This document shows positions 1 through 64,000 of a stretch of DNA of 64,000 nucleotides, piece by piece (positions within the stretch are counted from its first letter, which is position 1; every line of letters begins with the position of its first letter). Made by a program: the position numbers and the translations under genes. The stretch spans positions 17,879 through 81,878 of the forward strand of contig CAWDSQ010000001.1 in the NCBI GenBank assembly GCA_963804955.1. The letters run 5' to 3'. The notes under the pieces were generated by a model. The model had not been told where the DNA came from. It was given only the letters and a program-made list of their open reading frames with translations, and searched no databases. Source of the stretch: an uncultured delta proteobacterium (lineage in GTDB: Bacteria; Desulfobacterota; WTBG01; CAIYCZ01; CAIRTM01).

Positions 1-1927
1 GGCATTACGTGACATCCGGTGAAACTCCTCACGGTCGCCAAGAATATGATGGATTGTTTCCACAAATGCATCAACAAGCAGATTTTCATCCTGCTCATCT
101 ATCAGAAACCCGGAGGTGCCATTGTGCACATGCTCATCAATAGCTCCAACATGTGTTGTTATCGGAACAACGCCACAGGCCATTGCCTCCATCAGCACAA
201 GTGGAAATCCCTCGAATTCTGAAGTTATGAGGATTATATGAGCAGCCGAATAAAAATTATTCAGGCTGGCATCATCGAAAATTTCGCCTTCAAAAACGCA
301 ATGCTGCCGATCCTCGGGTGAGACGCTCTGTGCGACATCGCCAATAAGCGAAAAAACCACATCTGGATTTATAGCTGCAAACCTGGCGGCGATTTTGCCG
401 ACCAGATGCACCCGTTTTTCCTTTGTCCCTCTTCCCACATACAGAACACGCATTTTTTCAAAAGATTTTTCTTGATAGTGGCCTGGAACAGGCACTTTAT
501 TTTCAATAATTTTTATTCTGTTTACATAGGCGGGGCTCACGCCGTTTGCGGCGTATAATTGCGAAAAATCATCCAGGATTTTTCTGCTTATCACAACCCG
601 GTGGTCCAGCAGGGGGACAAGCGGCAGCGAATACATTTCCAGTATGCCGGTGAAGGAATGGATTATATCAATTTTTTTTATTTGCTCGGCAAAATACGGC
701 AAACAGTGATAGAAGAGAAACGAATTGCAGCCGAACACCACTGCATTGCCGGCTCTGTTGATAATTTCCGTTAAACATCCGATAACAACAGGGCTCCAAA
801 CGGGGCTCTCGGAAAAAAAAGAAATGTCAAGCAGGCGTGATCCCCGGGAAAAAGCTTTTTTAAAGGCCTTGTTGTTGGATTTGCAGCAGATGATAACTCT
901 TGGTTTATAGGCTTGCAGGCAGGAAATAATGTCGGCATGAACCCGTTCCGCACCGCCGGTATGGTAGTAGGGGCATAATAAGAATATCGCAGGGTCCAGA
1001 GAAACCTGTTTTTTCATAAAAAAACTGCAGAGCCTGCCGATACGCCTGCCGCATGCCAGGAGACCTGTTTTGATATGCTTTTTGAAGGCTTTTCGTGCCG
1101 GGAAAAATCTTCGCAACAGTTCCTGGCGCCTTAATCGGACCAGCTGCTTACGGCACAACAATGCAAACTGCCTGTTTTCCGGATAGGTCAAAGGGCTTGG
1201 CGTTGTTCGGCTGCCGAGGAGCGCAGCAGAAAAAATGAAGACAAGTTTTTTATAGAGAATTCGCGGCGTCCAGCCCTCTCTAATGCTGGCGTGCGGCGCA
1301 TCCCGATATACCGCCAGCGCTTTATCTAAAATCCATACTTCTCCGAGAGGCGCGATTCGCAGCCATAGTTCGTAATCTTCACCAGAAGCAAGCTCAACTG
1401 CTTCGTTCAGCATGCCGGATCGGGATAAAATTGATCGACGTATGATGGCCGTGGAATTGATTATGGAGTTGGTTGCCACAAGCGATGCAAAGGTGATTTT
1501 TCTGGTGGGCGGCATCTGTAAAAAAAAAGGAGCGCCGGTGTCTATGGGGTTCTCGCCATTCCATCTGTAGGCATTAGCGCCGAGAAGGGCGCATGCCGGA
1601 TGTTGGTCCATAAAAGAAAGCTGAGTTTCAAGTTTTTCAGGCAGCCAGAGATCGTCATCGTCAAGGAAAGCAATGAGCGGGGCGCTGCCCTGCCGTATTG
1701 CCCGGTTGCGGGGGGCTGCGGGTGTTCCGGCATGCAGTGCCGGGCAGATACACAAAGCGGCCGTCTTTAAGAAAAGGCGCAACAGCCGCAAGGGTTTCCG
1801 GCGTTTCTCCATCCTCAGCTATAAAACAGCGCCAGTCGGAAAAAGTCTGCTGCTGGACGCTCTTGAGCGTTTCCGGCAGGACCTCTGCCCTGTTGTATGT
1901 GGGCACTATAATGTCAACAAGTGCCAT
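1..1927 (-). pseudogene. Two-domain glycosyltransferase (N-terminal GT2 fused to C-terminal GT4); 3' end runs off the window; one frameshift near 1738-1745
   Basis: ORF 1661..1927 begins MALVDIIVPTYNRAEVL...FIAEDGETPE (GT2 signature). The reading then moves to the frame with codons at 3k+1, which gives HAGTPAAPRNRAIRQGSAPLIAFLDDDDLWLPEKL. I checked that frame triplet by triplet and it has no stop from 1818 down to position 1. Its distal part reads LLCPYYHTGGAERVH ... MRVLYVGRGTKEKR ... ILITSEFEGFPLVLMEAMACGVVPI (GT4 E-x7-E motif). Confidence 0.8.
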
Positions 1928-2627
1928 AGCGTTCTTAATTCTCCGGCTGTTTTTTTGACTTGTTCATGCGGCACATAAGAAGTTAAACAGCTTTTTGATG
2001 TTGCCGGCGGACTTGCAGGGGCAAGCCGCGAAAAAAATCGCTGATGCACTATGGCAGCTGAAGCCGCATCTGAATGAGACCCCTGCCACAATCAAGCGCC
2101 ATACTGTTCCAGTACAGGACGGCCCGAGATGTGTAATTCGTCTGGCCGGCTCGCGCCGACACAAGCACGCTGTCGGGTTGATATGTTTTGCTGAAAAAAC
2201 GATGGTGCTATAAGATTCAATTATTTTTTTACTATTTTGAGTAGTATTCTGGTAGAATATCATATGTTGTTTAAACATGCAAATACACTGTTTCCGTGTT
2301 TTGCTCAGCCGGGCTGTTTTAAAATACATTTAACCAGCACTCACCATAAGCAGGTGAAGTTTTGTTTTTTGCAACGAGACAGAGTACTAAAACGTATGAG
2401 GGTGAAGCGGCTTCGATGGTATTATTGACGCGACTGCAGAGTAACACGTGCGGACAGTAAAGAAGCAAAACGGCTGGATGCGCATATCTTTTGCGGTCAT
2501 GATGACACCGATATGCAGCCTGGCATCATACAAGCGGTTAACGAGTGTGGCGGTCCTGCAAAGCTGTGCGGATCAGTAGGGGCTTTTTGAAAATGTTAAA
2601 GATGCTAAAACCAGATAGAATAAGACT

Positions 2628-3488
2628 GTGCCGGTGAGCACGATCAAAAAGACCATTATGATCAATCAGACAAAACTTATTATTGAGCCCGGCCGGGCTG
2701 AGAAAAATTATTTTGCAGACCTGTGGAGGTATCGGGAGCTTTTCTACATTCTCAGCTGGCGCGATATCAGTACGCGCTACAAGCAGACGTTTATCGGCAT
2801 TCTCTGGGCTTTGATACGGCCTTTTCTAACCATGGTCGTTTTTACCGTGGTTTTCGGCAAACTGGCAAAGCTGCCGGCAGAGGGCGGAGCCCCGTATGCA
2901 ATCATGGTATATGCCGCCCTGCTTCCCTGGCAGTTTTTCGCCTCTTCGCTGACAGAGGCAAGCAACAGTCTTATCGGCAATGCCCAGCTGATTACCAAGG
3001 TCTATTTCCCGCGAATGATAATACCCTCAAGCTCCATCATAACCTGCTTTGTCGACTTTCTCATCTCGTTTGCCATCCTTATTATGGTCATGATATATTA
3101 TCGGTTTATGCCCACGTTGAACATTCTATTACTGCCGGTCTTTTTAGTGATGGCCTTTACCGCAGCGCTTGGCCTGGGGCTTTACATTACGGCCCTGAAT
3201 GTCAAGTACCGGGATTTCAGATATGTCGTTCCTTTTATTGTGCAGCTGGGACTTTATATTTCGCCAGTCGGCTTCAGCAGTTCCATTATACCGGAACAGT
3301 ACAGGCTTCTGTACTGCCTGAATCCCATGGTTGCGGTGATCGACGGATTTCGGTGGGCAATTATAGGCACGGGCATGTTCATGTACTGGCCCGGGTTTTT
3401 TCTTTCGCTTGCCGTTACGATTTTTTTTCTGATACTGGGGATTAGAAAATTTCGTTCCATGGAAAAAAGCTTTGCGGATATGATTTAG
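2628..3488 (+). CDS. wzm: ABC-2 type polysaccharide/O-antigen export permease (Wzm/TagG/KpsM family)
   Basis: 286-aa multi-pass hydrophobic ORF. It carries the signature YFADLWRYRELFYILSWRDISTRYKQTFIGILWALIRPFL and is followed directly by the cognate ATPase. The GTG start at 2628 is uncertain; an ATG at 2658 is an alternative. Confidence 0.85.
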   Translation: MPVSTIKKTIMINQTKLIIEPGRAEKNYFADLWRYRELFYILSWRDISTRYKQTFIGILWALIRPFLTMVVFTVVFGKLAKLPAEGGAPYAIMVYAALLPWQFFASSLTEASNSLIGNAQLITKVYFPRMIIPSSSIITCFVDFLISFAILIMVMIYYRFMPTLNILLLPVFLVMAFTAALGLGLYITALNVKYRDFRYVVPFIVQLGLYISPVGFSSSIIPEQYRLLYCLNPMVAVIDGFRWAIIGTGMFMYWPGFFLSLAVTIFFLILGIRKFRSMEKSFADMI

Positions 3489-3561
3489 CGGGCCGGGAGG
3501 GCCCGCGCAACCAGTGTCCTTTTCAACACTATCTCAGCAATAGCAGAAGGATATTTCGAGC

Positions 3562-4833
3562 ATGTCAGATGTAGTGATACAATCCGAAGGGCTGGGCAAG
3601 TCATATACAATAAGCCATCAGCACCGGGAACGATATACGGCACTGCGCGACGTACTGACCAACAGGGTGAAAAATGCCTGGGGCCGCATCCGTAATTCGC
3701 ACTATTATGATCATGACACTGTTGAGGAGTTTTGGGCCCTTAAAAACGCATCCTTTGAAGTCAAGCAGGGGGACCGCATCGGCATTATAGGGCGCAATGG
3801 CGCCGGCAAATCGACGCTTTTAAAAATTCTCAGCCGCATCACAGAGCCCACGACAGGCAGAGTTGAAATCACCGGCCGCGTGGCAAGCCTGCTTGAGGTG
3901 GGCACCGGCTTTCATCCGGAACTGACCGGCAGGGAAAATATTTTTCTCAATGGCGCCATTCTTGGCATGAGCCAGGCGGAGATTAAAAAAAAGTTCGATG
4001 AGATTGTTGCTTTTGCCGAGGTTGAACAGTTTCTGGATACCCCCGTCAAGAGGTACTCAAGCGGCATGTATGTCCGTCTTGCTTTTGCTGTTGCAGCGCA
4101 CCTTGAATCAGAGATTCTGCTTGTTGATGAAGTGCTGGCTGTGGGGGATGCAGCATTTCAGAAAAAATGCCTGGGGAAAATGCAGGATGTTTCCACTCAA
4201 AGCGACCGGACCATATTGTTTGTCAGTCATAATATGACGGCGATACAAAGCCTTTGCAGCAAGGGGATACTTTTGACAAAGGGCGGCATTCAAAAAATGG
4301 GTGCAATTGACAGTGTGACAAATGAATATTTTTCAAATTTTTCCCACTGCCAGTTGCTCAACGAATGGGACTTCGATACTGCGCCCGGCAATGATGCTGT
4401 CCGGGTTAAAAAAGTGCATATACTGCCCAAGTCAGATGAGCCGGTAATAAATGTAACAACGCCTTTAGAGGTTGTTACGGAATTTTTTATCTGTCAGGAG
4501 AGCGTCACCGTAAAGAGTGTTTCTATGGCACTAAAAAATATTAAGGGTGATTATATTTTTGCTTCCGTTACAGAATGCAACTTCACAAAAGGACTCAATA
4601 GGGCGGCTGTGCAGATACCGGGAAATTTTTTAAATGATGATACGTACACAATCGATTTTTACTTTGTTAAGGATACCACTGTTTTTTTTCTTCATCAGGA
4701 TTGCCTGGTCTTTCAGGTGAACGATATTCCAAGAGCAAGTACGGCGTATTTAGGTAAATGGGTAGGCGCCGTAAGGCCCACTTTGCATTGGAACTGCAGC
4801 CGCCTGGCTGATTATGTAGCGACCGACATTTAA
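3562..4833 (+). CDS. wzt: Polysaccharide export ABC ATPase Wzt with a C-terminal ~170-aa extension (Wzt_C-like glycan-end binding domain)
   Basis: Walker A GRNGAGKSTLLKIL, signature YSSGMYVRLAF and Walker B ILLVDEVLAVGD lie within the first ~250 aa. A further ~170 aa (NEWDFDTAPGNDAVRVKKVHILP...VFQVNDIP...) follows, as in Wzt proteins that recognise a capped chain end. Confidence 0.85.
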   Translation: MSDVVIQSEGLGKSYTISHQHRERYTALRDVLTNRVKNAWGRIRNSHYYDHDTVEEFWALKNASFEVKQGDRIGIIGRNGAGKSTLLKILSRITEPTTGRVEITGRVASLLEVGTGFHPELTGRENIFLNGAILGMSQAEIKKKFDEIVAFAEVEQFLDTPVKRYSSGMYVRLAFAVAAHLESEILLVDEVLAVGDAAFQKKCLGKMQDVSTQSDRTILFVSHNMTAIQSLCSKGILLTKGGIQKMGAIDSVTNEYFSNFSHCQLLNEWDFDTAPGNDAVRVKKVHILPKSDEPVINVTTPLEVVTEFFICQESVTVKSVSMALKNIKGDYIFASVTECNFTKGLNRAAVQIPGNFLNDDTYTIDFYFVKDTTVFFLHQDCLVFQVNDIPRASTAYLGKWVGAVRPTLHWNCSRLADYVATDI

Positions 4834-4994
4834 AGTTCATAGATTCCGAAACCGTGCATGAACGGTGCATCGACTCGGAAAAAAAACTCGGTTGTTACCG
4901 GTCTCCTTGTTTCAGATTTTTTACCAGTACAACCGATCGTTTTCACATATAGGGTCAAAAACTTTCTACACCCCAGCTTTTAAGACAACCGGAT

Positions 4995-5831
4995 ATGAAA
5001 ATTATGGATCATATTTTTAAAATCATGAAAATTATACTCCCTGCATATATTAAAAGATTTTTAGTAAAAACAATATTACCCTATCTTAACAGGGGAAATC
5101 AGAAAAAATATGGCTGCCCGGTTTGTGGAGCTAAGGTAGCAGATTTTAAATTATTATATGATGGTCACCTGAATGGTTTTGCAAAATATGGTTATATATA
5201 TCCCTTATATTACTGGGAGACATTTAATTATGTGAAGTACCGATGCCCTGAATGTGATGCAAGTGATCGCGACAGATTATACGCCCTGTTTTTAGTAAAA
5301 AAATTTGATTCTCTTGATAAATTTAAAAAATACAAATTTATTGATTTTGCACCGGCACCGGCACTTTCGAAAATGATTTCCGGCTTTGATTTTATTGAAT
5401 ACCGCAGCGCAGATCTCATGATGGAGCATGTCGATGACCGTGTTGATATTACCAACATGCAAATCTACAGCGACAACTCTTTTGATTTCCTCTTATGCTC
5501 CCATGTGCTGGAACATGTTGAGAATGATATTCTGGCCATGCAAGAACTTTACAGGATATTAAAACCGGGGGGGTGGGGAATTATTATGGTCCCCATATTG
5601 GTTACACTTGAAAAGTCTCATGAAGATCCTTCCCTTGTCAGTGAGGCCGACAGGTGGAAGTATTTTGGTCAGCATGACCATGTAAGAATGTATGCAAAAG
5701 GGGATTTTATTGACAGGCTCTCTGCCGCGGGTTTCAAGGTTCAGCTCTATGATGTGAATTATTTTTCCGAAAAAATTTTTGAATATAACGGTATTCTTTC
5801 AGGTTCAGTGCTTTATGTTGTCGAGAAATGA
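4995..5831 (+). CDS. Class I SAM-dependent methyltransferase with N-terminal Cys4 zinc-ribbon-like motifs
   Basis: CPVCG...CPECD pairs near the N-terminus. The Methyltransf_11-like core reads FDFLLCSHVLEHVENDILAMQELYRILKPGGWGIIMVP. The gene lies in a visibly AT-rich segment. Confidence 0.75.
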   Translation: MKIMDHIFKIMKIILPAYIKRFLVKTILPYLNRGNQKKYGCPVCGAKVADFKLLYDGHLNGFAKYGYIYPLYYWETFNYVKYRCPECDASDRDRLYALFLVKKFDSLDKFKKYKFIDFAPAPALSKMISGFDFIEYRSADLMMEHVDDRVDITNMQIYSDNSFDFLLCSHVLEHVENDILAMQELYRILKPGGWGIIMVPILVTLEKSHEDPSLVSEADRWKYFGQHDHVRMYAKGDFIDRLSAAGFKVQLYDVNYFSEKIFEYNGILSGSVLYVVEK

Positions 5832-5868
5832 TACCTTCTGCTAATTATATTGCATTAAGGAAATTATA

Positions 5869-6735
5869 ATGAAGGATTCTGTCCTTGTGCTGGTTGCTAA
5901 TGAAAAATATTTGCCATTTGCAAAAAAACTTTTTGGCAATGCCATAGCGGCCGGTAACTGGAAAGAAGATTTGCTTTTAATAACAAATGATGAAAATGTT
6001 AAGCCCTTTAAAATAGGCTCCCGGGATGTGCAGGTAAAACATGTCAGACCAATTGAGGAGAGCGATTTTTCATGGTCCGTGTACAACCAGATTGTTTGGA
6101 ATAAACTCAATCTTTTTGAAGAGGATATGAAGCAGTGGGCACATATAGTCTATTTAGATTGTGATATAACCATTCAGGGAGATATTAATGAACTGAGAAG
6201 GGTTAAAGCTTTTTCTGCAGTGCCATATAAAGCATATAGATTAAATGCGCTTTTTCTCAATAGAGAAAGTCCAACTTATAAAGAACTTTTAAAAAATTTT
6301 GATTTGAACGCTTTACCCCTTAATTCGGGAGTAATGGCATTTCCTTCCAGCATAATAAGCAATAAAACGTATAATGAAATGATTGAATTATATAAAAAAT
6401 ATAAATATATTATGTATAGTGACGATGAGGTTTTAAACCTTTTTTACTATAAAAGATGGAAAAAGCTTAAAATAACATATAGCTACGATTTAGAACATTA
6501 TAAGGAATATTTAATAAATAGAAAACCGCCAAGAATAATACATTATGTTCATGACAAATCATGGCAAAGTGTTATTGATCACGGGTATGGGATTCCAACA
6601 ATATGGCAGGACAACATGTATGAGTTGTTACATATTCGAGTTTACCTTAAATTTCTTTTTAGAAGATTAAAAAGAATAGTCTTTAAACTTGTTTCTAAAT
6701 TTTTATCTTTTTCTGGCTATAAAAAAACAGGATAA
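5869..6735 (+). CDS. Glycosyltransferase family 8-like (retaining GT-A, glycogenin/LPS galactosyltransferase type)
   Basis: DxD region IVYLDCDITIQGDINEL and the downstream LNSGVMAF motif are both typical of GT8. The gene is AT-rich. Confidence 0.65.
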   Translation: MKDSVLVLVANEKYLPFAKKLFGNAIAAGNWKEDLLLITNDENVKPFKIGSRDVQVKHVRPIEESDFSWSVYNQIVWNKLNLFEEDMKQWAHIVYLDCDITIQGDINELRRVKAFSAVPYKAYRLNALFLNRESPTYKELLKNFDLNALPLNSGVMAFPSSIISNKTYNEMIELYKKYKYIMYSDDEVLNLFYYKRWKKLKITYSYDLEHYKEYLINRKPPRIIHYVHDKSWQSVIDHGYGIPTIWQDNMYELLHIRVYLKFLFRRLKRIVFKLVSKFLSFSGYKKTG

Positions 6736-6774
6736 ATTTATTTTTTATTTGCTATAGGAGTCTGTTTTTATTTA

Positions 6775-7566
6775 TTATTTTTTTTGAAAAATACCAATAA
6801 TCATATGACTAAAAAAAGCACTGTTGATATTAAGAAATATTTTTGATATAAAATCGAATTTTTCTAATAATTTTTGTATTTTAAAAAGGGGGTATAATGA
6901 ATATTTTTTATTATGAACGTCTCGCATATGATAATTTCCCAGAATAAATAAAGGATCAAATCCGCCAACATAATTTACATATATTAAATCCAAATTAAAA
7001 TTTTTTCCAATTGTATTTAAGTAGTGTTTGCTCGATATTTTTAAGTTATGATGGCTCAGAAAGGATGTCATTTTGTAATATTTAAACAACATTTTATTAA
7101 TCATTCCCGCCGTATTGGGGATGACGAGCAAAAGATACCCTTTATTTTTCAACAATCTCAAATGTTTTTCAATAATTTCAGTCGGGTCCTCATAATGTTC
7201 TATAAAACCTATTGAATAAACAATATCAAAATAATTTTCTGGCAATTCATCACTTAATATTTCGGTATTATAAATCCTTCCATTTATTCCAAAATGTTTT
7301 AGATTTTCAATTGTAAGTTGATATCCTATGGGCGCCGTATCACATCCTGAAACATTATAAGATAAATATTTGTTGAACCAAGCCAGCCACCTGCCCGGGG
7401 CGCAACCCACTTCAAATATTTTTATATCAGCATCATTAGGCAGATATTTTTGAAAAACATCAAGTAGTGCCTGATTCCAGCGAATTGCCTTATCGGCAAT
7501 GACTGGAATTTTTATTCCATCCCAATATTTGTCCCAAAAATTTTTATCTGCTAATTCATTTTGCAT
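6775..7566 (-). CDS. Class I SAM-dependent methyltransferase
   Basis: 263-aa ORF with FWDKYWD...IKIFEVGCAPGRWLAWF (SAM-binding motif I) and FDIVYSIGFIEHYEDP...LLKNKGYLLLVIPN. Confidence 0.7.
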   Translation of the reverse strand: MQNELADKNFWDKYWDGIKIPVIADKAIRWNQALLDVFQKYLPNDADIKIFEVGCAPGRWLAWFNKYLSYNVSGCDTAPIGYQLTIENLKHFGINGRIYNTEILSDELPENYFDIVYSIGFIEHYEDPTEIIEKHLRLLKNKGYLLLVIPNTAGMINKMLFKYYKMTSFLSHHNLKISSKHYLNTIGKNFNLDLIYVNYVGGFDPLFILGNYHMRDVHNKKYSLYPLFKIQKLLEKFDFISKIFLNINSAFFSHMIIGIFQKK

Positions 7567-7706
7567 AAAATGACGCCAAAATATTTTTATTCTGTTTTAG
7601 TAGTGTTACAATGTTTTGTAAAGAAAACAAGCTGCAAAGATTTGAGCCCTGGTTATGCTGGAAATTTTAAGCGCTGACAGTTCGCTCGCGTCCTAAAACA
7701 TACTTC

Positions 7707-8405
7707 TTACCCCTGCTCCCAATCACGGCCGACTTTCAGTTCTCGCAAATAAAGCTTCAAAAACTCAAGACCTGTTTTTGTGCTCGGGGATCCTTCTCTT
7801 CCATCGATACGGGAATCCTCGTGAGTAGGGAATTCCGCAACTTTCAGCCCTTTTTTAAAACAACGTATCGAACTCTGATATTCAATCGTGTACCCCGGTC
7901 CATCGAGGGCCAGAATGTTCCAGGCGGATTTGGTGATAGCGCGGAACCCGTTGATCGTATCCGTCACAAAACCTGTCCGGTTCCAGGTAAGATTTGCCAT
8001 GAGGTTGAATATATTATTCGCCCATTTCCGCCACTTGAAAAAAAGATCATCTTCCTCATTGTGAGCACCTTTTATCATTCGGGTCCCCACCACCATGTCA
8101 TACCCCTGTTCGAGGAAGGGGCGGAATTTTGGAATATCCAGAGGATCTTCGTTGCCATCCGGGCTGAAAAACAAAAGCGCATCTCCCCGGGCTTTCTGAA
8201 AAGCGACTCGAAATGCCTCGCCCCTGCCTTTTACCGTCTGGCCATGAACCGTTATCCCGCGTTCCCGAAGGAATTCCGCCGTCCCGTCAGTGCTGCCGCC
8301 GTCAACGGCAAAAATCTCATCGACCGCATCCTGCGGGATTCTGTCGAAAACAGCCTTCAGCCCTACAATTTCATTGTAGGTGAGGATCACCAGAGAAATT
8401 TTCAC
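7707..8405 (-). CDS. Glycosyltransferase family 2 (polyprenyl-phosphate sugar synthase-like)
   Basis: MKISLVILTYNEIVGL...EIFAVDGGSTDGTAEFL...LLFFSPDGNEDP. This is the classic GT2 N-terminal fold with a DxD-like motif. Its start overlaps the fcl stop by 4 nt. Confidence 0.8.
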   Translation of the reverse strand: MKISLVILTYNEIVGLKAVFDRIPQDAVDEIFAVDGGSTDGTAEFLRERGITVHGQTVKGRGEAFRVAFQKARGDALLFFSPDGNEDPLDIPKFRPFLEQGYDMVVGTRMIKGAHNEEDDLFFKWRKWANNIFNLMANLTWNRTGFVTDTINGFRAITKSAWNILALDGPGYTIEYQSSIRCFKKGLKVAEFPTHEDSRIDGREGSPSTKTGLEFLKLYLRELKVGRDWEQG

Positions 8406-9328
8406 AGGTTCCTCAAAAACGACGCATACGTGATTTTTACGCCCTGTTCCAGCGTGACGCGTGAAGTCCAGCCGAGGGCTTTCATCCGGCTCACATCGAG
8501 GAGTTTGCGATACATGCCATCGGGCTTGGTTGGGTCGAGTTTTATTTTTACGTCCAGGCCCACCACTCTTGCGATGGTTTCAGCAATTTCAACAATGCTC
8601 AGATCTTCCCCGATTCCCACATTGACAGGGGCTTCGTCAGAATAATGCAACATGAGGTGAAGCAGCCCGTCGGCGCAGTCATCGCTGAGCATGAATTCGC
8701 GCCGGGGCTTCCCGGATCCCCATACTTCGAGCTCATGGTTGCCCTCCTGCTTCAGGCGGTGCAGTTTGAGAATTATGGCCGGCACGAGGTGCGAACGCTC
8801 AAGATCGTAATGATCCCCGGGCCCATAGAGATTGGTCGGAATGGCGGAAATAAAATCACAGCCGTATTGTCTGCGATAGAACTGGCACATCCGCACTCCG
8901 GCAATTTTCGCAATGGCATACCCCTCATTCGTGGGTTCAAGCGGTCCGGTGAGTAGATCCTCTTCCCGGATGAACGTAGTGATGTTTGTCGGATAGATGC
9001 AGGAACTGCCAACAAAGAGCAGCTTTTTTACACCGTGGATACGGGCGGCTTCGATGACATTGCTCTGCATCTGGATGTTCTCGTAGAGAAAAGAGCCGGG
9101 CTCCTGCATGTTCGCCTTGATGCCACCGACTTTTGCAGCCGCAAGAAAAACAAATTCCGGTTTCTCCTTTTCAAAAAACCGGAAGGTCTGCTCCTGACTC
9201 ATCAGATCGAGCTCCTGATGGGTTTTGAGAATCAGATTCTCGAACCCGCCTTTTTGCAACTGTCTGACACAAGCGGAACCGAGCAAGCCGCGGTGGCCGG
9301 CGACATAAATTTTTGCAGTAGGCTTCAT
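8402..9328 (-). CDS. fcl: GDP-L-fucose synthase family epimerase/reductase (Fcl/WcaG)
   Basis: KIYVAGHRGLLGSA...FLAAAKVGGIKAN...LLFVGSSCIYP...LEPTNEGYAIAKIAG...PTNLYGPGD...KPDGMYRKLLDVSRMKALGW is collinear with E. coli Fcl along its whole length. I place the start at the ATG at 9328 (MKPTAKIYVAG), which forms a TAATG overlap with the upstream gene. Confidence 0.85.
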   Translation of the reverse strand: MKPTAKIYVAGHRGLLGSACVRQLQKGGFENLILKTHQELDLMSQEQTFRFFEKEKPEFVFLAAAKVGGIKANMQEPGSFLYENIQMQSNVIEAARIHGVKKLLFVGSSCIYPTNITTFIREEDLLTGPLEPTNEGYAIAKIAGVRMCQFYRRQYGCDFISAIPTNLYGPGDHYDLERSHLVPAIILKLHRLKQEGNHELEVWGSGKPRREFMLSDDCADGLLHLMLHYSDEAPVNVGIGEDLSIVEIAETIARVVGLDVKIKLDPTKPDGMYRKLLDVSRMKALGWTSRVTLEQGVKITYASFLRNL

Positions 9329-11193
9329 TATGATTGCACCGCTTTGGATTTGAAAAGCTGTTTGAACAAAATCCAACAGAAAAGCACCGCACTTAAAATC
9401 CGGTTCCGCTCATAATGCCCGGGGAATCCCTCCCGCTCAATCGTCGGGTATTCATCGATTATAAGTCCATGTTGGATCGCAAGAAGGGTCATCTCGAAAA
9501 ACACGCTCTCCCCCCGCTCTGAAAGACGAAGACTGAGAAATGCGCTTTTCTTGAAAGCCCGGAAGAGGTTATTGCAGTCGGAAATATTGGAGTTAAACCC
9601 TATGTTCAGCAGAAAACTGAAAAACCGATTCCCGATAGAGCGAAAAAATGAGGCCCGTTGGGTCTGGCGTCCGCCGCCCGGCAGAAACCGGCTGGCAATC
9701 ACAAGGTCAGCACCCTGATCGAGCTTGATGAGAAGGTTGTTCACGTCTTTCGGATCATCAGCTCCATCCGCACCCAGGATAACGATGTTCTCACAGGAGG
9801 AAGCCGTTACGGCCATTTTCAGAAGCTCGCCCTTGCCGCCTTTGGATTGAATAATTTTGAATCCATACCGGGCGAAATATTTTTCCACCTCTGAATCCAT
9901 CTCTGATACGGCCAGGATGTATTCATCAAACCGCTGCTCCTTCAGGCTTTCGGCAAACACCTTCGAGGATTCCTTAATCTGCAGGGAAAGCAAAATCAAC
10001 GACCGTTTCTCATTGCGCGTGTGTTTGCTGCTGAAATAGTTCGTCATCACGTCAACGATGTGAGCCTTCTCCAGTTCGGACAATCCCTGGTGGGAAGCGA
10101 TGTAAAAACCGTTATTGTTGATCCACTTAGCCACCGGATAATCATCTTCGTTGATCGCCAGAGCTTCCTTGTAATACGGCTGGTTTGTCAGCGGCAGCAT
10201 GTCGCGCGTTTCAACGCCGTTGGCTTCCAGGTAGTTCACGAGTTCGTTTTTGTTTTCATGGCGCAAGACGATCGGAAACATCATGAAAGCATGACCCGCA
10301 CCGGGCCTGAGTGAGGGAAGCTGCATGTGCCCGGTAAGAGGTTTGAGCTTTTCGATGAGATACTGGCCGTTCTGCCAGCGTTTTTTCATCATGCCTTCAT
10401 GGTCTTCCAGTTCAGCCAGTCCGAGCGCACCTTCCAGTTCGGTGACCCTCAGGCTGTACCCCATCTGAACGAATGAAAACCTCCGCTGGATTATCATCTG
10501 GAGCTCTTCCGGGCTCTTGTCCTTGTCATCGTCAATATTGAGGTAGATGGAATCCCGACCGTGATTCATCAGCGACCGAAGTGCGATTGCCAAATCCGGC
10601 TGGTTGGTGGTGCAAAGCCCGCCTACCCCGGTTGTTAAAATATGGGCGACATAGGTGGAGAAGCACCCTACATCCCCGAACGATCCAACAGACTTCCCGT
10701 TGAGGCGGGTGAACATCGTCTCGCACGAATCCTCGATCACGCGGAGCTTGTGCTCTTTCGCGATCGCCATGATGCGATCCATGTCGCACGGATGGCCGAA
10801 AAGATGCACCGGAATGATGCAGCGGGTGCGCTCGGTTATTGCGGCTTCGATTTTGTCAGGGTCGATCTCGTAATACACCGAATCCACATCCACGAACACA
10901 GGCTTCATGTTCAACTGCAGAACTATGTTGGAAGTGGCGATGAACGTACAGGCAGGAACAATGACCTCGTCGCCGTCTGCCCAGCCAGATTTGTTTTTCA
11001 ATGCTGCCAGCGCTATCATCAGCGCGCAGGTTCCGCTGGCGGTCATCACGGCGAATTTGCAATCATGAAAAGCTGCGAAGCGGGATTCAAATTTCTGGGT
11101 GTACGGGCCATAGGTAAGCCGCTCTGAGGTCAGAACATCATTAATGTAACGCCGTGCGCGCTCTGTGGTTTTAAAGGTTCCTACACCGATCAT
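9328..11193 (-). CDS. Fusion protein: DegT/DnrJ/EryC1-type sugar aminotransferase (N, ~390 aa) plus GT2-like domain (C, ~220 aa)
   Basis: Uninterrupted 621-aa ORF. The N-terminal part reads LTYGPYTQKFESRFAAFHDCKFAVMTASGTCALMIALAAL...VPACTFIATSN (DegT fold). The C-terminal part reads GKGELLKMAVTASSCENIVILGADGADDPKDVNNLLIKLDQGADLVIASRF (GT2 DxD region), followed by a hydrophobic tail. Confidence 0.75.
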   Translation of the reverse strand: MIGVGTFKTTERARRYINDVLTSERLTYGPYTQKFESRFAAFHDCKFAVMTASGTCALMIALAALKNKSGWADGDEVIVPACTFIATSNIVLQLNMKPVFVDVDSVYYEIDPDKIEAAITERTRCIIPVHLFGHPCDMDRIMAIAKEHKLRVIEDSCETMFTRLNGKSVGSFGDVGCFSTYVAHILTTGVGGLCTTNQPDLAIALRSLMNHGRDSIYLNIDDDKDKSPEELQMIIQRRFSFVQMGYSLRVTELEGALGLAELEDHEGMMKKRWQNGQYLIEKLKPLTGHMQLPSLRPGAGHAFMMFPIVLRHENKNELVNYLEANGVETRDMLPLTNQPYYKEALAINEDDYPVAKWINNNGFYIASHQGLSELEKAHIVDVMTNYFSSKHTRNEKRSLILLSLQIKESSKVFAESLKEQRFDEYILAVSEMDSEVEKYFARYGFKIIQSKGGKGELLKMAVTASSCENIVILGADGADDPKDVNNLLIKLDQGADLVIASRFLPGGGRQTQRASFFRSIGNRFFSFLLNIGFNSNISDCNNLFRAFKKSAFLSLRLSERGESVFFEMTLLAIQHGLIIDEYPTIEREGFPGHYERNRILSAVLFCWILFKQLFKSKAVQS

Positions 11194-11313
11194 ACCTTAA
11201 GTCCCCGGGATTTTATGGAGGATGTGGGGCATCCTGCTTATCGCTTAGTGGATACCAGATAGTTGTTTAAAATGTTTCTGAAATTAGCTTTGTTTCCGTC
11301 CGTAAGCCAAGAG

Positions 11314-13497
11314 TTACGGATGAACTGAAAACCCGACCTTTTTTTTGATCAGTATTTCTTTTATATACAGTTGCCGGTTAGGCTTATTCTCGTTATTCGA
11401 AAAATATATGTTAAAGCTTATAATGTCGCCCTTTTGACAATTGAACACACCACTTCTAAGCACCTTTTCTTTTTCAACCGTCCACTCGCCTATAATTTTA
11501 TCTTCCCCCCTCAGCCCATCTTTCCACTTTACTGATTCCAGCTTCATTAAAGGGAAAACACCCGCGCCGGGAGAACCGTATGCCGTAATCTCTACCTCAT
11601 ATTCCCCCTCTTCAAAAACAACCGTTGGCGAGCAAAAAGGGGTGGTGATTTCCCAAGACATTTGATTTGACGTTGCAATCAATGGAGTTTTTTTTCTATA
11701 ATTGCTGCCTTTAAAGTCGTTCAGTTTAAATTCAAAAAAATCCCTGCTGGTGTCCCAGGTTGCAGAATCGCAAAAATTTGCATCCACTTTTAATATATCA
11801 ACCATTGGCGACATGGGAAACCAATCCAAAGGAAGACTGCCCTCACCAAAAGACTTAACAGCGGCAATATTTAAAAAAGACTTATTGTATTTTAACAAAA
11901 TCGGGAGTTTTATATTATTCGTATAATTTCTGCCCACTACAATATAGTCAAAACCTTCATTCCAGAACCAAACGGGATCTTTTTCAAGTTGCCCGATAAG
12001 AACGTACTTAAAACCAAGCTTATCAAGATCTGGTTTGTACCATCTTAATTCATTTACTAAAGCAGCTTTTTGCGTCTGTTCGACATTCTTCTTCATCCAT
12101 TCAACTGCCAAAACCCTTGAGTCTTTTGTATTATATGCTTCAAGAGACCAGTTTATTGCTTTGTATAAAGGGTTTGATAATACAAGAATAATTGCCAAGA
12201 CAAAACAGGTTTTCCTGTATACAGCAGGCGTTTTTATTTTTTTTAGAATTTCAGACGCAAAATTTAAAACCTGACAGATAAAGAGACCAGCAAAAATGCA
12301 AAGAAAAGCATTTACTGCCGTCATATTGCGCATGAAATTTCCCTGCATAGTTGACATGTACAACACAAAAACTATGGGGTAGGCCAGCAGTATAAGGTGT
12401 ACTCTCCAGTTGACAAAAAAGCCGGAAATCATCCCTAGAAAGGCAGAATAAAGAATAAAAATTCCTACCCCGCCACCACCACCCATGGCCCATCGGTCTT
12501 GGCAAAATGCGTGATAATAGTAAAGCAACTGTGTCCATATCGTATATTGTCCGGTTGGAATTTTCCCCGAGGCAATATCAGGATTACTGCTGAATACATT
12601 CCATCCTGGTGTGTGGCCGTAATGCCAAATAGCCCATCCTGCGCCATTTTCAAAAAAACCGGGCAAATCACCAATAGAGTAAGGGCATCCGATAAGAAAT
12701 CCTAAAGGAACAGTAACTAATATAATCAAAATATCGGGATTAAATAATCTGCTCTTGTGCTTATTTAAAACATGAGCCAATAATGGCAAAATTACGACCG
12801 GCCAGGAATTATATTTAGCCGCTATGGATAATCCGGCCAGAAGGCCGGAAATCAGATACAGCTTTTTTTCTCCCCTGAGCATTAATAGAATAGAAGAAAA
12901 TGCTGTTGCCAGAATAAAAAATGCAGTTGGTACATCAACCGTAATCCAGATCGATAAACTAAGGTGCCCAAGGCAGCAGGCCAAAAATAATGAAGACAGC
13001 AATGCTGCGAGCAATGAGGAGTAATATCTGCTGCAAAGTAAATAGACAATGCCGACCGACAAAGTTCCGAAAAGGACTGTTAAACGCCTGCCCCATACAT
13101 AGAAAACAGGGTGGCTTATCGTCCAGTACCATTCTGGTGTATCTGCATTTGTTAATATGTCCTTCAAAGGTAAGAATGTGGTGGTTAGTGGATCAGTAAG
13201 AATAGAAATGTAACAAAGAATTGCATTTATGGCGTGAATATATACTGTTAAATTCGGATATGTAGAATCATGTGGATTGAAATCCCCCGTTTTTAAAATC
13301 CTCAAGGCGGTGTGCATCAAGTGGGGTTCATCACAGTGCCAGGGATAGGGCAGCCCTGTTTGTATACCAAAGATCCTTAGATAATAAGCCAAACAGAGAA
13401 CAAGGCCCAGCAAGAGCCATTCTTTGTTATCGTAGAGTATTTTAAAAATTCGCCTCATATAAACACATGATTTTCTTATTTTAAAAGGCACAATCAC
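11314..13497 (-). CDS. GT-C fold membrane glycosyltransferase (ArnT/PMT, GT39/GT83-like) with a soluble C-terminal ~230-aa domain
   Basis: 727-aa ORF. The N-terminal loop YLRIFGIQTGLPYPWHCDEPHLMHTALRILKTGDFNPH is followed by more than 10 hydrophobic spans. The C-terminal non-membrane region (...EGEYEVEITAYGSPGAG...) looks beta-rich. An alternative start is the ATG near 13455. Confidence 0.65.
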   Translation of the reverse strand: MIVPFKIRKSCVYMRRIFKILYDNKEWLLLGLVLCLAYYLRIFGIQTGLPYPWHCDEPHLMHTALRILKTGDFNPHDSTYPNLTVYIHAINAILCYISILTDPLTTTFLPLKDILTNADTPEWYWTISHPVFYVWGRRLTVLFGTLSVGIVYLLCSRYYSSLLAALLSSLFLACCLGHLSLSIWITVDVPTAFFILATAFSSILLMLRGEKKLYLISGLLAGLSIAAKYNSWPVVILPLLAHVLNKHKSRLFNPDILIILVTVPLGFLIGCPYSIGDLPGFFENGAGWAIWHYGHTPGWNVFSSNPDIASGKIPTGQYTIWTQLLYYYHAFCQDRWAMGGGGGVGIFILYSAFLGMISGFFVNWRVHLILLAYPIVFVLYMSTMQGNFMRNMTAVNAFLCIFAGLFICQVLNFASEILKKIKTPAVYRKTCFVLAIILVLSNPLYKAINWSLEAYNTKDSRVLAVEWMKKNVEQTQKAALVNELRWYKPDLDKLGFKYVLIGQLEKDPVWFWNEGFDYIVVGRNYTNNIKLPILLKYNKSFLNIAAVKSFGEGSLPLDWFPMSPMVDILKVDANFCDSATWDTSRDFFEFKLNDFKGSNYRKKTPLIATSNQMSWEITTPFCSPTVVFEEGEYEVEITAYGSPGAGVFPLMKLESVKWKDGLRGEDKIIGEWTVEKEKVLRSGVFNCQKGDIISFNIYFSNNENKPNRQLYIKEILIKKKVGFSVHP

Positions 13498-13830
13498 ACA
13501 TTTGCGTCACAGTATGCGATTTTTTTCGAAGCAAATGCGCCGCTGTCCAGACACATAGCGACGGCACCGGAATTAGTGCATCCGGCAAAAGTTTAAACAA
13601 TAGGCTCGTATTTTCAATGTGTTCTATATCTCGAAGGATGGCTGTGAGTCAAGGCAAAAGCCAGCGCAAGCGGGTTGGAAAACCGCTTTAATGGCAATGT
13701 GGCGTTGGGTATAAACATCTTGTCGCGCGTTGTTCTGAGTGATATGTTGGAATATATAATTCGCATGGGTTTTATGGCACGAACCCTTCCCGTTTGTCCG
13801 GGCGTCACCATGTCAAACAGGGGTTTCTGT

Positions 13831-13859
13831 TTCAAAAAAAGCGCTGATTCAGGTATAAT
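13831..13859 (+). promoter_or_regulatory. Putative sigma70-type promoter of the DAHP synthase gene
   Basis: TTCAAA (13831-13836), a 17-nt spacer, then TATAAT (13854-13859). AGGAG lies at 13881-13885, 9 nt before the ATG at 13895. Confidence 0.4.
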
Positions 13860-13894
13860 TAATTTTAAGAAACTAAAAAGGAGATGTTAAAGCG

Positions 13895-14925
13895 ATGAGT
13901 TTTCAATATATTCAGGAAATTCCTTCGGCAGAGTCGATACGTGAAGCTTTGCCTGTGCCGGAAAACCTTAAAAAAGTAAAACTGGCGCGTGACAAGGAAA
14001 TACGGAACGCCCTGGACCGTACAAGCGATACATTTCTGCTGATCATCGGCCCCTGCTCAGCTCATCACGAAGACGCTGTATGCGAATATATCTCGCGGCT
14101 GGCAAAATTGCAGGAGCAGGTTGCCGGGAAATATCGTTATCATTCCCCGCATCTACACCAACAAGCCCCGCACAACGGGCGTAGGCTACAAGGGCATGGT
14201 GCACCAGCCTGACCCGCAGAAGGAGCCCAATATCGCCGAGGGCATCAAGGCGATACGACAGATGCATCTGCGGGCGCTGCGCGAATCGCACCTGACATCG
14301 GCCGATGAGATGCTGTATCCCGACAATACGCCGTATCTTGAAGATCTGTTGAGCTATGTGGCCATCGGCGCACGATCGGTTGAAAATCAGCAGCACCGCC
14401 TCACGGCCAGCGGCATGGATATTCCCATCGGCATGAAGAACCCCACCAGCGGCGATGTCGGAGGTGATGCTGAACTCAATTTACGCTGCCCAGCGCTCCC
14501 ATGTCTTCGTTTATCCCCATTGGGAGGTCCGCACGTCCGGCAATCCCTATGCCCATGCCATTCTGCGTGGAGCGGTTGATTTTTACGGCCACAGTATACC
14601 CAACTATCACTATGAGAATCTCATGCGCGTTGCTGAGAACTATATTGAACGCAACCTTGCAAACCCGACAATTATCATTGATACGAATCATGCAAACTCC
14701 GACAAGCACTACCAGGAGCAGCCCCGCATCGGCATGGAAGTTATGCAAAGCAGGCAGCATTCGCCGCTGCTGAAGGATATCGTCAGGGGGCTTATGGTGG
14801 AAAGCTATCTGGTGGACGGAGCGCAGAAGGTCTATGAAAATGTGTATGGCAAGTCGATCACCGATCCGTGCATGGGATGGGATGCCACGGAGGCGTTTGT
14901 GAAGAATCTGGCCGATGTGGTGTAA
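13895..14925 (+). pseudogene. 3-deoxy-7-phosphoheptulonate (DAHP) synthase, class I-alpha type; two frameshifts (~14125, ~14458)
   Basis: Three consecutive frames give one collinear protein. First: ...FLLIIGPCSAHHEDAVCEYISRLAKLQEQVAGK. Second: IVIIPRIYTNKPRTTGVGYKGMVHQPDP...AIGARSVENQQHRLTASGMDIPIGMKNPTSGDV. Third: ...AHAILRGAV...IIIDTNHANSDKHY...GLMVESYLVDG. Confidence 0.8.
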
Positions 14926-14961
14926 AGCACGCGTTCAACTATAAACTGGACTTCGTCCTTT

Positions 14962-16019
14962 TCAAGGAATAAGTTTGTTGTCCACAAGATATCTGTAAAG
15001 CTGTTGGGCAATAACCATATATCCTTGAGGAGTACAATGTCCATCCTTCTCATAATACAAAGTCTTATTTCCCGAGGCTTCCATCATTCCAGGTAATATA
15101 TCAAAAAACCCCGCATCATGTTCCATTGCAAATGAAGATAGTCTTTGAGCAGGATAAAAATGAGTTTTATCCCATGGCCCTTTTTGGGGAATATGAATAA
15201 ACACAATTCGCGGGCTTTGAGCTCAGCCGCTATTTTAACCATTTTTTGATATTCTAATTCTACAGTCTGCCAATCCTTTTCATAAAATCCATTTGGTTTA
15301 TATATTTCGTTCCAGTCTCCACGAGGTCTGTTTTGCTTCAATGCTCGATATGAGATATATTTTTTCAATGCATATCGACATACATAAGAATTGCTATAAA
15401 GAAAAACCCCTATCCTTCCAAGAGATTTAGCCTCACGAGAGGTGAGAAATCCTGATGGGTCTACGGCCACGGCATCAATTCCTTCATGGGTGTCTGAAAC
15501 ATCATTTGGCAGAAACCCAACCAAAATAAGATCCGGGTTATATTTTTTTCCATAATGCTGCAGGAGAAGACGTTCTGTTTCCGGGAAATATCGTGGAACC
15601 CCCGCTTTGATAATTTCCACCTTTTTCTGCTTTTCAACACGTTGATTTAACATCGTTTCTAACGTATAGAGAAACGTCTCTTCTAGTTGCGCCCCTGCTC
15701 CAAAGGTGAAACTGTCACCCAATCCAAGAATCCGAAAAACGTTGCCATTTTTTTCTTCAGTATGCTCAACATCGCGAAAACCAAAACTATTGGTTTCAAT
15801 ATCGTAAACAAATTCACCTGTTTCTGAACGCTGATGCAGTTTCAGAAACGGGTTCGTTTTATAGGGCAAGACAGGGTCTGATATAAAAATTTTATATAGA
15901 TTAGTTATTGGCGGCACTAGATGAAATACGCGCATTCCTATCTCACCGATGGAGAGTATGATGGTAAAAGTAAAAAAAAGCATGGCAGTGAAAAAAATAA
16001 ACTTTTTAGATGATTTCAT
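14962..16019 (-). pseudogene. SGNH/GDSL-family hydrolase (possible glycan O-acetyl esterase/transferase) with N-terminal membrane anchor; one frameshift near 15207
   Basis: ORF 15084..16019 carries the GDSL block RILGLGDSFTFGAG. ORF 14962..15204 in another frame continues ...IVFIHIPQKGPWDK... and carries the catalytic D-x-x-H block (EKDGHCTPQGY). Confidence 0.7.
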
Positions 16020-16496
16020 GTAATGTCTTCTGCCTAACGATTAAGCTAAAAGGGTTCCATACTGCGGCTGTTTCAGAAGCCAATATACTTAATCAATTGA
16101 ACGCCGTAAATGATAATATGGGTGATTAGACAATGGCGCAGATAGCTGGCCTGTTTATTCCGTGAATACCCCAGCATTTTCCTACTGGGGCGATGGAAGA
16201 AAGCGGACTATACAGATCCGAACTATTCATTTGAAACCCGGATTTACTATGGCCGCGAACAATGATAAACGAACGTGGGCGGCGCTGTGCAACACCGCGG
16301 TTGGCTGATATATACCTCACCTGTCGGCCATAAAAGATATTTTTTTGTAAGCGGCTTGAGAGCGGCCGCACAACCGGTTCAAGTCATCTTGCCACAAGAT
16401 GTTAGAGCTCTGACAGATTATCCTTAACAAAATGGCAATAGATGTTATTTCTTATCAATATTCTTTTGAAGATTAAAATTTGGACATTTAGTATGA

Positions 16497-16757
16497 ATGC
16501 TGAAAAGAAGGATTTTTAAAATGTTTATATGCATTTTGTGTGGAACAGGTTTGTTGAAATTTTTATTTTTTTGCGGATTGTCATTCACGCTCTTGTCTTT
16601 AAATTTTTACACAAACTTTCTGCGCAGTGCAGAACAAAGCTGGTTTGCATTATTCGACAGGAGTTCCGACGCAGTATCATTGGGACGGCTCGTCAAATCA
16701 AAGCAGGATGGCATCTTTTCTTTTGGGGGGTTGTGCCTTGTTTGGCGTAACCGATGA
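16497..16757 (+). CDS. Small hydrophobic ORF, possibly the detached 5' part of the following membrane-protein gene
   Basis: MLKRRIFKMFICILCGTGLLKFLFFCGLSFTLLSL (one TM span) followed by a polar loop. It is in the same frame as ORF 16839 but separated from it by several stops. A second open frame (16529..16750) overlaps it. Confidence 0.3.
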   Translation: MLKRRIFKMFICILCGTGLLKFLFFCGLSFTLLSLNFYTNFLRSAEQSWFALFDRSSDAVSLGRLVKSKQDGIFSFGGLCLVWRNR

Positions 16758-16838
16758 AGCTACCTGAAAAGATTTGTTATGGTTTTTTAATGACAAATTT
16801 GATAACTATGATGCCTATATTAACAGCAAAAGAGTAGA

Positions 16839-17935
16839 GTGTTTTATTCCACCCTATTATTCGCAGATTTGCGGCCAGGGGATTTTTTTCAGCATTTTGG
16901 AGAAAATCATTCCTTGTTCTCCTTCCATTTAACTTTGTATCGTTCATTGCACTGCGGCTGTCTGACGGCCTTAGTTGTTATGGTAATCATAGCTTGGTTC
17001 TATGTCGAATTTGGTCTTTTTGCCGGATTAACAGTCCTTGTTTTTTCGCTCCTCTCGCAATGGCTGACTGTTTTTGCCCGAAACTTATGGTGGTCTACAT
17101 GGGCTTTTTATATACCCATGGCTATGGTAATGCTTTACTTCCTGCGCAGAACAAAAAACAGACATACACAGTATTTCAAGCTGGGGCGCGTAGTTTTTTT
17201 TTCAGTTCTCATAAAAACGATATTTAATGGCTATGAATACATCACAACTACGCTGATTATGATGGTTGTGCCTTTTGTTTACTACAGCGTTTTCAATAAA
17301 GAGAGTTTTTCCTCATTTCTCAATGGTTTGATAAAAATAACAATGGGCGCGTGTCTTGCCATTGCAGTAAGTATGTGCATTTTGAGTTTGCAAATCGCTT
17401 CTATTTCCGGAAATTTTTTAGATGGTTACCGCCATTTGACATATACCTTCCAAAAAAGGACCCATGAAAATCTTGCATCTCCCCAAAACCAGTTTCTAGC
17501 TTCAAATATCGAAGGGATGCAGGCATCTACGATGTCTGTGGTTCGTAAATACCTGCATCAGGGGTTTTGCGGTTTTGATTTGAACACATTCAATTCCAGC
17601 TCTGGGGCTACTCATACCAGATATTACGTGAGTTATGCGCGTCTGATAGCGCTTTTTGTTTTGATGACATGCTTTTTGTACCTGTTCGCCAAACGAGGTG
17701 CAGCCCCGCATATCGCAGCGTTCCAGCATTAATTATTGCCACCTGGTTTTCCATTTTGGCGCCGCTCTCCTGGTTTGTTGTTTTTAAAGCGCATTCATAT
17801 TCGCATCCTCAGCTGAATGCTATCGTTTGGCAGATGCCGTTCACGTTTTTTGGTGCGGCCATTACGGGCCTTGCGGTAAGAAACGTCTTTTCATGGCTGT
17901 GGTCATCTATACGGGAAGCGCTGCCAACCGGGTGA
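16839..17935 (+). pseudogene. Polytopic membrane protein of unknown function (glycan-locus associated); frameshift near 17700
   Basis: ORF 16839..17732 has many hydrophobic spans. ORF 17669..17935 in the next frame continues it (...ALIIATWFSILAPLSWFVVFKAHSYSHPQLNAIVWQMPFTFFGAAITGL...). I recognised no family motif. Confidence 0.5.
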
Positions 17936-18104
17936 TTGCAGACAGGCTCAATTTATTGTTTTCAAATAACCATCGCATCTACGGCCATGGTGGCTGAAAA
18001 AGGGAACATACACATACCGTCTTTTTAATTGCGCCCTTGCAGGATGAAATTCAGGCTGCCCACGTTGGGGGGCTGTTGAAACACCATTAACCAGCAGAGT
18101 TCAC

Positions 18105-19212
18105 ATGAAAACGCTATCGCTGAGAAGCATGAGCAGGCACTTCATCATACTGCTGACATATGCACTGACGGCTTTTTGCGTGCTGCACATTTTTATGCTC
18201 AATAATGGCTGGTTTCGCGAGCTGAAAGATTGGAGCTTCAGCTTTGATAGGATGGTATCATTTACTGCGGACAGGCCTTTTGCCTATCGTGTGCTGATGC
18301 CGGCGCTTGTGAATGCCGGCGCTTGTGTCTTCCCGAAAGACTTTCTCCGTGAGCACAGGCAGTGGCTGATCGAAGGTTCCCCGCTTGTGCGATATTCAAA
18401 AAATACATTATTCAGGTATGAAAGCCTTGCTTTAAAAGTCCATCTGCAATATTTTTACCTCTACCTGTCGCTCGTTTTTTTGTTGTATACCGTCAGATCC
18501 ATTACAAAATATTTATACACCTTCCCGGCGGTTTTTGCTGACGCTGCCCCTGCACTTGCTTTATTGTTCCTGCCGCTGACTTTTGCATGGGGGGGCCATA
18601 TCTACGACTTCCCCGAGTTGTTGCTTGCAGCGCTTTGCCTGCTGTGCATCATCAAAAAAAAATGGCTGTTTTATTACCCTGTGTTTGTTCTCGCCATCCT
18701 GAACAAGGAGGTTAATGTATTGCTGGTTCTGTTTTTTATTGCTTTTTGCAGGGACACCATGGCAAAAAAAGACCTGCTCAAACACGCTGCGGCACAGGTT
18801 TTGATCGGGGCTTTCCTGGTGCTCTGGATACGGTTTCTTTTTGCCGAAAACCCCGAGATTTTTAATTTAGGAAATTATTGGAAGCACAATATCAGGTATT
18901 GGCTGAACCCGAGATCATATGTTCTTTTTTGGGACGCTTATCACGTGGGGCTGCCGATTTTCCCTCGCGGCTCAAATTTTTTATTAATTGCCCTTACCGC
19001 TTTTTTTGTTTTTTATAAATGGAAAGACAAGCCCGCGCAGGTTAAGCGGCTGTTTATCTATACTTCAACCTTTATGATACCCCTTTTTTTTATGCCGGCT
19101 GGGCTGATGAATTAAGGGCGCTTTCATTAATGTTTCCTGCCATATACTTGCTCGCCGTGTATTCGGTTTATTGCCTGATGTATGCTTCCTATCCTGTCAA
19201 AAGGAAGTTTTA
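18105..19212 (+). pseudogene. Polytopic membrane protein (unknown family) whose C-terminus is displaced by a frameshift in a T8 run (19084-19091)
   Basis: ORF 18105..19115 stops right after the T8 run. The +1 frame reads LFFYAGWADELRALSLMFPAIYLLAVYSVYCLMYASYPVKRKF* (stop at 19210-19212). That tail is homologous to LFFYGGMADEMRALSLLFPAIDLLGVYSLY at 28350-28440, which supports it as the true C-terminus. Confidence 0.6.
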
Positions 19213-19353
19213 AGCAGCAGGAAAAAGCGACCTAGTAGGCTGTTGAAAAACTCTTTGTTTGCACCAAACACTGCTCATATATTGGGAATGTGCAACAGTG
19301 AAAAATTTCATATGATAGACCATAAGGACAGCTAAGATTTTCAAGGGGGCACT

Positions 19354-19460
19354 ATGCTTATGCGGGGCAGAGAAAAAACGCAACAGGGTTTTTTAGCTAT
19401 ATATCTCATGAACAAAGCGTACCGAAGGGTCATCCCCTCAGACCTATGCTGGGGCGTTTA
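19354..19460 (+). mobile_element. Relic of the 5' end of an IS4/IS5-superfamily transposase gene (DUF772-type N-terminus), truncated and frameshifted in a T6 run
   Basis: MLMRGREKTQQGF, then after a 1-nt shift, (F)SYISHEQSVPKGHPLRPML. This matches the common N-terminal pattern M.GR....Q..LFSY.S.E..VP..HPLR of these transposases. No transposase body follows. Confidence 0.5.
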
Positions 19461-19523
19461 ACTCAATTTTGTAACCGAAAATCAGAAAACAGTTGAATGC
19501 GATAGCTGTATGACTTCATCGCT

Positions 19524-19592
19524 TGTCATTCCCGCTTGACGGGAATCCCTTTTGGTGTGCGGAAAAATGATTCCGGGCAAGCCGGAATGATC
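19524..19592. repeat. Pair of REP-like GC-rich hairpins
   Basis: ATTCCCG-cttga-CGGGAAT at 19528-19546 and ATTCCGG-gcaag-CCGGAAT at 19570-19588. Both are perfect 7-bp stems in an intergenic region. Confidence 0.6.
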
Positions 19593-19890
19593 AAGGTCTG
19601 TGTTGCTCGTAAAAACATAAATAATGGGTAAAGTAATTTGTTAAATGCTCAAGCGCACTGCATTCTTTACTGCTGCTGGCAGGAGTAAAAGCAGGGGCCG
19701 GTGGTTTTAGATTTAGAGGGGGCTAAACAAAGAGAGATACGGACTTGATGGCCAGAAAGGACGTCATCGGAAAAAAGCGGAACGATTCAAAAGCCCAATG
19801 GCAGGTAAAAAGGTCAGGGCGCCCAATAATTGCCTTTATCAGGAGCCTGCATCCAATGCCGCCCGGTGATGTATTTTTCTGCGCAACCAT

Positions 19891-20620
19891 TCAATGCTCA
19901 AGCTGATAGCCCGCCTTTCGGGCATCATCCCTGAACATTTTTACCGTTTCCAGAGAGAACTCGTTCAGATCTTTTCCTACGAGATGAAGCTTTCTGAGAA
20001 TATCCATGGTGACGGTAATAATATGGCAGCCAATTTCGTCGGCTTGAAAAACGTTGAGAAGTTCACGCGGGCTGGCCCAGATCAGTTCCTGGCCGGGATG
20101 TTGCCGCAACAGTTCAGCGGCAGAACTCATGATCGGAACCGGATCACGGCCCGTATCGGCAACCCGCCCTGCAAACAGCGACAGAAAGGCAGGCGCCCCT
20201 CCCTGCAGGGATTTGCTCATTTCCGCAATCTGCTCAAAGGTCGTCATCGCGGTGATATTTAATTGAACTCCCGCCACGGGAGAGCTCGCGAACCAGTTCC
20301 GTTGTTGATTCCTTGCGCGTGTTCGTGACGGGAATCTTAACATACACATTCTTTCCCCAATCCCGGATCAAAAGGGCCTGGCGCTTCATTTCTTCAAGCT
20401 CATCGGAAAAAACCTCGAATGAAATGGGGCGGTCGCAAATAACCTGGAGCACATCAAGCGCAAAAGCCTTATAGTCGTTGATGCCGGCCTTGCCCATCAG
20501 GGTCGGATTTGTCGTAAACCCTTTGATCAGAGGGTTGCGGTACATTTCCACCATTTCGGATTTTACCGCTCCGTCGGCAAAGATTTTTACGCTCAACACT
20601 GAAAGTGGTTTCACTGACAT
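19891..20620 (-). pseudogene. Transaldolase, short TalC/Fsa-type; one frameshift near 20280
   Basis: ORF 20234..20620 reads KIFADGAVKSEMVEMYRNPLIKGFTTNPTLMGKAGI...VYVKIPVTN...ELVRELS. ORF 19891..20349 continues AGVQLNITAMTTFEQ...FAGRVADTGRDP...IWASPRELLNVFQADEIGCHIITV. Confidence 0.8.
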
Positions 20621-21171
20621 GATAGCCTCCCTAAATTTTCCTCAGCAGTTTCAAGAATAATGGAAGCGGCCTCCGCAAACGACCAGACTCGAAAATCAGA
20701 CGATTCTGGTTGGCGCTCCGCATACCCGTTGTCGATAAATATTGTCCGACAGCCGGCGTGCTGCCCGGCCTCGATATCCTTCCAGCGGTCGCCCACCATG
20801 TAACTTGAAGCAAGGTCAATATCAAACTCCTGCGCCCCGGCAAGCAACATACCGGGACTGGGCTTCCGGCAGTCACAGCCATCACCGCTGTCGTGATAGC
20901 ACATAATAAAACGATCTATGGGCATACGTTTTGCCAAATAACCGTTTATCTCCTCAACGACTGCTTGGGGCGTAGCGCCTCGTGCCACATCAGGCTGATT
21001 AGATACAACGATTAACACAAAGCCTGCATCTTTCAATCGCTGCACTGCTTCAACCACGCCCGGCGGAATTTCTACTTCATCAACGCATGAAGGCGGATAG
21101 GGTTTCCCTTCTTTTACTACCGCCCGATTGAGCACGCCGTCCCGGTCAATAAAAACCGCCCGTCTCTTCAT
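20611..21171 (-). CDS. gmhB: D-glycero-D-manno-heptose 1,7-bisphosphate phosphatase (HAD-IIIA)
   Basis: MKRRAVFIDRDGVLN...LIVVSNQPDVARG...CYHDSGDGCDCRKPSPGMLL...MVGDRWKDIEAG. I place the start at the ATG at 21171, which forms an ATGA overlap with the gmhA stop. Confidence 0.85.
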   Translation of the reverse strand: MKRRAVFIDRDGVLNRAVVKEGKPYPPSCVDEVEIPPGVVEAVQRLKDAGFVLIVVSNQPDVARGATPQAVVEEINGYLAKRMPIDRFIMCYHDSGDGCDCRKPSPGMLLAGAQEFDIDLASSYMVGDRWKDIEAGQHAGCRTIFIDNGYAERQPESSDFRVWSFAEAASIILETAEENLGRLSCQ

Positions 21172-21768
21172 GGAACAGCCGACTCCCACTTGGTCTGATG
21201 TGCTTTCAGCTTCGGGTGCGACACTAGCAAATGCCAAATGACAGCTTGAAACGCCTCGGCATGGGGTGTGATGGATTCCGTATTAACCGTCGGCACGATG
21301 ACACAGGCATCGGCCACCTGCGCCGTATAGCCGCCATCCCGACCAACGACACCGGCAATTTTGGCGCCAACCGTCTGGGCATACTGCAGCGCCATAACCA
21401 GGTTCGGACTGATGTTTTTTTCGAGGTTGCCGCCGCCAACGGAAAAAATGAACAGTGCATCCCTGGCAGCCAGCTTGCTGGTCTTCAGCCATTCGACAAA
21501 AATAGTTGCCCAGCCTTCGTCATTGGTTCGCGCGGTCAATTCCGAAACATTGTCCGTCGGAGCATAACGATTCAATGCCGACGATCTTGCGAAAGTCATT
21601 CACAGCATGGGAGCAATTACCCGCGCTGCCGCCAACTCCCAAAAAGAAAATCCTGCCGCCATCGAGCTTTACCGTCGCCAGGATATCTGCCATTTTTTCA
21701 ATGGCGGCCACGTCTATTTTCCCGATGATTTCAACAGCCTCATTCAAATGCTGCTGCGCATAACTCAT
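21168..21768 (-). pseudogene. gmhA: Sedoheptulose-7-phosphate isomerase (SIS domain); one frameshift near 21570-21595
   Basis: ORF 21520..21768 reads GRIFFLGVGGSAGNCSHAVNDFRKI. ORF 21168..21599 continues ...DALFIFSVGGGNLEKNISPNLVMALQYAQTVGAKIAGVVGRDGG...VIVPTV. Confidence 0.8.
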
Positions 21769-22469
21769 GCTTTCCCCCTTTTTCTAAAATAATCAATGGT
21801 TTCTTCCAGCCCCTTATGCGAGCCGATTTCATAAAACCGTTCAAACACCTCATAGCCCGCCAAAGCGCCCTGAACCGAAAGCTTGTGGTACATGTCCGCC
21901 AGATCAAAAGGATCATTGGCGGGCGCATCTTTCAGCACCGCAGCAGACAGAACCCCAAGCCCGTAATCAATGTGCGCCATTTCGGGCCGGGGCGTCTGTT
22001 TATTGTATTCTATAATGCATCTATCACGAAACAGCACATTGCTCTTATCCCACTGATCATCATTTTTCATCACGGTCATCAACGCCGGCTTTCCGCTTAT
22101 CAGGAAATCCCGCTCCACGGCCTGAAAATCGATGGGCAGATAAGAATCGCCGTAAAACACAAAAAATTGCTCACCCAGCAGAGGCAGGGCCTGCCGCAGG
22201 GCGCCGCCTGTTCCCAGCAGGCGCGGGCCATCCCATGAATAACGGACCTGCAATCCAAAGGCGGCACCATCACCCACCACCGCTTCAACTTGTTCACCCA
22301 GATAGCTGATACACAGCACCACATGTGTGACACCCTGCTGCTGCAGGTACTCCAGCTGGCGAACGACAAAAGGCTTGCCCGCCACATCGACCAGAGACTT
22401 GGGTGTTTTTTCAGTAACAGGGCGCAGTCTGGTAGCCAGCCCTCCAGCCAAAATGGCAACAGGAAACAT
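21765..22469 (-). CDS. hddC: D-glycero-alpha-D-manno-heptose 1-phosphate guanylyltransferase (NTP-transferase fold)
   Basis: MFPVAILAGGLATRLRPVTEKTPKSLVDVAGKPF...LGTGGAL...FYGDSY. It is 4-nt or 1-nt overlapped with both neighbours. Confidence 0.8.
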   Translation of the reverse strand: MFPVAILAGGLATRLRPVTEKTPKSLVDVAGKPFVVRQLEYLQQQGVTHVVLCISYLGEQVEAVVGDGAAFGLQVRYSWDGPRLLGTGGALRQALPLLGEQFFVFYGDSYLPIDFQAVERDFLISGKPALMTVMKNDDQWDKSNVLFRDRCIIEYNKQTPRPEMAHIDYGLGVLSAAVLKDAPANDPFDLADMYHKLSVQGALAGYEVFERFYEIGSHKGLEETIDYFRKRGKA

Positions 22470-23449
22470 TAGTTTAATACCACCTTCGTGCCTTCAAAGT
22501 CAAAGCGGAAGCGCACTTCTTCCAGCCCAGCTTTGCTCATGGCATGGCGCAGTTTGTTGCGGTCAGCCGCACAAAACATCAGGAAGCCGCCACCGCCGGC
22601 GCCCACCAGCTTACCGCCGACGGCACCGTTCTTTATGCCAAGTTCGTACCACTCGTCAATCGTAGGATTGCTCATGCTGCCGGAGCGCCGCCTCTTTTGT
22701 TCCCAGTGCTCGTGCATCAACTCACCAAACTGAGCCACTTGGCCGTCCTCCAGAGCTTGCCTGCTGCGATAGCCGAGCTCTTTCACAAAATGAAGATTTT
22801 CCAGCATTTCTTTATCGCTGCTCTGCGTTCTGTTTTTTTGATCTTTAAGAATATCGCTCGCGCTGCGGGAGTATCCCGTAAAAAACAAAAGGATATTGTC
22901 CTCAAGGTCAAACAGCGTGTCCATGGATATTTTTAGAGGAACGGCGGTCACGCTGTCATCTTTATGGAAAGTAAAACAGGTCAAGCCGCCATAGGCTGAA
23001 ATGTACTGGTCCTGTTTGCCGATCGGCTCGCCCAGCCGGTCGATCTCGATGTGGCATGCCAGTTCGGCCAGTTCCTGGGGATGAATCAACCTGTGCCGAT
23101 GAGCGTGCAAGGCCTCCAGCAGTGCCGTCGTAAAGCTTCCTGATGAGCCCAGGCCCGTCCCTGCGGGGATATCGGCCAAAGTTGTAATCTCAATCTGCGG
23201 GGTTCGCAGCTCCTGCATTCTGAAGGCTTCACGAATGATGCGGTGCCGTACTTCATCCACCGAAGTCACATGCTCAAGCTCTGAATACTTAAGATAGACA
23301 CCTTCCGTGAACGGACGCGTCACCGTCACATAGACATATTTATCAATGGCGCCAGCGATCAAAAACCCTTCATGTTCCCGGTAATAGGAGGGCAAATCGG
23401 TCCCGCCGCCGCCCAGAGTGATCCGCAACGGACTACGCGCTATGATCAT
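22469..23449 (-). CDS. hddA: D-glycero-alpha-D-manno-heptose 7-phosphate kinase (GHMP kinase)
   Basis: MIIARSPLRITLGGGGTDLPSYY...PAGTGLGSSGSFTTALL (GHMP motif II)...GGKLVGAGGGGFLMF. Confidence 0.85.
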   Translation of the reverse strand: MIIARSPLRITLGGGGTDLPSYYREHEGFLIAGAIDKYVYVTVTRPFTEGVYLKYSELEHVTSVDEVRHRIIREAFRMQELRTPQIEITTLADIPAGTGLGSSGSFTTALLEALHAHRHRLIHPQELAELACHIEIDRLGEPIGKQDQYISAYGGLTCFTFHKDDSVTAVPLKISMDTLFDLEDNILLFFTGYSRSASDILKDQKNRTQSSDKEMLENLHFVKELGYRSRQALEDGQVAQFGELMHEHWEQKRRRSGSMSNPTIDEWYELGIKNGAVGGKLVGAGGGGFLMFCAADRNKLRHAMSKAGLEEVRFRFDFEGTKVVLN

Positions 23450-24445
23450 AGCCGGACTCCCTGTAAATTTTCTCCACCACTTTTAATGCTTCGTATGCAT
23501 CATGCAACCCTGCCGCAGGGTGTTCTGTTTAACCTGATATCATCGTAGAACTCAGCGATCTCCACCTGCCAGGAATCATCCGCAGTCGGGTATTCCCAGA
23601 TCGTCGTCTCCGGCGGCCCCATCTGGGGCAGCATTTTATAATGCGTTAGCCGCTCTATACCGTAGCTCCCGCCCAAACCGGAAATTTCCAGCTTCCCGTC
23701 GCGGCCGTATATCTCCATGGAAAACAAATTTTTCCATTCCGTGCAGCTTGCATGCAAAAACGCAACCTGCTGTTTAGCTGTTTTTAGCAGCATGAAGCCG
23801 TTATCATCGACCGGCATGTCCCAATAGTATGTATGGGCAAAGCCGTGCACTTCCTCAAACTCTCCCAAAAACCAGCGCGAAAGATCAATCAGATGCGGGC
23901 CCTGGTCCATCAACTCGCCGCCGCCGGAAAGATCCGGGTTGGCCCGCCATTCTTTGTCATACCCGATGCGCCCCCCGTGGCCATAGCGCGCCCGGATGAA
24001 CATCAGCTCACCTAATTGTCCGGTTTCAAACAGCTCCCGGGCTTTACGAAAAGCACGGTGATACCGGTGATTGAATCCCACATGCACCTTCACCCCGCTC
24101 CGCTCGGCCGCCGCCATGACAGGTTCAAGCTCCGCAAGACTGTCGCGCGGCCGGTTTTTCAACCAGCACATGCTTTCCTGCTTCAATCGCGGCCCGTGTG
24201 ATTTCCGCCAGCGAATCATGCAGGGTGGCGACAAAAACAATTTCAACTTCCGGCACTGCCAAAAGCTCTCGCCAATCGCGCAACACCCTGGCCCCCGAAG
24301 CTTTTGCCACATTCCCGGCACGGACGGCATCAATATCGGCGCAAGCCACCAACCGCCCGCCAGGGTGAAGCGCCCATGCCCGTTTTTGCCCGATCAGGCC
24401 ACAACCGACAATCCCGACTCCAAATGGTCTATCAGCAGTGATCAT
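23433..24445 (-). pseudogene. Gfo/Idh/MocA-family NAD(P)-dependent sugar oxidoreductase; two frameshifts (~24150-24180 and ~23515)
   Basis: FGVGIVGCGLIGQKRA...EAGKHVLVEKPAAR in one frame is followed by DSLAELEPVMAAAERSGVKVHVGFNHRYH...DQGPHLIDL... in a second frame. The true tail EHPAAGLHDAYEALKVVEKIYRESGYDHSA* lies in a third frame and ends at 23433, overlapping the hddA start. Confidence 0.75.
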
Positions 24446-25301
24446 TTGTCACCCCAGGTACAACCCCGGTCCCTGCCGGCAATGCGGCGAAGGGTATACA
24501 TGTCGCTCGATGACAACTCCTCCAGATGTTCCGGCCAATGCTCCCAGTCGTCCCAAACCGCGCTGATGAGCTTGCCGGTAATCCCCTTGCTTGCATCGGT
24601 AGCAAGGAATAGTGCCAGATCCGCCACTCTGTCCATTGAGGCGCCGCCTTCCGCAAATACTTTTTTGGCAATGGCAAACTCACGTTCACCTGCTGCGTCA
24701 GCACCTTTTTTAATACTTCGCCCAACATTTCCGTCTTCATCGCCCCCGGCGCAATGCAGTTAACGCGAATCCCTAAAGGCCTGGTTTCCTCGGCAAGCGT
24801 CTCGCTGAAACGGATCAGTCCCGTCTTCGCCGTAGCATAGGCACTGAAATTGGCCCTTGGGCCGGTCGCACCACCACCGGAAAGATTGATGATTGACCCA
24901 CCTCCGGTATCTCTCATCCACGAAACAAATGCACGGCACAAGGCAACCGGAGCAAGCAAATCAACCTGTATCACCTGCTGCCACAGCGAAAAATCGTTTT
25001 CCCACAAAGGGCCCATTGGGCCCTGAATTGAGGCGTTGTTCAACAGTACATCCAGACGAGGCAAACATGCCCTGACCTTGGCAGCCAATTCCACGACCAA
25101 TTCGGGATTAGCCAGATCACAAACAAAACATATAATCTGCTGCCCTTTCCTATCAGGAAGTGCATGCGCGATTGTATCCAGTCCAACCTTACTACGCGCA
25201 ATGAGACAAAGATTAAACCCGGCATCCCAAAAACGGCGGGCCAGAAATTCGCCCAACCCCCTGGAAGCACCGGTAATAAAACATAGGATTTCAATGAGCA
25301 A
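24442..25301 (-). pseudogene. Short-chain dehydrogenase/reductase (SDR); one frameshift near 24640-24700
   Basis: ITGASRGLGEFLA...NNASIQGP...SAYATAKTGLIRFSETLAEE (YxxxK)...NCIAPGAMKTEM. The continuation MDRVADLALFLATDASKGITGKLISAVWD lies in ORF 24442..24636. Confidence 0.75.
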
Positions 25302-25323
25302 ACTGGGCAGCTGTGTTCGTTAG

Positions 25324-26281
25324 TCACTCTCGTCGCCTCAAACACCCATTCATTGGCCCGCAGATACTCCACCGTTTTGATCACCCCATCGCGGATACTG
25401 CATTTTGGCTTCCATCCCAGGGATTGAATTTTTTTCGTCTCCAGATAAATGAACGGATTGTCACCGATCCAGCCCCGGTCACTGCCCGAGTATTCCAGTT
25501 TCGGCTTGACGCCCAGCTCTTCGCAAATCCAGCCGATGGAGTCATTGACTTCACAGTATCCGTCAACTCCCAGGTTGAAGATATTGACCTTATCGCCCGC
25601 CTTGTCCATGGCCAGGAGGATCGCATCGATGCAGTCCTGAACATACAGATAAGATTTCCGCTGCTTGCCGTTGCCCAGCACCGGCAAGCGCGAGGGATCT
25701 GCCTTCAGTTTCTGGTAGAAGTCGAAAACATGACCGTGGGTATAGCGTTCACCAAGGATGGAAACGAAGCGGAAAATCCAGGACTGAAAGCCAAAACCCT
25801 CGCAGTAAGCCGCAATAAAGCCTTCGCACGCCGCCTTCGAAGCTCCGTAAAGCGAGGTCTGGATGGGGAATGGGCCGTCTTCAGGCGTCGGGACAACGGC
25901 TGCCTCGCCATAAACCGAGCCGGTCGATGAAAAGACGATTTTCCTTATGCTGTTGGCCCGCATGGCTTCCAGGACATTATAGGTAGCGATCGTGTTCTGT
26001 TCCAGATCCTTGCGCGGATGTTCAGTGCCGAAACGAACATCGGCATTGGCCGCAAGATGAAAAACCGCCTGACCACCGGCAAATGACTGCTTCAATGTAT
26101 CCGGATCAAGCAGATCAATTTCGCAAAGTCGGAAATTCGATTGCGCCAGCGCCCCTTCCAGAAATCGGCGCTGGCCTGTGGAGAAATTGTCGATACCAAC
26201 CACTTCATGCCCGCAGGCCAATAACCGGTCAGTCAGGTTGCTGCCAATAAACCCCGCTACGCCAGTAACAATATATTTCAT
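25324..26281 (-). CDS. NAD-dependent nucleotide-sugar epimerase/dehydratase (extended SDR)
   Basis: MKYIVTGVAGFIGSNL...SSTGSVYG...SLYGASKAACE (YxxxK)...LGWKPKCSIRDGVIKTVEYL. The listed ORF (25040..26326) runs on about 90 codons into the SDR gene. Homology ends near 25320, where a TGA (25324-25326) sits one frame away. The 3' end is therefore uncertain. Confidence 0.75.
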
Positions 26282-26393
26282 AAAAGCAGCCCCTTTGTTG
26301 GAATCCGCATCGTCCTTTAAAGGCACTTCGGCATAAACGGAGGTTTACTGAACCTCCCAATTTTCAGCCGAAGCAGTACCCGAGCCGCCTTTG

Positions 26394-27671
26394 TCATGGA
26401 AGCCGCAAGAGCCTGGGATTTTCCAATGGCTCAGCAACCAACTGAATATCTTTTAGCATCCAAGTCATTCCATCCTTAAAAACAGAAACCTTCTTCCCCT
26501 CGGAGAAGGATCTGGCCTGATAGTTAACAGGAATTTCGGTGGGATGAAACCCCTTGCGGTATAACTTTATAACCAGCTCGTGGTCAAAATCAAAACGATT
26601 ATATCGAAAATTCAGTCCATAAACACAGTCTCGGTAAAAAACCTTGTACATTGTAAAGGGGTCTTTCATGTTTGACCCTAGTAAAAAGTTTATAATTCCA
26701 ACAAAAAAGATATGCCCACAATTAAAAAAACTAGCAATGATTGGCATATCGTTGAACTTGCGCATCTTCCAATCACCCACATGGCGAGAGCCCAGAACGA
26801 ACGAGGCACGCCATGAGATCAGCTCATCAATGAGTACGTCATAGTCGTTAACATCGTATTCGAGATCCGCATCTTGAATAAGAATAATGTCCCCTGTAGC
26901 CGCAGCAAAACCCTCGCGGACCGCATGTCCCTTGCCCTTGGGCTTTTCCTGCCAAATAATGTCAATTTTTTCATGGCCTTCGTATTTTGCCACGAGTTCC
27001 CTCGTGCCATCAGTAGAGTTGCTTTCTACAATTATGACCTGAATATCAACTCCGGTAATATCCTTTGCCAGAACACGATTAATTGCTTCATTAAAGGTGC
27101 TAAACTCATTGAACACCGGCATGATTACAGAAACCATAGGTCGCTCACGCTTCGCGCCAATCCGTGCGGAAACCACAGCAAGCTGCGATCCATTCTGGTC
27201 GGTCTCCGGGTTGCTCAGCCAGATTTGATTAAAATTTGAAGCCAGGAGCAATTTGTGAAATGCGCACCAGTCCGGCCAAAATCTTGCAGGCGTTTCACGC
27301 ATTAAGAGCGATTTACGAAGCCACCTGTGATTCCCACCCACCAGCTCAACCAAAAATACTATAGGCTGAGATTCACTCAGTCGCTCTCGCAGCAAGCGCA
27401 GTGCTGCAAGGGGATCAACCTGATCCAGTAGGTGATCATCCACAATGAAACTGCCACTGCCCCCGGGATACGCAGCAAGCGATCCGAAATCGACAACCTT
27501 TAGGCGATCTTCACCGCATACTTTCTCAAGCAATGCCTGCAATGACTTATTACCGCCCTTAGTGGTAACAAGAGTAACCATATCCTTTGATTGGTTTAGA
27601 AGGTTATTTACAAGCGATATGGATTTTTTCAAATAGTTCCTGAGCCTGCTTATGCTGCGGAATAAAGTCAA
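26394..27671 (-). CDS. GT2 glycosyltransferase with an N-terminal ~170-aa domain of unknown function
   Basis: The C-terminal two thirds read VSVIMPVFNEFSTFNEAINRV...VIIVESNSTDGTRELV...GKGHAVREGFAAATGDIILIQDADLEYD. I did not recognise the N-terminal domain. Confidence 0.75.
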   Translation of the reverse strand: MTLFRSISRLRNYLKKSISLVNNLLNQSKDMVTLVTTKGGNKSLQALLEKVCGEDRLKVVDFGSLAAYPGGSGSFIVDDHLLDQVDPLAALRLLRERLSESQPIVFLVELVGGNHRWLRKSLLMRETPARFWPDWCAFHKLLLASNFNQIWLSNPETDQNGSQLAVVSARIGAKRERPMVSVIMPVFNEFSTFNEAINRVLAKDITGVDIQVIIVESNSTDGTRELVAKYEGHEKIDIIWQEKPKGKGHAVREGFAAATGDIILIQDADLEYDVNDYDVLIDELISWRASFVLGSRHVGDWKMRKFNDMPIIASFFNCGHIFFVGIINFLLGSNMKDPFTMYKVFYRDCVYGLNFRYNRFDFDHELVIKLYRKGFHPTEIPVNYQARSFSEGKKVSVFKDGMTWMLKDIQLVAEPLENPRLLRLP

Positions 27672-28249
27672 TATCTTCTAGTAATCCACAATTCAGTGCA
27701 GTGAACAACACGGGTATTATTCTTTGAAAAAACATACGCTCGATGCTCGCATCTGCACAATGGGCATGGGGCAATATTTTTGGTTTCAGGTATCATCCCT
27801 TAACTCCCTGCTCGCCAGGAGCATACGTTGTTCGCGCAATTGTAAAAAGATCGCGAAATATTGATATATATCGGCGCAGCCAGCTTCTCTTGTGTCCGAT
27901 CTTTACACCATTTGAAGAGAAAATTATATAAAAAACCGGGGCAAAGATAGCCAATGCACTGAGCTGGTAATTTTGATTGTATGTCTGATAACGATTGCAT
28001 TGCATTTTCCAATATGTTGGACGTAAAAACAAATGCTATTTTTCCGTGAAAGCACGCCTGCTGTTTTTGGTATACCCCCTCGCCCTGTTGTTTTATTCCG
28101 ACATTTTTATATTGAAGGTACATGCCTCTTTTGTTTTTAGAGACCCGGGTTTTTATTGGCGCTGGTACCCAACAAATGCAACTTTCGTTTTTGCTATAAT
28201 CATAAAATGTATTATGCCTATAGAGGCGAGGAATTTATAAATCCCAATA

Positions 28250-28460
28250 TGCAATTTGCATGGAACAAGTTTTTTGAAACTTTTATTTTTTAGAAACGGA
28301 AAGACATGCCATTGCGGGTTCAGCAGGAGCTGCTCTCTTCCTCACGATACCTCTTTTTTTATGGCGGCATGGCTGATGAGATGCGGGCTCTGTCATTACT
28401 GTTTCCTGCCATAGACCTGCTTGGCGTCTATTCGCTCTATCCTGTGAGAGCGACCCTGCG
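28250..28460 (+). pseudogene. Degenerate 3' remnant of a paralogue of the 18105 membrane-protein gene
   Basis: ...FFETFIF*KRKDMPLRVQQELLSSSRYLFFYGGMADEMRALSLLFPAIDLLGVYSLY aligns with ...TAFFVFYKWKDKPAQVKRLFIYTSTFMIPLFFYAGWADELRALSLMFPAIYLLAVYSVY of the 18105 gene (corrected frame). It contains an in-frame TAG. Confidence 0.5.
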
Positions 28461-28561
28461 GGTTATCAGGAAAAAAATAAACCGGGGCCAAAAGCGGCCG
28501 GCTGGTTCACAAGTGCAAAGTGGTTTTGAAAATCGGCTTGGAGATGGTCATCGTTTGCTGT

Positions 28562-30587
28562 TCATTCCGAAAAGATTTCTTTAATGCTGTCACCTTGCGC
28601 TATAAAATACCGGTACCCTGGATAGAGCGCCATCATTTCTTTGTTGCGGTCTCCGGAATCCACCACGTAGAGGACCTCGTTGTCCAGAAAAGGAGAATTG
28701 GCCATCAAAAGGCAGCCAAAGATATGACGTGTAAAAATAATTGCTTTTCCAACCTTCTGATGTTCGACCTCGCGGAGCAGTGGCGGGTTGACTCCCCAAT
28801 AGTTGCTGCTGTAGACCTTGTAGAGGGCCGGTACGTTTGACGCCAGGGCGTACAGCGTGCAGAAAACCAGTACGGCCGTTGTGAGCCCATACAGGCGCCT
28901 GACAGATACTGCTCTTTTTAGCACCATTCTGGTGAGGTGCGGCAGGTTATGAATGCCGCGGGCGGTGAGCAGAATCATGATGCCCGCGGCTTCATACAAA
29001 AAGCGGGGGCCGAAGCACCAATCTTGAAACCAGTAAAACAGGTAGCCGCCGGCAAGGCAGAGGAAAGAGAAAAACAGCAGACGGTCCCAGCGATTTGTTT
29101 TCCCTGATGCAAACAGGATAAAAACGAATATGAGCGAAGGTATCGGCCACTCGAACAGATACTTGTTCAAACCAACGAAATTGTTCAGGGTATTGCGTAT
29201 GCCGCGCCCCAGCGTATGGGCCTCCCCCCAGCCTGCGTGACCAAAACCCGGCAGGTGACCATCGCCGTGGAGCATCTGATACCCGAAAATCAGGGGGCTG
29301 CCGTTGGTGAGATAATTAAAGGCCAGCAACAGAGCTACGAACACCGATGCCGCAAGCGACAGCGCGAGAAACGGCTTTCTGTAGTGCTTGAACTGCCGCC
29401 ATAAAAGACAGCTGGCGTGGAGGGCAAACGGCAGCGCAAGAGCCGCCGCCGTCAAGGGACGTATATTGACGATCCAGCCAAGGCAGGCTCCTGCAAGAAT
29501 TGCAGACAGCGTACTTTTCAGGCGCACTGTCCGGGCATAAAAAAGCAGGAATACTGTGAACAGGAACAGAGTGGTCACGTGGTTCATGAATTCCGATGAC
29601 ATAAAAAGAATGAACGGAGAGAAAAGGCTGAGCAACGCAGCCAGTCGCCCGATGGCTTCGCCATAGAACTCCCTGCCCAAAAAGTACAGAAGAACGATTG
29701 TAGCAGACCCCAGCAGCGGATTGATGAACCATGGCGCGCCCGCCAGAACCCCTAGCATCATCAGGAATGAGTGCCCCGGCGGATATTGAGAGTACCATCG
29801 GCCATTGTTGATGATATTATCGTAGTAGAAAAAATCTGAGAGCGGCGGAGACGGGGCTGTCAGGTGACCTGCGGCGAAATATTTTTCCGTGGAACACCTG
29901 TGCGACGCTGTCCTGAATATGGGGGATATGGTCAAAGGCAAACAAGGATACCATGTTTGTCAAAATGAACTCTGTCAGAAAAACAGCCATCAGAAACCAC
30001 GGCAGCGGTGAGGCGAAAACGAAATCCCGCAGGCGACGCCAAACGTTCAGATCGATGATATAGGCCGAGATGCCGATAAAGAAAAAGACGATGCCGTAGA
30101 GGCCAAGAGTCAGGTAGAGCGCTGCAGAGCGAACAAACAGCGGCGCGGGGTATCGTTTTTCCTCGAGAAAAAACCCCGAGAAAAAGCTGATCAGGAAGCA
30201 TAACAGTGTCAGCGATGCAGCCCACAACGCGGGTTTGTTTTTAAAGAGAGCAGCAACCGCTTCTCTTGCGCCCCGAAACAGGCATGCCACCGCCGGAAGC
30301 ACCACGAGCGAGAGGACGATAAAATATTCCCAGGGTATGCGCAGGTGGCCCGTGAAAAGAACATGACGGAATTCAACAAAACTTTCAGGGCCGGAATGCA
30401 GGGGGATATAACACATGTGCCATGGCTCGCAGCGCCTGAACATCGCCGCCAGAACCAATGCTCCCAGCACTCCCAGGATGCTTTTTAAGGGGAACTTAAA
30501 AGGTCGGGTACAACTAAACACGTGATTGATTCCAAATAGTGATAAACCTGTTAGAATTAATTTTACTGCATTAATACAACTTTTCAA
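28562..30587 (-). pseudogene. GT-C fold membrane glycosyltransferase (ArnT/PMT-like); one frameshift near 29880
   Basis: ORF 29817..30587 (N-terminal TM spans, ...FAFDHIPHIQDSVAQVFHGKIF) joins ORF 28562..29941 at AAGHLTAPSPPLSDFFYYDNIINNGRWYSQYPPGHSFLMMLG. Many further TM spans and a soluble tail follow. About 675 aa in total. Confidence 0.6.
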
Positions 30588-30844
30588 TAGAAGTGGGCGG
30601 CAGAGGCCGGATACACATAATCATTTCATGAAACCCATTTACCTGAGTCTGTAGACCCTTACAACGAGAGATGTTTGGCTCAAGGGTAACATGTATCGAA
30701 TTTTTCGTCCATTGTCTGATCAGCCACAAGCGCGACGGATCCCGCAGCCACTGATTTGGGACAGCTGCGGCACCGGCTTATTTATGCCGCACATTGCAAG
30801 TGCGGCGGCCGCGACAGTATGCGGAGTTTTGTATATTTACTCCT

Positions 30845-31015
30845 TTAGAGCTCAGCCATGAGCCGATGCAGCAACTTCAGGTACAGGCGGAGACCGACCG
30901 GCTGATACAGATCCACCGTGTGTCCCCGCTCGGCAATTACACCGAACAGGCAGGCAATTCCATAGTTGATCCCTCGTTCAAGATTGACGGTCGGATAGAT
31001 AAAAAATATGTCCAT
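30845..31015 (-). pseudogene. Orphan 56-codon fragment resembling the N-terminus of a cobalamin-binding-domain radical SAM protein
   Basis: MDIFFIYPTVNLERGINYGIACLFGVIAERGHTVDLYQP... follows the pattern M.I.LIYP....(hydrophobic).GIA.L.(A)...GH.V...D typical of B12-rSAM N-termini. It is then cut short by a stop at 30845-30847. Confidence 0.35.
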
Positions 31016-31334
31016 GTGACGCGGCGGCTCTCTGAACCGGGCACGGCATTAACAAGATGCATTTTTGGATGGGCTGACTATAAAACGAAGGCGACTGTGA
31101 GTCAAGGCAAATGCAGGTATACGAGGTGCAGCAGCTGTTTTGAGGGCAGTCTGAGCGGAGGCTAAAGGAGGTTATCTGCACCGAGCGGGTTGTTTCGTTG
31201 TACCCCTTTCACCCTAAAGCTCGCATTAAATACTATTTATCAAGGGAGTAGTTCAGATCATGTGGCGGCACGGCATGCTGTGTTCCGGTTGTCACAAAGT
31301 GCGGGAAGTTTTTATCGCAAGCGAAAATAAGTAA

Positions 31335-31363
31335 TTGACATGAAATATTAAAACATATACGTT
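31335..31363 (+). promoter_or_regulatory. Putative sigma70-type promoter of the por operon
   Basis: TTGACA (31335-31340), a 17-nt spacer, then TACGTT (31358-31363). A GGGGG run lies ~9 nt upstream of the ATG at 31399. Confidence 0.35.
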
Positions 31364-31398
31364 GCAAGAAAAATCTGCTAAAACCGGGGGCATATTTC

Positions 31399-31947
31399 AT
31401 GATTGAAATAAGATTGCACGGGCGGGGCGGGGCAGGCGCGGTGACATCGGCGGAGCTGATGGCCATTACAGCCATTAATCTGGGAAAATATGCCCAGGCA
31501 TTTCCGAGCTTCGGCCCCGAGCGCCGGGGCGCGCCGGTCGTGGCCTTCTGCCGCATCGATGACAAGCAGATAAAACTGCGCACCAATATCAATAAGCCAA
31601 ATATCGTTCTGGTTCTTGATCCCTCCCTTCTTACTATCGTCAATGTAGTGGCAGGACTCAGGCAGGGGGGCATGCTGGTCATAAACAGCCGGCACTCCTG
31701 TGAGGACATACGCAAAGAGTTCGGCTTCACGTGCAGCATTGCCGCGGTGGACGCCACAAAAATCGCCCGCGAGGCAACGGGCCTTCCCATCACCAATGTC
31801 GCCATGCTGGGCGCGCTGCTGAAAGCCCGTGAAATTTTTGCGCCCGACGCCCTGACCGGCCCGGTCAACAAGCGGTTCGGCCGTATTGCCGAAAAAAATC
31901 TCATAGCCTTTCATCGCGCTTTTGCAGAAACCAGCGTCTTAACTTAA
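31399..31947 (+). CDS. porG: 2-oxoacid:ferredoxin oxidoreductase, gamma subunit
   Basis: MIEIRLHGRGGAGAVTSAELMAITAINLGKYAQAFPSFGPERRGAPVVAFCRID is the canonical POR/VOR gamma N-terminus. Confidence 0.9.
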   Translation: MIEIRLHGRGGAGAVTSAELMAITAINLGKYAQAFPSFGPERRGAPVVAFCRIDDKQIKLRTNINKPNIVLVLDPSLLTIVNVVAGLRQGGMLVINSRHSCEDIRKEFGFTCSIAAVDATKIAREATGLPITNVAMLGALLKAREIFAPDALTGPVNKRFGRIAEKNLIAFHRAFAETSVLT

Positions 31948-31970
31948 TAGACAGCAGGAAGGAGACAGCT

Positions 31971-32273
31971 TTGGCAAAAACACCAAAGTCTGAACTGGAA
32001 CTTACCTGGAAAGACCTTGAAGTGGGTTGCGTGATCAGCAATCCCGGCAATGCCTGCCAGTATAAAACCGGCGATTGGCGCTCAATGAAGCCGGTAGTCG
32101 ACAAAACACACTGCATCCGCTGCGGCGTATGCTATATCTTCTGCCCCGACATGGCGGTTCACAAGACCGATGACGGGTATTTTGAGGCTGACCTCTACTA
32201 TTGCAAGGGATGCGGCATCTGCGCCCGCGAGTGTTTTACCGGCTGCATAACCATGATACCGGAGGTGGAATAA
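31971..32273 (+). CDS. porD: 2-oxoacid:ferredoxin oxidoreductase, delta subunit (2x[4Fe-4S])
   Basis: CIRCGVCYIFCP and CKGCGICARECP-like Cys motifs. TTG start. Its stop overlaps the porA ATG (TAATG). Confidence 0.85.
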   Translation: MAKTPKSELELTWKDLEVGCVISNPGNACQYKTGDWRSMKPVVDKTHCIRCGVCYIFCPDMAVHKTDDGYFEADLYYCKGCGICARECFTGCITMIPEVE

Positions 32274-33451
32274 TGGGGGAGAGAGTAGGCATTGAAGTTT
32301 CGATTGCCGCAGCCGAAGCCGTGAAGATGGCCAATGTTGATGTGATTGCAGCCTACCCCATAACTCCGCAGACCCACATCGTGGAGCACCTGGCGGAGGT
32401 CGTGGCCGATGGCGAACTGGATGCCGAGTTCATTCCTGTCGAGAGCGAGCATTCTGCCATGAGCGTGTGCTGCGGCTCATCGGCAGTGGGCGCCAGGACA
32501 TTTACCTGCACAAGCTCCCAGGGCCTTGCCCTGATGAACGAGATAGTTTTTATCACGGCCTCGATGCGGCTGCCGGTGGTCATGGTGCTTGCCAACCGGT
32601 CGCTCTCGGGCCCCTTAAGCATCTGGAACGATCACTCCGATGTCATGTCCATCCGCGATTGCGGCTGGGTTCAGGTTTTTGTGGAAAACGGCCAGGAGGT
32701 GTTCGACCATATCATGTTCGCTTTCCGCGTTGCCGAAAGCCAGAATGTTTCCCTGCCCGTAATCGTCAATCTCGACGGGTTCATCCTCACCCATGTGATT
32801 GAGCCTGTTGAGTTCTGGGACAGTGAAACCGTCAAGAAATACCTTCCCCCTTTCAAGCCCGTAAACCGCCTGCACCCGGACAACCCGGTCACCATGGGCG
32901 CCTTCGGCATGCCCGGCATTTATACCGAAACCCGAAAGGCGCAGGACAGCGCCCTCATAGAGGCAAAGCCGGAAATTCTGAAAGCCTGGCAGGAGATGGC
33001 GGATCTCACGGGCAGGCACTACAAGCCTGTTGAGTCCTATCACGCCGAAGGGGCAGAAACCCTGTTTCTTACCATGGGCAGCATCGGCGAAACCGTGTCC
33101 GTTGCCGTTGACGAGCTGCGGGCCGAAGGTAAATCAGTCGGCCAGCTGAGCCTGCGGCTGTGGCGGCCCTTTCCCTTTGAAGAGTTCCGGCAGGCGGCAG
33201 CCGGCGCTAAAAGAATCATTGTTCTTGACCGCGCGGTTTCCATGGGCGGCCAGGGCGGCCCCGTGGCAACGGAAATACGCTCGGTGCTGTACAAGGAGAA
33301 GAACATGCCCGTGGTCACCAATTTCCTGTGCGGTTTTGCCGGCCGGGATGTCACGGTTGAGGATTACAAGGCCATGTTTGAAAAGGCGACAAAGATGTCA
33401 AAGCGCAGGGTGCGCGAAGAAGACTATATCATATACGGGGTGAGAGAATAG
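32273..33451 (+). CDS. porA: 2-oxoacid:ferredoxin oxidoreductase, alpha subunit
   Basis: MGERVGIEVSIAAAEAVKMANVDVIAAYPITPQTHIVEHL...ESEHSAMSVCCGSSAVGARTFTCTSSQGLALMNE. I chose the start at the ATG at 32273 inside the listed ORF 32201..33451. Confidence 0.9.
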   Translation: MGERVGIEVSIAAAEAVKMANVDVIAAYPITPQTHIVEHLAEVVADGELDAEFIPVESEHSAMSVCCGSSAVGARTFTCTSSQGLALMNEIVFITASMRLPVVMVLANRSLSGPLSIWNDHSDVMSIRDCGWVQVFVENGQEVFDHIMFAFRVAESQNVSLPVIVNLDGFILTHVIEPVEFWDSETVKKYLPPFKPVNRLHPDNPVTMGAFGMPGIYTETRKAQDSALIEAKPEILKAWQEMADLTGRHYKPVESYHAEGAETLFLTMGSIGETVSVAVDELRAEGKSVGQLSLRLWRPFPFEEFRQAAAGAKRIIVLDRAVSMGGQGGPVATEIRSVLYKEKNMPVVTNFLCGFAGRDVTVEDYKAMFEKATKMSKRRVREEDYIIYGVRE

Positions 33452-34389
33452 TGGAACAGCTCAATGTCTACGCGTCACGCCTGATTTCCAAAAAAGAATA
33501 CTTTTGCGCCGGGCCACCGGGCCTGCCAGGGATGCGCCGAGGCCCTTGCCGTGCGCAATGTGGCAAAGGCCCTGGGCAGCAATGTGGTTGTTGCAAGCGC
33601 TACAGGCTGCATGGAGATCATCTCCTCGCCCCTGCCGTTTACCAACTGGCGGGTTCCCTGGATACATGTGGCCTTTGAAAATGCCGCCGCGGTAATATCC
33701 GGGGCCGAGGCAGGCACCAAGGCGCTGGTGCGCAAGGGAATGCTTCCCGATATCAAAACGGTATTTCTCGGCATGGGCGGCGACGGCGCCACCAGCGATA
33801 TCGGGCTGCAGGCCCTGTCGGGCGCTTTTGAGCGGCGGCATAATTTCGTCTATGTCTGCTATGACAATGAAGCATACATGAACACGGGCATTCAGCGCTC
33901 ATCGGCCACGCCCTTCGGCGCGTCAACCACCACGTCGCCGGCGGGCAAGGTCAAGAAGGGCCAGTTTACCTGGAAAAAGAACATGCCCGAAATCGCCGTC
34001 GCCCACAATGTTCCCTATGTGGCCACGGCCTGCTCAAGCTACCCTTTTGATCTTATCGAAAAAGTGCAGAAGGCGCGCAAGAATGGAAGGGCCCGGCCTA
34101 TGTGCATATTCTTTCCATTTGCCCCACAGGCTGGCGCATCCCGCCGGACCGCGCCATCTGGATCGGCCGGCTTGCCGTTGAGACCGGGGTGTTCCCCCTG
34201 TATGAAGTGGTCAACGGCAAATACCGCATAACACATGAACTGCCCGAGCGCCGGCCCGTTGAGGAATATCTCAAGGCCCAGGGAAGATTCCGGCACCTGA
34301 CCCCTGATATGATAGAACGGATTCAAAAGCGGGTAGACAAAGAATACAAAAGGCTCAAAACAAAAGAAATCCTTGAAGAAATATGGTGA
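33451..34389 (+). pseudogene. porB: 2-oxoacid:ferredoxin oxidoreductase, beta (TPP) subunit; two frameshifts (~33505 in a T run, ~34080-34090)
   Basis: [18 protein letters not shown], then [20 protein letters not shown]...[19 protein letters not shown]...[16 protein letters not shown], then [16 protein letters not shown]...VFPLYEV. The three frames are collinear. The GTG start overlaps the porA stop (TAGTG). Confidence 0.85.
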
Positions 34390-34875
34390 GGCAGAGCATG
34401 CAGGCAAAGATACTGGAGATCATTTCCCGCTACGGCTCGGACAAAGGCTTCCTGGTTCCCATACTGCAGGATGTGCAGAAGGAGTTGAATTACCTGCCCG
34501 AAGACGCGCTGGTCATGGTGAGCACGCTTCTGGAGATTCCCGTCAGCCGCATCTTCGAGGTTGCGACCTTTTACAAGGCCTTCAGCCTTACCCCGCGAGG
34601 CCGTCATCAGCTGAGCCTGTGTCTGGGCACGGCCTGCCATGTGCGCGGCGCGCCCCTTATTTCGGGCCATATCGAGCGGGCGCTGGGCATCAGCGCAGGA
34701 GAGACATCACCCGATCTTGAGTTCACTTTTGAGACGGTCAACTGCCTCGGGGCCTGCGCCCTCGGGCCCGGTTATGGTGGTTGACGGCGACTATCACGGC
34801 CAGCTCACCATAGCAAAAACCAATGCGATCCTGCGGGATCTTGGCAGGAAGGTGCCCTCTGATGAAGAAGCTTAA
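34383..34875 (+). pseudogene. NuoE/HndA-like [2Fe-2S] subunit; one frameshift near 34770
   Basis: ILQDVQKELNYLPEDAL...ATFYKAFSL...LCLGTACHVRGA...VNCLGACALGP, then after the shift VMVVDGDYHGQL. The start overlaps the porB stop. An alternative ATG lies at 34398. Confidence 0.8.
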
Positions 34876-36729
34876 ATCACCCGGTGAGCTTGCAGCCCTG
34901 CAGGAGGAAATCCGCAAGGGGCGCGACCCGAACAAACCCTGCATCACCATCTGCGCGGGCACGGGCTGCCTTGCCTACGGCACGCAGAAGATTATCGAAT
35001 GCTTCAGGCAGGAGATTGAAAAGCAGCAGCTGCAGGACAAGGTGCAGCTGCGCACCAGCGGCTGTCACGGTTTCTGCGAGCGCGGACCCATGGTGGTCAT
35101 CCACCCGCAGAAGATTTTCTACCAGCGAATCAAAGCCGAGGATGTTCCCGATATTATCACAAAGACCGTTCTTGCCGGCGAGATCATCGACCGCCTGGCC
35201 TATGTCGACCCCGCCACAAAGCAGAAGATCGTCTATGAGCATGACGTGCCTTTCTATAAGCTCCAGACGCGCTATGTGCTGGGCATGAACGGCGATATCG
35301 ACCCGGCAAGCTCTTGACGACTACCTTGCCATCGGCGGGTACAGCGGCCTTGCCAAGGCCCTCTCCGGCATGAAGCCCGAGGCCGTTATCGAGGAGGTGA
35401 AAAAGGCCAATCTTCGCGGCCGCGGCGGCGGCGGTTTTCCGGCCGGCTGGAAGTGGGACTCCACCCGCAAGGCGGCGGGTGAGCCCAAGTACGTTATCTG
35501 TAATGCCGATGAGGGCGACCCCGGCGCCTATATGGACAGAAGCCTGCTTGAGGGCAATCCGCATCTGGTGCTTGAGGGCATGATTATCGGCGCCTATGCC
35601 ATCGGCTCAAGCAGGGCTACATCTACGTGCGCAATGAATATCCCGCTGGCCGTGCACAATGTCACCCTTGCGATTGAAAAGGCGCGGGAGGCCGGGCTTC
35701 TGGGTGAAAATATTCTGGGCTCCGGGTTCAGCTTCGATATCAAGATCAACCGCGGCGGCGGGGCTTTTGTGTGCGGCGAATCATCGGCCCTGTTTGCCTC
35801 CATCGAAGGCCGCAGCGGCGAGCCCCGGGCAAAATATGTGCATGCAACCGACCAGGGCCTTTACAACAAGCCCACCAACCTCAACAATGTTGAGACCTGG
35901 GGCAATGTGCCCCTCATCATCAACCGGGGCGCAGACTGGTACGCAAGCATCGGCACCGCAGAACAGCACGGGAACGAAAATATTTTCGCTGGTCGGCAAG
36001 ATCAACAATACGGGCCTGGTGGAAGTGCCCATGGGCATTACGCTGCGGGAGATCGTCTATGACATCGGCGGCGGCATCCCCAAAGGCCGCAAATTCAAGG
36101 CCGTGCAGACCGGCGGCCCTTCGGGCGGCTGCATCCCCGAGCAGTTTCTCGACATGCCCGTTGATTTCGACGAGCTGACCAAGATCGGCTCCATGATGGG
36201 CTCGGGCGGCATGATCGTCATGGATGACCGCACCTGCATGGTCGACGTGGCAAAGTATTTTCTGAAATTTCTCGAGGAAGAGTCCTGCGGCAAGTGCACG
36301 CCCTGCCGCGAAGGCGTCCTGCAGATGCGCCTTATACTTGACCGCATCTGCGAGGGCCAGGGAAAGGAAGAAGACATCGACACCCTTGAGTGGATGGGCC
36401 AGGCGATCAATGACGGCTCCCTGTGCGCCCTGGGCGGCTCAGCGCCCAATCCCGTGCTCACCACCATCAAGTATTTCCGCAATGAGTACGAGGCGCATAT
36501 AAAAGATAAAAAGTGCCCGGCAGGCGTGTGCAAGGCCCTCATCACCTACAGCGTGGATCCGGTAACATGCACGGGCTGTCATGCCTGCGCCCGGGTGTGC
36601 CCCACGCAGGCGGCAACAGGCGAGAAAAAGCAGACCCACACGATCAGCCTTGAAAAGTGCATTAAGTGCGGCGCCTGCTATGAGGCCTGCAAGTTTGATG
36701 CGATAGTGGTACAGTTAGGGCAGGGTTAA
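34862..36729 (+). pseudogene. NuoF/HndC/HydB-like NAD(H)-binding FMN/Fe-S subunit with N-terminal thioredoxin-like [2Fe-2S] domain and C-terminal 2x[4Fe-4S]; at least 4 indels
   Basis: CAGTGCLAYG...CHGFCERGP; LRGRGGGGFPAGWKW; ICNADEGDPGAYMDR; [13 protein letters not shown]; [12 protein letters not shown]...[12 protein letters not shown]. Frame changes lie near 35315 and 35955. There is also a compensating indel pair at ~35610-35650: the text reads [16 protein letters not shown] where [13 protein letters not shown] sits one frame over. Confidence 0.8.
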
Positions 36730-36960
36730 AGTTCAGTGTTAGGTTGCAAGGTTTAAAGTTTGAAGTTAAAGTCCAAGGTTAAGAGTTCAGGGTTCGGGGT
36801 TCAGTTTTTGTGGGTTGGGTTAAGCCCGGATAAAACCTTTGTTTTTGAATAAGTTCATAAAAAGCCGTCACCCCGGTGAAAACCGGGGTCCAGAATAAAT
36901 GCCTGATTCGTTAAAGGCTCTGGATACGCGAAGCATGTCCGCCGGTATGACGAAAACGAC
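36729..36960. repeat. Repeat-filled spacer: degenerate G/T-rich tandem run, a GGTTGGGTTAAGCCCGG module and REP-like hairpins
   Basis: 36730-36810 is a C-poor degenerate run (gttaaagttcagtgttaggttgcaaggtttaaagtttgaagttaaagtccaaggttaagagttcagggttcggggttcag). The 17-mer GGTTGGGTTAAGCCCGG at 36813-36829 recurs exactly at 55284-55300. A hairpin ACCCCGGT-gaaa-ACCGGGGT lies at 36870-36889. Confidence 0.7.
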
Positions 36961-36984
36961 ACAACGACTGAAAAGGATGCTGCG

Positions 36985-37703
36985 ATGTCTGACACAGTCA
37001 CACTGACAATAGACGGCAGAAAAATAAGCGTTCACGCGGGAACGACGATCATGGAGGCTGCGCGGAGCGTCAATATCGACATTCCCAATCTCTGCAGCAA
37101 TGAAGAGCTTGCGCCCTACGGCGCCTGCAGGCTCTGCATGGTTGAAATAGTCCATGGCAAAAGGACCCGCACTGGTGACCTCCTGCATCTATGAGGTGGC
37201 AGAGGGCCTTGAGGTGACAGACCGTTACCGAGCGCGTGCTCAATGTGCGCAAACTGGTCATCGAGCTGCTGCTTGCCCGCAACCCCTATCATCCCCGGCT
37301 GCTCGACATTGCCGGCGGAGATCGGCGTGGCGGGCTCGCGCTTTAAGGAGGATGTACAAGGGCTGCATCCTGTGCGGCCAGTGCGTGCGCACCTGCCGCG
37401 AGGTGGTGGGCGTTGCCGCCATCGGCTTTAAAGGCCGCGGCAGCACCCGCATGGTTGTTACGCCTTTTGACAAGGCGCCGCCCGACTGCATCGCCTGCGG
37501 CTCCTGCTCCTATATTTGCCCGGTCAACGTCATTCCGCTGGAAGATAAGCCAGCCGTGCGCACGATCTGGAAGACCGAGTTTCCCATGGCAGTCGTGCAA
37601 AAAGTGCGGCCGCCCCTTTGCTCCGGAAAAGCAGCTGGCCTACTTCCGTAAAATCGCCAACCTGCCCGAGAATCATTTCGATACCTGTATTCAGTGCAGG
37701 TAA
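36985..37703 (+). pseudogene. NuoG/HndD N-terminal-like Fe-S protein ([2Fe-2S] plus [4Fe-4S] sites, no catalytic domain); at least 4 frameshifts
   Basis: MSDTVTLTIDGRKISVHAGTTIMEAARSVNIDIPNLCSNEELAPYGACRLCMVEI. The continuations lie in other frames: LVTSCIYEVAEGLEV; ERVLNVRKLVIELLLARNP; GCILCGQCVRTCREVVGVAAIGFKGRGS...CIACGSCSYICPVNVIP; CKKCGRPFAPEKQLAYFRKIANLPENHFDTCIQCR*. Confidence 0.7.
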
Positions 37704-38056
37704 GCGCCGGAATGGCCGACCTGCAGCAGCCAACCGCAGGTTGCTTGCGTGGGCCTGCTTTGCGCCTCCTGCGCTCAAGGGATAGGTGCAAAACCTGTTT
37801 CCTTGTGCTATCCTTAACCCTGTTTGGGTCTTTTGACAGCGCTCCCTATCGCCTTTTTATGCTGAAAATTTTTCCGGATGGAACCCTGCATGAGCATATC
37901 CGGGCGTTGACTCCCGGCAAAGGATCCGTGCCTTCAGAGTATCTACACGCAACACATGCCTGCGAAGAAGCACAGGCATCCGGGCTAACCCAACAGATGA
38001 TTGGTTCCGGGGTTTTCGTTGACTCACCAAACAGACTTTGCGGGGGTATACATTCC

Positions 38057-39535
38057 ATGAGTGCGGTCGACACGGATGTCGTCATCATCGGCTCGGGTTT
38101 GGGCGGCCTTACCAGCGCAATTCTTTTGGGAGAGATGGGGCTCAGGGCGATGATCATTGAACGCAACCCCCTTCCCGGCGGGTTGTTGCGCAGTTATACG
38201 CGGCAGGGCATTGACTGCGCCGTCGGGCTCCATTATTTCGGCCCTGCAGGTGAGGGCGAGCTGCTGAGGCAGATGTTTGATGTTCTTGGCGTAACCGACA
38301 AGCTGAAGCTGCGGCGTCTGGGCACAGGCGGAATTCTTGAGCGCTATATTTTTGATGATCTGACCTTTGATCTCCCCCCAACTTTCACGGGTTTTGATCA
38401 GGCTCTTCGCAGCATGTGCCCCAATGAGAGCGATGCAATTGACACTATTGTTTCCGTTGTGCGCTCACTTGCTCATGGCCTGCACTTCGACGCCACAGGC
38501 CGGCTGCAGTCAAACCTCTTTTCCTTTGTGGGCTTCAACCAGAGCATGGAGGATTTTCTGCAAGCCGCGGGATGTTCAAAAAAGCTTCACGATATTCTCA
38601 CGGTGCACGGGTTCTGGACCGGGCTGCCCATGGATACATGTCCCGCCTATCTTCTTCTCTACACGCTGGGAGCGCTGCTCCGGTCGGCATGGGAGCTTGG
38701 CTGTACCGGCGCGCAGATGGTGGAGGCCTATGTCGAGCGCAGCCGTGCAACAGGGGCGGACCTGCTGCTGGGCGATCCTGTTGAGCATATTTTTGTTCGC
38801 GATGGCCGCGCATGCGGCGTCGGGCTGAAGTCAGGCCGCACCATGTCATGCCGGAAAATTATCGCGGGCATTCATCCCAAGCTCGTGCTGCCCATGCTTC
38901 CCGACGGCGCTATCCCTGCAGAGTATCGCCAGGGGCTTATGAATCTTGAGGAAACGCCGGGCGCGGTCTGCGTTCGTCTGCTGGTGAGTCAGAAACAGCA
39001 TGAAGCCCCCGGCTATAACCTGTTTCGCATTCATAAGGTGGACAGGGTCACTATAGACGGAACTTTTTTTCAGCTGCGGCAGAGTGAACGTGCCGGATGG
39101 AATGTGCTCACCATGATCCGGGGGTCGGACTGCGCGGACTGGAAAAAGTGGCAGGACACGCATACCGGCAGCCGGGGCCCGGACTATGAGCAGGCGAAGA
39201 TGCGCGCTGCCGAGTCGATGATCAAGACGGCCCGCACCGTGCTGGGAACCCTTGAGGATTACCTGATTCTTGATATTTCAACACCCCTTACAACTCGCGA
39301 CCGGGTTGCAAGTCCCGAGGGCTCCATGTACGGGCTTCTGCATTCAGTAAAAAACGCTCTGCAATATGCTGTGCTGACACGCCTGCCGGTCCGCTCCCTC
39401 TACCTCGTGGGCCAGAGCGCAATAGCGCCGGGGCTGCTGGGCGTAACCCTGAGCGTTCTGCGCGGTGTGGGCGAAGTGGCCGGCCGTGCAAATTTTCAGA
39501 AATTTCTTGCCGGCAGGCTGGCGGGGCAGGAGTAG
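38057..39535 (+). CDS. FAD-dependent oxidoreductase of the phytoene-desaturase/amine-oxidase family
   Basis: MSAVDTDVVIIGSGLGGLTSAILLGEMGLRAMIIERNPLPGGLLRSY (dinucleotide-binding fold), 492 aa from the ATG at 38057. The listed ORF 37694..39535 has a 121-codon upstream extension without recognisable content. Confidence 0.75.
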   Translation: MSAVDTDVVIIGSGLGGLTSAILLGEMGLRAMIIERNPLPGGLLRSYTRQGIDCAVGLHYFGPAGEGELLRQMFDVLGVTDKLKLRRLGTGGILERYIFDDLTFDLPPTFTGFDQALRSMCPNESDAIDTIVSVVRSLAHGLHFDATGRLQSNLFSFVGFNQSMEDFLQAAGCSKKLHDILTVHGFWTGLPMDTCPAYLLLYTLGALLRSAWELGCTGAQMVEAYVERSRATGADLLLGDPVEHIFVRDGRACGVGLKSGRTMSCRKIIAGIHPKLVLPMLPDGAIPAEYRQGLMNLEETPGAVCVRLLVSQKQHEAPGYNLFRIHKVDRVTIDGTFFQLRQSERAGWNVLTMIRGSDCADWKKWQDTHTGSRGPDYEQAKMRAAESMIKTARTVLGTLEDYLILDISTPLTTRDRVASPEGSMYGLLHSVKNALQYAVLTRLPVRSLYLVGQSAIAPGLLGVTLSVLRGVGEVAGRANFQKFLAGRLAGQE

Positions 39536-39589
39536 CTGCCGGCGTCTACAGATGGAATTAGCTTGGTCCTCACCGGGCACCGATAATAA

Positions 39590-39985
39590 CTACCAGACAA
39601 TCTCTAGTCCTGGAACGGCATGCAGGCGTTTATCGCTGGTCACCAGTTTTGCTTTGTAATGCAATGCCGCTGCCGCGATAATACGGTCGGCAGGGTCAAA
39701 ATGGGCGAAGCCCGCATGGGATACCGAGATTGATGCTATTTCAGATGTGATGGGCAGTACCGTTATTTTGCGGGCGTCAAGGATGAGTTGAAGAAATGTT
39801 TGGCCGTCGGTTCCCGGATTGATGCGATTTTTTTGTACAAGCATAGCAATTTCCCACAGCGAAATATCGCTGCAGGCAAGTTGCCCCGCATCCTCGGCTT
39901 GCTTAATCGCCCGGGCGGCCCGAGCAGTCAGCTTTTCCGGCTGCAGGGCATCAAAAATCAGGGCGCAGGTATCAAGAACCAGCAT
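39590..39985 (-). CDS. vapC: PIN-domain toxin VapC
   Basis: MLVLDTCALIF...SDISLWEIAML...LPITSEIA...DPADRIIAAAALHYKAKLVTSDKRL. The acidic PIN residues are in place. I place the start at 39985, a 14-nt overlap with the antitoxin gene. Confidence 0.85.
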   Translation of the reverse strand: MLVLDTCALIFDALQPEKLTARAARAIKQAEDAGQLACSDISLWEIAMLVQKNRINPGTDGQTFLQLILDARKITVLPITSEIASISVSHAGFAHFDPADRIIAAAALHYKAKLVTSDKRLHAVPGLEIVW

Positions 39986-40211
39986 TATCGGCTTCCCAGT
40001 TTTCACCAATCGGGGAGACAACATCCCCAACCGTGCAGCAGGCGCGAAGCTCGGCCAAGCGCTTGCGCGCGGCCTCACGCTCGTCGCGCACCGGCACGAG
40101 GCTTGCCACCACTTTGCCGCGTGATGTCACCAAAAGCTGTTCTCCTTTTTTTACCTTGCCGATATAGGCGGGCAGATGGCTTCGCAATTCGGTAATATTT
40201 ATCTGACGCAT
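39972..40211 (-). CDS. Phd/YefM-type antitoxin partner of VapC
   Basis: MRQINITELRSHLPAYIGKVKKGEQLLVTSRGKVVASLVPV is the typical Phd/YefM N-terminus. GGAGAGG lies 4 nt upstream of the ATG. Confidence 0.8.
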   Translation of the reverse strand: MRQINITELRSHLPAYIGKVKKGEQLLVTSRGKVVASLVPVRDEREAARKRLAELRACCTVGDVVSPIGENWEADNAGS

Positions 40212-40220
40212 AAGACCTCT

Positions 40221-40268
40221 CCTTTAACCGTACACTTACAATGTACAGTTAAAGGTTCAATAAGTCAA
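40221..40268 (-). promoter_or_regulatory. Putative vapBC promoter with overlapping operator palindrome
   Basis: On the minus strand: TTGACT (40268-40263), a 17-nt spacer, then TACATT (40245-40240). An inverted repeat CTTTAACCGTACA / TGTACAGTTAAAG (40222-40254, 13-nt arms with 1 mismatch, 7-nt spacer) overlaps the -10 box. Confidence 0.45.
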
Positions 40269-41724
40269 TTCTTTTGCCGCTGGGAATCCGGGGTTTTATC
40301 CGGCTCAAAATGCTGTTTGGCCGCAAGAAAAGACGGCAGATGCCGCAGGAGATGGAACATGCTCCACCGGTGCTGCCAGATGCGCCGGGCGAATGTGCGG
40401 CGCCAGGTGGGGTCGGTAGTAGAAGCGCTTGACATGGCTGTTGTACAGGTAAGTCGAGCTTTTCTTTTGATTCAATGGCCTTCGGGACGAACACGAAATT
40501 CAGGCAGTTCATCAGCTTCCAGTTTTCCTCAAAGGTCCCTTCATCGCGCAGCTCCTGCCAGACAGGCGCGCCCGGGAAGGGCGTAAATTTCGACATGTTC
40601 ATGTCATCCAGCCCCAGGGACATCACAAAGTCGCTCGTTGCCTGAATCGATGCTTCCGTCTCGCCCGGCAGGCCCATCATGAAAAGCCCCTTTGCCCTGA
40701 GGCCGCAGGCTTTGATCCGGGCAACGGTGTCGCGGACCTCATCAAGCGTTACCCCTGCCTTATGGCGCTCAAGCATCGCCGGATCTGCCGATTCGATACC
40801 AACCGATACCATGAGGCAGCCTGCTGCTTTGAGCGTTTTCAGAAGATCATTGTCTGCATGCCCGACCCGCACAGCGCAGTTGAACTGTATGCCCGAGAGG
40901 CTTTGCGGTCAAAAGGCGGCACAGCTCGAAAATGCGGGGCCTGTTCAGGGTAAATAAATCATCATAAATATTTATATGCCGCACGCCGAAGCGCTGGCGC
41001 AGGTGCTTCATATGCTCATAGATGTATTCAGGCGAGTTGTACCGGTACGAGCGCTTAAAGACAGAGCGGTCGCAGTATGAGCACTCATAGGGGCAGCCGC
41101 GGCTGGTTGACATGGTTGCGCCGGGAATTTCGATGAAGCTGAACAGGGGCAGGTTGTATGAACGGGGAAAACCTTTCAGGCCTTCATAGTCAGGAAAAGG
41201 CAGCTGGTCCAGATCCGGCAGGGGCGCGCGGGGAGCATTGGTAACAATCTTTTCACCATCGCGCCAGATGAGGCCGTTGATATGCTGCGGGGTTTGACCT
41301 GATGCAAGCTCTGAAAGGGTTGCCTCTCCTTCTCCGGGAGATCAGATAATCAATGCCGGGAAAGTCCTGCAGCAGAGTCGCACCAAGGGCTGACACATGC
41401 ACGCCGCCAAAGACGGTTTTGACCTGCGGGCGGGCTTGTTTGATCATGTCTGCCATATCATTGCCGTCGAGAAAACTTGACGTGGTCGTTGAAAAGCCGA
41501 CCAGATCGGGAGTCTGCGGCAAGCACGGCCTGTACATTTTCTGCAATGCTCTGAGGCGCTTCCGGGCCGAGGCAGTCATGAATGAAAACCTGATGACCGT
41601 TGCGCTTCAGATAGGCGGATATTGACAGCAGTCCCAGAGGCGCCATCCTGTTTGCCGTGGCGGTAATATCCTTTTTACCGGGGACCCAGTTTGATCCGGC
41701 CGGATGGACAAGCATGATGCGCAT
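40265..41724 (-). pseudogene. Cobalamin-binding-domain radical SAM enzyme (class B rSAM) no. 1; heavily frameshifted (at least 6 indels)
   Basis: MRIMLVHPAGSNW...APLGLLSISAYLKRNGHQVFIHDC; DLVGFSTTTSSF...VFGGVHVSAL; MSTSRGCPYECSYCD (CxxxCxxC); GHADNDLLKTLKAAGCLMVSVGIESADPAMLERHKAG...GLFMMGLPGET. The tail ...YLYNSHVKRFYY / DPTWRRTFARRIWQHRWSMFHLLRHLPSFLAAKQHFEPDKTPDSQRQKN* is spread over three frames, with the stop at 40265-40267. Confidence 0.75.
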
Positions 41725-41751
41725 GGCAATTTAAAGATGAAGGATTTAAAA

Positions 41752-41892
41752 AGAAGTCAGAATTCAGTAGCCGGAATTCAGAATAGAAGATTCACAGCAA
41801 ACCTAAGCATCGGGAACCGTGCACCTGCATGAATTTTTCGAATCTTGAATTGTTTTCCTTCTGACTTCTGGATTCTGAATTCTGGCTACTTC
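41752..41892. repeat. GAATTC-centred palindromic (MITE-like) intergenic element, copy 1
   Basis: AGTAGCCGGAATTCAGAAT (41766-41784) and ATTCTGAATTCTGGCTACT (41872-41890) form a 19-nt inverted repeat with 1 mismatch. The right-end motif recurs at 43961 and 51205. Confidence 0.7.
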
Positions 41893-43238
41893 CCGCTGCC
41901 TATCGAAAAACTTTTCAATCCTTTCCCGGTCATGTTTCCCTGTTGGAAGCACGGGAATGGAATCAACGATTTTGATATGGCGGGGGATGGCATAGGGTTC
42001 GCATAGTTTTTGACAAGCCCGGCCCTTATTGCTGGTGCATCGCATGCTGCCTACAACAAGGGCAGCAATATCGCTGCCCCTGCCGGTGCGGGCTGCATTG
42101 CAAAGACCGACGGCATCACAAACGCCCGAGAGCGTTTTTAATTTATCGCACACTTCAGCAAGATCTACCCGCCTGCCGCCGACTTTTACAATATTGTCGG
42201 CCCGGCCATGAAGGGTAAAGCTGTCGGCCCCGCATGGGTTCTGCGCGGTCGGCAGTGGTAAAAAAGCCATCCTGATCGCGGGGCAGCTCGGGCGAGAGAA
42301 AATCCGAGCGCACCAGCAGCTGCCCATTGAGTATCTTCCAGTCAATGCCTTGAAACGCGCGGCATACATGCCTGTCGGCCGGGGAAGCTGTCCATGCAAT
42401 GCCTCCTGTTTCCGTGGAGCCGTAAATTTCGGTGACGGCAATACCGGTTTTTTCATAAAAATACTCGGCATCAGGCCGTGGAGCATGCCGGCAGATGAAA
42501 AAGCCAGCCTGAGGGTATAGCGCTGCAGGTTTTCGGTTTTCAGCACATGATACTGCGACGGGAACGCTTACTAAAATTGTAGCCTCCGAATCTCTGGCTG
42601 CGGCAAGAATTTCTTGCGGAAATGAATACACGGGCTCAAGCACGGTGCAGCCCGACATGAGCGGCACCAGAACGGAAAAAAGCAGCCCGTAAATGTGCTG
42701 TGGCGGCACGGTTGAAAGAATACAATCATCGGGGGCCTATGCCAAATGTTTCTGCAAGAAGCTGCGCTTCGCCAAAAAGGTTCCGTGCGGTTTTAGACCA
42801 CAGCTTTGGTTTGCCGGTTGAGCCGCCGGTAAAGAGCATGACTCGCGGCGCATCGGCATCACCTGCAGTATACACAAGAGGCGCAGGCAGAATGCCACGC
42901 TCTCTGGCGTGATAACCGTGTAGCCTGTGGGCGGGCATCTTTGCTGCTGGAGAGGATTTTTGAAAAAGGGATGCTTGACTCGCGCATCGTCGAGAGCCTG
43001 CTGGAAAAGGCATAGGGAATAATGATGCGCGGCCCGCCGCACGCAGCGGCAAGCAGGGCAGCGGCCATACGGGTTTTGTCCTGCGTCCAGAGGCAGAGGG
43101 GCTCATCCGGTGAACTAAGGCTGCACAGGCCTGCAGCTAAAGGCCACATCAGCCCGGTTTGGCCACCGGCAATGAACGGGCTTGAAGGCGGCTGCCGGTA
43201 CTACGATTAAGGCAATCAGTCAGTTTGTCTTTCATGGT
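41803..43238 (-). pseudogene. AMP-dependent synthetase/ligase (adenylate-forming, aryl/acyl-activating); at least 5 frameshifts
   Basis: Fragments in different frames: MKDKLTDCLN (ATG at 43238); MLFTGGSTGKPKLWSKT (AMP motif); PPQHIYGLLFSVLVPLMSGCTVL; TEIYGSTETGGIA; HGRADNIVKVGGRRVDLAEV; PVLPTGKHDR. The 3' end is approximate because the ORF runs into the repeat element. Confidence 0.75.
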
Positions 43239-43386
43239 TTTAAAAAAGCAATTTCTGGATAGGCCCGTAGAGCAGGGGGTATTTCTTGACTTTTCGGGCT
43301 GTTTATATTCTATTCACATAATCCTGCTGCTATCAGCACATGCTTTAAGTAGCATGATTTTGTCCAATTGCCAATTACAGTGTTCT

Positions 43387-43808
43387 ATGCCCGACAGAGC
43401 TATTGATGATTTGATACCGCATCGCGGCCGAATGAAGCTGATCGGGTCGATTGTGCAGGTCAGCAATGATATCGCCGTTACCTCGGCAGTTGTGGCCGAT
43501 ACCTGGCCCCTGTGTGCACGGGGCTTCAGTGAACCCGATCGTGCTCATAGAGGTAGCTGCGCAGACGGCGGGCGTGCTCTCCTGCTGGAAAAAGGGCGAG
43601 AGCAGATCGGCCTTCACAGCCGGAATGCTTACGGGCATCAAAAGCGCTGAATTTTTTGTCGACCAGGTGCCTCTGCACGCAGAGCTGATCACCACGGCCA
43701 CGATCATGTACAGCCTTGATGATTATGAGGCAATTGAGGCAACGGTCATGCTGGGACGAGCAGTGCCTCTGCAAAGTGCAGCTGCAGATATTCGGGGTGC
43801 GGGGATAA
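43387..43808 (+). pseudogene. Hot-dog fold beta-hydroxyacyl-ACP dehydratase (ApeI/ApeP-like); two frameshifts (~43515 in a G4 run, ~43755)
   Basis: MPDRAIDDLIPHRGRMKLIGSIV...TWPLCARG, then VNPIVLIEVAAQTAGVLSCW...FTAGMLTGIKSAEF, then DEQCLCKVQLQIFGVRG* (stop at 43806-43808). Confidence 0.7.
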
Positions 43809-43811
43809 AAA

Positions 43812-43997
43812 CAGGATTCAGAAGCCAGAATCCAGAGTCCAGGAATTCAGAAGAAAAAAATTCAAACTGCAGGGCAGGATCCTGGCCTGCATGGGTTCGG
43901 AGTTCGTAGTATGGGCATCCGCCGTGGCGAATCCTTGCCCAAGTGTGCTTTGTATCTTCTATTCTGAATTCTGACTACTGGATTCTGGATTCTAAAG
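43812..43997. repeat. GAATTC-centred palindromic (MITE-like) intergenic element, copy 2
   Basis: The left end reads caggattcagaagccagaatccagagtccaggaattcagaag. The right end carries ATTCTGAATTCTGACTACT (43961-43979) followed by ggattctggattct. Confidence 0.65.
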
Positions 43998-44029
43998 ATT
44001 ATTGCTAAACTTTACAGACCGGGAGCTGT

Positions 44030-44758
44030 ATGGACAATCAGAAGATCGCCATCGTCACCGGCGGCAGCCGCGGCATAGGCCGTGCTATTGCCTGTGAGCT
44101 TGCCGCTGCGGGCTATTATGTCATCATAACCTACAAGACAAATGACGCGCAGGCGCAGGAGACGGTTGCAGGCATTCAGGCACAGGGCGGCGCAGCAGAG
44201 GCTGTGAAGTTTGACGTGGCTGATGCTGCAGAGGCCGCCCTGCAGATGAATGCCATCTGCAGCCGGTTTCAAAACATACAGGTGCTGGTCAATAATGCCG
44301 GCATTACCGCAGACGGCTTGTTCATGCTCATGACCGAGACAGAGTGGAACTCGGTGATCGATACATCGCTCAAAGGCTTTTACAATGTCACGCAGCCGGT
44401 GCTGAAAAAAATGGCCGTGAATCACAGCGGGTCGATTGTGGCTATTTCCTCTGTGTCGGCGCTTATGGGCAATCGCGGCCAGTCAAATTATGCAGCTGCC
44501 AAGGCGGGCATAATTGCCGCATCCAAAGCCCTTGCCTGCGAAGTGGCGCGCACGGGCATCAGGGTCAATGTCGTGGCGCCGGGGCTCATCGATACGGAAA
44601 TGATCAAGGATGTTCCCGTGCTGAAAATCAAAGAGATAATACCCATGGCGCGCATTGGCAAACCGGAGGAGGTGGCAAAGGTTGTGCGCTTTCTCTGCTC
44701 CGATGATGCCTCCTATGTTACCGGCCAGGTCATCTCGGTCAATGGGGGCATGTTTTAG
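44030..44758 (+). CDS. fabG: 3-oxoacyl-ACP reductase
   Basis: IAIVTGGSRGIGRAIA...NNAGIT...SSVSALMGNRGQSNYAAAKAG (S...YxxxK)...VNVVAPGLIDTEM...VNGGMF. Intact 242-aa ORF. Confidence 0.9.
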   Translation: MDNQKIAIVTGGSRGIGRAIACELAAAGYYVIITYKTNDAQAQETVAGIQAQGGAAEAVKFDVADAAEAALQMNAICSRFQNIQVLVNNAGITADGLFMLMTETEWNSVIDTSLKGFYNVTQPVLKKMAVNHSGSIVAISSVSALMGNRGQSNYAAAKAGIIAASKALACEVARTGIRVNVVAPGLIDTEMIKDVPVLKIKEIIPMARIGKPEEVAKVVRFLCSDDASYVTGQVISVNGGMF

Positions 44759-44759
44759 G

Positions 44760-45383
44760 ATGAAAAGGGCAAAGCCGATGCGCCGGCTGCTTTCTCTTGG
44801 CTGTATGCGCGACTGCTGCTGTCCGGCTGGTCAGGCTCATGGGAAACCCTACAGAAGGAGTCTGAAAAGATTACCTCCGTGAGCGCCCGTTTCACGCAGT
44901 CAAAAAATATGCGCATACTTTCTAAACCCCTCGTTTCGACCGGCAGCTTTTATTTTAAAGCGCCGGACTCCGTGCGCTGGGAATATGAAGCGCCGGTGAA
45001 GAGCATTCTGCTGATGCATGAGGGTTCAGTCAAGCGGTATACGCAGGGAGCCAGGGGACTTACCGAGGATGCAGGGGCGGCTCTGCAGTCGATGAATGTG
45101 ATGCTGCAGGAAATAGCCCTGTGGAGCAAGGGGCGGTTTACTGAAAGCCCGGGCTTTGCAGCCGTGCTGAAAGCGGGCGACGGGCCGGCAATTCTGCTGA
45201 CGCCCCGGGACGAAGGGCTTGGCAAAAATTATAACCGGTATCGAAATTGCGCTTGCACCGGACAGGCCCGGCGTGATTTCAACTATCACCATTCGCGAGG
45301 GCGAAGGGGGCACAACGGTCTTGCAGTTCAGCGATGTGCAGATCAATGCAGCGCTGAGCGACAGCGTGTTTCGGAGCCCGTGA
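44760..45383 (+). pseudogene. LolA-like outer-membrane lipoprotein-carrier family protein; about 3 frameshifts (two within 44790-44850, one near 45230)
   Basis: MKRAKPMRR... (ATG at 44760, 1 nt after the fabG stop); WETLQKESEKITSVSARFTQSKNMRILSKPLVSTGSFYFKAPDSVRWEYEAPV...; then IITGIEIALAPDRPGVISTITIREGEGGTTVLQFSDVQINAALSDSVFRSP* (stop at 45381-45383). Confidence 0.65.
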
Positions 45384-46070
45384 TGAAAAAATGCAGGTCC
45401 ATTATTCTTTTGTGCGCGCTGGCTGCGGCGCTGCTGCCGGCATGCGCAGGCCCCCGGCATATACGGCCCGAGCCGGTAAATCCTGCGCTGTGCAGGCTGC
45501 CTTTCACCAGCACGAGCTGCCGCTATATTCACGCTCTTGATGCCGAACTGCCCGGCGGCACGCGCATGACGGTTATGGGCATTTCGGTTATTGATCCTGG
45601 GGCTGATACGATACAGGCCGCCATTATGACGCTGGAAGGGCTGCTGCTTTTTGATGCCACGGCATCGGCCGGCAGCATGCAGGTGCATCGCGCTTTGCCG
45701 CCTTTTGACGGGCCGCAGTTTGCCGAAGGGCTTATGCGGGATGTGCGGTTTATTTTTATGTTTCCTGCCGGTGCGCCTGCAATGACCGGCAGGCTTGATG
45801 ACGGTTCATCCGTCTGCCGGTATCAGGACACATTCGGTATGACGGTTGATGTGATCGTTCATCCTGGCCGGGGCTGGGAGGTTGAGCAGTATTCAACCTT
45901 CGGTAAAAAGCTGCGCAGCTTAAAAATTGATGCACTGCAGAACGGCATTCCCGGCATGCTGGAGTTTGAGGCCTTCAGCCCGAAGCCCTATGCCCTGCAC
46001 CTGAAGCTGATCAGCGCCGAGCCGGTCACGCCGGATGACAAAAGTAAAATTGCTGGCGTGCACTGTATGA
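45383..46070 (+). pseudogene. Putative lipoprotein (position and size match the DUF3261-type lipoprotein of aryl-polyene loci); probable frameshift near its 3' end
   Basis: MKKCRSIILLCALAAALLPACAG has a signal peptide and a Cys lipobox-like site. There is no stop in its frame before the rSAM gene. In the neighbouring frame a TGA at 46068-46070 forms an ATGA overlap with the rSAM start. Family assignment is by context only. Confidence 0.5.
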
Positions 46071-47412
46071 AATTCAAACTCATCTACCCGCAATGGAAAA
46101 AGCTTGAACGGCAGACCGAATTTCATCTGCCGCCGCATGGCCCGGTTGTGTTTGCCGCAACGCTGCCGCCGCATGTGGAGGTGGAGTTTGTGGATGAAAA
46201 CGTGCAGGCCCTTGAGCTTGACGATGCCCCCGATTTTGTCGGCATTTCCATGATGCTCACCGCGCAGGTCAGGCGCGGCTGGCAGATTGCCGATCACTAT
46301 CGCAGCCGGGGCATCAAGGTCATCTGCGGCGGCATTGCCACCATGCTGCATGCGCAGGAAACGATGGAGCATGCCGATTCGGTATTTCTCGGAGAGGCCG
46401 AAGGCAGGATGGCCGGTGTCTGGATGATTTTAAAAACAACAGGCTCAAGCCCTGCTATGACTATATGACCGACTATCCTGCCGTGGAGCTCATCGGCCCG
46501 GCCCGCAGAAGCATTCTGCAGCGCGATCTCTACAATTACCGGGGCGTGCAGATGGTTGATCTCGTGCATGCCTCGCGCGGGTGCCGGTTCAACTGCTATC
46601 CCTGCTGCGTTAATTTTCTGGGCGGCCGGCAGTTCAGGCCCCGGCCCTATGATAAGGTTATAGAGGAGATGGCAGGCATCGACAATAACCGGCTTTTCAT
46701 CGTGGACAATTCTCTTGCGCAGAACAAGCAGTGGGAGCTGGGCCTGTTCCGGGAAATGGAGGGGCTGAAAAAAAAGTGGTGCTGCCATCCCATCGAAGAA
46801 GATGATGAGGTTCTGGAAGCCGCGGCCCGGGCAGGGGCCTGGTATGTGTATCAGGCCGTCTTTGACACTTCAGACCATATCAGCAACAGGATAAAGCGTT
46901 ATCACGACTATGGCATAGCCGTTGAGGGCACCATACTGCTTGGCCTTGACAATCACACCGAGGACTATATCAAGCGGCTCATCGATTTTTTGCTTGAGGT
47001 AGAGCTTGATATGGCGGAGTTTACCGTGCTGACACCGTTTCCGCACACGCAGGCATTTGATGATATGCACGGGCAGGGCCGCATCACGAGCTATGACTGG
47101 AATGATTACACCTGCGACAGGGTTGTGTTTCAGCCCCGGCACATACAAGCCGAGCGCCTGCAGGAGCTGTACTATTATGCCTGGGACATGTTCTACCGCG
47201 ACGAGCCGCAGAACTATAAGATGTTCAGCCTTTTCAAGAAAGTTGTAGAAAAGGAAAAGGCTGATGAGACTTTTATTCCCCGGCGGCGCGACCTTGCCGG
47301 CAGAGTGTTCGGCAGGAAGAATAGCAGGAGCAGACCGTGTGTCTGCCGTAGGGGCGCAGTGCCTGCGCCCAAAATAACGATACCGCAGGGGCAGACCAGC
47401 GTGTCTGCCTGA
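46067..47412 (+). pseudogene. Cobalamin-binding-domain radical SAM enzyme no. 2; one frameshift near 46425
   Basis: MKFKLIYPQWKKLE...DFVGISMMLTAQVRRGWQIADHYRSRGIKVICGGI...FLGEAEGRMAGVW, then DDFKNNRLKPCYDY...LVHASRGCRFNCYPC (Cys triad)...AEFTVLTPFPHTQ. Confidence 0.75.
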
Positions 47413-47423
47413 AGAGGCAATAC

Positions 47424-48980
47424 ATGACAAAAAAAAATAGTGTTATAGTCGGGCAGGGGCCGGTGTCCTGCGAGCAGATCGTGGCGGTTGCCCGCGGTCA
47501 GGCCCGGGTAAAGCTCAGCGCTCAAAAGACTTTCCTTGCACGCATGAACCGTTCGCAGGTCCATGCTGCAAAAAGCACTGAGAGAAGGCGTCGCGGTGTA
47601 TGGCGTCAACACAGGTTTCGGCAAAGCCTGCGGCAAGCGCATGCAGGCTGATGCAGCGCTGCAAAAAATCGCCAATCCCCTGCCGTTTCACGGCTGCGGC
47701 ACGGGCGAGCCCATCGGCATTGAAGAGACGCGGGCTGCCATGCTCTGCCGCATGCTCTGCCTTGCAACCGGCTACTCGGGCGTGTCCATCGGCCTGCTGC
47801 GGCAGCTTGAAGCATTTTTGAATCTTGGCATTACGCCTGTTGTGCCCTGCCAGGGATCGGTGGGCGCATCGGGCGATCTGACGCCCATGTCCTATATCGC
47901 TGCCTGCCTTGCCGGCGAGCGGGATGTTTTTTATACAGGCAGGCGCATGAGCGCACGGCAGGCCCTGAAAAAAACCGGCCTGACAACCCTATGTCTTTGA
48001 GCCGAAAGAGCCCCTTGCCATGGTCAACGGCACATCGACCATGACCGGCATTGCCGTCATGGCTGTGGAGCGCAGCCGCAGCTATTCTTCATGCCGCCGT
48101 GTGCGCCGCAGCCCTGACCGTGCATGCTTTCAGGGGCAAGTCGCATCACTTCCATCCTGTCATCAGCAAGGCAAAGCCTTTTGCCGGGCAGGACGCTGTG
48201 GCCCGAAGCCTGACCCTGCTTCTGCAGGCAAAGGGCTCTACGGCGCATCTCGAGGAAGACGGGCCCGAAGCGCTGCAGGATCCCTATTCCGTGCGCTGCA
48301 CGCCGCAGATCGCAGGCGTGCTGTCGGACGCGCTCGCCTGGATATCCCAATGGGTCGAGACCGAGGCCAACAGCTCAAACGACAATCCGATTTTTGATCC
48401 GGCCACAGGCGAGCCGCTTATGAGCGGCAATTTCTATGGCGGCCATATCGCTTTTGCCATGGACAGTCTGAAGGCTGCCCTGGCATCGGTTGCCGATATG
48501 GCTGACCGCCAGATCATGCTGCTGGTGAACCCGCAGCTCAGCCGGGGGCTGCCTGAAGATCTTGTGGGTGTAGCAGGACGCGAGCACTTTTTTCATCACG
48601 GGTTCAAGGCAATGTCGATAACAGCCTCTGCCCTTGCCGCCGAAGCGCTTAAATTGACCATGCCTGCGGCATCGTTTTCACGGTCCAGCGAATCGCATAA
48701 TCAGGACAAGGTGAGCATGGGCACCATCGCGGCCCGCGATGCCGAGCAGGTATGCACCATTGTTGAGCGCACAGTGGCCATCCACCTGCTTGCGGCAGCG
48801 CAGGCCTGTGATCTTCGGGGCCGGGTTGAGGCGCGGCCGCGGCTTGCAGCGCTTGTCAGAAGCATCAGGAAGCTTTCACCGCGCCTGGTGGCGGACCGGC
48901 CCCTTGACCGCGACATTGAGGCTGTTGCGCAGGCAATTGCCGACGGCAGCCTGTTTCTCAACCCTTACGAGGATACATGA
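47424..48980 (+). pseudogene. MIO-dependent aromatic/histidine ammonia-lyase (HAL/PAL/TAL family); three frameshifts (~47558, ~47985, ~48075)
   Basis: VYGVNTGFG...; GSVGASGDLTPMSY (the Ala-Ser-Gly MIO triad); MVNGTSTMTG; DPYSVRCTPQIAGV...NDNPIF...GNFYGGHIAFAMD...SESHNQDKVSMG. Confidence 0.8.
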
Positions 48981-48984
48981 CGCC

Positions 48985-49407
48985 ATGACCCGCGAGCATC
49001 ATGCAAGCTTTGAAATTGAGCGCAAGGTCGCCTTCTATGAGCTTGACCCCATGCAGATCGTGTGGCACGGCAACTACTATAAGTATTTTGAAGACGCCCG
49101 TTCGGGCCTGCTGCGCCAGGCGGGCATAGACCTGCACGACTTTTATGTAAAAAGCAATTGCGTTTTTCCCATCATCAAAACCGCCACCAAGCATATCTAT
49201 CCCCTGCGCTACGGCGATGAATTCATCTGCAGGGCCACTGTTGCCGAATGCAAAGAAAAGCTCGTTGTTGATTTCGAGATACGGCTCAAGGAGGGCGGCA
49301 GGGTCTGCGTTAAAGGCCGGACCGAGCAGGTGGCTGTGCAGATGCCCGAAGGCGAGATGCAGTTTGAGCTGCCTGCTGCAATCCGCTCTGCCCTGGGGAT
49401 GCTGTGA
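48985..49407 (+). CDS. 4-hydroxybenzoyl-CoA thioesterase (4HBT/YbgC) family acyl thioesterase
   Basis: FEIERKVAFYELDPMQIVWHGNYYKYFEDARSGLL..., a hot-dog thioesterase N-terminal motif. 140 aa from the ATG at 48985. Confidence 0.8.
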   Translation: MTREHHASFEIERKVAFYELDPMQIVWHGNYYKYFEDARSGLLRQAGIDLHDFYVKSNCVFPIIKTATKHIYPLRYGDEFICRATVAECKEKLVVDFEIRLKEGGRVCVKGRTEQVAVQMPEGEMQFELPAAIRSALGML

Positions 49408-51111
49408 CGGGGCCGCTTTTTCACGAAGCCCTTGCCTCGGGCGCTGAGCAGGTAGCGGTCTGGTCGCAGCTTCTGGACCGGATCAATGTCTTTCCCGTTG
49501 CCGATGGCGACACGGGCCGCAATCTTGTCATAAGCCTTGCCCCGCTGCGGCAGCAGGTGAGCAGCCCGGAAAAACTCTGCCGGAGCCTGCTGCTTGCCGC
49601 CCGCGGCAATTCCGGCAATATTGCAGCCCGTTTCCTGCAGGAGTTCGCGCTCTTGCCCTCGCTTAAGGATCTGGCGGCCACGGTGCAGCGAGGCCGTGAT
49701 ATGGCATACGGGGCTGTGAGCGAGCCCAAGCCCGGCACCATGCTCAGCCTTTTCGACAGGCTTGCCGATCTTTGCAGTGAAATCCCGGCAGACATGAATG
49801 CCGCGTGGACGGCCTGGCTTCTCTCCTCGCTTGAACATGCCGTTGCCGATACCGTGCACGGGCAGCAGGTTTTGCAGCAGGCCGGGGTGGTTGATGCCGG
49901 GGCCCTGGGCATGTATCTTTTTTTTGACGGTTTTTTCAGCCGGCTTGCCGGCACTGAGTATTTCTTCTCACCGGCCCGTGCCTGCTTTAAAGATAATCTT
50001 CGCATTGCCGACTCGTTCAGCCGGGAGACAACAGCCGGTTTCTGCATCGATGCCGTGGTGGAATCGGCAGGCAGCCTGCAATCAGCCCTGGGGAGCGATC
50101 CTGACAGCGCTCGTTGTCATGCGCAGCGGGGAGTATGTCAAGGTGCATCTCCATGCCCCTGATAGGGAAAAGGCAAAGTCGGATCTGGCAGCGCTGGGTA
50201 AAATTATTTCGTGGGCAGACGATGATCTGGCTAGCCAGACCGCGGTTTTTTCACGGCCCGCTGCAGCCTCAGCGGTCCATATCATGACCGATGCCGCAGG
50301 CTCCATTACCCGCGAAGATGCCGCAGCGCTCGGGCTTACCCTGCTTGACAGCTATATAAACATGGGCGATACAAGCCTGCCGGAGACCTGCTGTTCGCCT
50401 GCTGATATATATAAAGCCATGCGCGAAGGCTGCCGCTGCTCAACTGCGCAGGCTTCAATGGATGAGCGCTGCCAGCACTACCTGAGCGTGCTTGGACTCA
50501 ATAAAAACGTGCTCTATCTGTGCGTGGGCTCGGTATATACGGGCAATTATCAGGCCGCCTCCGGCTGGAAACAGAAGCATGATCACGATAGCCGTTTCAG
50601 CATTATAGATACGGGCACAGCTTCGGGCAGGCTTGCCGTGGCCGTGCATCTCACGGCGCGTTTCGCCCGGCAGGCGGCAGGGGCGGCCGAGGTTGAAGCT
50701 TTTGCGCGCAAGGCGCTTTCAAACTGTCATGAATATATATTTGTCGACACTTTGGGCTATCTTGCCGCCGGCGGCAGGCTTTCTAAAACCGGTGCCTTTT
50801 TCGGGGATATGCTAAAGTTTAAACCCGTCATCAGCCCGCAGCCTGACGGCGCGCAAAAGGTCGGCATGGTCAGAAACCGCGATGAGCAGGTGCGGTTTGC
50901 CCTTGAAAAGCTCTCAGAGGTTTTCACGCCTGAGGCAAAGGGCCTGATACTTCTTGAGTATACCGACAACCGCAGCTTTGTTGAGGAAACAGCCGCAACC
51001 GTGCAGCGCCGTTTCCCGAAGACAGAACTGCTTGTGCGGCCTTTGTCGCTCACAACAGGCGTGCATACGGGGCCGGGCACCTGGGCCGTGGCGTTTGCAG
51101 CGGAGGAATAA
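49404..51111 (+). pseudogene. Fusion of a Dak2/DhaL (FakA-like kinase) domain with a DegV (FakB-like fatty-acid-binding) domain; one frameshift near 50090
   Basis: N-terminal part: RINVFPVADGDTGRNLVISL...AARGNSGNIAARF (Dak2 motifs). C-terminal part: VHIMTDAAGSITREDAAALGLTLLDSYINMGDTS...YLCVGSVYTGNY...IIDTGTASG...LSLTTGVHTGPGTW (DegV). The GTG start overlaps the thioesterase stop. Confidence 0.75.
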
Positions 51112-51237
51112 AGAAGGAATTCAGTATCCAGTAGTCAGTAGCCAGAAGAAAAAATTTAAATCATTTCGGAGGCCAGATACATTTTTGGAATCTCAGTATC
51201 TTTTATTCTGAATTCTGGCTGCTGAATTCTGGCTTCC
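51112..51237. repeat. GAATTC-centred palindromic (MITE-like) intergenic element, copy 3
   Basis: The left end reads agaaggaattcagtatccagtagtcagtagccagaag. The right end carries ATTCTGAATTCTGGCTGCT (51205-51223) followed by gaattctggcttcc. Confidence 0.65.
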
Positions 51238-51277
51238 TTTTGAAGGACAAAATTGTTTACTGCCTGATTGTTAAAAT

Positions 51278-52002
51278 ATGCGCTGTGCCATTGTCATTCC
51301 CGTCTATAATCATGAAGCCACGGTCGCCGAAGTGGTGCGGCAAAGCCTCGCACTGGGCTATCCCGTAATTGTCGTTGATGACGGTTCAACAGACAGCACC
51401 TATGAACGGATCAGGGATATTCCGTGCCGTCACCATTCTGCGGCATGCGCAGAACCGGGGCAAGGGAGCAGCGCTGCTTACGGGGTTTGCTCGAAGCAGC
51501 AAAAAACGCCGACTGGGCTGCAACCCTGGATGCCGATGGCCAGCACCGGCCCGAAGACCTGCCGCTACTGCTTGCCGCGGTGCCTGAAGGCAAGCGGCCC
51601 ATCGTGGTGGGCCGGCGCGAGGGCATGCAGGCTGAGCATGTGCCCTGGGCAAGCAGGTTCGGCAGAAAATTTTCAAATTTCTGGGTGCAGGCATCGGGCG
51701 GCCCTGCCATTTCCGATACGCAGAGCGGCATGCGCCTCTACCCGCTGCCGGAAACGATTAACCTGCCGGTGCGGGCGCGCCGGTTTCAGTTCGAGGTTGA
51801 GGTCCTGGTAAAGGCGCGCTGGTACGGCGTGCCTGTGGTGGAAGCGCCTATTCATGTCTCCTATGCCCCGAAAGGCGAGCGCATTTCCCATTACCGTGGC
51901 TTTGTCGATTCCATGAGAAACTCGGCAGCATTTACGCGTCTTATTTTCGGGCGGTTTTTCTTTCTGCCTTTTATCCGCTTCAGGCGGAAGGCTTCATGGT
52001 GA
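51278..52002 (+). pseudogene. GT2 glycosyltransferase; two frameshifts (~51420, ~51485)
   Basis: MRCAIVIPVYNHEATVAEVV...VIVVDDGSTDST, then VTILRHAQNRGKGAALLTGF, then ADWAATLDADGQHRPEDL...SDTQSGMRLYP...FEVEVLV. Confidence 0.8.
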
Positions 52003-52006
52003 GGGT

Positions 52007-55000
52007 ATGAAGAAACGCTATGCTCTGCGCTGGTCACTGGCCGGGCTGATACTGCTTTCAGTCACAGGGTTTTTTATTGCAGGTATCTATCGCCTTCAGT
52101 TTTCAACCGATATGCTTGCAGCGCTGCCGCAGGATGATCCCGTGCTGGCAGATGCCCGCTATGTGCTCATGCACAATCCGGCACTGGAAAAAATTGTCAT
52201 CGACATAAGCCTTGCCCGTGAGGATATGGCGCTGCTGACCGAATGCGCTGCTTTTGTTGAAGCGCGGCTGCGGAAAAGCGGCCTTTTCAAACAGGTAGGC
52301 TTAGAGCATATGACCAAGCTCATGCCCGGTTTTTTGCAGTATGCCGCGGAGGGTCTGCCGGTGCTGTTCAGCGAGCGCGAGCTGACAGAAGAAGTGGCGC
52401 CCCTGCTGTCACCCGACAAGGTGCGCGCGGCGCTGGCTGCCCATCTTGCCGGTTTAAGCGGCCTTGAGGGTATCGGTCAGGCAGAGCTTATGGCGGGCGA
52501 CCCTTTGAACCTGCGAAATCTTGTGCTGAGCCGCATGGCCGGTTTAATTCCTGTCAAGAATGCCCGGTTCGTGAAGGGGCAGCTCATGTCAGGCGACGGC
52601 AGGCACCTGCTTATCATTGCCGAGCCCGCAGGCCCGGGCACTGATACGGCCTTTGCCCGCAGGCTTGATGCTTTGATGCAGCAGACCGCCGGTGAGGTTG
52701 AGGCCCGCTATGGCGCTGAAAATGCCGTGACGCTGACCCCGGTCGGCTCCTACCGAACGTCCCTTGACAATGAGGAGAATGCAAAGCGCACTGTGCAGCG
52801 GGCCACGCTCTTTTCAACCGTGGCCGTTGCACTGTTGCTGCTGTGCGCATTTCCCCGGCCTTTGATCGGGCTTCTGGCGCTGCTGCCCGCTTTTGCCGGA
52901 ACCATGTTTGCGGTTTTTGTCTATTCTCTTTTCAATACTTCCATCTCTCTTCTGGCTGTGGGTTTCGGCGGCGCCATCGTTTCATTTACCGTTGATTACG
53001 GCATTGCCTATCTGCTTTTTCTCGACCGTTGTCACGAGACCAAGGGCTTCGAAGCATCCCGCGAGGTCTGGTCCCTCGGTCTTATCGCCATGCTCACCAC
53101 TGCCGTCAGCTTTGCGGCTCTCAGTCTGAGCGGTTTCCCGGCCCTTGCCGAGATAGGGCTGTTCAGCGCCCTGGGCGTAGTTTTTACCTATATTTTCGTC
53201 CACGCCATATTCCCCCTCGTATTTGCCCGCATGCCTGCCGCAGGCCATGAGCCTTTCGTGCCTCTGCAGGCTTTTGTGAACATACTCGCTTCATCCCGCA
53301 CCAGCTGGAAAGCACCTGCAGCAATCGCCTTCGGCATCGCTATGCTTTTTTTTGCCCGGCCTGATTTTCATATTGATCTCACCGCGCTCAATGCAGCGAC
53401 CCCGCAAACACGTGCAGCGGAAAAGCTTGTGCAGCAGGTCTGGGGCGATGTTACCGGCAGCATGCAGCTCATGCTGGAGGCAGGCTCCAGGGATGAGCTT
53501 GCCCGCCGCGGCGACCGGGTATCTCGCATGCTGCAGGCCGAGATAGCCGGCGGCGCGGTGCAGCCCTGCTTCCTTCCTTCGTCGCTGCTTCCCGGGGCGG
53601 AGGTTCGCCGGGAAAATTTTGCCGCCTGGCAGCGCTTCTGGAGCACAGAGCGCATTGCCGGCCTTGAAGCAGCCGTCGGTGCGGCATCGCGCGATCTCGG
53701 GTTTGCTCCCGATGCTTTTGCGCCTTTTTTTGCCATGCTTGCCAGCCCCGCCATGCCGCAGGCTTCAATGCCCGATGAGCTTTGCGCTTTGCTTGGCATA
53801 GCACAGGATGCAGAGGCCGGCATCTGGCGGCAGGTGCTCACGCTTGCGCCCGGTTCATCATATGCCGCAGATGATTTCTACAGCCGCATTTCCGCTGACG
53901 CTGCAGCGCGGCTGTTTGACCCTGCTCTTTTCAGCCAGAGACTGGGGACGGTGCTCCTGTCGGGGTTTCTAAAAATGGCGCTCATTGTCGGCCTGGTAAC
54001 GGTACTGGTCGCGCTTTTATTTTTTATGGACTGGCAGCTTACCCTGCTTGGTATTGCGCCGACGGTGTTTGCCCTCATCTGCACACTGGGCACTCTTGAA
54101 ACTTATGGGCCAGCCTCTGGGCATCCCCACGCTCATGGTGGCTGTCGTGGTTATCGGCATGGGCACGGACTATGCGCTGTATTTAATCCGCGCCTATCAG
54201 CGCTATTGTGATGAAGCCAATGCCTCCCTCGGTCTTATCCGCCTGTCGGTTTTTCTCTCGTTTGCCACCACGCTGCTTGGCTTTGGCGTGCTTGCCGTGT
54301 GCGATAATCCCATGCTCAAAAGCGCCGGCCTCGGGCTTGCCCTTGGCATCGGCTATTCATTCATCGGCGCTGTCACCATTGTGCCGCCGGTATTAAAGCG
54401 GCTGTTTGCGCCTGCGCGTTTTCCTGACGAAACGGTTCAGGCCGGCTCGCGGCGGCACTTTCAGAGGTTTATCAGCCATTACCGGCATATGGAGTCATAC
54501 CCTCGGTTCTTTGCCCGCTTCAAGGTCCTGTGTGATCCCATGTTCCCCCGGCTTGCGGATTTTTTGCATGCACCGCGCACAGTCATTGATATCGGCACCG
54601 GCTATGGCGTGCCTGCGGTCTGGCTGCTTGAGCTGTTTCCGGATTTAAAAGTATATGGCATCGAGCCGGATGCACGAAGGGTGCGCTTTGCCAGCCGCGC
54701 CATTGGCGGGCGCGGGCTCGGTACAGGTGGGCCGGGCGCCTGATGTCCCCGATGCGCCAGGGCCTGCCGATGCAGCGCTGCTGCTTGATATGCTCCACTA
54801 TATAACCGATGATGAAGTGCGGCTCACGCTTTCGCGCCTGCGTGAAAAGCTGCGCCCCGGCGCACAGCTCATTGTGCGGGTAACCATTCCCCTGCATGAG
54901 CGCGCATCAGTGCTGCGCTTTGTTGAAACAACACGCCTGAAGATACTGGGCATTGCGTCGTATTTGCGCACGGCGCAGCAGGTGCGCGCACTTATTACGG

Positions 55001-55077
55001 ATGCGGGCTTTACCATCACCTGTGAAGAGCCAACTGCCCAGGGTAGTGAAATTATCTGGTTTATTGCTGAAAAATAA
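52007..55077 (+). pseudogene. MMPL/RND-superfamily lipid exporter fused in frame to a C-terminal class I SAM methyltransferase domain; two frameshifts (~54098, ~54710)
   Basis: There are about 12 TM spans with two large loops (52007-54400). Across the first frameshift the text reads ...ICTLGTL, then KLMGQPLGIPTLMVAVVVIGMGTDYALY. There is no stop before ...HYRHMESYPRFFARFKVLCDPMFPRL...VIDIGTGYGVPAVWLLELFPDLKVYGIEPD (SAM motif I) ...LLDMLHYITDDE...LRPGAQLIVRV. Confidence 0.7.
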
Positions 55078-55080
55078 AAG

Positions 55081-55260
55081 ATTCACCGCAGAGACGCAAA
55101 GAGCGCAAAGGGTTAATGCTTTTTGTTTTTCGCTGAGAGAGCAAAAAACAAAAAAAGTGCACTTTTCGGCAAATGAGGCGATGTCTTTCCCTTTGTGCCT
55201 TCTCAGCAAAAAAGGAAAGACATATCTTCACTCTGCGGCCTCCGCGCCTCTGCGGTGAAT
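55081..55260. repeat. MITE-like element with terminal inverted repeats
   Basis: ATTCACCGCAGAG (55081-55093) and CTCTGCGGTGAAT (55248-55260) form a perfect 13-nt TIR. Similarity extends to about 24 of 31 nt. An internal 10-bp hairpin ATGTCTTTCC/GGAAAGACAT is also present. Confidence 0.7.
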
Positions 55261-55283
55261 TTATGCGTAAGAAAATTTTTTGA

Positions 55284-55379
55284 GGTTGGGTTAAGCCCGG
55301 GAAATCCGTTGGGTTTCGTACCTCAATCCATACAGATAACGGTCTTATTAAAACCCATATTCTTAAGGGCGAACCCAAC
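55284..55379. repeat. Second palindromic intergenic element (GGTTGGGTTAAGCCC ... GGGCGAACCCAAC)
   Basis: Its ends are inverted repeats. The left-end 17-mer GGTTGGGTTAAGCCCGG is identical to 36813-36829. Confidence 0.6.
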
Positions 55380-55396
55380 AAATCAACGTATGAGAT

Positions 55397-56296
55397 TATG
55401 ACAGACCTTTTCTACCGCTGCCTGATGTTTGTCTCCGGCTTCACCGGCGCCTGGCTGTTTAAAGCCGGGGCCTGGTGGGTTGCAACGGGCTATTTCTTTC
55501 TGTTTCCGCAGCGGGTTCGGCACGAGCATCAATTTCTATAAAGCGCTTTTCCCTGTGCGCGGATTTTTCTATCATCTCTTCTGCGCCTGGCGTCAGTTTC
55601 ACAATTTCACCACGATCTTTCTCGACCGCTGGCTTGCCCGCAACCCGGGCAGCATCACCTTTTCGCAGGAGGGCCGGGAGCATATTGAAAAGATCGCATG
55701 TGACGGAACCGGCGGCATTATGCTCATGTCGCATCTTGGCAACTGGGAGCTTGGGGCGAGCTATCTTGGGAGCCGCACTGACGGGCCTGCCATAAAACTT
55801 CTTCTGTATCTGGGGGAAAAGCAGGGCGAGCAGATCGAGGGGCTGCAGAAAAAGGACCTTGCCCTGCAGGGCGTGAAGATCATCGCCACAAAGCAGGGCG
55901 AAGCCTCACCCTTTGACCTTGTGGAGGGAGTGCGCTTTATAAAAGAAGGCGGCTTTGTCTCCATGACCGGCGACCGCCTGTGGAGCGCTGCCCAGCGCTC
56001 GGTTGCAGTGAAGTTTTTAGGCCGCGAGGCCCGCATACCCGAGGCACCGTTTCAGTTTGCCCTGCTCTCAGGCGCACCGCTCATTATCTTTTTTGTGAAC
56101 CGCCTGGGCAACGGCAGATACCATTCCACGCTCTTCCCGCCGTATTGCGGTTGCGGCAGCATCCCGCAGCGAGCGCGCGGAAGCCATTCGCAAGGCTGCG
56201 CAGCAGTATGCCGATATCCTGGAGACCATGGTGCGGCGGTATCCCTTTGAGTGGTATCACTTCGAGCGGTTTATTGAGCCGGGGGGTAGTGAATAA
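55397..56296 (+). pseudogene. Lysophospholipid/lipid A-type acyltransferase (LpxL/HtrB family); frameshifts near 55518 and at 56147
   Basis: MTDLFYRCLMFVSGFTGAWLF...FLFPQRVR, then TSINFYKALFP...GGIMLMSHLGNWELG (H-x4-E/D acyltransferase motif)...FVSMTGDR...IPEAPFQFALLSGAPLIIFF. After an extra G at 56147 the correct frame reads VAAASRSERAEAIRKAAQQYADILETMVRRYPFEWYHFERFIEPGGSE*. Confidence 0.75.
56020..56278 (+). repeat. Direct repeat copy 1 (3' end of the acyltransferase gene)
   Basis: 56034-56278 aligns with 57857-58100. By hand alignment there are 9 substitutions and one 1-nt indel. Weaker similarity extends ~15 nt further upstream. Confidence 0.85.
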
Positions 56297-56329
56297 CGGC
56301 GCCCTTGAGTTTTTCCGTTTTTTGGGTTA

Positions 56330-56895
56330 GTGGCCTTCACATTTGATTTTGCAGGCCCCCTCACCCCAACCCTCTCCCACCAGAGGCTGTGTCACAATAC
56401 CGTTTTTGGTAGTCGCAAGCTTCAGCTTGCGTTTGTTGGCACATGGAATGTCAATACGTTACGCAGGCTGAAGCCTGCGGCTACCTCCACAATTATGCAC
56501 TGCGACACAGTCTCCCAGGGGAGAGGGAGCCAACAATTTTCCCCTCCCACCAGAGGCTGTGTCATAATTAGTTTTGTACTGTCATTTCGAATCCGCCGCA
56601 GGCGGTGAGAAATCTTAAGGCTTTGATTTTGCTTCAGGCAAAGATCTCTCCCTTTGGTCGAGATGACATCATTTTTTAATTGCGATACAATCTCTGAGAG
56701 GAGGGTGATCGCAACTGATAATTTTAAATGTGATGATCCACTAGTGAGCCTTCACATTTAAAAGCATCAGTTGCAGGCACTTTCCATCTAATACCCAATA
56801 CTTGTGAATTAAGGATTCCTTCTCTCCTTGAGGGGAGAAGGTCAGGATGAGGGGTGATATAAATCAAAGGTGAAACCCCTGTAGGTTTCAGGGGG
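56330..56895. repeat. ORF-free patch of stacked short palindromes and direct repeats
   Basis: An exact 21-nt direct repeat CTCCCACCAGAGGCTGTGTCA lies at 56374-56394 and 56544-56564. Hairpins include CGCAAGCT-tc-AGCTTGCG and CGCAGGCT-ga-AGCCTGCG, and GTCATTTCGAATCCGCCGCAGGCGG... / ...GGTCGAGATGAC type modules. GCCTTCACATTT occurs twice. Confidence 0.65.
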
Positions 56896-56930
56896 TTGAC
56901 AAAAATAGTGTAACCATATATAGTTACACT
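56896..56930 (+). promoter_or_regulatory. hicAB promoter with operator palindrome; predicts a leaderless or near-leaderless hicA mRNA
   Basis: TTGACA (56896-56901), a 17-nt spacer, then TATAGT (56919-56924). The ATG is at 56931, only 6 nt after the -10 box. A perfect inverted repeat AGTGTAAC (56907-56914) / GTTACACT (56923-56930) spans the -10 box. Confidence 0.55.
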
Positions 56931-57182
56931 ATGAGCATAGAAGAAAAACTGCTGGCAAAAATTCGCAATAATCCTGATGGCATATCATTTAAAGAGCTGT
57001 GTTCGGCCCTCGGACATTGCGGCTGGGTGCTCGATCATCAAACCGGAAGTCATTTAATATGGCATTCGCCCGCCGGGTTCAGATTGCCGTTGCAAAAGCG
57101 GCCCGACGGCAAGGCCAAGGGTTATCAGGTGAAGCAATTTATCGACCAGTACGCAAGGGAGACAGGTAATGAAAAAAAGTAG
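56931..57182 (+). CDS. hicA: HicA-family toxin (mRNA interferase)
   Basis: 83 aa: ...ISFKELCSALGHCGWVLDHQTGSHLIWHSPAGFRLPLQKRPDGKAKGYQVKQFI. It has the G-S-H core and basic C-terminus typical of HicA/YcfA. It overlaps hicB by 14 nt. Confidence 0.75.
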   Translation: MSIEEKLLAKIRNNPDGISFKELCSALGHCGWVLDHQTGSHLIWHSPAGFRLPLQKRPDGKAKGYQVKQFIDQYARETGNEKK

Positions 57183-57516
57183 ATTCGACGGCTACAGTGT
57201 AAACCTTTACCAGGATGAGGACGACGACTGGCTGGCGCATTTCATAGAGCTGCCCAATGTGTCAGCCTTTGCGGATTCCCCGGAAGGCGCATTGAAAGAG
57301 CTTGAAACGGCATGGGAAGGCGTCAAAAAAAGCTACCGCAAGCATGGTGAGCCTGTGCCTGTTGCGCCATCACGCAGAAAGTACAGTGGGCAGTTTAATG
57401 TACGGATCAACAAGACGCTGCATCGGGCTCTGGCTGTGGAGGCTGTACGTGAGGGCGTGAGCCTGAATGCACTGGTAGCGAAAAAGCTAGAGCTGGCTGC
57501 GATGACGCCGCGGTAA
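57169..57516 (+). CDS. hicB: HicB-family antitoxin with C-terminal ribbon-helix-helix
   Basis: YSVNLYQDEDDDWLAHFIELPNVSAFADSPEGALKELETAWEGV...YSGQFNVRINKTLHRALAVEAVREGVSLNALVAKKL. Confidence 0.8.
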   Translation: MKKSRFDGYSVNLYQDEDDDWLAHFIELPNVSAFADSPEGALKELETAWEGVKKSYRKHGEPVPVAPSRRKYSGQFNVRINKTLHRALAVEAVREGVSLNALVAKKLELAAMTPR

Positions 57517-57541
57517 TAACAGTCAGGCATACGCGGGGTAG

Positions 57542-57835
57542 GTGGAACCCAACACTACAGAATATATGAAAAAGAAAAAACCGGCACGAACCAGCCGTGA
57601 GTTCGATCAACGCTTTGATGATGGCGAAGATATTCACGATCTTCTGAACATGTCAAAGGCCGCCAACATCAATCATGGCAAAAAGGTCAGAATCACCCTT
57701 GATATGGCCGAATCGCTTGTCAAAGAGATTGACGAAATTCGGGCACGAATCGGCGTTGACCGTGGTGCCCTTATAAAGATATGGCTGTACGAAAAGATAC
57801 AGTCTGAAAAAGCCCTGAAGTCTGCCGGGTTGTAG
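57542..57835 (+). CDS. BrnA/CopG-like antitoxin-family protein (orphan; no BrnT-like partner seen)
   Basis: ...FDQRFDDGEDIHDLLNMSKAANINHGKKVRITLDMAESLVKEIDEIRARIGVDRGALIKIWLYEKI follows the BrnA pattern: D..EDI...LD.S.A, then V.VD.P..M...LD.EA.R.GV.R...IK.WL. The start is possibly the ATG at 57566. Confidence 0.6.
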   Translation: MEPNTTEYMKKKKPARTSREFDQRFDDGEDIHDLLNMSKAANINHGKKVRITLDMAESLVKEIDEIRARIGVDRGALIKIWLYEKIQSEKALKSAGL

Positions 57836-57845
57836 GGCCGGGAGG

Positions 57846-58124
57846 GTGGTGAGGATCATCCCCGAGGCACCGTTTCAGTTTGCCCTGCTCTCAGGCGCAC
57901 CGCTCATTATCTTTTTTGTGAACCGCCTGGGCAACGGCAGATACCATTCCACGCTCTTCCCGCCATATTCGGTTGCGGCAGCATCCCGCAGCGCGCGCGC
58001 GGAAGCCATCCGCCAGGCCGCGCAGCAGTATGCCGATATCCTGGAGACCATGGTGAGGCGGTATCCCTTTGAGTGGTATCACTTTGAGCGGCTTATTGAG
58101 GTAAGCGGCGGACATACTTCGTGA
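57846..58124 (+). pseudogene. Direct repeat copy 2: detached duplicate of the acyltransferase C-terminus (92-codon ORF)
   Basis: IPEAPFQFALLSGAPLIIFFVNRLGNGRYHSTLFPPYSVAAASRSARAEAIRQAAQQYADILETMVRRYPFEWYHFERLIE is nearly identical to the end of the 55397 gene. It lacks the catalytic N-terminal part. Confidence 0.8.
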
Positions 58125-58477
58125 ATCCACATCACGATCTGTCATGCCGCGCAAAAAAGTAAAAATTTTTTAACGCCAAAACAGGCACTTGAATTTTTTG
58201 TAGACAAGCACTGGCGCAAAATGTAGTTATCAAGAGAACAAAGAGGAACAGCGCTTTAATCTTAAAGTTCCCTAGCATATACCACCATTTTACCCGGCAC
58301 CGTTTGTTATGGTTTCCAGATTGAGGTTAAGGAAATCAGGTTTTTTAAAAAGGAACTGGTCTCATAAACTTGATTAGTGATTGAAAGCTTAGAGGGAAGA
58401 CAAAAGTCGGAAGGGGGAACTTCACGGCATACTCTCCTCAGGTCGTAGGGCAATTGTTGCTTTAAGGATAACAAAAC

Positions 58478-60403
58478 TTGCTGGGATTGGAGCAGTTTAG
58501 GCATGCAAATTTTTTTTACAGCCTTTTTTTTCTGTTTTTATTCTCGGCCTGCTGGCTCCTGGCCCACCGCATGTGGCGCCGAAATTTTTTGTTGTGTGGC
58601 CCCTTGGCGATGGGAATCCTTGTTGGCCTCCAATCCGTTTTGCTTAACCTTCTCTCTCCGTTCTGTGCCGTGTCCCAACTCTCGCTGTTGGGCGGCAACA
58701 TGCTTTTCATCATGGCCGTCATTTTTGCCGAGATCCGTCGCGTAGGAGCAAAAGGCGTGTTGCAGAAATACGGCGACCTTCTTAAATGCCAGGTGGATCT
58801 GTGGACCGGCCGGTCCAACCCATTAGCCTTGTTCGTTGCACCGCTTTTGATCATACTGCTTTGCACGGCCTTAGTGTATCCGCCCAACAACTTTGATAGT
58901 ATGACCTATCACATGGCCCGCGTCGTCTACTGGATCCAAAATGGTTCCGTGGCCTATTACCCAACACCGTATGACCCGCAGAATCTAATGAGTCCCGGCG
59001 CGGAGTACGTTATCCTGCTTTTGCAATTGCTTTCCGATACTGACGTCTTCGCCAATTTGGTTCAGTTTTTATCGTTTTATTTACTCATTTCGGCCATGCC
59101 ATCCTTTTTGCGTCTCCTTGGAATACGCAGACGCATCGCCAACTGGGGCCTCATTCTTGCCGCTACTCTGCCCATGGGCGTTTTACAAGCGACCAGCACT
59201 CAAACGGATCTAGTTGCAGCCTGTTTGGGCCTGGCCCTGTGTGCCGGGGCTCTGCGGCTATGGCATAAAACTTTGCGTGAGAAAAGGTCGAAGCTCGATA
59301 TCATGGCTCTGGCGCTCATGCTGGCAACGGGCTTTCTTGTTAAGCCGACATCGATCGTGGCGGCATTTCCCTTTCTGATAATGGCAGCCATGTGTTACGG
59401 AATGAACTTGATCCGCCGGCCGAAATTGTGGGGCAGGCAGGTCATAAATCTGCTGTTGGGAGTGCTTGTGGTCTCGGCCATCGCCGGACCTGATCTGTAT
59501 CGGAAAAAAGAGGCCTCTGGTTCGTTTACGGGGTCTCGTGGGGAGGCGTTTCCGTTGATTGGAGAATGGAAACAGAAAGTTTTGAACCCGGTGGAATGTA
59601 TTACATTCCATGTTATCCCCACGGAATGGTTTTATAAAAATATCGTAAAGCCGTTCGGCGGTTTCTTGAAATGCCCGACTTTTCCTCAACCTGCGCATAT
59701 GTTTCGTCTTCATGAAGATTTTGTTGGCAATTGTTTCCACATGATTTTTGCGGGGGTTGCAATTCTGCTGTTTTTATTCCGTTTTCCGTGGATTCCGCGT
59801 CCGGCAAGATGGAGTGTTTGTTTTGTGTGCGTCTCCTGGATTTTTCTGCACGTCACGGTTCGTTACCAGCCGTTTATTCCCCGCCTGGAAACGCCGGTTT
59901 TTATGCTGTTCCCCTGCTTTTTAGCCGCTTGGGCCCCAATCCCAAAAGTTCGACTGGTTCGTTTCTTTTTTGCGGCTATTTTAATCGTCAGCACCATGGC
60001 CTGTCTTTCTTACGGGATTATAGCGGCAGTCCGCAACGAAACTCGTCCTTTGAAATTGACCGACTTTTGGCTGCTTGACCGAGATTCTTCTTATTATGCG
60101 AACCTGACAGCTTGGAAGCCGAAGCATGATGCGGTCATTGAAGCGGTGCAACAAATGAAGGTTAAAAAGGTTGGCTTGCTAATCGGCCCGGATTATGATT
60201 ATCCTTTAACCTGGCGCCTATATCGCATAAGCGTTGAGGTGCGGCACGTAGCCGGATATTGGGATCTGGAGTGGGCAGATATAGTGTTTGCCCCTAAAAG
60301 CAGGCCGCCGGCGACAAAAGAGTGGCCAGTGTATAGGGGAAATTATTCAATACTGATTAACCCGCAATTCGAGAAAAAAGCATTGAAGGAAAATGCACCA
60401 TAA
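58478..60403 (+). CDS. Large polytopic membrane protein, probable GT-C fold glycosyltransferase
   Basis: 641-aa ORF with a TTG start (start uncertain) and more than 12 hydrophobic spans. The first periplasmic loop reads YPPNNFDSMTYHMARVVYWIQNGSVAYYPT, resembling the D-x-x-x-Y..A loop of ArnT/PMT-like enzymes. The C-terminal domain is soluble. Confidence 0.5.
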   Translation: MLGLEQFRHANFFYSLFFLFLFSACWLLAHRMWRRNFLLCGPLAMGILVGLQSVLLNLLSPFCAVSQLSLLGGNMLFIMAVIFAEIRRVGAKGVLQKYGDLLKCQVDLWTGRSNPLALFVAPLLIILLCTALVYPPNNFDSMTYHMARVVYWIQNGSVAYYPTPYDPQNLMSPGAEYVILLLQLLSDTDVFANLVQFLSFYLLISAMPSFLRLLGIRRRIANWGLILAATLPMGVLQATSTQTDLVAACLGLALCAGALRLWHKTLREKRSKLDIMALALMLATGFLVKPTSIVAAFPFLIMAAMCYGMNLIRRPKLWGRQVINLLLGVLVVSAIAGPDLYRKKEASGSFTGSRGEAFPLIGEWKQKVLNPVECITFHVIPTEWFYKNIVKPFGGFLKCPTFPQPAHMFRLHEDFVGNCFHMIFAGVAILLFLFRFPWIPRPARWSVCFVCVSWIFLHVTVRYQPFIPRLETPVFMLFPCFLAAWAPIPKVRLVRFFFAAILIVSTMACLSYGIIAAVRNETRPLKLTDFWLLDRDSSYYANLTAWKPKHDAVIEAVQQMKVKKVGLLIGPDYDYPLTWRLYRISVEVRHVAGYWDLEWADIVFAPKSRPPATKEWPVYRGNYSILINPQFEKKALKENAP

Positions 60404-61064
60404 AATCCAATAACGTCCGGCTGCGGCGGATGTGGTCAAAAAGCCTGCACGCAGAAGTTGTTTCTGAAAATGACGGTATGAGAATAAAATAGGGGGACAA
60501 ACAGTCCCAACGCCTTCGGCAACGGCAAAGAGATTGCAGAGCAGAAACCTTTCGTATCAGAACCGAAGACTGACATCTACTTCGTCAATGCTGCCATTTC
60601 TGTGAACTGGGGGGGAACCAGAACAGCAATAGGTTGCTGCAGCAGGTCAAGGCCACTCTCTGACGCCAAAACAGCCGCTTAAATTTCTTCAATATTCGTT
60701 AGGCTCAAACAGCCCCCGATTTTCATGGGTTCTTCCGGGAACACGCTGCGGGGTCAGGGAATGTCTGCCGGGGCAAAAAAAACAGTTTGGAGTCAAAAAT
60801 AAAATTGCTAATTGAGTTTTTTCAGGATATTAATTAAATAGTTGAATTGTTTCAGTTTCTAACCAAAAGCCATCAGGCAAGAACTGTTTATGAACGTGCA
60901 TAAGCTTGTTCACAACGGCCTGCTGTTTTTTATTTATTTGTAATCGGTTAATCGAAGGCAGGACCTTCAATTAACCGTTGGGATAAGCACACACCAAACC
61001 ATAATGTAATGCCACACACACCGGGAGGTACGTATGAGAGAGAGACAAATGCTTTCGTCTGCTT

Positions 61065-62783
61065 ATGACCGCAGTCATTTTTACTTGGTGCCTCAGCGGT
61101 TTGCTGATTACTACGCAGGCCCGGGCCACAACCGACCCATGGCTTTCATGGAGGCATGATCTGCAAAATACCGCAGCAGTGCCTGACCGGGGCTATCCGA
61201 TCAGCGCAAAACTGCTGTGGGACCGCCCCCGTGGCAATGAGGCCGCCACAACTATGCGCGCGCGCTGTTCGACACCCGTAGTTGTGGGCAACGATATCGT
61301 ATTTACAACAGGCAACGGAGGAGTTGTTGAAGCCCTCGATCAAAAAACCGGGGCGTTAATCTGGACAAAAACATATACCTGGATCCCCACACCACCCGAA
61401 CCAGAGGATGCGAAGCCGGACTGGTGCCAGGGTTCTACCCCCAATCTCGAGACCAACCTGGGCGTCTGCGCCAACATAAGCGGGGACTGCCCGGACTGGT
61501 GCTATGAGTGCAAGTCAACACCAAACGATTGCACAGCCACATCCTTAGTAAACCCGCTGCAGTTTCCTCCTACTGCCGGGGTTTTTGTTGCAGGCGCCAC
61601 CATTGATGCCGAAGGTGACCGTGTTTATTATGGAACCATGGATGGCAGGTTTATTGCTACGAAGCTATCTACTGGAGATCAGGTATGGGAAAAGCAGCCC
61701 TGGAAAGAGCCGGGCGGGCCAAACGAAGGCAGGAAATGGTATGATCAGAAATTTGCCTGGCATCTGTCTCCGCCGTCCGTATCCGATGGCAAGCTGTTCT
61801 TCGGGTCTTTTCTGCCGAGCTTTTACTGGGTGTTCAAGGCATTCCCGTTTATCCTCGATGCCAACGGCCACAGCATTCCCGGCTGGCCGTCATTTGAAAA
61901 AGACTACAAGATGTACTGGGTAGGCCGCGACGGCTTTACCTACGCTGCCGACAAAAACACCGGCGATATTCTGTGGACCTGGGACCCCGGCGGATGCGGT
62001 GTAACCAACATTCCCCCGGTTGCTGACGGCAAAGTATTTTTCAATGCTGATACCGTTATTGACTATCACTATGGCCAGATGGCGGCCTGTGATGTGAACA
62101 CCGGCGAAAAGCTCTGGCATGTGGGCCCGATCCCCCTGGCGCAGGGCGGCAACCCGTCCATTTCAGTGCCGCATAATACTATCTTTTATCCTGAAGGAGA
62201 TGGCGCAATATGGGCTGTAGACCTGACCACGGGCCAGGTCAAATGGACCTATCACGGCGGGTTCAGCGTCAAGGGCGCCACCGGCTGCGCCTCCTCTCTG
62301 GCAATTGATGAGCGCCGCGGCTGGGTGCTCGGGGCTTCCGATACGGGGCACATATTCGTGCTGTGTATGAAGACCGGCCGGTTGATCAGAGAAACGTATA
62401 TGGGCTTGCCGAACTGGAAGCCCAAAGACGGGCAGCCAAGAGACGGCTACTGGTTCCCCGGCGCCAGCGCCATGGCGATAGTTCCAGCCCAGGGGCTGCT
62501 CTACATAAGCGGCACCGACTTTGCTCAGGCATGGCAGGAGAGCGGCACCAAAGGCAGGGAAAAGCTTTTCTGCTTCAACTATGCTGCATGGGCTAACACC
62601 ATAAAGCAGGTCTGGGATTATCAGTTTATAGCCGACGATGGCAGCGAGCTTATCGTCAAGGGGCATTCTCCGTACCAGGTATCTTTCTACACCCTGGGCT
62701 CGGTTGCCCTGGCAGACGGCCATGTCTACTACGGTTCCTATAACGGACACGTCTACTGCTTTGGCAACGGTTTCAGGAACTAA
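61065..62783 (+). CDS. Secreted PQQ-like (BamB-type) beta-propeller repeat protein
   Basis: Signal peptide MTAVIFTWCLSGLLITTQARA. Repeated blades of the type GGVVEALDQKTGALIWTK, YYGTMDGRFIATKLSTGDQVWEK, AADKNTGDILWTW, ACDVNTGEKLWHV, AVDLTTGQVKWTY, VLCMKTGRLI and YYGSYNGHVYCF. Confidence 0.75.
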   Translation: MTAVIFTWCLSGLLITTQARATTDPWLSWRHDLQNTAAVPDRGYPISAKLLWDRPRGNEAATTMRARCSTPVVVGNDIVFTTGNGGVVEALDQKTGALIWTKTYTWIPTPPEPEDAKPDWCQGSTPNLETNLGVCANISGDCPDWCYECKSTPNDCTATSLVNPLQFPPTAGVFVAGATIDAEGDRVYYGTMDGRFIATKLSTGDQVWEKQPWKEPGGPNEGRKWYDQKFAWHLSPPSVSDGKLFFGSFLPSFYWVFKAFPFILDANGHSIPGWPSFEKDYKMYWVGRDGFTYAADKNTGDILWTWDPGGCGVTNIPPVADGKVFFNADTVIDYHYGQMAACDVNTGEKLWHVGPIPLAQGGNPSISVPHNTIFYPEGDGAIWAVDLTTGQVKWTYHGGFSVKGATGCASSLAIDERRGWVLGASDTGHIFVLCMKTGRLIRETYMGLPNWKPKDGQPRDGYWFPGASAMAIVPAQGLLYISGTDFAQAWQESGTKGREKLFCFNYAAWANTIKQVWDYQFIADDGSELIVKGHSPYQVSFYTLGSVALADGHVYYGSYNGHVYCFGNGFRN

Positions 62784-62860
62784 GCAGCAGCGAATGCTTC
62801 GCAGACTGCGCGATGGGGCTGCGTCGAGGGTCTGATAGTTAACCAGAGGTTTTATAGAAA

Positions 62861-62909
62861 AGTCGGCTTTCAGGTCAATACGTCACCCGGCAGGGAAGCC
62901 GACTTTTTT
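62861..62909 (+). terminator. Possible rho-independent terminator
   Basis: AGTCGGCTT (62861-62869) pairs with AAGCCGACT (62896-62904) and is followed by a T run (to 62909). The loop is long (26 nt). Confidence 0.4.
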
Positions 62910-62928
62910 ACTTGAACGGACCATTACC

Positions 62929-63720
62929 ATGCACAGAGTTTTTTATTGCACCTGCGTTCTTGCCCTGCTGATAAACGGGTGCAAACTCCTTCCGGCGACT
63001 GAAGGCAGAAAAGATTTCAATGAAGCAGTAATCCTTTACAAAAAAGGTGACTGCGAAAATGCTTCCTTGAAATTTACCGAAGCCCTGCAGAAGGATGCTG
63101 ATCTCCGGGAGTGCTATGTGTATCTGGCAGAGTGCAGCCTGAAACAGGGGAACCCGGAAGCTGCTTTAAAATCAGCTGAGCAGGCCATGGCCGGCGGGGC
63201 AAAGGATGCCGACGTCAGCAGCAGGCTGAAAACTGTTTTGACTGCCGGCGGCCAGAGCGCCATTGACAAGAAGCAGAGTGACCTTGCGGTCCGGTTTTTC
63301 CAGGACGCAGTAACCCTTGATCAAAACGACTGTCGACTGCACCTCTGGCTGGGCAAAGCGCTGCTGGAGCGGGGCAATAAAGAGGACATGAAGGCGGCCA
63401 TCATAGAATTTAAAACTGCCGTAAGCGCATCGGCCAGTCCCGCGCAGACTACGGCGCTGATACGCAGCGCCCTGTTCGCGCGAGCTGAACAGTATGCCGC
63501 TCAGGGCGATACGTATACGCAATCCCGGTGCTACCTTGCCTATACGGAAAACTTCAACAAGGATGATGTCGAGGCCTGCGTAAATCTCGGAAAACTGTTT
63601 TACCAGACGGACAACCCGATAGGGGCTCTGCACTATGCGAAAAAGGCCTATGCCCTGGACCCTGAAAATAAAGCGGCCATGGAGCTCATATATGAGTTGA
63701 ACACCCCCATGCAGCATTAA
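62929..63720 (+). CDS. TPR-repeat lipoprotein
   Basis: MHRVFYCTCVLALLINGCKLL (signal peptide plus lipobox Cys), then several 34-aa TPR-like units (e.g. AVILYKKGDCENASLKFTEALQKDADLRECYVYLAECSLKQGNPEAAL). Confidence 0.7.
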   Translation: MHRVFYCTCVLALLINGCKLLPATEGRKDFNEAVILYKKGDCENASLKFTEALQKDADLRECYVYLAECSLKQGNPEAALKSAEQAMAGGAKDADVSSRLKTVLTAGGQSAIDKKQSDLAVRFFQDAVTLDQNDCRLHLWLGKALLERGNKEDMKAAIIEFKTAVSASASPAQTTALIRSALFARAEQYAAQGDTYTQSRCYLAYTENFNKDDVEACVNLGKLFYQTDNPIGALHYAKKAYALDPENKAAMELIYELNTPMQH

Positions 63721-63856
63721 GGGGTATTGCTGTTGCGCAGATGACGCGTGACCTTGATCCCTCTTTAGTTTTTTTGTTGGTGGAATCAGCAAGTGCTTAC
63801 ATCCCGGAAGCGGGGACGCAACAATAAAACAATGCTGTAATGAAAGGGAAAATACC

Positions 63857-64000
63857 ATGAAAAAAAAATCGGCACTAACGGCGATAGCGCTCTGTACGCT
63901 TTTGTTTATTCCCTGCCTGGCATCGGCAGCCCCCAACTGTCCGCTCTGGCTTGGAACATGGGAGGTGAAATACGCCGACAACAGCACGCGAATCTGGAAA
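63857..64000 (+). CDS. 5' part of a gene for a secreted protein (runs off the window)
   Basis: MKKKSALTAIALCTLLFIPCLASAAPNCPLWLGTWEVKYADNSTRIWK: a signal peptide with an A-S-A cleavage motif. The frame is open to the window end. Confidence 0.5.
   Translation, partial: MKKKSALTAIALCTLLFIPCLASAAPNCPLWLGTWEVKYADNSTRIWK

Follow-up and report, generated by a model that had tools for sequence, protein, structure and literature searches.

Do the genes for a four-subunit 2-oxoacid:ferredoxin oxidoreductase (POR) and for a NuoEFG-like NAD(H) module, lying side by side on a contig of an uncultured member of the Thermodesulfobacteriota, specify one enzyme or two, and are they intact in an organism whose assembly shows four of them frameshifted? 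The window (the whole 64,000-nt stretch of DNA that was analysed) carries seven genes on the + strand at 31399-37703, porG-porD-porA-porB followed by bfuC, bfuB and bfuA; open reading frames and Pfam domains bear out the gene set and the domain description given in a first-pass annotation. That annotation had also suggested that the POR is coupled to NAD(H), a proposal which the sequence and comparative evidence supports and which coincides with a published prediction, that of Por-Bfu (Type 2 Bfu; Schut et al., 2022, Front Microbiol 13:946711; PMC9304861). We put at about 60% the probability that the product of the locus is a seven-subunit Por-Bfu enzyme and that its 13 one-base indels are assembly errors. 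The idea is not new, as the operon would belong to an already predicted, biochemically uncharacterised type; no purified or bifurcation-proven Por-Bfu was found in the literature searched.

Gene Junctions

The genes are contiguous, their order is conserved, and no terminator consensus was found on the + strand of the locus. The stop codon of porD and the start of porA share TAATG (32271-32275), the porA stop and the GTG start of porB share TAGTG (33449-33453), and bfuC and bfuB overlap by 14 nt (34862-34875), an overlap also kept in two relatives (L015 and L011). A fourth string, ATGGTGA (34383-34389), forms the porB/bfuC overlap as annotated. All four, described earlier as overlapping stop and start codons, occur at exactly these positions; the last, however, is probably no overlap. 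More probably, bfuC starts at ATG 34398 rather than at 34383, because a Shine-Dalgarno-like string (GGTGAGG) precedes this codon and the proteins of relatives align from there; an 8-nt gap would then follow porB. Among relatives, the porB-bfuC distance ranges from 8 to 86 nt.

The POR Genes and Their Substrate

Three POR genes are intact: porG (31399..31947, 182 aa; gamma subunit with the domain III/CoA-binding part; Pfam POR, 9.8e-36), porD (31971..32273, 100 aa, TTG start; delta subunit with two [4Fe-4S] clusters; Fer4 dicluster matches) and porA (32273..33451, 392 aa; alpha subunit; POR_N, 9.5e-71, and PFOR_II). The fourth, porB (33451..34389, GTG start; beta subunit with the TPP site and the proximal [4Fe-4S] cluster; TPP_enzyme_C), carries three 1-nt insertions (~33502, ~34075 and ~34089) that are visible against three congener contigs; when the window is searched by tblastn with the unbroken PorB proteins of relatives, residues 1-307 are recovered, spread over frames 1, 2 and 1, and the TPP motif (GDG...N) lies at 33779-33883. 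PorG matches the NCBIfam subfamily TIGR02175 (PorC_KorC) and PorD, whose translation shows two CxxCxxCxxxC motifs, matches TIGR02179 (PorD_KorD). Together, the Pfam domains, motifs and subfamily models account for a complete POR: a TPP-binding beta subunit, three [4Fe-4S] clusters, and alpha and gamma subunits. The best solved relative of PorA, which is 96% identical to its counterpart in a congener (L017), is the alpha subunit of a four-subunit pyruvate:ferredoxin oxidoreductase (9bt4_B, 4e-99).

Which 2-oxoacid does it use? The first-pass annotation held that specificity could not be read from the sequence; it can be narrowed a little, toward the pyruvate type. The top NCBIfam models are pyruvate-type for all four subunits, and the L017 orthologue of PorB clears the pyruvate synthase PorB equivalog NF008819 (423.6 vs 405 bits), whereas PorG (200 bits against a 225-bit cut-off for the pyruvate ferredoxin oxidoreductase gamma subunit, its best equivalog), PorD (108 vs 120) and PorA (493 vs 550) score below the cut-offs of their pyruvate equivalogs. 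Two other identities were rejected: the NADH-dependent phenylglyoxylate dehydrogenase PadEFGHI, whose NCBIfam equivalogs reach 159 vs 300, 73 vs 150, 301 vs 700 and 244 vs 700 bits, and a eukaryote-type pyruvate:NADP+ oxidoreductase, as the POR subunits are separate and the open reading frames of the locus contain no flavodoxin or FAD_binding_1-type domain. The same genome holds a second, stand-alone porGDAB on another contig (G000:C35), also frameshifted.

The Bfu Module

BfuABC enzymes bifurcate or confurcate electrons, with NAD(H), ferredoxin and one further substrate as the partners; in this family, BfuC is NuoE-like (IPR002023) with ligands for the [2Fe-2S] cluster C1, BfuB combines Nuo51 FMN-binding, SLBB, NuoF 4Fe-4S-binding and 4Fe-4S ferredoxin-type domains, and BfuA has at least 2Fe-2S and 4Fe-4S ferredoxin-type domains (PMC9304861). 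In the window, bfuC (34383..34875), a NuoE/HydC-like gene with a single 1-nt insertion at ~34767, matches PF01257 (2Fe-2S_thioredx, 6e-40) and has the C1 ligand motifs Cx4C (34620-34643) and Cx3C (34743-34757); the congener BfuC matches 7t2r_C and 9mqx_C. The HydB-type, NuoF-like bfuB (34862..36729) is broken by insertions at ~35312, ~35643 and ~35956 and a deletion at ~35610; all of its motifs can be located in the window, distributed over three frames. Its domains are an N-terminal thioredoxin-like 2Fe-2S domain, Complex1_51K, SLBB, NADH_4Fe-4S and a C-terminal pair of Fer4, with PF01512, PF10531, PF10589 and Fer4 dicluster models matching fragments of 34862-36729; we take these to be the Pfam counterparts of IPR011538, IPR019554, IPR019575 and IPR017896. 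The extended domain set claimed for this subunit is thus confirmed by domains and motifs alike.

Is this BfuB of the bifurcating kind? B5, B3/B4 and a B2 site with a conserved His are missing from characterised non-bifurcating homologues (PMC9304861). Besides the FMN/NADH and B1 sites, the BfuB of the locus has all of these: the N-terminal [2Fe-2S] cluster B5 (motifs at 34952-34969 and 35060-35089), two C-terminal CxxCxxCxxxC motifs for B3/B4 (36568-36690), and the B2 site, with the motifs TCMV, LDRIC and a third of 12 residues. All five B2-site ligands, His included, align with C438, C476, H525, C531 and C536 of 7t2r_B (residue numbers from PMC9304861). Congener BfuB is nearly equidistant from the HydB of NiFe-Bfu (7t2r_B, 1.5e-238) and from WorB (9mqx_B, 3.8e-238).

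The last gene, bfuA (36985..37703), encodes a short, NuoG-N-terminal/WorA-like protein of 237 aa and has five 1-nt insertions (~37172, ~37216, ~37317, ~37356 and ~37595) in a three-way DNA alignment. Pfam finds Fer2_4 and Fer4 dicluster domains (PF13510/PF00111 and Fer4 dicluster models), corresponding to the [2Fe-2S] cluster A1 and the two [4Fe-4S] clusters A2/A4, and a C-terminal CxxC...CxxC zinc-finger motif follows (CKKCGRP, 37596-37616, and the terminal CIQCR-stop, 37686-37703), the protein stopping one residue past its last Cys. The A3 motif HxxxCxxCxxxxxC was not found behind the [2Fe-2S] domain, and the congener protein aligns with WorA (9mqx_A, 247 aa; 4.4e-47) across residues 1-218. 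Type 2 BfuA keeps A1, A2 and A4 and lacks A3 and A5 (PMC9304861), and BfuA of Por-Bfu has a zinc-finger motif and no C-terminal adaptor helix (PMC12318220); in length, clusters and zinc finger, the window protein has this form. All sequence-level features that define Por-Bfu are present in the locus.

The Spacer Ahead of bfuA

Between bfuB and bfuA lies a 255-bp spacer (36730..36984) of dispersed intergenic repeat modules. The earlier description of it as repeat-filled was correct: it consists of degenerate 7-nt repeats and two modules (~36805-36841 and ~36842-36959) with copies on numerous further contigs of this genome, and it contains a hairpin at 36870-36889. Neither a terminator nor a promoter consensus was found on its + strand. 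Two congeners (L015 and L017) lack the spacer and have ~30-50 bp in its place.

Distribution and Phylogeny

The order of the seven genes is unbroken in congeneric genomes and in others of the same family and class, among them the benzene fermenter ORM2a (CP113000), and recurs in metagenome-assembled genomes that carry the labels Thermodesulfobacteriota, Dehalococcoidia, SAR324, Myxococcota, Actinomycetota and Bacillota. A synteny survey of por and nuoEF-like operons, proposed earlier as a check, shows linkage conserved across several phyla, with bfuCBA directly downstream of por in 39 of the 67 informative loci that PorA retrieved. In the BfuB tree, Por-linked sequences mostly group apart from the other BfuB paralogues of the same genome; in the PorA tree, Bfu-linked and unlinked clusters are interleaved, which requires at least six gains or losses of linkage. 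Linked and unlinked PORs are not cleanly told apart by any subunit length or alignment column, and no docking signature was found in this comparison.

Relation to Known Enzymes

Por-Bfu (Por-BfuABCDEFG) of Dehalococcoides mccartyi 195, the type example of the prediction, shares with the locus four POR subunits, BfuC, BfuB and a short BfuA per operon, and gene order is identical in Dehalococcoidaceae loci; as in Por-Bfu, the locus BfuA lacks A3, A5 and the C-terminal helix and has the zinc finger (PMC12318220). "Syntrophic Proteobacteria" (now Thermodesulfobacteriota) are one of the two host groups named for Por-Bfu (PMC9304861). The window differs from the predicted examples in its lineage, an uncultured Thermodesulfobacteriota genus that shares its class with ORM2a, in the repeat-filled spacer ahead of bfuA, and in its 13 one-base indels, which are probably artefacts.

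Among solved structures, the closest BfuA is WorA of WorABCSL (Wor-Bfu) from Acetomicrobium mobile (cryo-EM 9MQX; PMC12318220), the alignment covering A1, A2, A4 and the zinc finger, and the BfuB of this enzyme scores almost as well as the top match. WorABCSL also has a low-potential donor, and reduces NAD+ and ferredoxin only together (PMC12318220). Its third-substrate module, however, is a tungsten aldehyde oxidoreductase connected through the WorS nanowire, which docks on the WorA C-terminal helix; the window locus has neither WorS nor WorL, and a TPP enzyme serves as its donor. NiFe-HydABCSL of A. mobile (7T2R/7T30) and FeFe-HydABC of Thermotoga, Thermoanaerobacter kivui and Acetobacterium woodii (7P5H, 8A6T, 7Q4V) have the BfuBC core in common with the locus (BfuB ~700-800 bits and BfuC 1e-40 to 5e-44 for the congener proteins), and all B1-B5 and C1 ligands of the Hyd-type enzymes are conserved; at the B2-site position where the NiFe enzyme has Cys and the FeFe enzymes have Thr, the locus has Cys. 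Unlike the Hyd enzymes, it has no hydrogenase domain or subunits, and its BfuA is the N-terminal cluster domain only. Four-subunit pyruvate:ferredoxin oxidoreductases (9BT4; archaeal and Thermotoga PorABCD) share the subunit set, the TPP motif and the three [4Fe-4S] clusters, but these stand-alone enzymes pass electrons to free ferredoxin, whereas por in the window adjoins bfuCBA. PadEFGHI (Azoarcus/Aromatoleum) and pyruvate:NADP+ oxidoreductase (Euglena, Cryptosporidium) belong to the same superfamily and deliver electrons to pyridine nucleotide; they are non-bifurcating, and the parts with which they reduce NAD(P) have no relationship to NuoEF/Bfu.

Assembly Errors, Gene Decay and Alternative Readings

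Between 33502 and 37595, porB, bfuC, bfuB and bfuA are broken by 13 events of 1 nt each, twelve insertions and a single deletion, and none fall in porG, porD or porA; the genes are more damaged than the first-pass annotation implied. Its worry that they are truly inactivated is nevertheless most likely unfounded. The indels are most likely assembly errors, and the organism most likely carries an intact operon, since rpoB and two of the three lon copies of the same genome are also split (rpoB over two frames), the stand-alone por paralogue is frameshifted too, insertion-biased indels occur throughout the window (56 window-specific events of 1-2 nt, ~40 of them insertions, densest at 40-44 kb), and changes in bfuB and bfuC are nearly all synonymous (window-branch N:S of 8:58 and 3:9, resembling the sister branch). 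Could the frameshifts be real, in a decaying cluster whose work is done by the stand-alone porGDAB on the other contig? The indel density (13 in 4.25 kb, whereas the 2 kb of porGDA are free of them) exceeds the window average, repeat elements sit between bfuB and bfuA, two congeneric genomes (G001 and G003) lack an orthologue, and the genome has a second POR. Yet other parts of the window have denser indel clusters, rpoB is single-copy and essential and is split likewise, and G001 and G003 are only 76-79% complete. Bacterial pseudogenes show a deletion-biased pattern of mixed sizes, unlike the present 1-nt insertions (12 of the 13 events), a technical signature, and alignments with relatives showed neither nonsense substitutions nor larger deletions. 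We regard decay of the cluster as quite improbable; bfuA may truly be decaying, given its non-synonymous excess on the window branch (14:24).

If the genes are intact, is their product a single bifurcating enzyme? A ferredoxin-dependent POR and a free-standing, BfuABC-like ferredoxin/NAD(H) equilibrator could be encoded in one operon and form no physical complex, as the interleaving of linked and unlinked PorA with at least six changes, the equal subunit lengths of linked and unlinked PORs with no discriminating column, and the variable porB-bfuC distance might suggest. This is unlikely: with its short BfuA devoid of a catalytic domain, a lone BfuABC would have no third substrate, and NADH-to-ferredoxin transfer is endergonic by itself. 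Moreover, the order porB-bfuC-bfuB-bfuA is kept across phyla, and a derived cluster that lost PorA and PorG still has PorD, along with a TPP-less PorB, next to bfuCBA. An alternative modelled on phenylglyoxylate:NAD+ oxidoreductase or eukaryotic pyruvate:NADP+ oxidoreductase, in which all electrons pass to NAD+ through a HoxEFU-like diaphorase, draws on a pyruvate potential low enough for direct NAD+ reduction, on NADH-dependent phenylglyoxylate dehydrogenase models among the weaker NCBIfam matches of all four POR subunits, and on a BfuA of HoxU-like size; we judge it rather improbable, because BfuB retains its N-terminal [2Fe-2S] cluster, the two [4Fe-4S] clusters at its C-terminus and the His/Cys set of the B2 site, which characterised non-bifurcating homologues lack (PMC9304861), the Pad models lie far under their cut-offs, and a P450-reductase-type domain is absent. 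The first-pass annotation had offered either a bifurcating variant or a prokaryotic analogue of pyruvate:NAD(P)+ oxidoreductase. Judged by sequence, the former is the better option, as BfuB has all the additional cofactor sites by which bifurcating members differ from non-bifurcating NuoF/HoxF homologues; for want of a cytochrome-P450-reductase-type domain, the analogy with the eukaryotic pyruvate:NADP+ enzyme is functional only.

Proposed Mechanism and Wider Reading

In the Por-Bfu enzyme, pyruvate and CoA would be converted into acetyl-CoA and CO2 at the PorA/PorB TPP site, and the electrons would pass from the PorB cluster along both PorD clusters to A4 in the short BfuA, and onward through A2 and A1 into the BfuBC core (FMN, B1, B5 and C1). 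The core would divide the four electrons from two pyruvate, two reducing NAD+ as hydride and two leaving through B3/B4 at the C-terminus of BfuB to ferredoxin: 2 pyruvate + 2 CoA + NAD+ + 2 Fd(ox) -> 2 acetyl-CoA + 2 CO2 + NADH + 2 Fd(red). Run in reverse, it could synthesize pyruvate. The complex, bifurcation, stoichiometry and physiological direction are predictions; what was observed is the gene content, the cofactor motifs, the conserved gene order and the relatedness to solved Bfu enzymes. Pyruvate oxidation, at ~-500 mV, could reduce both NAD+ and ferredoxin without bifurcation, which leaves the latter without a clear energetic reason (PMC9304861).

More tentatively, and with somewhat less than even odds, PorD and PorB may be a dedicated docking adaptor of the BfuABC core, making the window operon a true seven-subunit bifurcating (in reverse, confurcating and pyruvate-synthesising) enzyme. 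The derived cluster, found in the same genome, fits PorD and PorB as docking partners of Bfu. On this reading, the same genome would have a ferredoxin-only POR besides Por-Bfu, and the derived cluster would specify a descendant complex whose TPP-less PorB and PorD connect the Bfu core to geranylgeranyl-reductase-like flavoenzymes. If so, this lineage would present a natural series of Bfu modules acquiring new third substrates.

Gene Content and Identity of the Operon

Seven collinear genes on the + strand (window 31399-37703), identified as ORFs and by their Pfam domains, make up the set that the first-pass annotation described as a 2-oxoacid:ferredoxin oxidoreductase (POR) coupled to NuoE/F/G-like proteins: porG (Pfam POR), porD (two 4Fe-4S motifs), porA (POR_N and PFOR_II), porB (TPP_enzyme_C), the NuoE-like bfuC (a thioredoxin-type [2Fe-2S] protein), the NuoF-like bfuB and, downstream of a 255-bp spacer, bfuA, whose small product combines a NuoG-type [2Fe-2S] domain with a 4Fe-4S dicluster. 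The four junctions it listed are all exactly in place (TAATG at 32271-32275, TAGTG at 33449-33453, an ATGGTGA-type overlap at 34383-34389, and a 14-nt overlap at 34862-34875), and Pfam bears out the extended domain set of BfuB: an N-terminal thioredoxin-like [2Fe-2S] domain, Complex1_51K, SLBB, NADH_4Fe-4S, and a C-terminal 4Fe-4S dicluster. The start of bfuC is more probably ATG 34398 than 34383, because an SD-like GGTGAGG lies upstream of 34398 and the proteins of relatives align from this codon; the 14-nt bfuC/bfuB overlap is kept in relatives. A consensus scan of the + strand for terminators and promoters, inside the operon and in the spacer, returned nothing convincing. The neighboring gene for a CrtD/CrtI-like FAD enzyme (37694/37994-39535) was considered as an eighth subunit and rejected: in relatives it does not lie downstream of the operon, and this FAD-dependent desaturase belongs to the adjoining lipid locus. 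Its longest ORF, read from GTG 37694, would overlap the last codons of bfuA; homology starts near residue 125.

Judged by its domains and cluster motifs, the locus is the cluster that Schut et al. (2022; PMC9304861) named “Por-Bfu” and placed in Type 2 of the BfuABC family (HydABC in older usage), with a POR part of four subunits. The enzyme type is not new: that 2022 paper predicted it, and its support so far is gene order and microarray data from Dehalococcoides mccartyi 195, in which all its genes have similar expression levels across growth phases (PMC9304861). All sequence-level features that define Por-Bfu are present here. The first-pass observation is correct, and the linkage of POR to NAD(H), possibly with bifurcation, was soundly proposed. 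BfuB, BfuC, and BfuA have the required InterPro/Pfam domain sets, and BfuB carries the B5, B1, B3, and B4 cluster motifs. It also retains all five ligands of the B2 site, matched by alignment to C438, C476, H525, C531, and C536 of 7T2R; the His at this site is missing from non-bifurcating homologs (PMC9304861). At one B2-site position, BfuB shares a Cys with the NiFe-Bfu enzyme (7T2R), whereas FeFe enzymes have a Thr there. Among the solved enzymes, only NiFe-Bfu is known to bind a [2Fe-2S] cluster instead of zinc at the B2 site. BfuA has neither the His-ligated A3 motif nor the A5 domain; its C-terminus bears a CxxC...CxxC zinc-finger motif with no adaptor helix after it, as described for BfuA of Por-Bfu homologs in the Wor-Bfu paper (PMC12318220). 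The closest solved BfuA is WorA in 9MQX, from the tungsten aldehyde oxidoreductase Wor-Bfu (4.4e-47 over residues 1-218); the best solved relative of the POR part is 9BT4, a four-subunit pyruvate:ferredoxin oxidoreductase (4e-99). Pyruvate is the likeliest substrate, since the PorB ortholog scores above the cut-off of the NCBIfam pyruvate synthase PorB equivalog and pyruvate-type models are the top matches, at scores under their cut-offs, for the other three subunits.

Proposed Mechanism and Docking of the Bfu Module

How might the joined enzyme work? Pyruvate and CoA would be oxidized at the TPP site, and electrons would pass from the PorB and PorD clusters through BfuA (A4, A2, A1) to the FMN/B1/B5/C1 core; the core would split the four electrons from two pyruvate, sending a hydride to NAD+ and two low-potential electrons via B3/B4 to ferredoxin. 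The reverse direction, pyruvate synthesis, may also be possible. This mechanism as a whole, including complex formation, stoichiometry, and direction, is inferred. There is a precedent: Wor-Bfu, fed by a very low-potential donor, needs NAD+ and ferredoxin together and reduces neither alone (PMC9304861).

The locus could instead encode two independent enzymes in a single operon, but this is rather unlikely: a BfuABC with such a domain-less BfuA would have no third substrate, and the por-bfu linkage is kept across phyla. A non-bifurcating, NAD-linked POR is slightly less probable again, since the bifurcation-specific clusters are kept. The bifurcating Por-Bfu remains the preferred reading. A comparison of Bfu-linked with stand-alone PORs yielded equal median subunit lengths and no clean docking signature: the best alignment columns differ in frequency by only ~0.6-0.7. 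Close to its C-terminus, for example, PorD has an additional Cys in 56% of linked vs. 4% of unlinked PORs.

Which POR subunits would then hold the Bfu module? The window's own genome (G000) has a second Bfu cluster (L206:1307-9293; G000:C7:378307-386296), which encodes, in order, an FAD-dependent oxidoreductase (460 aa), a PorD-like 2x[4Fe-4S] protein (113 aa), a PorB-like protein (309 aa), BfuC, BfuB, BfuA (275 aa), another FAD-dependent oxidoreductase (437 aa), and a PNPOx-like protein. PorA and PorG are absent from this cluster, and its PorB-like protein, which no longer has the GDG...N TPP motif, gives no Pfam match; the arrangement is repeated in five relatives (L195, L197, L203, L204, and L205). 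Retention of the PorD-like and TPP-less PorB-like proteins beside bfuCBA suggests that the Bfu module may dock through PorD and PorB. A stand-alone porGDAB set in the same genome (G000:C35:58232-61161; PorA 59% identical) has no bfu genes downstream, so the organism would have a ferredoxin-only POR as well as Por-Bfu.

Conservation and Distribution

The same seven genes run in the same order, uninterrupted, in relatives of the same genus (L015 and L017, the latter a contig of genome G002 with a 96% identical PorA), family (L013), order (L016), and class (L012, L014), and in ORM2a, a benzene-fermenting Thermodesulfobacteriota bacterium with a complete MAG (L011; CP113000); six more genomes of the class have the operon. 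The main text of the ORM2a proteomics paper does not mention it (PMC13101534). A synteny survey of the kind proposed in the first-pass annotation supports linkage in several phyla: a PorA alignment scan with one genome per species returned 80 loci, 67 with enough downstream sequence, and in 39 of these bfuC/bfuB/bfuA lie directly 3' of porB. The linked loci come from MAGs labeled Thermodesulfobacteriota, Desulfatiglandales, SAR324, Dehalococcoidia/Dehalococcoidaceae, Myxococcota, Actinomycetota (Solincola), Dethiobacter, and others. In the PorA tree, the window falls in a 12-member clade (SH-aLRT 96; 10 linked, 2 uninformative), while overall Bfu-linked and stand-alone PORs are interleaved, with well-supported branches that need at least six gains/losses; the POR part is thus an ordinary four-subunit lineage that repeatedly gains and loses the Bfu module. 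Phylogeny of the NuoF-like subunit was also suggested at first pass: in a tree of the intact C-terminal 248 columns, Por-linked BfuB sequences mostly group apart from the paralogs in the window's own genome. The resolution is poor, and the tree argues neither for nor against a single origin.

Among congeners, no ortholog was found in G001 and G003, genomes that are only 76-79% complete. In G003, counterparts of the window flanks 28562-30565 and 37960-39530 are on the same contig (G003:C37), ~150 kb apart and inverted, and the por-bfu ortholog was found nowhere in this 79% complete genome. The window's BfuB shares 88% identity with its counterpart in ORM2a, a member of another family, and only 60-70% with those of most same-family genomes. 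Together, these flanks and identities point to a patchy distribution, possibly shaped by horizontal transfer. Another congener, G004, is probably a mix of strains: separate short contigs (L134, L137, and L141; G004:C416, C146, and C357) carry two or three non-identical partial copies of the operon, which match the window at 91%, 89%, and 93% identity.

As a single finding, the window's operon is confirmatory. No purified Por-Bfu was found in searches of the literature up to late 2026, and, because the type has been predicted and never isolated, each operon that is well documented is useful: it helps to pick a source organism and to define the conserved subunit set. The window adds an operon in the ORM2-related class of Thermodesulfobacteriota, its coexistence there with a stand-alone POR, and the repeated gain or loss of POR linkage. 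If real, Por-Bfu would give anaerobes a direct link from their central acetyl-CoA/pyruvate node to both NAD(H) and ferredoxin, which matters for the energetics of syntrophs, organohalide respirers, and hydrocarbon fermenters that live close to the thermodynamic limit.

Frameshifts and the Spacer

Is the window's copy decaying? Protein-guided and DNA alignments to intact orthologs place 1-nt insertions in porB (~33502, 34075, and 34089), bfuC (~34767), bfuB (~35312, 35643, and 35956), and bfuA (~37172, 37216, 37317, 37356, and 37595), and a 1-nt deletion in bfuB (~35610); porG, porD, and porA have no one-base events in the same alignments. Single-base insertions account for 12 of the 13 events, many outside long homopolymers. 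This pattern has a technical look; in bacterial pseudogenes, indels are deletion-biased and of mixed size. Single-copy rpoB (G000:C30:222099-226147; L097/L098) is split across two frames near C30:225000, and two of three copies of lon (G000:C7:273031-275326 and G000:C30:1027-3313) are split as well, so indel errors occur genome-wide in this assembly; the stand-alone porA paralog (G000:C35) is also split twice, over three frames. When the whole window was compared for indels of 1-2 nt present against every covering same-genus genome (at least two covering), 56 window-specific events, ~40 of them insertions, were found scattered across it. The densest cluster, 28 events in 40000-44000, is outside the por-bfu locus and denser than it, and AT-rich parts are nearly free of such events. 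The error rate is therefore far from even along the window and seems to rise with G+C. Substitutions that can be assigned to the window's own branch are overwhelmingly synonymous in bfuB (8 non-synonymous vs. 58 synonymous) and bfuC (3 vs. 9), with similar ratios on the sister branch; the N-terminal half of bfuA has a non-synonymous excess (14 vs. 24 synonymous), possibly a sign of additional errors or of some true divergence. The split genes elsewhere, the window-wide scatter, the insertion signature, and the synonymous bias in bfuB and bfuC indicate that the one-base events in the locus are probably assembly errors, and they make true pseudogenization in the window's organism quite improbable. 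The window copy is too error-laden for use as a reference sequence. In the closest relative, the bfuB frame (L017:3262-5159; G002:C362) is broken once, where 1 nt is deleted opposite window 35871, so errors are present in short-read MAGs of this genus too.

The spacer upstream of bfuA is filled with repeats, as described at first pass: degenerate 7-nt repeats and two modules, 36805-36841 and 36842-36959, the second of which includes a hairpin, ACCCCGGT-GAAA-ACCGGGGT. Congeners have ~30-50 bp at this site vs. 255 bp in the window, and the modules were inserted between bfuB and bfuA in the window's genome only. Both recur on many other contigs of this genome (e.g., C26:181653-181761, C7:373231-373305, C29, and C11) and look like REP/MITE-like elements.

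Follow-up and report, generated by a model that had tools for sequence, protein, structure and literature searches.

Gene content of the locus

The window, the 64-kb stretch of DNA analysed here, contained 13 biosynthetic genes at 40,271–56,296 and a FAD oxidoreductase gene at 38,057–39,535, which were stop-free after removal of ~22 single-base insertions. The gene sets were divergent: a radical SAM gene (rSAM1) and an AMP-binding ligase gene were located on the minus strand, and the genes from the dehydratase to the acyltransferase on the plus strand, in the order dehydratase, FabG, LolA, lipoprotein, rSAM2, MIO lyase, 4HBT, Dak2-FakA-like_M-DegV, GT2, MMPL::methyltransferase and Lip_A_acyltrans. 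The largest unassigned gaps within the cluster were 170–320 bp. Every domain that the original prediction had listed for 40,265–56,296 was found again by Pfam, using both raw stop-to-stop segments and frameshift-corrected proteins.

In the window genome, the conserved cluster began on its left with the FAD gene (38,057–39,535, plus strand), which had been described before as encoding a phytoene-desaturase-family enzyme. Its matches to Pfam NAD_binding_8 and Amino_oxidase identified the product as a CrtD/phytoene-desaturase-like, FAD-dependent enzyme of the amine-oxidase type; the top NCBIfam match was CrtD with 71 bits, far under the cut-off. The gene was syntenic in the related loci L089, L090 and L092 with 82–88% amino acid identity, and in L169 with 90% nucleotide identity. 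Between the FAD gene and rSAM1, a PIN toxin/Phd-YefM antitoxin pair (39,593–40,223, minus strand; Pfam PIN and PhdYeFM_antitox) was inserted, which is outside the pathway. A toxin-antitoxin module with 90% amino acid identity was found at the equivalent position in L089, and L092, L090 and the P0007 contig were without the pair at this position.

The rSAM1 gene (40,271–41,724, minus strand) encoded a class-B-type radical SAM protein of 482 aa once five extra bases (at 41,514, 41,342, 40,894, 40,452 and 40,418) were removed. The corrected protein contained a CPYECSYC motif, matched Radical_SAM with 93.5 bits and B12-binding with 73.2 bits, and was 90% identical to that of L092. Its best NCBIfam matches were HpnJ (162 bits) and BchE (148 bits), both under the cut-off, and AprD4 and TokK were the closest solved structures. 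The neighbouring adenylate-forming (ANL superfamily) ligase of ~445–455 aa (41,884–43,260, minus strand, ends approximate on account of several frame shifts) matched AMP-binding with 87 bits after correction, and showed 73% amino acid identity to its orthologues of 447–452 aa from L092 and L170. In L066, a homologue of 484 aa gave 84 bits to the 4-coumarate-CoA ligase model TIGR02372, under the cut-off and among generic acyl-CoA ligases; the PDB matches of the ligase were likewise generic ANL enzymes.

On the plus strand, the hot-dog fold dehydratase (43,387–43,800), with one extra base at ~43,519, was ApeP-like: the corrected protein matched PF22817 with 23.9 bits, where the gathering score of 27 was not reached, and the orthologues in the P0007 contig, L002, L085, L088 and L170 had precomputed ApeP-like hits. 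The 3-oxoacyl-ACP reductase gene of the FabG type (44,030–44,758) was intact (adh_short_C2, 203 bits), and its product was 97% identical to that of L092 with a dN/dS of 0.03. Its L085 orthologue scored 310 bits against FabG NF004200 (cut-off 273) and 295 against flexirubin FlxB (cut-off 340). The LolA-like periplasmic carrier protein (44,760–45,383) matched LolA with 49 bits after correction, and the top NCBIfam match of the L085 orthologue was flexirubin LolA2 with 89.5 bits, where the cut-off of 125 was not reached. The following intact ORF (45,383–46,048) encoded a protein of 221 aa with a signal peptide and an LPAC lipobox. The earlier assignment as a lipoprotein was retained, but the label 'DUF3261-type' is only weakly supported: the window protein matched DUF3261 with E = 0.057, and 6 of 16 family members matched (best E = 4.6e-5). 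The protein may be a distant DUF3261 relative; profile–profile comparison linked it neither to the LolA family nor to any relative in the PDB.

The rSAM2 gene (46,067–47,328) encoded a divergent radical SAM protein (420 aa) whose N-terminal domain was weakly B12-binding-like (corrected protein: B12-binding 29.6 bits, Radical_SAM 20.7 bits, both under the gathering scores), and which contained the motif CRFNCYPC, of the CxxxCxxC pattern. It was found in 57 of 69 family loci and was the best conserved of the family-specific enzymes, with 72–77% amino acid identity to Syntrophales-type loci and 92% to L092 (dN/dS 0.09). The sole solved relative found by sequence was AprD4 (E = 1e-5). The next gene (47,424–48,965) encoded an enzyme of the MIO-dependent aromatic amino-acid ammonia-lyase or aminomutase family, matched by Lyase_aromatic in three fragments of 171, 26 and 258 bits and 512 aa long once three extra bases were removed. 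The ASG triad and the 'FHGCGTG' motif were invariant in 55 of 55 family members, and a Phe-His selectivity pair was present. The NCBIfam matches, HutH (415–420 bits), BagA TAL (401) and FlxA (288), were all under the cut-off.

It was observed that the end of the 4HBT (YbgC/FadM-like) thioesterase gene (48,985–49,407; 4HBT and 4HBT_2) overlapped the start of the Dak2-DegV gene (49,404–51,111), and that the former lay directly upstream of the latter in 59 of 69 family loci. The Dak2-DegV gene encoded a single-chain fatty-acid-kinase-like protein of ~568 aa, composed of a FakA N-terminal domain (Dak2), a FakA middle domain (FakA-like_M) and a DegV/FakB fatty-acid-binding domain, with a DegV NCBIfam score of 149 bits (cut-off 99.7) and the invariant motifs ADGDTGRN, RGNSGN and GVVDAGALG. 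In the AlphaFold model of P0001, a protein with 96% identity (pLDDT 85, pTM 0.87), the C-terminal half superposed on fatty-acid-loaded DegV/FakB structures with TM 0.80–0.88 and the N-terminal 200 aa on FakA-N with TM 0.77–0.79. Both the sequence and the predicted fold match FakA-N plus FakB.

The remaining genes encoded a GT2 glycosyltransferase, an exporter and an acyltransferase. The glycosyltransferase (51,278–52,002; extra bases at 51,419 and 51,492) matched Glycos_transf_2 with 92.6 bits after correction and resembled polyprenyl-phosphate sugar synthases, the best NCBIfam matches being PpgS, AglJ and ArnC, under the cut-off. The MMPL/RND-type exporter of ~1021 aa (52,007–55,077; extra bases at 54,095 and 54,714), whose MMPL and methyltransferase Pfam matches were spread over three frames, had a C-terminal SAM-dependent methyltransferase domain; it was a single protein of 1021–1030 aa in L001, L004, L085 and the P0007 contig, with HAE3 and HpnN as the best NCBIfam matches. 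The LpxL/HtrB-family (lysophospholipid/PIM-type) acyltransferase of 298 aa (55,398–56,296; extra bases at 55,521 and 56,146) matched Lip_A_acyltrans with 58 bits after correction, and its top NCBIfam match was a PIM acyltransferase (65 bits, under the cut-off).

Search for ketosynthase and ACP genes

Neither a ketosynthase (KS) nor an ACP gene was found in the 64 kb by tblastn, for which E. coli AcpP, one ACP and three KS of the family served as queries (up to E = 20). Profile HMMs of the family ACPs and of 70 family KS, applied to every six-frame segment of 30 aa or more, likewise gave no hit (best E = 0.48). The E. coli FabH query found nothing in the 64 kb. When the proteins of the L092 KS arm were searched against the window, the arm thioesterase matched the cluster's own 4HBT gene weakly, and this was the only match. 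These searches upheld the absence of KS and ACP noted in the original prediction. A database search gave no KS orthologue on the 178,904-bp contig of the window among the five best clusters; fragments would stand too low in this ranking to appear, which makes the test a weak one.

Related clusters and the chain-building arm

With Dak2-DegV as anchor, more than 2,600 homologues were obtained, and the family was found in metagenome genomes of the Syntrophales, Smithellaceae and Desulfobacterales types. The cluster, of a pigment/lipid type, is uncharacterised yet widespread, and common in anaerobic Desulfobacterota-type bacteria. The core common to 80 genome loci comprised rSAM2-lyase-thioesterase-kinase-GT2-MMPL::methyltransferase-LpxL and dehydratase-reductase-LolA-lipoprotein, and one 81%-identical contig contained exactly the 14 genes of the window, intact and in unchanged order. 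The enzymes that had seemed unusual, namely two class-B-like radical SAM enzymes, the MIO lyase and the single-chain FakA-FakB kinase, were present and conserved across the family. The view of the locus as the accessory and export half of an aryl-polyene/flexirubin-like system was also supported.

The closest relatives had an arm with three or more KS, whereas the window contained none. In L092, L090 and L169, with 80–90% nucleotide identity to the window, and in L170, a fourth related locus, three KS and one to three ACPs were encoded contiguously with a second thioesterase, a PlsC-type acyltransferase and a PKS-type dehydratase; this arm was located directly upstream of the FAD gene in L092, L090 and L169. 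In L092 (84–87% nucleotide identity; lyase 92.5% and reductase 97% at the amino acid level), the genes beyond the FAD gene were those of a PS-DH dehydratase, a PlsC acyltransferase, KS, ACP, a 4HBT thioesterase, KS and KS. The arms of L169 and L170 added an ApeI-like dehydratase and extra ACPs, that of L170 also a KS::Ketoacyl-synt_2 fusion, and in some arms KS was fused to an ApeC-type chain-length factor. KS/ACP genes were located within 10 kb in 27 of 39 fully viewed family loci, and rSAM1 orthologues were next to KS/ACP, inside a KS arm, in 20 of 25 metagenome loci. The synteny comparison recovered the conserved gene set in relatives, but the KS/ACP arm of L092, L090, L169 and L170 was missing here, and the armless state recurred in one independent assembly, L089.

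Because the closest relatives have the arm, most loci have KS/ACP and rSAM1 usually lies in a KS arm, the window would correspond to a KS/ACP-dependent pathway whose arm was detached or lost. On balance, we consider it somewhat more likely than not that 38,057–56,296 covers starter supply, tailoring, release, lipid anchoring and export within a ~30–35 kb APE-related type II PKS/FAS cluster, conserved in Syntrophales-/Desulfobacterales-type bacteria, with KS/ACP acting in trans.

The original prediction had proposed a product built on housekeeping FAS rather than on a dedicated type II system, which these relatives do not support. In its general form, a lineage truly without dedicated KS/ACP would use housekeeping FAS for its retained enzymes. 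For example, the ligase would activate the lyase product or a fatty acid, or the FakA-FakB fusion would phosphorylate it; PlsX would pass it on to AcpP for elongation by FabF, with tailoring, glycosylation or acylation, and export as the later steps. In Firmicutes, free acids are known to enter PlsX/AcpP-dependent metabolism through a Fak-type kinase, a precedent for such a route, and the search results for the 64 kb and the 179-kb contig, the armless L089 assembly and the 12 of 39 loci without KS/ACP within 10 kb agree with it. Nevertheless, the views of ±10 kb are too short to call those 12 loci KS-free. The kinase, the radical SAM enzymes and the lyase co-occur with KS/ACP in most loci and so are not KS/ACP substitutes, and the presence of an ApeP-like dehydratase together with a FabG-type reductase implies that the intermediates are of the dedicated, ACP-bound type. 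The housekeeping route is therefore not favoured and appears unlikely. Since the chain-building genes adjoin the cluster in the closest relatives and are absent here, the window is better regarded as a rearranged copy than as a working pathway free of KS/ACP; the best reading is a split copy, or recent arm loss, of an aryl-polyene-related type II cluster.

The junction upstream of the FAD gene

Sequence homology with L092 stopped abruptly at 38,033 and that with L169 at 38,030, in intergenic sequence 25–30 bp before the FAD gene. Such a break could arise if the contig were chimeric just upstream of the FAD gene, with the KS arm located there in the real genome; the assembly is error-prone, and L001, a contig apparently from the same MAG project, is an inverted-duplication artefact. 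However, L089, an independent JGI assembly from another project and assembler, was armless too, with UvrC in the place of the arm, and shared the toxin-antitoxin insertion and ~95 bp upstream of the FAD gene. Furthermore, the Fe-S gene upstream in the window was complete, and no gene was truncated at the junction. An assembly artefact is very unlikely in our judgement, and the junction beside the FAD gene appears to be real.

By synonymous distance, the window was nearer to L092, which has the arm, than to the armless L089, so the armless state may be recent or spread by recombination.

Frame shifts and selection

The cluster genes were broken by ~22 frame shifts in 16 kb, nearly all of which were single extra bases. 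The corrected proteins were full length and 70–87% identical to the intact L085 orthologues and 73–97% to those of L092. At 48.5–56.3 kb, every shift consisted of one inserted base in comparison with L001 (96% identical), and flanking housekeeping genes outside the cluster were likewise split. These features suggest that the shifts are most likely sequence errors rather than pseudogenisation, contrary to the possibility, raised in the original prediction, of genuine frame shifts in a dead locus.

For the retained genes, dN/dS was 0.17 against L092 and 0.22 against L089 (dS 0.5–0.7), and the L089–L092 value of 0.19 matched these. The ratio of ~0.2 points to purifying selection, which would also suit a housekeeping-FAS route and may be compatible with recent arm loss.

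A remnant in decay, in which the KS/ACP arm was recently deleted, the remainder makes no product and some or all frame shifts are real, would explain why the arm is missing although 80–90% identical relatives have it, as well as the number of shifts. At the cluster edges, the inserted toxin-antitoxin pair and a further insertion of 1.6 kb, which includes a 245-bp duplication, also suggest a plastic region. But no nonsense mutations or deletions were found among the cluster-gene defects, the housekeeping genes outside show an equal defect, indel density relative to L001 was similar inside and outside the cluster, dN/dS revealed no relaxation, and L089, from a separate JGI metagenome, was armless with intact genes. 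Decay is thus quite unlikely.

Proposed pathway

For the preferred reading, a cluster separated from its chain-building arm, family membership and gene order suggest all of the following steps. An aromatic amino acid would be converted by the MIO lyase to an aryl- or heteroaryl-acrylic acid, which would be activated by the ligase. Chain extension would be performed by KS/ACP in trans, most likely from a displaced arm elsewhere in the genome, and the FabG-type reductase and the ApeP-like dehydratase would process every elongation round. Both radical SAM enzymes may modify the chain, as may the CrtD-like flavoenzyme and the methyltransferase domain. Once released by the 4HBT thioesterase, the free acid would be converted by the single-chain FakA-FakB kinase, which is translationally coupled, to an acyl-phosphate that could enter glycerolipid or glycolipid assembly via GT2 and the LpxL-type acyltransferase. 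Delivery to the outer membrane would probably involve the LolA-like protein, the lipoprotein and the MMPL pump.

Gene content of the cluster and correction of its frame shifts

The cluster spans 38,057–56,296 and consists of an FAD oxidoreductase gene at the left end followed by 13 biosynthetic genes from 40,271. In the lists of open reading frames (ORFs) for 37–58 kb, the genes were split into two to five overlapping frames. By searching Pfam with stop-to-stop segments, we recovered all the domains named in the original prediction: B12-binding plus Radical_SAM and AMP-binding domains on the minus strand, and FabG, LolA, B12-binding/Radical_SAM, Lyase_aromatic, 4HBT, Dak2, DegV, GT2, MMPL, methyltransferase and Lip_A_acyltrans on the plus strand. 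The FAD enzyme expected upstream of the locus, which had been ascribed to the phytoene-desaturase family, was found as a CrtD-like oxidoreductase (38,057–39,535) upstream of rSAM1, the minus-strand radical SAM gene at 40,271–41,724.

Frames were corrected by aligning the DNA in three frames (dynamic programming) against intact orthologues. After ∼22 single-base events were removed, nearly all of them extra bases, all 13 genes gave full-length, stop-free proteins, and a Pfam search of these corrected proteins, a check that had been proposed beforehand, returned the same domains as the segments. Events of this kind lie, for example, at 40,418, 47,556, 50,109, 54,095 and 56,146. The gene fragments were 70–97% identical to intact orthologues, and at every shift in 48.5–56.3 kb the window has 1 bp more than a 96%-identical locus, L001. 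Single-base insertions occurred about once per 0.7–0.8 kb throughout the window, also outside the cluster; a NuoF-like gene (35,370–36,729) lay in two frames, and a NuoG-N-terminal-like Fe-S protein gene (∼36,930–37,760) in three. As judged from the sequence, the frame shifts of the cluster are most likely sequence errors.

Ketosynthase and acyl carrier protein genes in the window and in related loci

It had been claimed that the 64 kb hold no ketosynthase (KS) or acyl carrier protein (ACP) gene, and this was upheld. A tblastn search of the window with three family KS, a family ACP and E. coli AcpP revealed no KS or ACP even at E = 20, and HMMs of 70 family KS and of family ACPs gave a best E value of 0.48 against all six-frame window segments of at least 30 aa. 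No match in the window was obtained with E. coli FabH, nor with the proteins of the KS-bearing region of the closest relative, L092. An ACP-like tblastn match at 43,342–43,446 (E = 0.44) was rejected as spurious, because it falls in the N-terminus of the dehydratase gene. In a search with the L092 KS, no orthologue from the 178,904-bp contig of the window appeared among the five best clusters; this negative result is weak, as frame-shifted fragments would score below the matches listed and one of the clusters was shown in part.

L092 has the architecture of the window at 84–87% nucleotide identity; at the amino-acid level, the reductase is 97% identical, the lyase 92.5%, rSAM2 (the plus-strand radical SAM enzyme, gene at 46,067–47,328) 92%, rSAM1 90% and the FAD enzyme 88%. 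Directly past its FAD gene, an arm of chain-building genes begins with those for a 292-aa PS-DH dehydratase and a 256-aa PlsC-type acyltransferase; these are followed by a 440-aa KS, an 84-aa ACP bearing a DSI motif, a 201-aa 4HBT thioesterase, a 420-aa KS, a PIN_3/Phd pair and another KS. The arm of a further relative, L090, is as in L092, and that of L169, whose FAD gene is 90% identical to that of the window, additionally carries an ApeI-like dehydratase and a second ACP; KS and ACP genes lie next to the FAD gene in all three loci, with three KS in both L092 and L169. In L170, a locus on a 152.7-kb NCBI contig, three ACPs were found together with an ApeI-like dehydratase, a KS::Ketoacyl-synt_2 fusion and two more radical SAM genes, and this arm leads straight into rSAM1, ligase, ApeP-like dehydratase, reductase, LolA, lipoprotein, rSAM2 and lyase.

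Among the 39 family loci (those sharing the kinase and core genes) that could be viewed over the full ±10 kb, KS or ACP genes occurred in 27. In a genome scan, all seven loci with true rSAM1 orthologues were without KS in view. The notion that rSAM1 replaces KS and ACP was rejected on the metagenome scan with rSAM1, which shows KS/ACP beside this gene in 20 of 25 loci; it usually lies inside the KS arm, typically in the order KS-KS-thioesterase-dehydratase-rSAM1-ACP-KS-acyltransferase. Mutual exclusion of the lyase and KS/ACP was also rejected, since lyase and KS occurred together in 29 loci.

The lack of KS and ACP in a cluster of the aryl-polyene (APE) type is largely explained by these comparisons, because the arm is contiguous with the cluster in the nearest relatives and is displaced or lost here. 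The window locus is accordingly read, from its gene order and homology, as a copy, either split by rearrangement or recently truncated, of an aryl-polyene-related cluster that depends on KS and ACP. The original prediction was right in what it observed and in recognizing accessory and export genes, but its proposal of a product built on housekeeping fatty acid synthase (FAS) was not supported, given the contiguous arm of the nearest relatives.

Another reading, to which we give only a small chance, is that in this sub-lineage a lipid pathway related to that of aryl polyenes no longer depends on dedicated KS and ACP and still works through the kinase and housekeeping ACP/FAS. The single-chain kinase would phosphorylate the product of the MIO lyase, or some other free acid, for transfer to housekeeping ACP/FAS; remodelling by the two radical SAM enzymes and the CrtD-like desaturase, glycosylation or acylation, and export would follow. 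If true, this would be a Fak-gated, radical-SAM-tailored route to an omega-aryl lipid without a described counterpart. Under the preferred reading of a split or truncated copy, KS-anchored rules for cluster detection will overlook such loci.

Many family loci (L002, L021, L052, L140, L146, L149, L151 and L160) have a recurrent module that shifts its place against the core as one block. It comprises ABC-transporter genes (ATPase and permease) and genes for an ACP, a KS and a ∼291-aa protein. The ∼291-aa protein, which matches no NCBIfam family, may be a chain-length-factor-like partner.

The junction and selection on the retained genes

Homology of the window to L092 ends at 38,033 and that to L169 at 38,030, i.e. 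25–30 bp before the start codon of the FAD gene. A locus from a separate JGI metagenome, L089, was also found to be without the arm, with genes for UvrC, a hypothetical protein and a TPR protein in its place; ∼95 bp upstream of the FAD gene are common to L089 and the window and missing in L169. The FAD oxidoreductase and rSAM1 genes of the window converge, and a PIN/Phd-YefM toxin-antitoxin pair (39,593–40,223, minus strand) is inserted between them. L089 carries a PIN/Phd module at the identical site, with 90% amino-acid identity to that of the window; in L092, the PIN_3/Phd pair sits inside the KS arm instead. An abrupt end of homology could come from a chimeric join, but this is unlikely because of the likeness to L089 and because the Fe-S gene upstream of the junction is complete.

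The dS value was 0.50 between the window and L092 and 0.68 between the window and L089, so that the window is nearer to the arm-bearing locus, and the PIN/Phd toxin gene (dS of 0.30) is less diverged than its neighbours. This pattern indicates that the region is a mosaic, and the loss or move of the arm may therefore be recent or may have spread by recombination. Across the cluster, dN/dS was 0.17–0.22 with no sign of relaxation, and this speaks for continued use of the genes that were kept.

The single-chain Dak2-DegV protein

The kinase gene (49,404–51,111) encodes a single chain in which Pfam detected Dak2, the FakA middle domain and DegV (E = 2e-42). Its sequence matched PDB entries of the FakA N-terminal domain (FakA-N) with E values of 3e-15 to 6e-18, its ADGDTGRN motif is invariant, and the DegV region scored 149 bits against TIGR00762 (cut-off of 99.7). 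In the AlphaFold model of a 96%-identical protein (pLDDT of 85, pTM of 0.87), the N-terminal fold was superimposed on FakA-N with TM scores of 0.77–0.79, and the C-terminal half on fatty-acid-loaded DegV/FakB structures with TM scores of 0.80–0.88. Sequence and predicted structure together show FakA N-terminal and FakA middle domains and a genuine DegV/FakB lipid-binding domain. The NCBIfam equivalogs stayed below cut-off, at 55 versus 975 for FakA_VfrB and 41 versus 350 for FakB1.

The protein shares the Dak2/FakA-N fold, the nucleotide/Mg motifs and the FakA middle domain with FakA of Firmicutes (S. aureus and S. suis; PDB 7w7h, 8vip and 6alw), and the fatty-acid-binding fold of its C-terminal domain with their FakB. 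In contrast to these two-subunit enzymes, it is one polypeptide, with a FakB-like domain in place of FakA's own C-terminal domain; tethering of the domains could stand in for subunit docking. Also unlike FakA/FakB of Firmicutes, it is encoded within a biosynthetic cluster of Gram-negative-type anaerobes, right after a thioesterase in 59 of 69 loci. In the window, the thioesterase gene lies immediately upstream of the kinase gene and overlaps it, so that the simplest reading would be that the thioesterase frees an acid which the kinase re-activates as an acyl-phosphate. Among the papers searched, none joined DegV with aryl polyene, and nothing relevant was found on Dak2-DegV fusions in Deltaproteobacteria.

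Other enzymes of the cluster

The lyase has kept the Ala-Ser-Gly triad of the MIO group, and both the GASGDL motif and a Phe-His selectivity pair were invariant in 55 of 55 family members. Work by Louie and by Watts in 2006 is said to have given these pairs as Ser-His in HAL, His-Leu in TAL and Phe-Leu in PAL. All NCBIfam models compared with the lyase (HutH, BagA, FlxA, PAL and aminomutase) were below cut-off, and the NCBIfam and PDB searches gave no assignment of the ligase beyond the ANL superfamily.

For the frame-corrected rSAM1 protein, the B12-binding and Radical_SAM domains were both above the Pfam gathering scores. Both were sub-threshold in rSAM2, which has the CxxxCxxC motif; this 420-aa protein is divergent, yet among the family-specific enzymes none is better conserved. 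No NCBIfam family cut-off was reached by either protein. Their scores against TIGR04072 (rSAM_ladder_B12), 90.9 bits for rSAM1 and 40.6 bits for rSAM2, were so far under the cut-off of 360 that the two are not considered orthologues of those enzymes. The closest solved structure for both was AprD4, which is described as a cobalamin-independent dehydratase; methylation would therefore be only one possible chemistry for rSAM1 and rSAM2.

Additional radical SAM genes, with 22–25% identity to rSAM1, were found as 'rSAM3' matches in seven loci (L052, L055, L058, L078, L120, L142 and L166), and two without a B12 domain lie between an ACP and a KS pair in L170 (4150–6367). Family clusters can thus hold up to four radical SAM enzymes.

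The dehydratase of the window scored 23.9 bits against the ApeP-like family PF22817 (gathering score of 27); its orthologues do carry an ApeP-like match. The ApeI-like dehydratase is confined to the arm absent from the window. A lipoprotein had been predicted as DUF3261-type: it is in place, but the label is weakly supported, as faint DUF3261 similarity was the only relationship found, and the protein may at best be a distant DUF3261 relative. Its assignment as a LolA/LolB-like paralogue was rejected, because there was no profile-profile signal and no PDB relative.

Distribution and gene order of the family

More than 2,600 homologues of the Dak2-DegV protein were found, and those with a named source bore the labels Syntrophales, Syntrophaceae, Smithellaceae, Desulfobacterales or Deltaproteobacteria. 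Complete genomes with the family include the Syntrophales and Smithellaceae chromosomes OY764159.1 and OY820932.1. An 81%-identical contig holds the 14 genes of the window intact and in unchanged order. A scan of species-representative genomes yielded 80 family loci, in which two blocks were recognized, one of rSAM2, lyase, thioesterase, kinase, GT2, MMPL::methyltransferase and LpxL, and the other of dehydratase, reductase, LolA and lipoprotein. Besides the thioesterase directly upstream of the kinase, GT2 was directly downstream of it in 53 of 69 loci; the lyase was present in 50 and rSAM2 in 57 of the 69.

The interest that remains lies with this uncharacterised family as a whole and with its several enzymes that are both unusual and conserved. 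Its conserved set comprises a thioesterase coupled to the kinase, the constrained 420-aa radical SAM enzyme with further radical SAM enzymes, the Phe-His MIO lyase and an MMPL pump fused to a methyltransferase, and it recurs in thousands of loci of Syntrophales, Smithellaceae, Desulfobacterales and allied metagenome genomes. Among the papers searched, no study describing this set was found; those that mention arylpolyene with Desulfobacterota were generic genome-mining surveys, and the Pelobacter genome paper proved to be a false lead.

Comparison with known systems

APE clusters make aryl-capped polyene carboxylate pigments. Their component names are used here as in Cimermancic 2014 and Johnston 2021, and three of the Pfam families (ApeP-like, ApeI-like and Ketoacyl-synt_2) were verified in this analysis. 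With the APE clusters of Gammaproteobacteria (E. coli CFT073 and Vibrio fischeri), the window has in common a ligase, ApeP-like dehydratase, FabG-type reductase, 4HBT thioesterase, LolA-like protein, DUF3261-like lipoprotein (weak), MMPL exporter, GT2, LpxL/LPLAT acyltransferase and methyltransferase. Relatives of the window have, on top of these, an ApeI-like dehydratase, a fusion of KS with an ApeC-type chain-length factor, and two or three ACPs. Unlike APE clusters, the window has no KS or ACP; no ApeO/ApeC-type pair of KS and chain-length factor (Ketoacyl-synt_2) was found in the window, and a KS::Ketoacyl-synt_2 fusion was seen in L170. Compared with APE clusters, the family has in addition two to four radical SAM enzymes, the CrtD-like flavoenzyme, the MIO lyase, the FakA-FakB fusion, the PlsC-type acyltransferase and the PS-DH dehydratase; its methyltransferase is fused to the MMPL pump, and it is found in strict anaerobes. 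What places the family with the aryl-polyene clusters is its set of export and anchoring genes, along with dehydratases of the ApeP-like and ApeI-like kinds and the Ketoacyl-synt_2 fusion.

In flexirubin clusters of Bacteroidota, a TAL-type MIO enzyme and a ligase give the aryl starter. A flexirubin-type starter route had been proposed for the locus, and the lyase and ligase that recall it are present; however, the flexirubin equivalogs all fell below cut-off (FlxA, 288 vs 700; FlxB, 295 vs 340; LolA2_flexi, 89.5 vs 125), even though LolA2 was the best named match of the LolA-like protein and the reductase was a close match to FlxB. The family differs from flexirubin clusters in the Phe-His pair of its lyase (His-Leu in TALs), in that no DarA/DarB-type genes were seen, and in the kinase fusion and radical SAM enzymes, which flexirubin clusters lack.

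FASII-like clusters that include genes for radical SAM enzymes and phytoene-dehydrogenase-like proteins are described from Kuenenia ('Cluster I'), Desulfotalea, Geobacter and Pelobacter (PMC2649909; 10.64898/2026.05.19.726425; PMC13459092); the combination was noted in 2009 (Rattray 2009, PMC2649909) and its function is still unexplained. Like the family, these anammox-type ('ladderane') clusters bring together, in an anaerobe, a dedicated ACP and a pair of FabF-like KS with genes for a dehydratase, a flavoenzyme resembling phytoene dehydrogenase, a CoA-ligase-like protein, a glycosyltransferase and one or more radical SAM enzymes of the cobalamin type. What the family has beyond them is an export set of the APE type, together with the MIO lyase and the fused kinase. 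Its CrtD-like FAD enzyme adjoins rSAM1 in the window and KS/ACP in L092, L090 and L169, and would be a putative counterpart of the anammox flavoenzyme. The family would be a widespread third case, and might offer an acyl-phosphate route by which the product of a type II PKS enters membrane lipids.

Flanking regions, repeats and insertions

Upstream of the cluster are genes for 2-oxoacid:ferredoxin oxidoreductase, NuoE/F-like proteins and sugar-nucleotide and polysaccharide functions, and downstream are those for a DUF2142 membrane protein, a PQQ/BamB-like protein and a TPR protein. Short GC-rich hairpins (REP-like) at 36,855–36,895 and 56,793–56,861 recur intergenically in related clusters, namely in L092 (at 9930–9998, 13,078–13,143 and 14,151–14,191), in L090 and in L085–L087; they are possible recombination hot spots near variable cluster boundaries.

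The 3′ end of the LpxL-like gene is directly duplicated over 245 bp (56,034–56,278 and 57,857–58,100; 95–98% identity). The 1.58-kb insert between the copies (56,279–57,856), which is absent from the 96%-identical L001, contains a HicB-like antitoxin ORF (57,169–57,516) and hairpin repeats at 56,370–56,527 and 56,700–56,785, and looks like a mobile or recombination-mediated insertion. L001 itself (ERZ25039513 contig_53257, 30.7 kb) is an inverted duplication with the lyase-to-LpxL genes mirrored around ∼9.1 kb, probably a long-read assembly artefact.

At 4001–8000 of the window, the G+C content was 0.33–0.40, compared with 0.45–0.59 elsewhere. ABC-transporter, methyltransferase and glycosyltransferase-like ORFs are located there, and the segment may be a block of polysaccharide genes gained by horizontal transfer.

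What the first reader, a model, noticed from the sequence alone, without database searches (positions are those of the whole stretch)
49404..51111. Single-polypeptide Dak2 (FakA-like) - DegV (FakB-like) fusion inside the lipid locus
Seen: the N-terminal ~230 aa carry Dak2/DhaL motifs (VFPVADGDTGRNL, ARGNSGNI). The C-terminal ~290 aa are a DegV domain (HIMTDAAGSITRED...). The two ORFs join across one frameshift near 50090. The gene is start/stop-coupled to the preceding thioesterase.

Established knowledge: in Firmicutes, fatty acid kinase consists of FakA, whose N-terminal Dak2 domain binds ATP, and the DegV-family fatty-acid-binding protein FakB.

Inference: the fusion could be a self-contained kinase that converts the free acid released by the adjacent thioesterase into an acyl-phosphate for the neighbouring acyltransferase. 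That step is not described for aryl-polyene-type loci. The fusion lacks the middle and C-terminal FakA domains, so a kinase function is not assured.
Basis: partly seen in the sequence, partly recalled or inferred. Interest (0 to 1): 0.6.

Follow-up and report, generated by a model that had tools for sequence, protein, structure and literature searches.

The report
Single-chain fatty acid kinase, frameshifted by assembly
The gene encodes a one-piece version of the normally two-protein bacterial fatty acid kinase, a conserved but untested part of an aryl-polyene-like lipid gene cluster in syntroph and sulfate-reducer lineages; the break in its reading frame here is most likely a sequencing error.

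Summary
Window 49404-51111 (+) encodes one 568-aa protein: a Dak2 ATP domain, a FakA-type middle domain and a true DegV domain.

The frame is broken by one extra base at about 50110, not 50090. A 96%-identical relative has an unbroken 568-aa gene. The same 7.7 kb carries 13 more 1-nt insertions. rpoB, plsX and plsY are also split. dN/dS is 0.06-0.31 with no nonsense codons. The break is therefore almost certainly an assembly error.

- The FakA middle domain is present.
- The DegV domain sits where FakA's own degenerate DegV-like C-domain would be.

All Mg/ATP, zinc and carboxylate-binding residues are conserved.

In 80 genomes the gene lies between a 4HBT thioesterase (65/76, start and stop within 8 nt) and a GT2 (53/70). 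A distant sister clade of the same fusion sits directly upstream of plsY in 4 of 5 contexts, which supports an acyl-phosphate product.

Kinase activity and substrate remain untested. The architecture is mentioned in the literature, and this scan has already flagged the same family in over 100 other genomes.

The parts
48985..49407 (+). 4HBT/YbgC-type thioesterase (ApeK-like). Its TGA stop overlaps the GTG start of the kinase gene.
   Evidence: Pfam 4HBT/4HBT_2 and NCBIfam YbgC/FadM. The 140-aa homologue lies directly upstream in L001, L006, L007 and L008. It is directly upstream in 65/76 loci.
49404..50109 (+). Kinase gene, part A (frame 0). It holds the Dak2/DhaL-type ATP domain (about 49494-49934) and the first strand of the FakA-like middle domain (from about 50040).
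   Evidence: Pfam Dak2 31-177. NCBIfam YloV positions 2-233 and FakA 4-204. phmmer alignment to FakA structures 7w7h, 7rm7 and 8vip.
50108..50110 (+). Site of the single extra base that splits the gene. It is most likely an assembly insertion error. It lies in a low-confidence loop of the middle domain.
   Evidence: Alignment to L001. Intact 568-aa P0002. Model pLDDT is below 50 at residues 230-234. The locus shows dN/dS 0.16 and no nonsense codons.
50111..51111 (+). Kinase gene, part B (frame +1). It holds the rest of the FakA-like middle domain (to about 50241) and the DegV fatty-acid-binding domain (50275-51102), ending with the stop codon.
   Evidence: Pfam DegV, E 2e-42, and FakA-like_M. 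TIGR00762 scores 156.8 bits, above its cut-off. Foldseek TM 0.80-0.87 to DegV/FakB structures.
51278..52002 (+). GT2 glycosyltransferase (ApeJ-like), also split by 1-nt insertions. It is the conserved downstream neighbour.
   Evidence: Directly downstream in 53/70 loci.
52007..55077 (+). MMPL-type exporter fused to a SAM methyltransferase, in three frames here.
55398..56278 (+). LpxL/ApeD-type acyltransferase (Lip_A_acyltrans), frameshifted.

Best explanation
The gene is intact in the organism and encodes a single-chain fatty-acid-kinase-type enzyme.

Domains and their proposed roles:
- The N-terminal Dak2 domain binds Mg-ATP.
- The FakA-type middle domain is a Cys/His zinc module that probably mediates dimerisation.
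- The C-terminal DegV domain holds a carboxylic acid in a hydrophobic tunnel, with the carboxylate fixed by Thr/Thr/Arg/His.
- The DegV domain sits where FakA carries its degenerate, Arg-less DegV-like domain. No separate FakB is therefore needed.

Proposed reaction and pathway (inferred):
- The enzyme transfers the gamma-phosphate of ATP to the bound acid and gives an acyl-phosphate.
- This clade is a dedicated part of an aryl-polyene-like lipid cluster.
- The co-translated 4HBT thioesterase frees an acid from its thioester and the kinase re-activates it.
- The acyl-phosphate is then used for lipid assembly, either by the cluster's transferases or through the genome's PlsX/PlsY.

Status of each step:
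- Shown: architecture, residue conservation, synteny, and the plsY linkage of the sister clade.
- Inferred: catalysis, substrate identity and the acceptor.
For: - Architecture and fold: Pfam and NCBIfam. phmmer aligns residues 2-276 to S. suis FakA 5-317. The AlphaFold model has pLDDT 87 and pTM 0.89. By Foldseek, FakA 7w7h is the top hit, DegV/FakB structures give TM 0.80-0.87 and FakA_N gives 0.78.
- Residues invariant or nearly so across both clades: D34, D36, T37, G38, N40, G68-N-S-G71, D164xG, C214, H248, H250, T347, R458 and H554. They correspond to the functionally tested D37/D39, C244/H289/H291 and T61/S93/R170/H264 of the S. suis system (PMC10848957).
- Single polypeptide in relatives.
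- Conserved synteny and translational coupling with the thioesterase.
- In the distant clade of the same fusion, plsY, the acyl-phosphate-using acyltransferase, lies directly downstream in 4 of 5 contexts, with at least three different upstream neighbourhoods.
- The own genome has PlsX and PlsY but no other Dak2 or DegV gene.
- Frameshift as an artefact.
Against: - No biochemical test exists for any fused member in the papers searched.
- The fourth zinc ligand of S. suis FakA_M (H226) has no clear equivalent.
- The carboxylate-binding Ser is Thr in this clade (GSVYTGNY against LSGT). The protein scores far below the FakA and FakB equivalog cut-offs.
- None of the cluster's transferases (GT2, LpxL-type) is known to use acyl-phosphate. 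A PlsY-like gene is within 10 kb in only 1 of 80 loci.
- In E. coli the ApeK thioesterase showed no hydrolysis in vitro (PMC8253772), so the supply of free acid is itself uncertain.
- The frameshift could not be checked against reads. rpoC is unbroken, so the error rate is uneven across the assembly.
Confidence: 0.6

Rival explanations
1. It is a general fatty acid kinase that feeds exogenous or recycled fatty acids into ordinary phospholipid synthesis through PlsX/PlsY. Its place in the lipid cluster would be incidental.
For: It is the only Dak2 and the only DegV gene in the genome. The genome has PlsX and PlsY. The sister clade is linked to plsY.
Against: The position between the thioesterase and GT2 is conserved across 80 loci at 48-86% identity, with start/stop coupling. 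The gene is patchy: 27 of 300 other genomes of the phylum have it and 0 of 7 in the own family. It therefore travels with the cluster and is not a housekeeping gene.
Confidence: 0.15
2. It is a lipid-binding chaperone, carrier or sensor that does not phosphorylate. The DegV domain would hand the hydrophobic product to the transferases or exporter. The Dak2 domain would bind nucleotide only as a regulator, as DhaL/DhaK do when they regulate DhaR.
For: Many DegV proteins have no demonstrated kinase partner. The cluster has no recognised acyl-phosphate consumer. The clade has diverged from FakA and FakB.
Against: All Mg/ATP-binding and carboxylate-binding residues are invariant across about 25% identity. 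That is the pattern expected for a working active site. The sister clade is linked to plsY.
Confidence: 0.12
3. The frameshift is real. The gene, and perhaps the whole cluster, is a recent pseudogene in this strain, or it yields two separate proteins.
For: Frameshifts are denser in this locus (14 single-base insertions in 7.7 kb) than in rpoB/rpoC (one in about 8 kb). Reads could not be examined.
Against: - All the 1-nt indels against L001 are insertions in the window.
- About 2,350 codons contain no nonsense codon, and dN/dS is 0.06-0.31.
- The essential genes rpoB, plsX and plsY are also split, and a nuoF-like gene outside the locus is broken.
- The break falls inside the middle domain, so neither product would hold an intact domain.
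- Relatives carry a single open frame.
Confidence: 0.05

Closest known systems
Two-component fatty acid kinase FakA + FakB of Firmicutes (S. aureus, S. suis; PDB 7W7H, 7RM7, 8VIP, 5UTO, 4X9X)
   Same: - An N-terminal Dak2/DhaL ATP domain with the DGDTG, RGNSG and VVDxG motifs.
- A FakA-type middle domain with the Cys...HxH zinc residues.
- A DegV fold with the Thr, Ser/Thr, Arg, His carboxylate-binding set.
- The expected product, acyl-phosphate, fits the plsY linkage of the sister clade.
   Different: - One chain instead of two proteins.
- The true, Arg-bearing DegV domain replaces FakA's degenerate FakB-docking C-domain (PF13684).
- Only 15-28% identity to the solved structures, and scores far below the FakA, YloV and FakB equivalog cut-offs.
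- Found in Gram-negative-type anaerobes, inside a specialised lipid cluster and coupled to a thioesterase, not in a fatty acid scavenging setting.
plsY-linked Dak2-FakA_M-DegV fusions of KSB1, Calditrichota and Desulfoplanes ('DegV family EDD domain-containing protein', 'DAK2 domain-containing protein')
   Same: The same three-domain order and length (about 595-635 aa). The same invariant catalytic, zinc and carboxylate residues.
   Different: Only about 23-27% identical. Those proteins keep the canonical LSGT serine and sit directly upstream of plsY. The window's clade has GSVYTGNY and sits between a 4HBT thioesterase and a GT2 in an aryl-polyene-like cluster.
Dihydroxyacetone kinase DhaK/DhaL and single-chain DAK (Dak1-Dak2)
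   Same: A Dak2 nucleotide domain paired with an EDD-fold substrate-binding domain. Single-chain versions exist.
   Different: The domain order is reversed (Dak2 first). A zinc middle domain is inserted. The substrate domain is DegV, which binds a fatty acid, not Dak1, which forms a hemiaminal with dihydroxyacetone.
Canonical aryl-polyene (APE) gene clusters of E. coli and Xenorhabdus (ApeA-R)
   Same: The neighbours correspond to ApeP (dehydratase), ApeQ (FabG), ApeL (LolA-like), ApeK (4HBT thioesterase), ApeJ (GT2), ApeM plus ApeB (MMPL plus methyltransferase), ApeD (acyltransferase) and ApeH (AMP ligase).
   Different: Canonical clusters have no Dak2 or DegV gene. E. coli and B. thetaiotaomicron have no DegV hit (controls). 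This variant adds the fused kinase, B12-radical SAM enzymes and often an aromatic ammonia-lyase. In this genome the ketosynthases lie on other contigs.

Membership tests
FakA (fatty acid kinase catalytic subunit; NF038248, TIGR03599 YloV) | N-terminal Dak2/DhaL domain with the Mg-ATP residues (two Asp of DGDTG, RGNSG, VVDxG) | tested here: met
   Pfam Dak2. D34, D36, G68-N-S-G71 and D164 are invariant. They align to D37/D39 of S. suis FakA and D38/D40 of S. aureus FakA.
FakA (fatty acid kinase catalytic subunit; NF038248, TIGR03599 YloV) | Middle domain (PF21645) with the C1H3 zinc site | tested here: inconclusive
   The domain is present. It scores 20.9 bits in the window's protein, below the 24.9 cut-off, and 33-75 bits in relatives. 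C214, H248 and H250 are invariant and match C244, H289 and H291. No equivalent of H226 was identified.
FakA (fatty acid kinase catalytic subunit; NF038248, TIGR03599 YloV) | C-terminal FakB-docking domain (PF13684 FakA-like_C) and a whole-protein score above the curated cut-off | tested here: not met
   The window's protein has no PF13684 hit; the position is filled by PF02645 DegV. On the N-terminal ORF alone, YloV scores 111.6 bits against a cut-off of 396 and FakA 71 bits against 975.
FakB / DegV (PF02645, TIGR00762) | DegV (EDD) fold | tested here: met
   PF02645 scores 145 bits. TIGR00762 scores 156.8 bits against a cut-off of 99.7. Foldseek TM 0.80-0.87 to fatty-acid-loaded DegV/FakB structures.
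FakB / DegV (PF02645, TIGR00762) | Carboxylate-binding Thr, Ser, Arg and His (T61, S93, R170, H264 in S. suis FakB2) | tested here: met
   T347, T379 (a conservative Ser-to-Thr change), R458 and H554 were placed by motif and spacing from the alignment to 1pzx. Arg and His are invariant across both clades.
FakB / DegV (PF02645, TIGR00762) | Free-standing protein of about 280 aa that docks on FakA; equivalog score (NF038249 FakB1) | tested here: not met
   The domain is fused in one chain. NF038249 scores 30.9 bits against a cut-off of 350.
Fatty acid kinase (function) | ATP-dependent formation of acyl-phosphate from a bound fatty acid | not testable with these tools
   Indirect support only: conserved active-site residues and the plsY adjacency of the sister clade.
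Aryl-polyene-type lipid gene cluster | Co-located ApeP-like dehydratase, FabG, LolA-like protein, 4HBT thioesterase, GT2, MMPL exporter, acyltransferase and AMP ligase | tested here: met
   Gene order in the window and in relatives.
Aryl-polyene-type lipid gene cluster | Cluster-encoded ketosynthase/chain-length-factor pair and ACP | tested here: inconclusive
   None lies within the window's locus. In the own genome the ketosynthase groups are on other contigs. A ketosynthase is within 10 kb in 37 of 80 relatives and an ACP in 8 of 80.

The most novel reading that the evidence does not exclude
Two linked readings remain open.

1. Acyl-phosphate is an unrecognised activated intermediate in the assembly of aryl-polyene-type outer-membrane lipids in anaerobes. 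The thioesterase would release the acid, the kinase would re-activate it, and it would then be transferred independently of ACP.

2. The fused protein preserves the ancestral state of fatty acid kinase, in which the C-terminal EDD domain itself presents the acid to the Dak2 domain. That would help settle the open dispute over where FakA phosphorylates its substrate.
Probability: 0.3. Interest if true: 0.65.

Novelty: new variant of a known kind. Interest (0 to 1): 0.42.

Why it matters
Fatty acid kinase is described as a two-protein system of Gram-positive bacteria for scavenging fatty acids. A widespread single-chain form would extend acyl-phosphate chemistry to specialised lipid biosynthesis in Gram-negative-type anaerobes, where it is built into an aryl-polyene-like cluster and translationally coupled to a thioesterase. 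It would also give the poorly understood ApeK-type thioesterase a role.

The fused form is a natural experiment on Fak mechanism. It places a functional DegV domain in the position of FakA's pseudo-DegV domain.

For this genome, the practical message is that the assembly carries many single-base insertion errors. Split genes in it should not be read as pseudogenes.

Tried and rejected
- My first read-through put the shift at the GGGG run near 50090 (P0001). It gave six wrong residues. The alignment to L001/P0002 moved the shift to 50110.
- Programmed frameshifting was rejected. Relatives have a plain open frame and the site has no slippery sequence.
- Whole-cluster pseudogenisation was considered, because rpoC is intact while the locus is riddled with shifts. 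It was rejected on three grounds: the indels are insertions only, there are no nonsense codons, and dN/dS is low.
- gyrB (TIGR01059) gave no hit in the own genome, so it said nothing about the error rate.
- The look-up of the Desulfoplanes protein P0321 found no contig.
- Literature searches for 'aryl polyene' with DegV, and for DegV with ammonia-lyase, thioesterase and glycosyltransferase, found nothing. 'FakA FakB fused' found no description of a natural fusion.
The distance between the ATP site and the carboxylate site, and cis against trans (dimer) catalysis, could not be measured.

Full report
**1. Observation**

Window 49404-51111 (+) holds two overlapping ORFs, 49404-50162 and 49798-51111, offset by +1.
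- The first ORF matches Pfam Dak2 (E 9e-14), NCBIfam YloV positions 2-233 of 530, and FakA 4-204 of 549.
- The second ORF matches DegV (E 2e-42; TIGR00762 at 156.8 bits, above its cut-off) and, weakly, FakA-like_M.
- Read through, the protein has 568 residues: Dak2 at 31-177, FakA-like_M at 213-279 and DegV at 291-566.
- The GTG start overlaps the TGA stop of the upstream 4HBT thioesterase as GTGA, and GGGGA lies just upstream.

**2. The frameshift**

A metagenome contig (L001) is 96% identical in DNA. It encodes an uninterrupted 568-aa protein (P0002) that is 95% identical, with the same neighbours.

Aligned to L001, the window has one extra base at 50110 (CAGCG[C]TCGT). The true junction reads ...SALGSDPDS|VVVMRSGEY.

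Evidence that the extra base is an assembly error:
- The same 7.7-kb alignment shows 13 more single-base insertions in the window and no single-base deletion in coding sequence.
- Mapping the proteins of an 86% relative (L014) shows that the radical SAM, dehydratase, ammonia-lyase, GT2, MMPL and acyltransferase genes are each spread over 2-5 frames.
- Elsewhere in the assembly rpoB, plsY and plsX are split, and a nuoF-like gene in the window is broken.
- rpoC, porA and a GDP-fucose synthase gene are whole. The error rate is therefore uneven.
- With the inserted bases ignored, the six locus genes show dN/dS of 0.06-0.31 against L001 and no nonsense codon in about 2,350 codons.
- The break lies in a loop inside the middle domain (model pLDDT below 50 at residues 230-234). 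Two separate products would each lack an intact domain.

I conclude that this is an assembly insertion error.

**3. What the protein is**
- phmmer against the PDB aligns residues 2-276 with S. suis FakA 5-317, covering the N and M domains, and with the S. aureus FakA N-domain. The C-terminal half aligns with DegV/FakB structures.
- An AlphaFold model built from 35 homologues has mean pLDDT 87.4 and pTM 0.89.
- By Foldseek the top hit is full-length FakA (7w7h, E 1e-22). The C-terminal domain superposes on fatty-acid-loaded DegV/FakB structures at TM 0.80-0.87, and the N-domain on FakA_N at 0.78.
- FakA's own C-domain is a degenerate DegV fold that lacks the carboxylate-stabilising arginine (PMC10848957). 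Here a genuine DegV domain occupies that position.

**4. Residues**

Across 35 close homologues, and across a 21-sequence alignment reaching about 23% identity, the following are invariant or nearly so:
- D34, D36, T37, G38 and N40 (DGDTG).
- G68-N-S-G71 (RGNSG).
- D164xG.
- C214, H248 and H250.
- T347, R458 and H554-x-GP.

Correspondence with the tested S. suis residues:
- D34/D36 correspond to the Mg-binding D37/D39 of S. suis FakA, whose mutation abolishes activity.
- C214/H248/H250 correspond to the zinc ligands C244/H289/H291.
- T347/T379/R458/H554 correspond to the carboxylate-binding T61/S93/R170/H264 of FakB2.
- The Ser-to-Thr change (GSVYTGNY instead of LSGT) is a signature of this clade.
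- The fourth zinc ligand, H226, has no clear counterpart.

**5. Family and distribution**
- More than 3000 proteins of about 570 aa match at E up to 1e-3. The best 120, at 50% identity or more, nearly all carry Dak2 plus FakA_M plus DegV, and sources name them 'DegV family protein'.
- The 50%-clustered library holds 195 clusters at E up to 1e-30. They form tiers at 40-49%, 31-35% and 26-30% identity, all full length and all with the same three domains.
- At least 468 species genomes encode a relative. They are mainly Syntrophales, Smithella and Syntrophaceae, Desulfobacterales, a few Spirochaetota and other MAGs.
- In an even sample of the phylum, 27 of 300 other genomes have it, usually as a single open frame. 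None of 7 genomes in the own family has it. It is therefore an accessory gene with a patchy distribution.

**6. Context**

The typical gene order is: AMP ligase (opposite strand), ApeP-like dehydratase, FabG, LolA-like protein, lipoprotein, B12-radical SAM enzyme, aromatic ammonia-lyase, 4HBT thioesterase, fusion, GT2, MMPL-methyltransferase, LpxL-type acyltransferase.
- The thioesterase is directly upstream in 65 of 76 loci with enough flank.
- The GT2 is directly downstream in 53 of 70.
- The thioesterase stop and the fusion start lie within -8 to +8 nt in 67 of 68 loci.
- Ketosynthases are within 10 kb in 37 of 80 loci. In this genome they lie on other contigs.

This is an aryl-polyene-like cluster. 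In the canonical E. coli and Xenorhabdus systems the role of the ApeK thioesterase is unsettled, and ApeD and ApeJ attach the acyl chains (PMC8253772; 10.1101/2020.12.19.423268). Those clusters have no DegV or Dak2 gene (controls).

**7. Support for a kinase product**

A much larger, distant clade of the same fusion has more than 7000 hits at E up to 1e-30. It occurs in KSB1, Calditrichota and Desulfoplanes.
- In this clade plsY, the acyl-phosphate:glycerol-3-phosphate acyltransferase, lies directly downstream in 4 of 5 contexts examined, with differing upstream genes.
- The window's genome has PlsX and PlsY but no other Dak2 or DegV gene.

**8. Mechanism proposed**
- Shown: one chain with intact ATP, zinc and carboxylate sites, dedicated to the cluster and co-translated with the thioesterase.
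- Inferred: the thioesterase frees a carboxylic acid. The DegV domain captures it. The Dak2 domain phosphorylates it, in cis or across a dimer mediated by the middle domain. The acyl-phosphate then feeds lipid assembly through the cluster's transferases or through PlsX/PlsY.
- Unknown: the substrate (an ordinary fatty acid or a cluster-specific acid) and the acceptor.

**9. Novelty**
- Dak2-DegV fusions are mentioned in the literature: 10.1101/2021.02.16.431466, citing Erni et al. 2006.
- They are abundant in databases. I found no biochemical study of one, and no paper linking DegV to aryl-polyene clusters.
- This scan has already flagged the same family in over 100 other genomes, with follow-up reports that reached the same reading.
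- What this window adds is mainly the resolution of the frameshift as an assembly artefact.

Noticed in passing
window 40000-56300, and G000 contigs C16, C20 and C30: The assembly carries many single-base insertion errors. Nearly every gene of the lipid locus is split over 2-5 frames, and rpoB, plsX and plsY are also split. rpoC, porA and a GDP-fucose synthase gene are intact. The reported completeness of 87% probably reflects this.
   Followed up: partly
L001 (ena:ERZ25039513:contig_53257), whole locus: This metagenome contig matches the window in both orientations (L001 2476-9143 reversed and 9152-16855 forward). It looks like an inverted-duplicate (palindromic) assembly chimera. Its gene sequences are nonetheless intact.
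   Followed up: no
window 55398-56278 and 57840-58112: The C-terminal ~90 residues of a relative's LpxL-type acyltransferase map a second time at 57840-58112. This is beyond the hicAB islet and fits an insertion that duplicated the gene's 3' end.
   Followed up: partly
window 51221-51234: A 14-nt insertion (GCTGAATTCTGGCT) relative to L001 lies in the spacer between the kinase gene and the GT2 gene. It duplicates a TTCTGGCT unit of the GAATTC-centred intergenic repeats.
   Followed up: no
window 9328-11193 (-): One 621-aa ORF joins a complete sugar aminotransferase (residues 1-389) to part of a glycosyltransferase (residues 436-584, AglJ-like positions 41-188 of 293). It may be a real fusion, or two genes joined by an assembly indel.
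   Followed up: no
window 1-64000: GC content is very uneven, from 33% at 6-8 kb to 60% at 48-50 kb. The polysaccharide gene region in the first half is much more AT-rich than the lipid locus.
   Followed up: no
L082 (JBKQQP010000026.1): This is the only one of the 80 related loci with a PlsY-like match within 10 kb of the fusion gene. It also lacks the usual thioesterase and GT2 neighbours.
   Followed up: no

Follow-up and report, generated by a model that had tools for sequence, protein, structure and literature searches.

Two copies of an acyltransferase gene end flank a hicAB-brnA islet in a delta proteobacterial genome

Restriction-modification units are said to have been found by Nobusato et al. 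in 2000 to undergo "insertion with long target duplication". Homology-facilitated illegitimate recombination and Campbell-type insertion-duplication were reportedly described by de Vries and Wackernagel in 2002 and by Prudhomme et al. in 2002, and the icd / e14 / icdC arrangement of Escherichia coli K-12 was reportedly described by Hill et al. in 1989. By genome comparison, Furuta, Abe and Kobayashi (2010) found insertions that lack mobility genes and are flanked by target duplications of 46-423 bp (PMC2853133). Linear DNA with one homologous end was found by Amarir-Bouhram et al. (2011) to circularize and integrate by single crossover, duplicating 109-950 bp (PMC3240628). Replacement of a gene end is the architecture of icd, e14 (and phage 21) and icdC in E. 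coli K-12 (PMC13626634).

The locus analyzed here shares traits with each of these systems. It lies within a window of 64 kb (the whole stretch of DNA that was analyzed) of a 4.26-Mb genome, and its features are as follows.

55398 to 56296, plus strand: LPLAT/LpxL-like acyltransferase gene (PF03279), the last gene of the lipid locus
56034 to 56278, plus strand: repeat copy A, the gene-attached 3' end, G003-like at informative sites
56279 to 56303, plus strand: A-type tail (PGGSE*), stop and 7 nt, delimited by the G003 and G004 BLAST end points and alignment
56304 to 56930, no strand assigned: ORF-free patch of dispersed MITE-like repeats, containing the hicA promoter region
56931 to 57182, plus strand: hicA, type II toxin, 83 aa
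57169 to 57516, plus strand: hicB, antitoxin, 115 aa
57566 to 57835, plus strand: orphan brnA antitoxin gene
57836 to 57856, no strand assigned: left junction of copy B, made up of brnA flank and a 10-nt filler
57857 to 58100, plus strand: repeat copy B, a detached 3' end lacking the 5' part, L048-like at 5 sites
58101 to 58202, plus strand: B-type tail (VSGGHTS*), stop and ∼78 nt of 3' flank, delimited by homology to L048
58478 to 60403, plus strand: GT-C/DUF2142-like membrane protein gene, 641 aa, the right-hand neighbor of copy B
60440 to 60645, plus strand: 3' part of an IS30-family transposase gene, a relic that is frameshifted and cut off at 60645

Copies A (245 nt) and B (244 nt) form the largest direct repeat of the window. 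Their alignment comprises 234 matches, 10 substitutions and one 1-nt indel (95.9% identity), and the first 107 nt are identical save position 4. The first-pass annotation had given the same coordinates and the same indel; its count of 9 substitutions was one too low. Because the 244-bp repeat occurs exactly twice in the 4.26-Mb genome and is otherwise unique, it is far beyond chance. Matches to PF03279 and the translations bore out the earlier statements that both copies encode the last ∼80 residues of the Lip_A_acyltrans/LPLAT protein and that the detached copy has no N-terminal part.

The proposal that an empty site be sought in relatives was answered by Logan contig L048. Its single copy aligns with the window to 56277 on the left flank and from 57857 to 58202 on the right, and can thus be taken as an empty site for the islet, with the right-flank match only ∼100 nt long and L048 itself ∼11% diverged. 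Measured against L048, the window carries a clean 1823-bp insertion together with a 244-bp target duplication. By the measures used in PMC2853133, the 1578-bp insert is below 20 kb, the 244-bp duplication is above 30 bp, no mobility genes are present, the repeat is otherwise unique, and a single copy aligns with both flanks (on the right for ∼100 nt only). As in the published insertions, a small (<20 kb) addiction-type module is present with no integrase or transposase, and the repeats, at 244 bp here and 46-423 bp in the published cases, far exceed the target duplications of transposons. The cargo here is hicAB, an orphan brnA and MITEs, not a restriction-modification unit, and the repeats are 4% diverged. 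Moreover, the first part of the insert is a different allele of the target gene's tail, and the opposite end of the insert neighbors the gene in a congener; the islet looks like a piece of a relative's chromosome and not like a foreign unit.

Once two single-base insertions (∼55518 and ∼56145, located by comparison with L048) are removed, the acyltransferase is 298 aa long and its translation ends ...FERFIEPGGSE*; congeners G003 and G004 have intact orthologues, also of 298 aa. The extra base in copy A gives TATTGCGG, compared with TAT-GCGG in all orthologues and TATT-CGG in copy B. Note that the genome is a long-read metagenome bin whose noisy assembly has ∼1 single-base indel per kb and contains broken essential genes: the locus carries ten 1-nt insertions in 7.5 kb relative to the intact short-read contig L048, and the ATP synthase genes atpA, atpG, atpH and atpF are also split by frameshifts. 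Due to these ten insertions and the broken atp genes, the frameshift in copy A is very probably an assembly error, and real pseudogenization of the acyltransferase is rejected on the same grounds. The frame-breaking base noticed in the first pass is therefore present but most likely does not mark gene decay, and frameshifts in long-read metagenome bins must not be taken as such.

The spacer between the copies is 1578 bp long (56279-57856) and consists of the A-type tail and stop, the ORF-free patch, hicA, hicB and brnA. Profile matches agree with the earlier description of this spacer, except that the patch had been put at ∼570 bp and measures ∼630 bp. Within the patch are two MITE-like elements (56370-56527 and 56541-56705) with ∼27-nt terminal inverted repeats in common, and a 43-nt palindrome at 56700-56785. 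The MITE2 family has 52 matches genome-wide, 17 of them near full length, on 20 contigs, and the MITE families of the patch are also present in other genera. Both hicA (PF07927, 35.5 bits, cut-off 27) and hicB (PF05534, 51.7 bits, cut-off 21) scored above the Pfam gathering cut-offs. They have the gene order of HicAB systems, toxin first, with the same 14-nt overlap, and their activity is predicted from sequence. At the DNA level the pair is 67% identical to annotated hicAB on Nitrosococcus plasmids; these were the only matches when plasmids and phages were searched for the cassette, with none in phages. The brnA product (89 aa from ATG, or 97 aa from GTG at 57542) scored 76.3 bits against NCBIfam NF047399, above the equivalog cut-off of 60. 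Unlike in BrnTA systems, no BrnT ORF is adjacent and no BrnTA pair is formed. By tblastn, BrnT-like genes occur in this genome (G000) only on contigs C7, C26 and C29; G001 has an intact brnT-brnA pair that is 92% identical over brnA. Exact-protein look-ups of HicB and BrnA returned nothing on record. Judging from these matches, the islet is a mosaic of resident MITEs and a brnA that lost its brnT.

Beyond the repeats, the two gene ends resemble those of different relatives. Homology of copy A to single-copy genes runs to 56303 (90% for G003 and 85% for G004), by which copy A is an authentic gene end with the ordinary ancestral-type tail of single-copy genes in these congeners. The tail after copy B reads ...EVSGGHTS*. 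Copy B with its tail and flank is homologous to L048 over 57857-58202 (88.7%), where the acyltransferase (P0142) is intact, 291 aa long, ends ...FIDVRGGHTS* and has the same type of tail and flank; by this homology copy B is likewise an authentic gene end. The B flank from 58129 onward is also found on contig L041. The other 41 genomes of the class yielded no match to the B flank, and a pattern search of JGI metagenomes for the 58129 junction was equally negative. Two haplotypes can thus be described. Haplotype A has the gene end, a PGGSE-type tail and a variable toxin-antitoxin region ending with brnA, as in congeners such as G003. Haplotype B has the gene end, a VSGGHTS tail and its own 3' flank, as in L048, followed in this lineage and on L041 by the GT-C-like gene.

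We consider it probable, with considerable reserve, that these two alternative haplotypes of the acyltransferase 3' end came to be stacked at the locus through two exchanges, one homologous and the other illegitimate. Overall it looks like ordinary recombination between strains and not like a new mobile element. In this process, a ∼1.8-kb piece of A-type chromosome, beginning where the 244-bp segment begins and ending shortly after brnA, would have entered a B-type gene by one homologous exchange inside the 244-bp segment, and an illegitimate joint would have connected the brnA flank to the segment start with the 10-nt filler. The route may have been single-crossover (Campbell-type) integration of a circularized fragment, or homology-facilitated illegitimate recombination. 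The homologous segment would thereby be duplicated around the insert, leaving the gene whole with an A-type end and the B-type end as a promoterless, decaying relic, and an integrase would not be required. Through RecA recombination between the copies, the islet could be lost and the gene regain a B tail, and selection by HicAB addiction would work against this loss. What we observe is the repeat, the two haplotypes with their comparators, the lack of mobility genes, and that the architecture did not turn up at the other loci examined; we infer that the recipient was B-type, how the DNA entered, and how excision and addiction would behave. If the reading is correct, the locus would be a natural example of a small addiction module entering a genome without a mobility enzyme or damage to the target gene. 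To a specialist this would be expected genome plasticity and not a new mechanism.

Campbell-type integration and homology-facilitated illegitimate recombination have the same pairing of one RecA-dependent homologous exchange, which we propose for the islet, with one illegitimate joint. In both cases a duplicated homologous segment (109-950 bp in the laboratory work) flanks the insert and short microhomology lies near the joint, for the islet only as a suggestive resemblance. The laboratory events were observed directly, whereas the one proposed here is reconstructed from a single natural genome and has a 10-nt filler at the joint. In common with icd/e14/icdC, the working gene has a substitute 3' segment as its end, the far side of the insert is occupied by a displaced 3' pseudogene with slight divergence, and loss of the insert rejoins the gene to its displaced end with the product still functional (for the islet, this would be the expected outcome). 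In contrast, the prophage e14 is 15 kb long, has an integrase of its own and uses a defined core site, whereas the islet is 1.6 kb long and has no recombinase, and the unit was found nowhere else in the genome or among the 160 homologous loci searched.

At the left junction of copy B, 11 nt of brnA 3' flank common to G003 (to 57846) are followed by the filler TGGTGAGGAT. The junction sequence GGCCGGGAGG resembles GGCCGCGAGG at 56020-56029, 4 nt upstream of copy A; as a sign of microhomology this is suggestive only. A 10-nt filler rather than clean microhomology counts against stacking. In G003, the brnA 3' end with the same 11 nt is also found downstream of the single-copy acyltransferase gene, with no second repeat copy, and is followed by the atp operon. 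The A tail and the brnA flank, which form the two ends of the insert, are therefore both chromosomal neighbors of a single-copy gene in G003, and it is due to this placement of the brnA end that the "insert" looks like a piece of a relative's chromosome.

Four-taxon comparisons over the 244 bp gave 6 sites at which A and B agree against G003 and L048, 5 at which A agrees with G003 and B with L048, and 0 with the opposite pairing (A with L048, B with G003). The 5 sites against 0, together with tails and flanks that match different relatives, support a donor and a recipient origin for the two copies. Copy B has 4 private changes and copy A has 0. Besides these and its 5 L048-like sites, copy B has 1 further difference (position 200), which is synonymous and was placed in neither group. 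The sites shared by B and L048 (4 synonymous, 1 non-synonymous) are as expected for alleles of a working gene; the B-private changes (1 synonymous, 3 non-synonymous) fit neutral decay and point to copy B being a decaying relic. Informative sites are few in number. The 95.9% identity between A and B exceeds that of either copy to G003 or L048 (86-91%), and the two copies have 6 private states in common, so that either a closely related donor and recipient or later gene conversion would be needed. In a sliding comparison of the upstream locus, G003, L031 and L048 were all 88-91% identical to the window, too distant to tell the donor lineage. We found no near strain (>98% identical) that carries just one of the two arrangements, A or B, and polarity and timing are what we infer for this reason. 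The error-prone assembly, the small number of informative sites and the mutual closeness of A and B also count against stacking.

Among the other explanations, reverse polarity is unlikely. Here an A-type genome would have received a B-type fragment (B tail, flank, GT-C-like gene and IS30 relic) just past brnA, with the fragment start falling inside the acyltransferase by chance and the fragment anchored by homology further right or by IS30 activity. The linkage from acyltransferase to brnA is indeed common to G003, and the GT-C-like gene has lower GC and was not recovered from the order's other 20 genomes. On L041, which has a 95.8% identical copy of the gene, and on L042 it belongs to a travelling module whose right end is again 60645/60646, with the IS30 relic as a boundary. 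Under this polarity, however, the duplicated segment would not flank the inserted DNA and its 244-bp overlap would be a coincidence; G003 has the atp operon and no matching right flank behind its brnA fragment, and the comparison with L048 offers a simpler single-event picture. A decayed integrative or cis-mobilizable (CIME-like) element, as proposed in the first pass, would have integrated site-specifically into an attB in the gene 3' end and carried a substitute end, with its integrase lost or supplied in trans. The architecture matches icd / e14 / icdC (PMC13626634) in that the insert lies between direct repeats, one of which is the target gene's 3' end; L048 has the empty site, and each relative examined has different DNA downstream, possibly the sign of a hot spot. 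We nevertheless hold this to be very unlikely. The tail called a "substitute" is of the ancestral type and common among single-copy genes, the brnA of G003 lies behind a single-copy gene without a second att copy, and the islet itself combines resident MITEs with a brnA that lacks brnT. Moreover, no recombinase is present in the islet or close to it, in line with the first pass, which had noted that no integrase remains: between the repeats, protein-family matches were obtained for the ORFs hicA, hicB and brnA only, no tRNA or known RNA family was detected in 55000-61200, and the sole nearby mobility trace, the IS30 relic, lies outside the repeats. Neither a second gene end nor the same cargo was found at any of 80 metagenome loci or any of 80 genome loci; among these 160 homologous loci only the brnA fragment recurs, in G003. 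Elsewhere in the 4.26-Mb genome there is no second copy of the unit, cassette or repeat: hicAB and brnA are single-copy, and the suggested search for further copies next to integrases yielded no third repeat. The earlier model is borne out in its gene-attached end that keeps the gene whole, its displaced second end and the empty site; a recombinase-mobilized element is not supported.

A working mobile cassette that lacks an integrase is decidedly unlikely. Such a cassette would carry a copy of its target gene's end, spread between strains as naked or circularized DNA, enter by RecA without harm to the gene, be held by HicAB and leave via the 244-bp repeats; if so, the islet would be one instance of a general class. 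It is highly improbable that co-existing A-type and B-type strains were joined in assembly via a chimeric read or a wrong graph path. The assembly is noisy (about one single-base indel per kb, essential genes broken) and the two copies really are two haplotypes, but a strain switch normally occurs within shared sequence and gives one chimeric gene, not a joint between brnA flank and mid-gene with a 10-nt filler. Furthermore, the junction is 75 kb inside a 179-kb contig, 2 kb is easily spanned by long reads, and B has private changes such as a relic would be expected to show. Tandem duplication of the gene end and islet in situ, followed by deletion of the rest and decay of the relic, is scarcely credible. 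Although the copies are each other's closest relatives (95.9%) and all single-lineage changes are on B, the B tail with its ∼100 nt of flank is no random deletion joint but the way in which an intact gene natively ends in L048, and 5 of the 10 differences match L048 alleles where we estimate ∼0.5 would be expected by chance. This homology of B tail and flank to L048 contradicts duplication with deletion and, with the 5 L048-matching sites, agrees with the earlier view that the copies are not a simple recent tandem duplication. Identification of both parental haplotypes, which is rarely possible, rules out the simple form of that process.

The region downstream of the acyltransferase is different in every relative examined, with toxin-antitoxin, restriction-modification, Abi, HNH or tRNA genes behind the gene, and the end of the lipid-biosynthesis locus appears to be a recombination-prone boundary. 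Copy B and the GT-C-like gene were considered as a conserved pair and rejected, since homologues of that gene are mostly in polysaccharide loci and only one is in a lipid locus. A degenerate direct repeat flanking the GT-C module (58101-58200 versus 60565-60690) had a score of 42 and was not significant (shuffle mean 28, maximum 59). The transposase relic at the right end of this module was assigned to IS30 using the longer version on L041, which matched NCBIfam NF033563 with E = 1.4e-8 over profile positions 196-256 of 267.

The largest direct repeat of the window is formed by copy A, at the 3' end of an acyltransferase gene, and a detached copy B. Aligned, they give 234 matches, 10 substitutions (the first-pass annotation had counted nine) and one 1-nt indel, corresponding to 95.9% identity. 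As that annotation had described, both encode the last ~80 residues of the Lip_A_acyltrans/LPLAT protein, with 1578 bp between them. The locus runs as follows.

55398-56296, + strand: LpxL-like acyltransferase gene
56034-56278: copy A, gene-attached
between the repeats: copy A tail and stop codon
between the repeats: ORF-free patch, a mosaic of dispersed MITE-like repeats
between the repeats: hicA, scoring above the Pfam cut-off
between the repeats: hicB, scoring above the Pfam cut-off
between the repeats: brnA, NCBIfam equivalog (76 bits versus a cut-off of 60)
57857-58100: copy B, detached

The ORF-free patch has no islet specificity: one of its MITE-like families has 52 matches on 20 contigs of this genome (G000), and other genera also carry the families.

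Copy A is an ordinary gene end. The acyltransferase 3' end is single-copy in the congeners G003 (90% identical) and G004 (85%), whose homology with the window covers copy A, continues through the five-residue tail and its stop codon and ends at 56303. Most close homologues have tails like that of A in type and length (…FIEPGAGK, …PRAGK, …PGGGK and similar). About 1 kb 3' of the G003 gene lies a 3' fragment of brnA (corresponding to 57648-57846 of the window), so the acyltransferase-brnA linkage is common to G000 and G003, the latter without a second copy. Homology of G003 to the window ends 10 nt short of copy B. The atp operon is next after the fragment in G003 and lies on contig C16 in G000.

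The extra base noted earlier in copy A is present (TATTGCGG versus TAT-GCGG in every orthologue); its reading as gene decay did not hold. Indels were counted against L048, a short-read Logan contig carrying the same lipid locus with every gene intact. Over 7.5 kb of coding sequence (within 48699-56277), the window has ten 1-nt insertions and no deletions relative to L048, two of them in the acyltransferase gene (~55518 and ~56145). Elsewhere in the genome atpA, atpG, atpH and atpF are frameshift-split (C16:42400-48000), and G003, the congener closest to G000, is itself a bin from a long-read metagenome and shows damage of the same kind. Without the extra base, the gene encodes a 298-aa protein ending ...FERFIEPGGSE*, as in orthologues. 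Given these insertions, the split atp genes and the corrected reading, the frameshift is probably technical in origin and the gene was treated as intact. Single-base indels occur at ~1 per kb in the assembly, and “pseudogene” calls anywhere in this genome require read support.

Copy B, too, is an authentic gene end. One of 22 close homologues, P0142 (291 aa), encoded on L048, ends ...FIDVRGGHTS*, and the copy B tail is ...LIEVSGGHTS*. Copy B aligns with L048 over 57857-58202 (88.7%), past the tail and stop codon and ~78 nt into the 3' flank; the alignment of copy A ends at 56277. By these limits the window differs from L048 by a clean 1823-bp insertion with a 244-bp target duplication, and L048 supplies the empty site with a single 3' end that the annotation had proposed seeking. 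From 58129 on, the B flank recurs on another contig, L041, where a GT-C-like gene is joined to it (95.8% identical over 58129-60645). In the window, copy B forms a 92-aa ORF (57846-58124) with a GTG start 11 nt past the brnA stop codon and GGGAGGG just 5' of it. This ORF is probably non-functional, since the catalytic portion of the enzyme is missing from it and the changes private to copy B seem neutral.

Descent was assessed from four-taxon site patterns (A, B, G003 and L048) across the 244 bp. A and B agree against G003 and L048 at 6 sites, A and G003 against B and L048 at 5 (positions 109, 154, 158, 163 and 229), and A and L048 against B and G003 at none. Four sites are private to B and none to A. 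The five L048-like differences (four synonymous, one non-synonymous) look as expected for alleles of a working gene, and the four B-private changes (one synonymous, three non-synonymous) fit neutral decay; the tenth A/B difference (position 200, synonymous) is attributable to neither group. A and B thus appear to be alleles of different descent, B having decayed. Nine of the ten A/B differences fall within the last 137 nt. The first 107 nt are identical save position 4 and contain three of the six states exclusive to A and B, which fits either a crossover in this part or later gene conversion over it.

The simplest account, judged from sequence comparison, would start from a B-type recipient gene and a ~1.8-kb chromosome piece of an A-type relative, the two types being alternative haplotypes of the gene end (as in L048 and G003, respectively). 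One exchange would be homologous, inside the 244-bp segment; the other would be an illegitimate joint of the brnA flank to the segment start, where a 10-nt filler is found with a 9/10 microhomology nearby (GGCCG[G/C]GAGG). We infer the polarity of this event and the DNA entry route. The outcome would be as in E. coli experiments: a linear molecule homologous at one end forms a circle, a single crossover then inserts it, and 109-950 bp of the homologous segment end up duplicated; in the related HFIR route, microhomologies of 3-10 bp are used (PMC3240628). The islet would be a further case of a footprint already known from genome comparison, “insertion with long target duplication” (PMC2853133). 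Its architecture also mirrors icd / e14 / icdC of E. coli K-12, in which the gene is joined again to its displaced end once the insert is lost (PMC13626634); e14, however, is a prophage with its own integrase, unlike the islet, which has no recombinase gene. HicAB addiction may oppose RecA-mediated islet loss.

The same pair of haplotypes could have arisen with reverse polarity, a B-type fragment entering an A-type genome, which we consider unlikely; that they were brought together by a strain-mix artefact of assembly is very improbable. In-situ duplication followed by deletion is hardly credible: the copy B tail and flank match the end of an intact gene on L048, and five L048-like sites were observed versus ~0.5 (an estimate) expected for a B that arose in situ from A and then decayed. 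The annotation's argument against a recent tandem duplication is thereby upheld. Its attL/attR-like layout and the empty site also stand, but its integrative-element reading is not supported. At the islet locus, neither a recombinase gene nor a tRNA nor any known RNA family was found. The repeat occurs exactly twice in the genome (4.26 Mb, 36 contigs), with no second hicAB or brnA, and plasmid and phage collections gave nothing beyond distant hicAB relatives. Among loci encoding an acyltransferase homologue, neither a second 3'-end copy within 6 kb nor any islet cargo was found (0/80 metagenome, 0/80 species-representative genome loci). The brnT partner of brnA is lost here, the pair being intact in genome G001, and the islet itself is a mosaic of resident MITEs, hicAB and brnA without brnT. 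A decayed, site-specifically integrated element is therefore quite unlikely.

The acyltransferase gene is the final gene of an ~18-kb lipid locus (window 38052-56303; G000 C1:55930-74181) whose left and right flanks in G000 both differ from those in G003. The lipid block, or a larger unit containing it, has moved. In G003 the locus lies inside a ~40-kb segment (C37:180206-220474) between atpC and a 469-aa gene; these two are direct neighbours in G000 (C16:42151-42401). The DNA 3' of the acyltransferase gene is different in each relative examined.

DNA 3' of the acyltransferase gene in relatives
G003: DUF433
G004: restriction-modification genes and DUF433
contig L031: YjbQ
contig L032: HNH and Abi
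contig L048: sugar-nucleotide genes
G018-like lineage: candidate tRNA gene

Right of copy B there are the GT-C-like gene and an IS30 transposase relic, and synteny with G003 returns only at ~60772. This end of the locus is a recombination-prone boundary.

The GT-C-like gene (58478-60403) encodes a 641-aa GT-C/DUF2142-like membrane protein, and has a 95.8% identical copy on a Logan contig; a search of the order's other 20 genomes did not find it. A 71% identical homologue makes up the C-terminal region of a 1052-aa protein in a B12-radical-SAM lipid locus (MAG GCA_043805145.1). Compared between the window, L041, L042 and L043, the GT-C module keeps one right end (60645/60646) in three contexts, L041 and L042 among them. 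The IS30-family relic (60440-60645), a frameshifted transposase C-terminal part, is cut at 60645; the L041 version runs on. tRNA genes are classical integration targets, and in the more distant G018-like lineage (L055, L057 and G018/L023) a candidate tRNA 3' end lies <~30 nt past the acyltransferase gene on the opposite strand. The sugar-nucleotide genes lie immediately 3' of the lipid locus on L048 (7967-13497; window 19896-27050) and ~11 kb 5' of it in G000, apparently a further rearrangement around the lipid block. An 87-nt direct repeat, 80% identical (19085-19171 / 28354-28440), encloses this region in the window and probably lies inside two paralogous membrane-protein genes.
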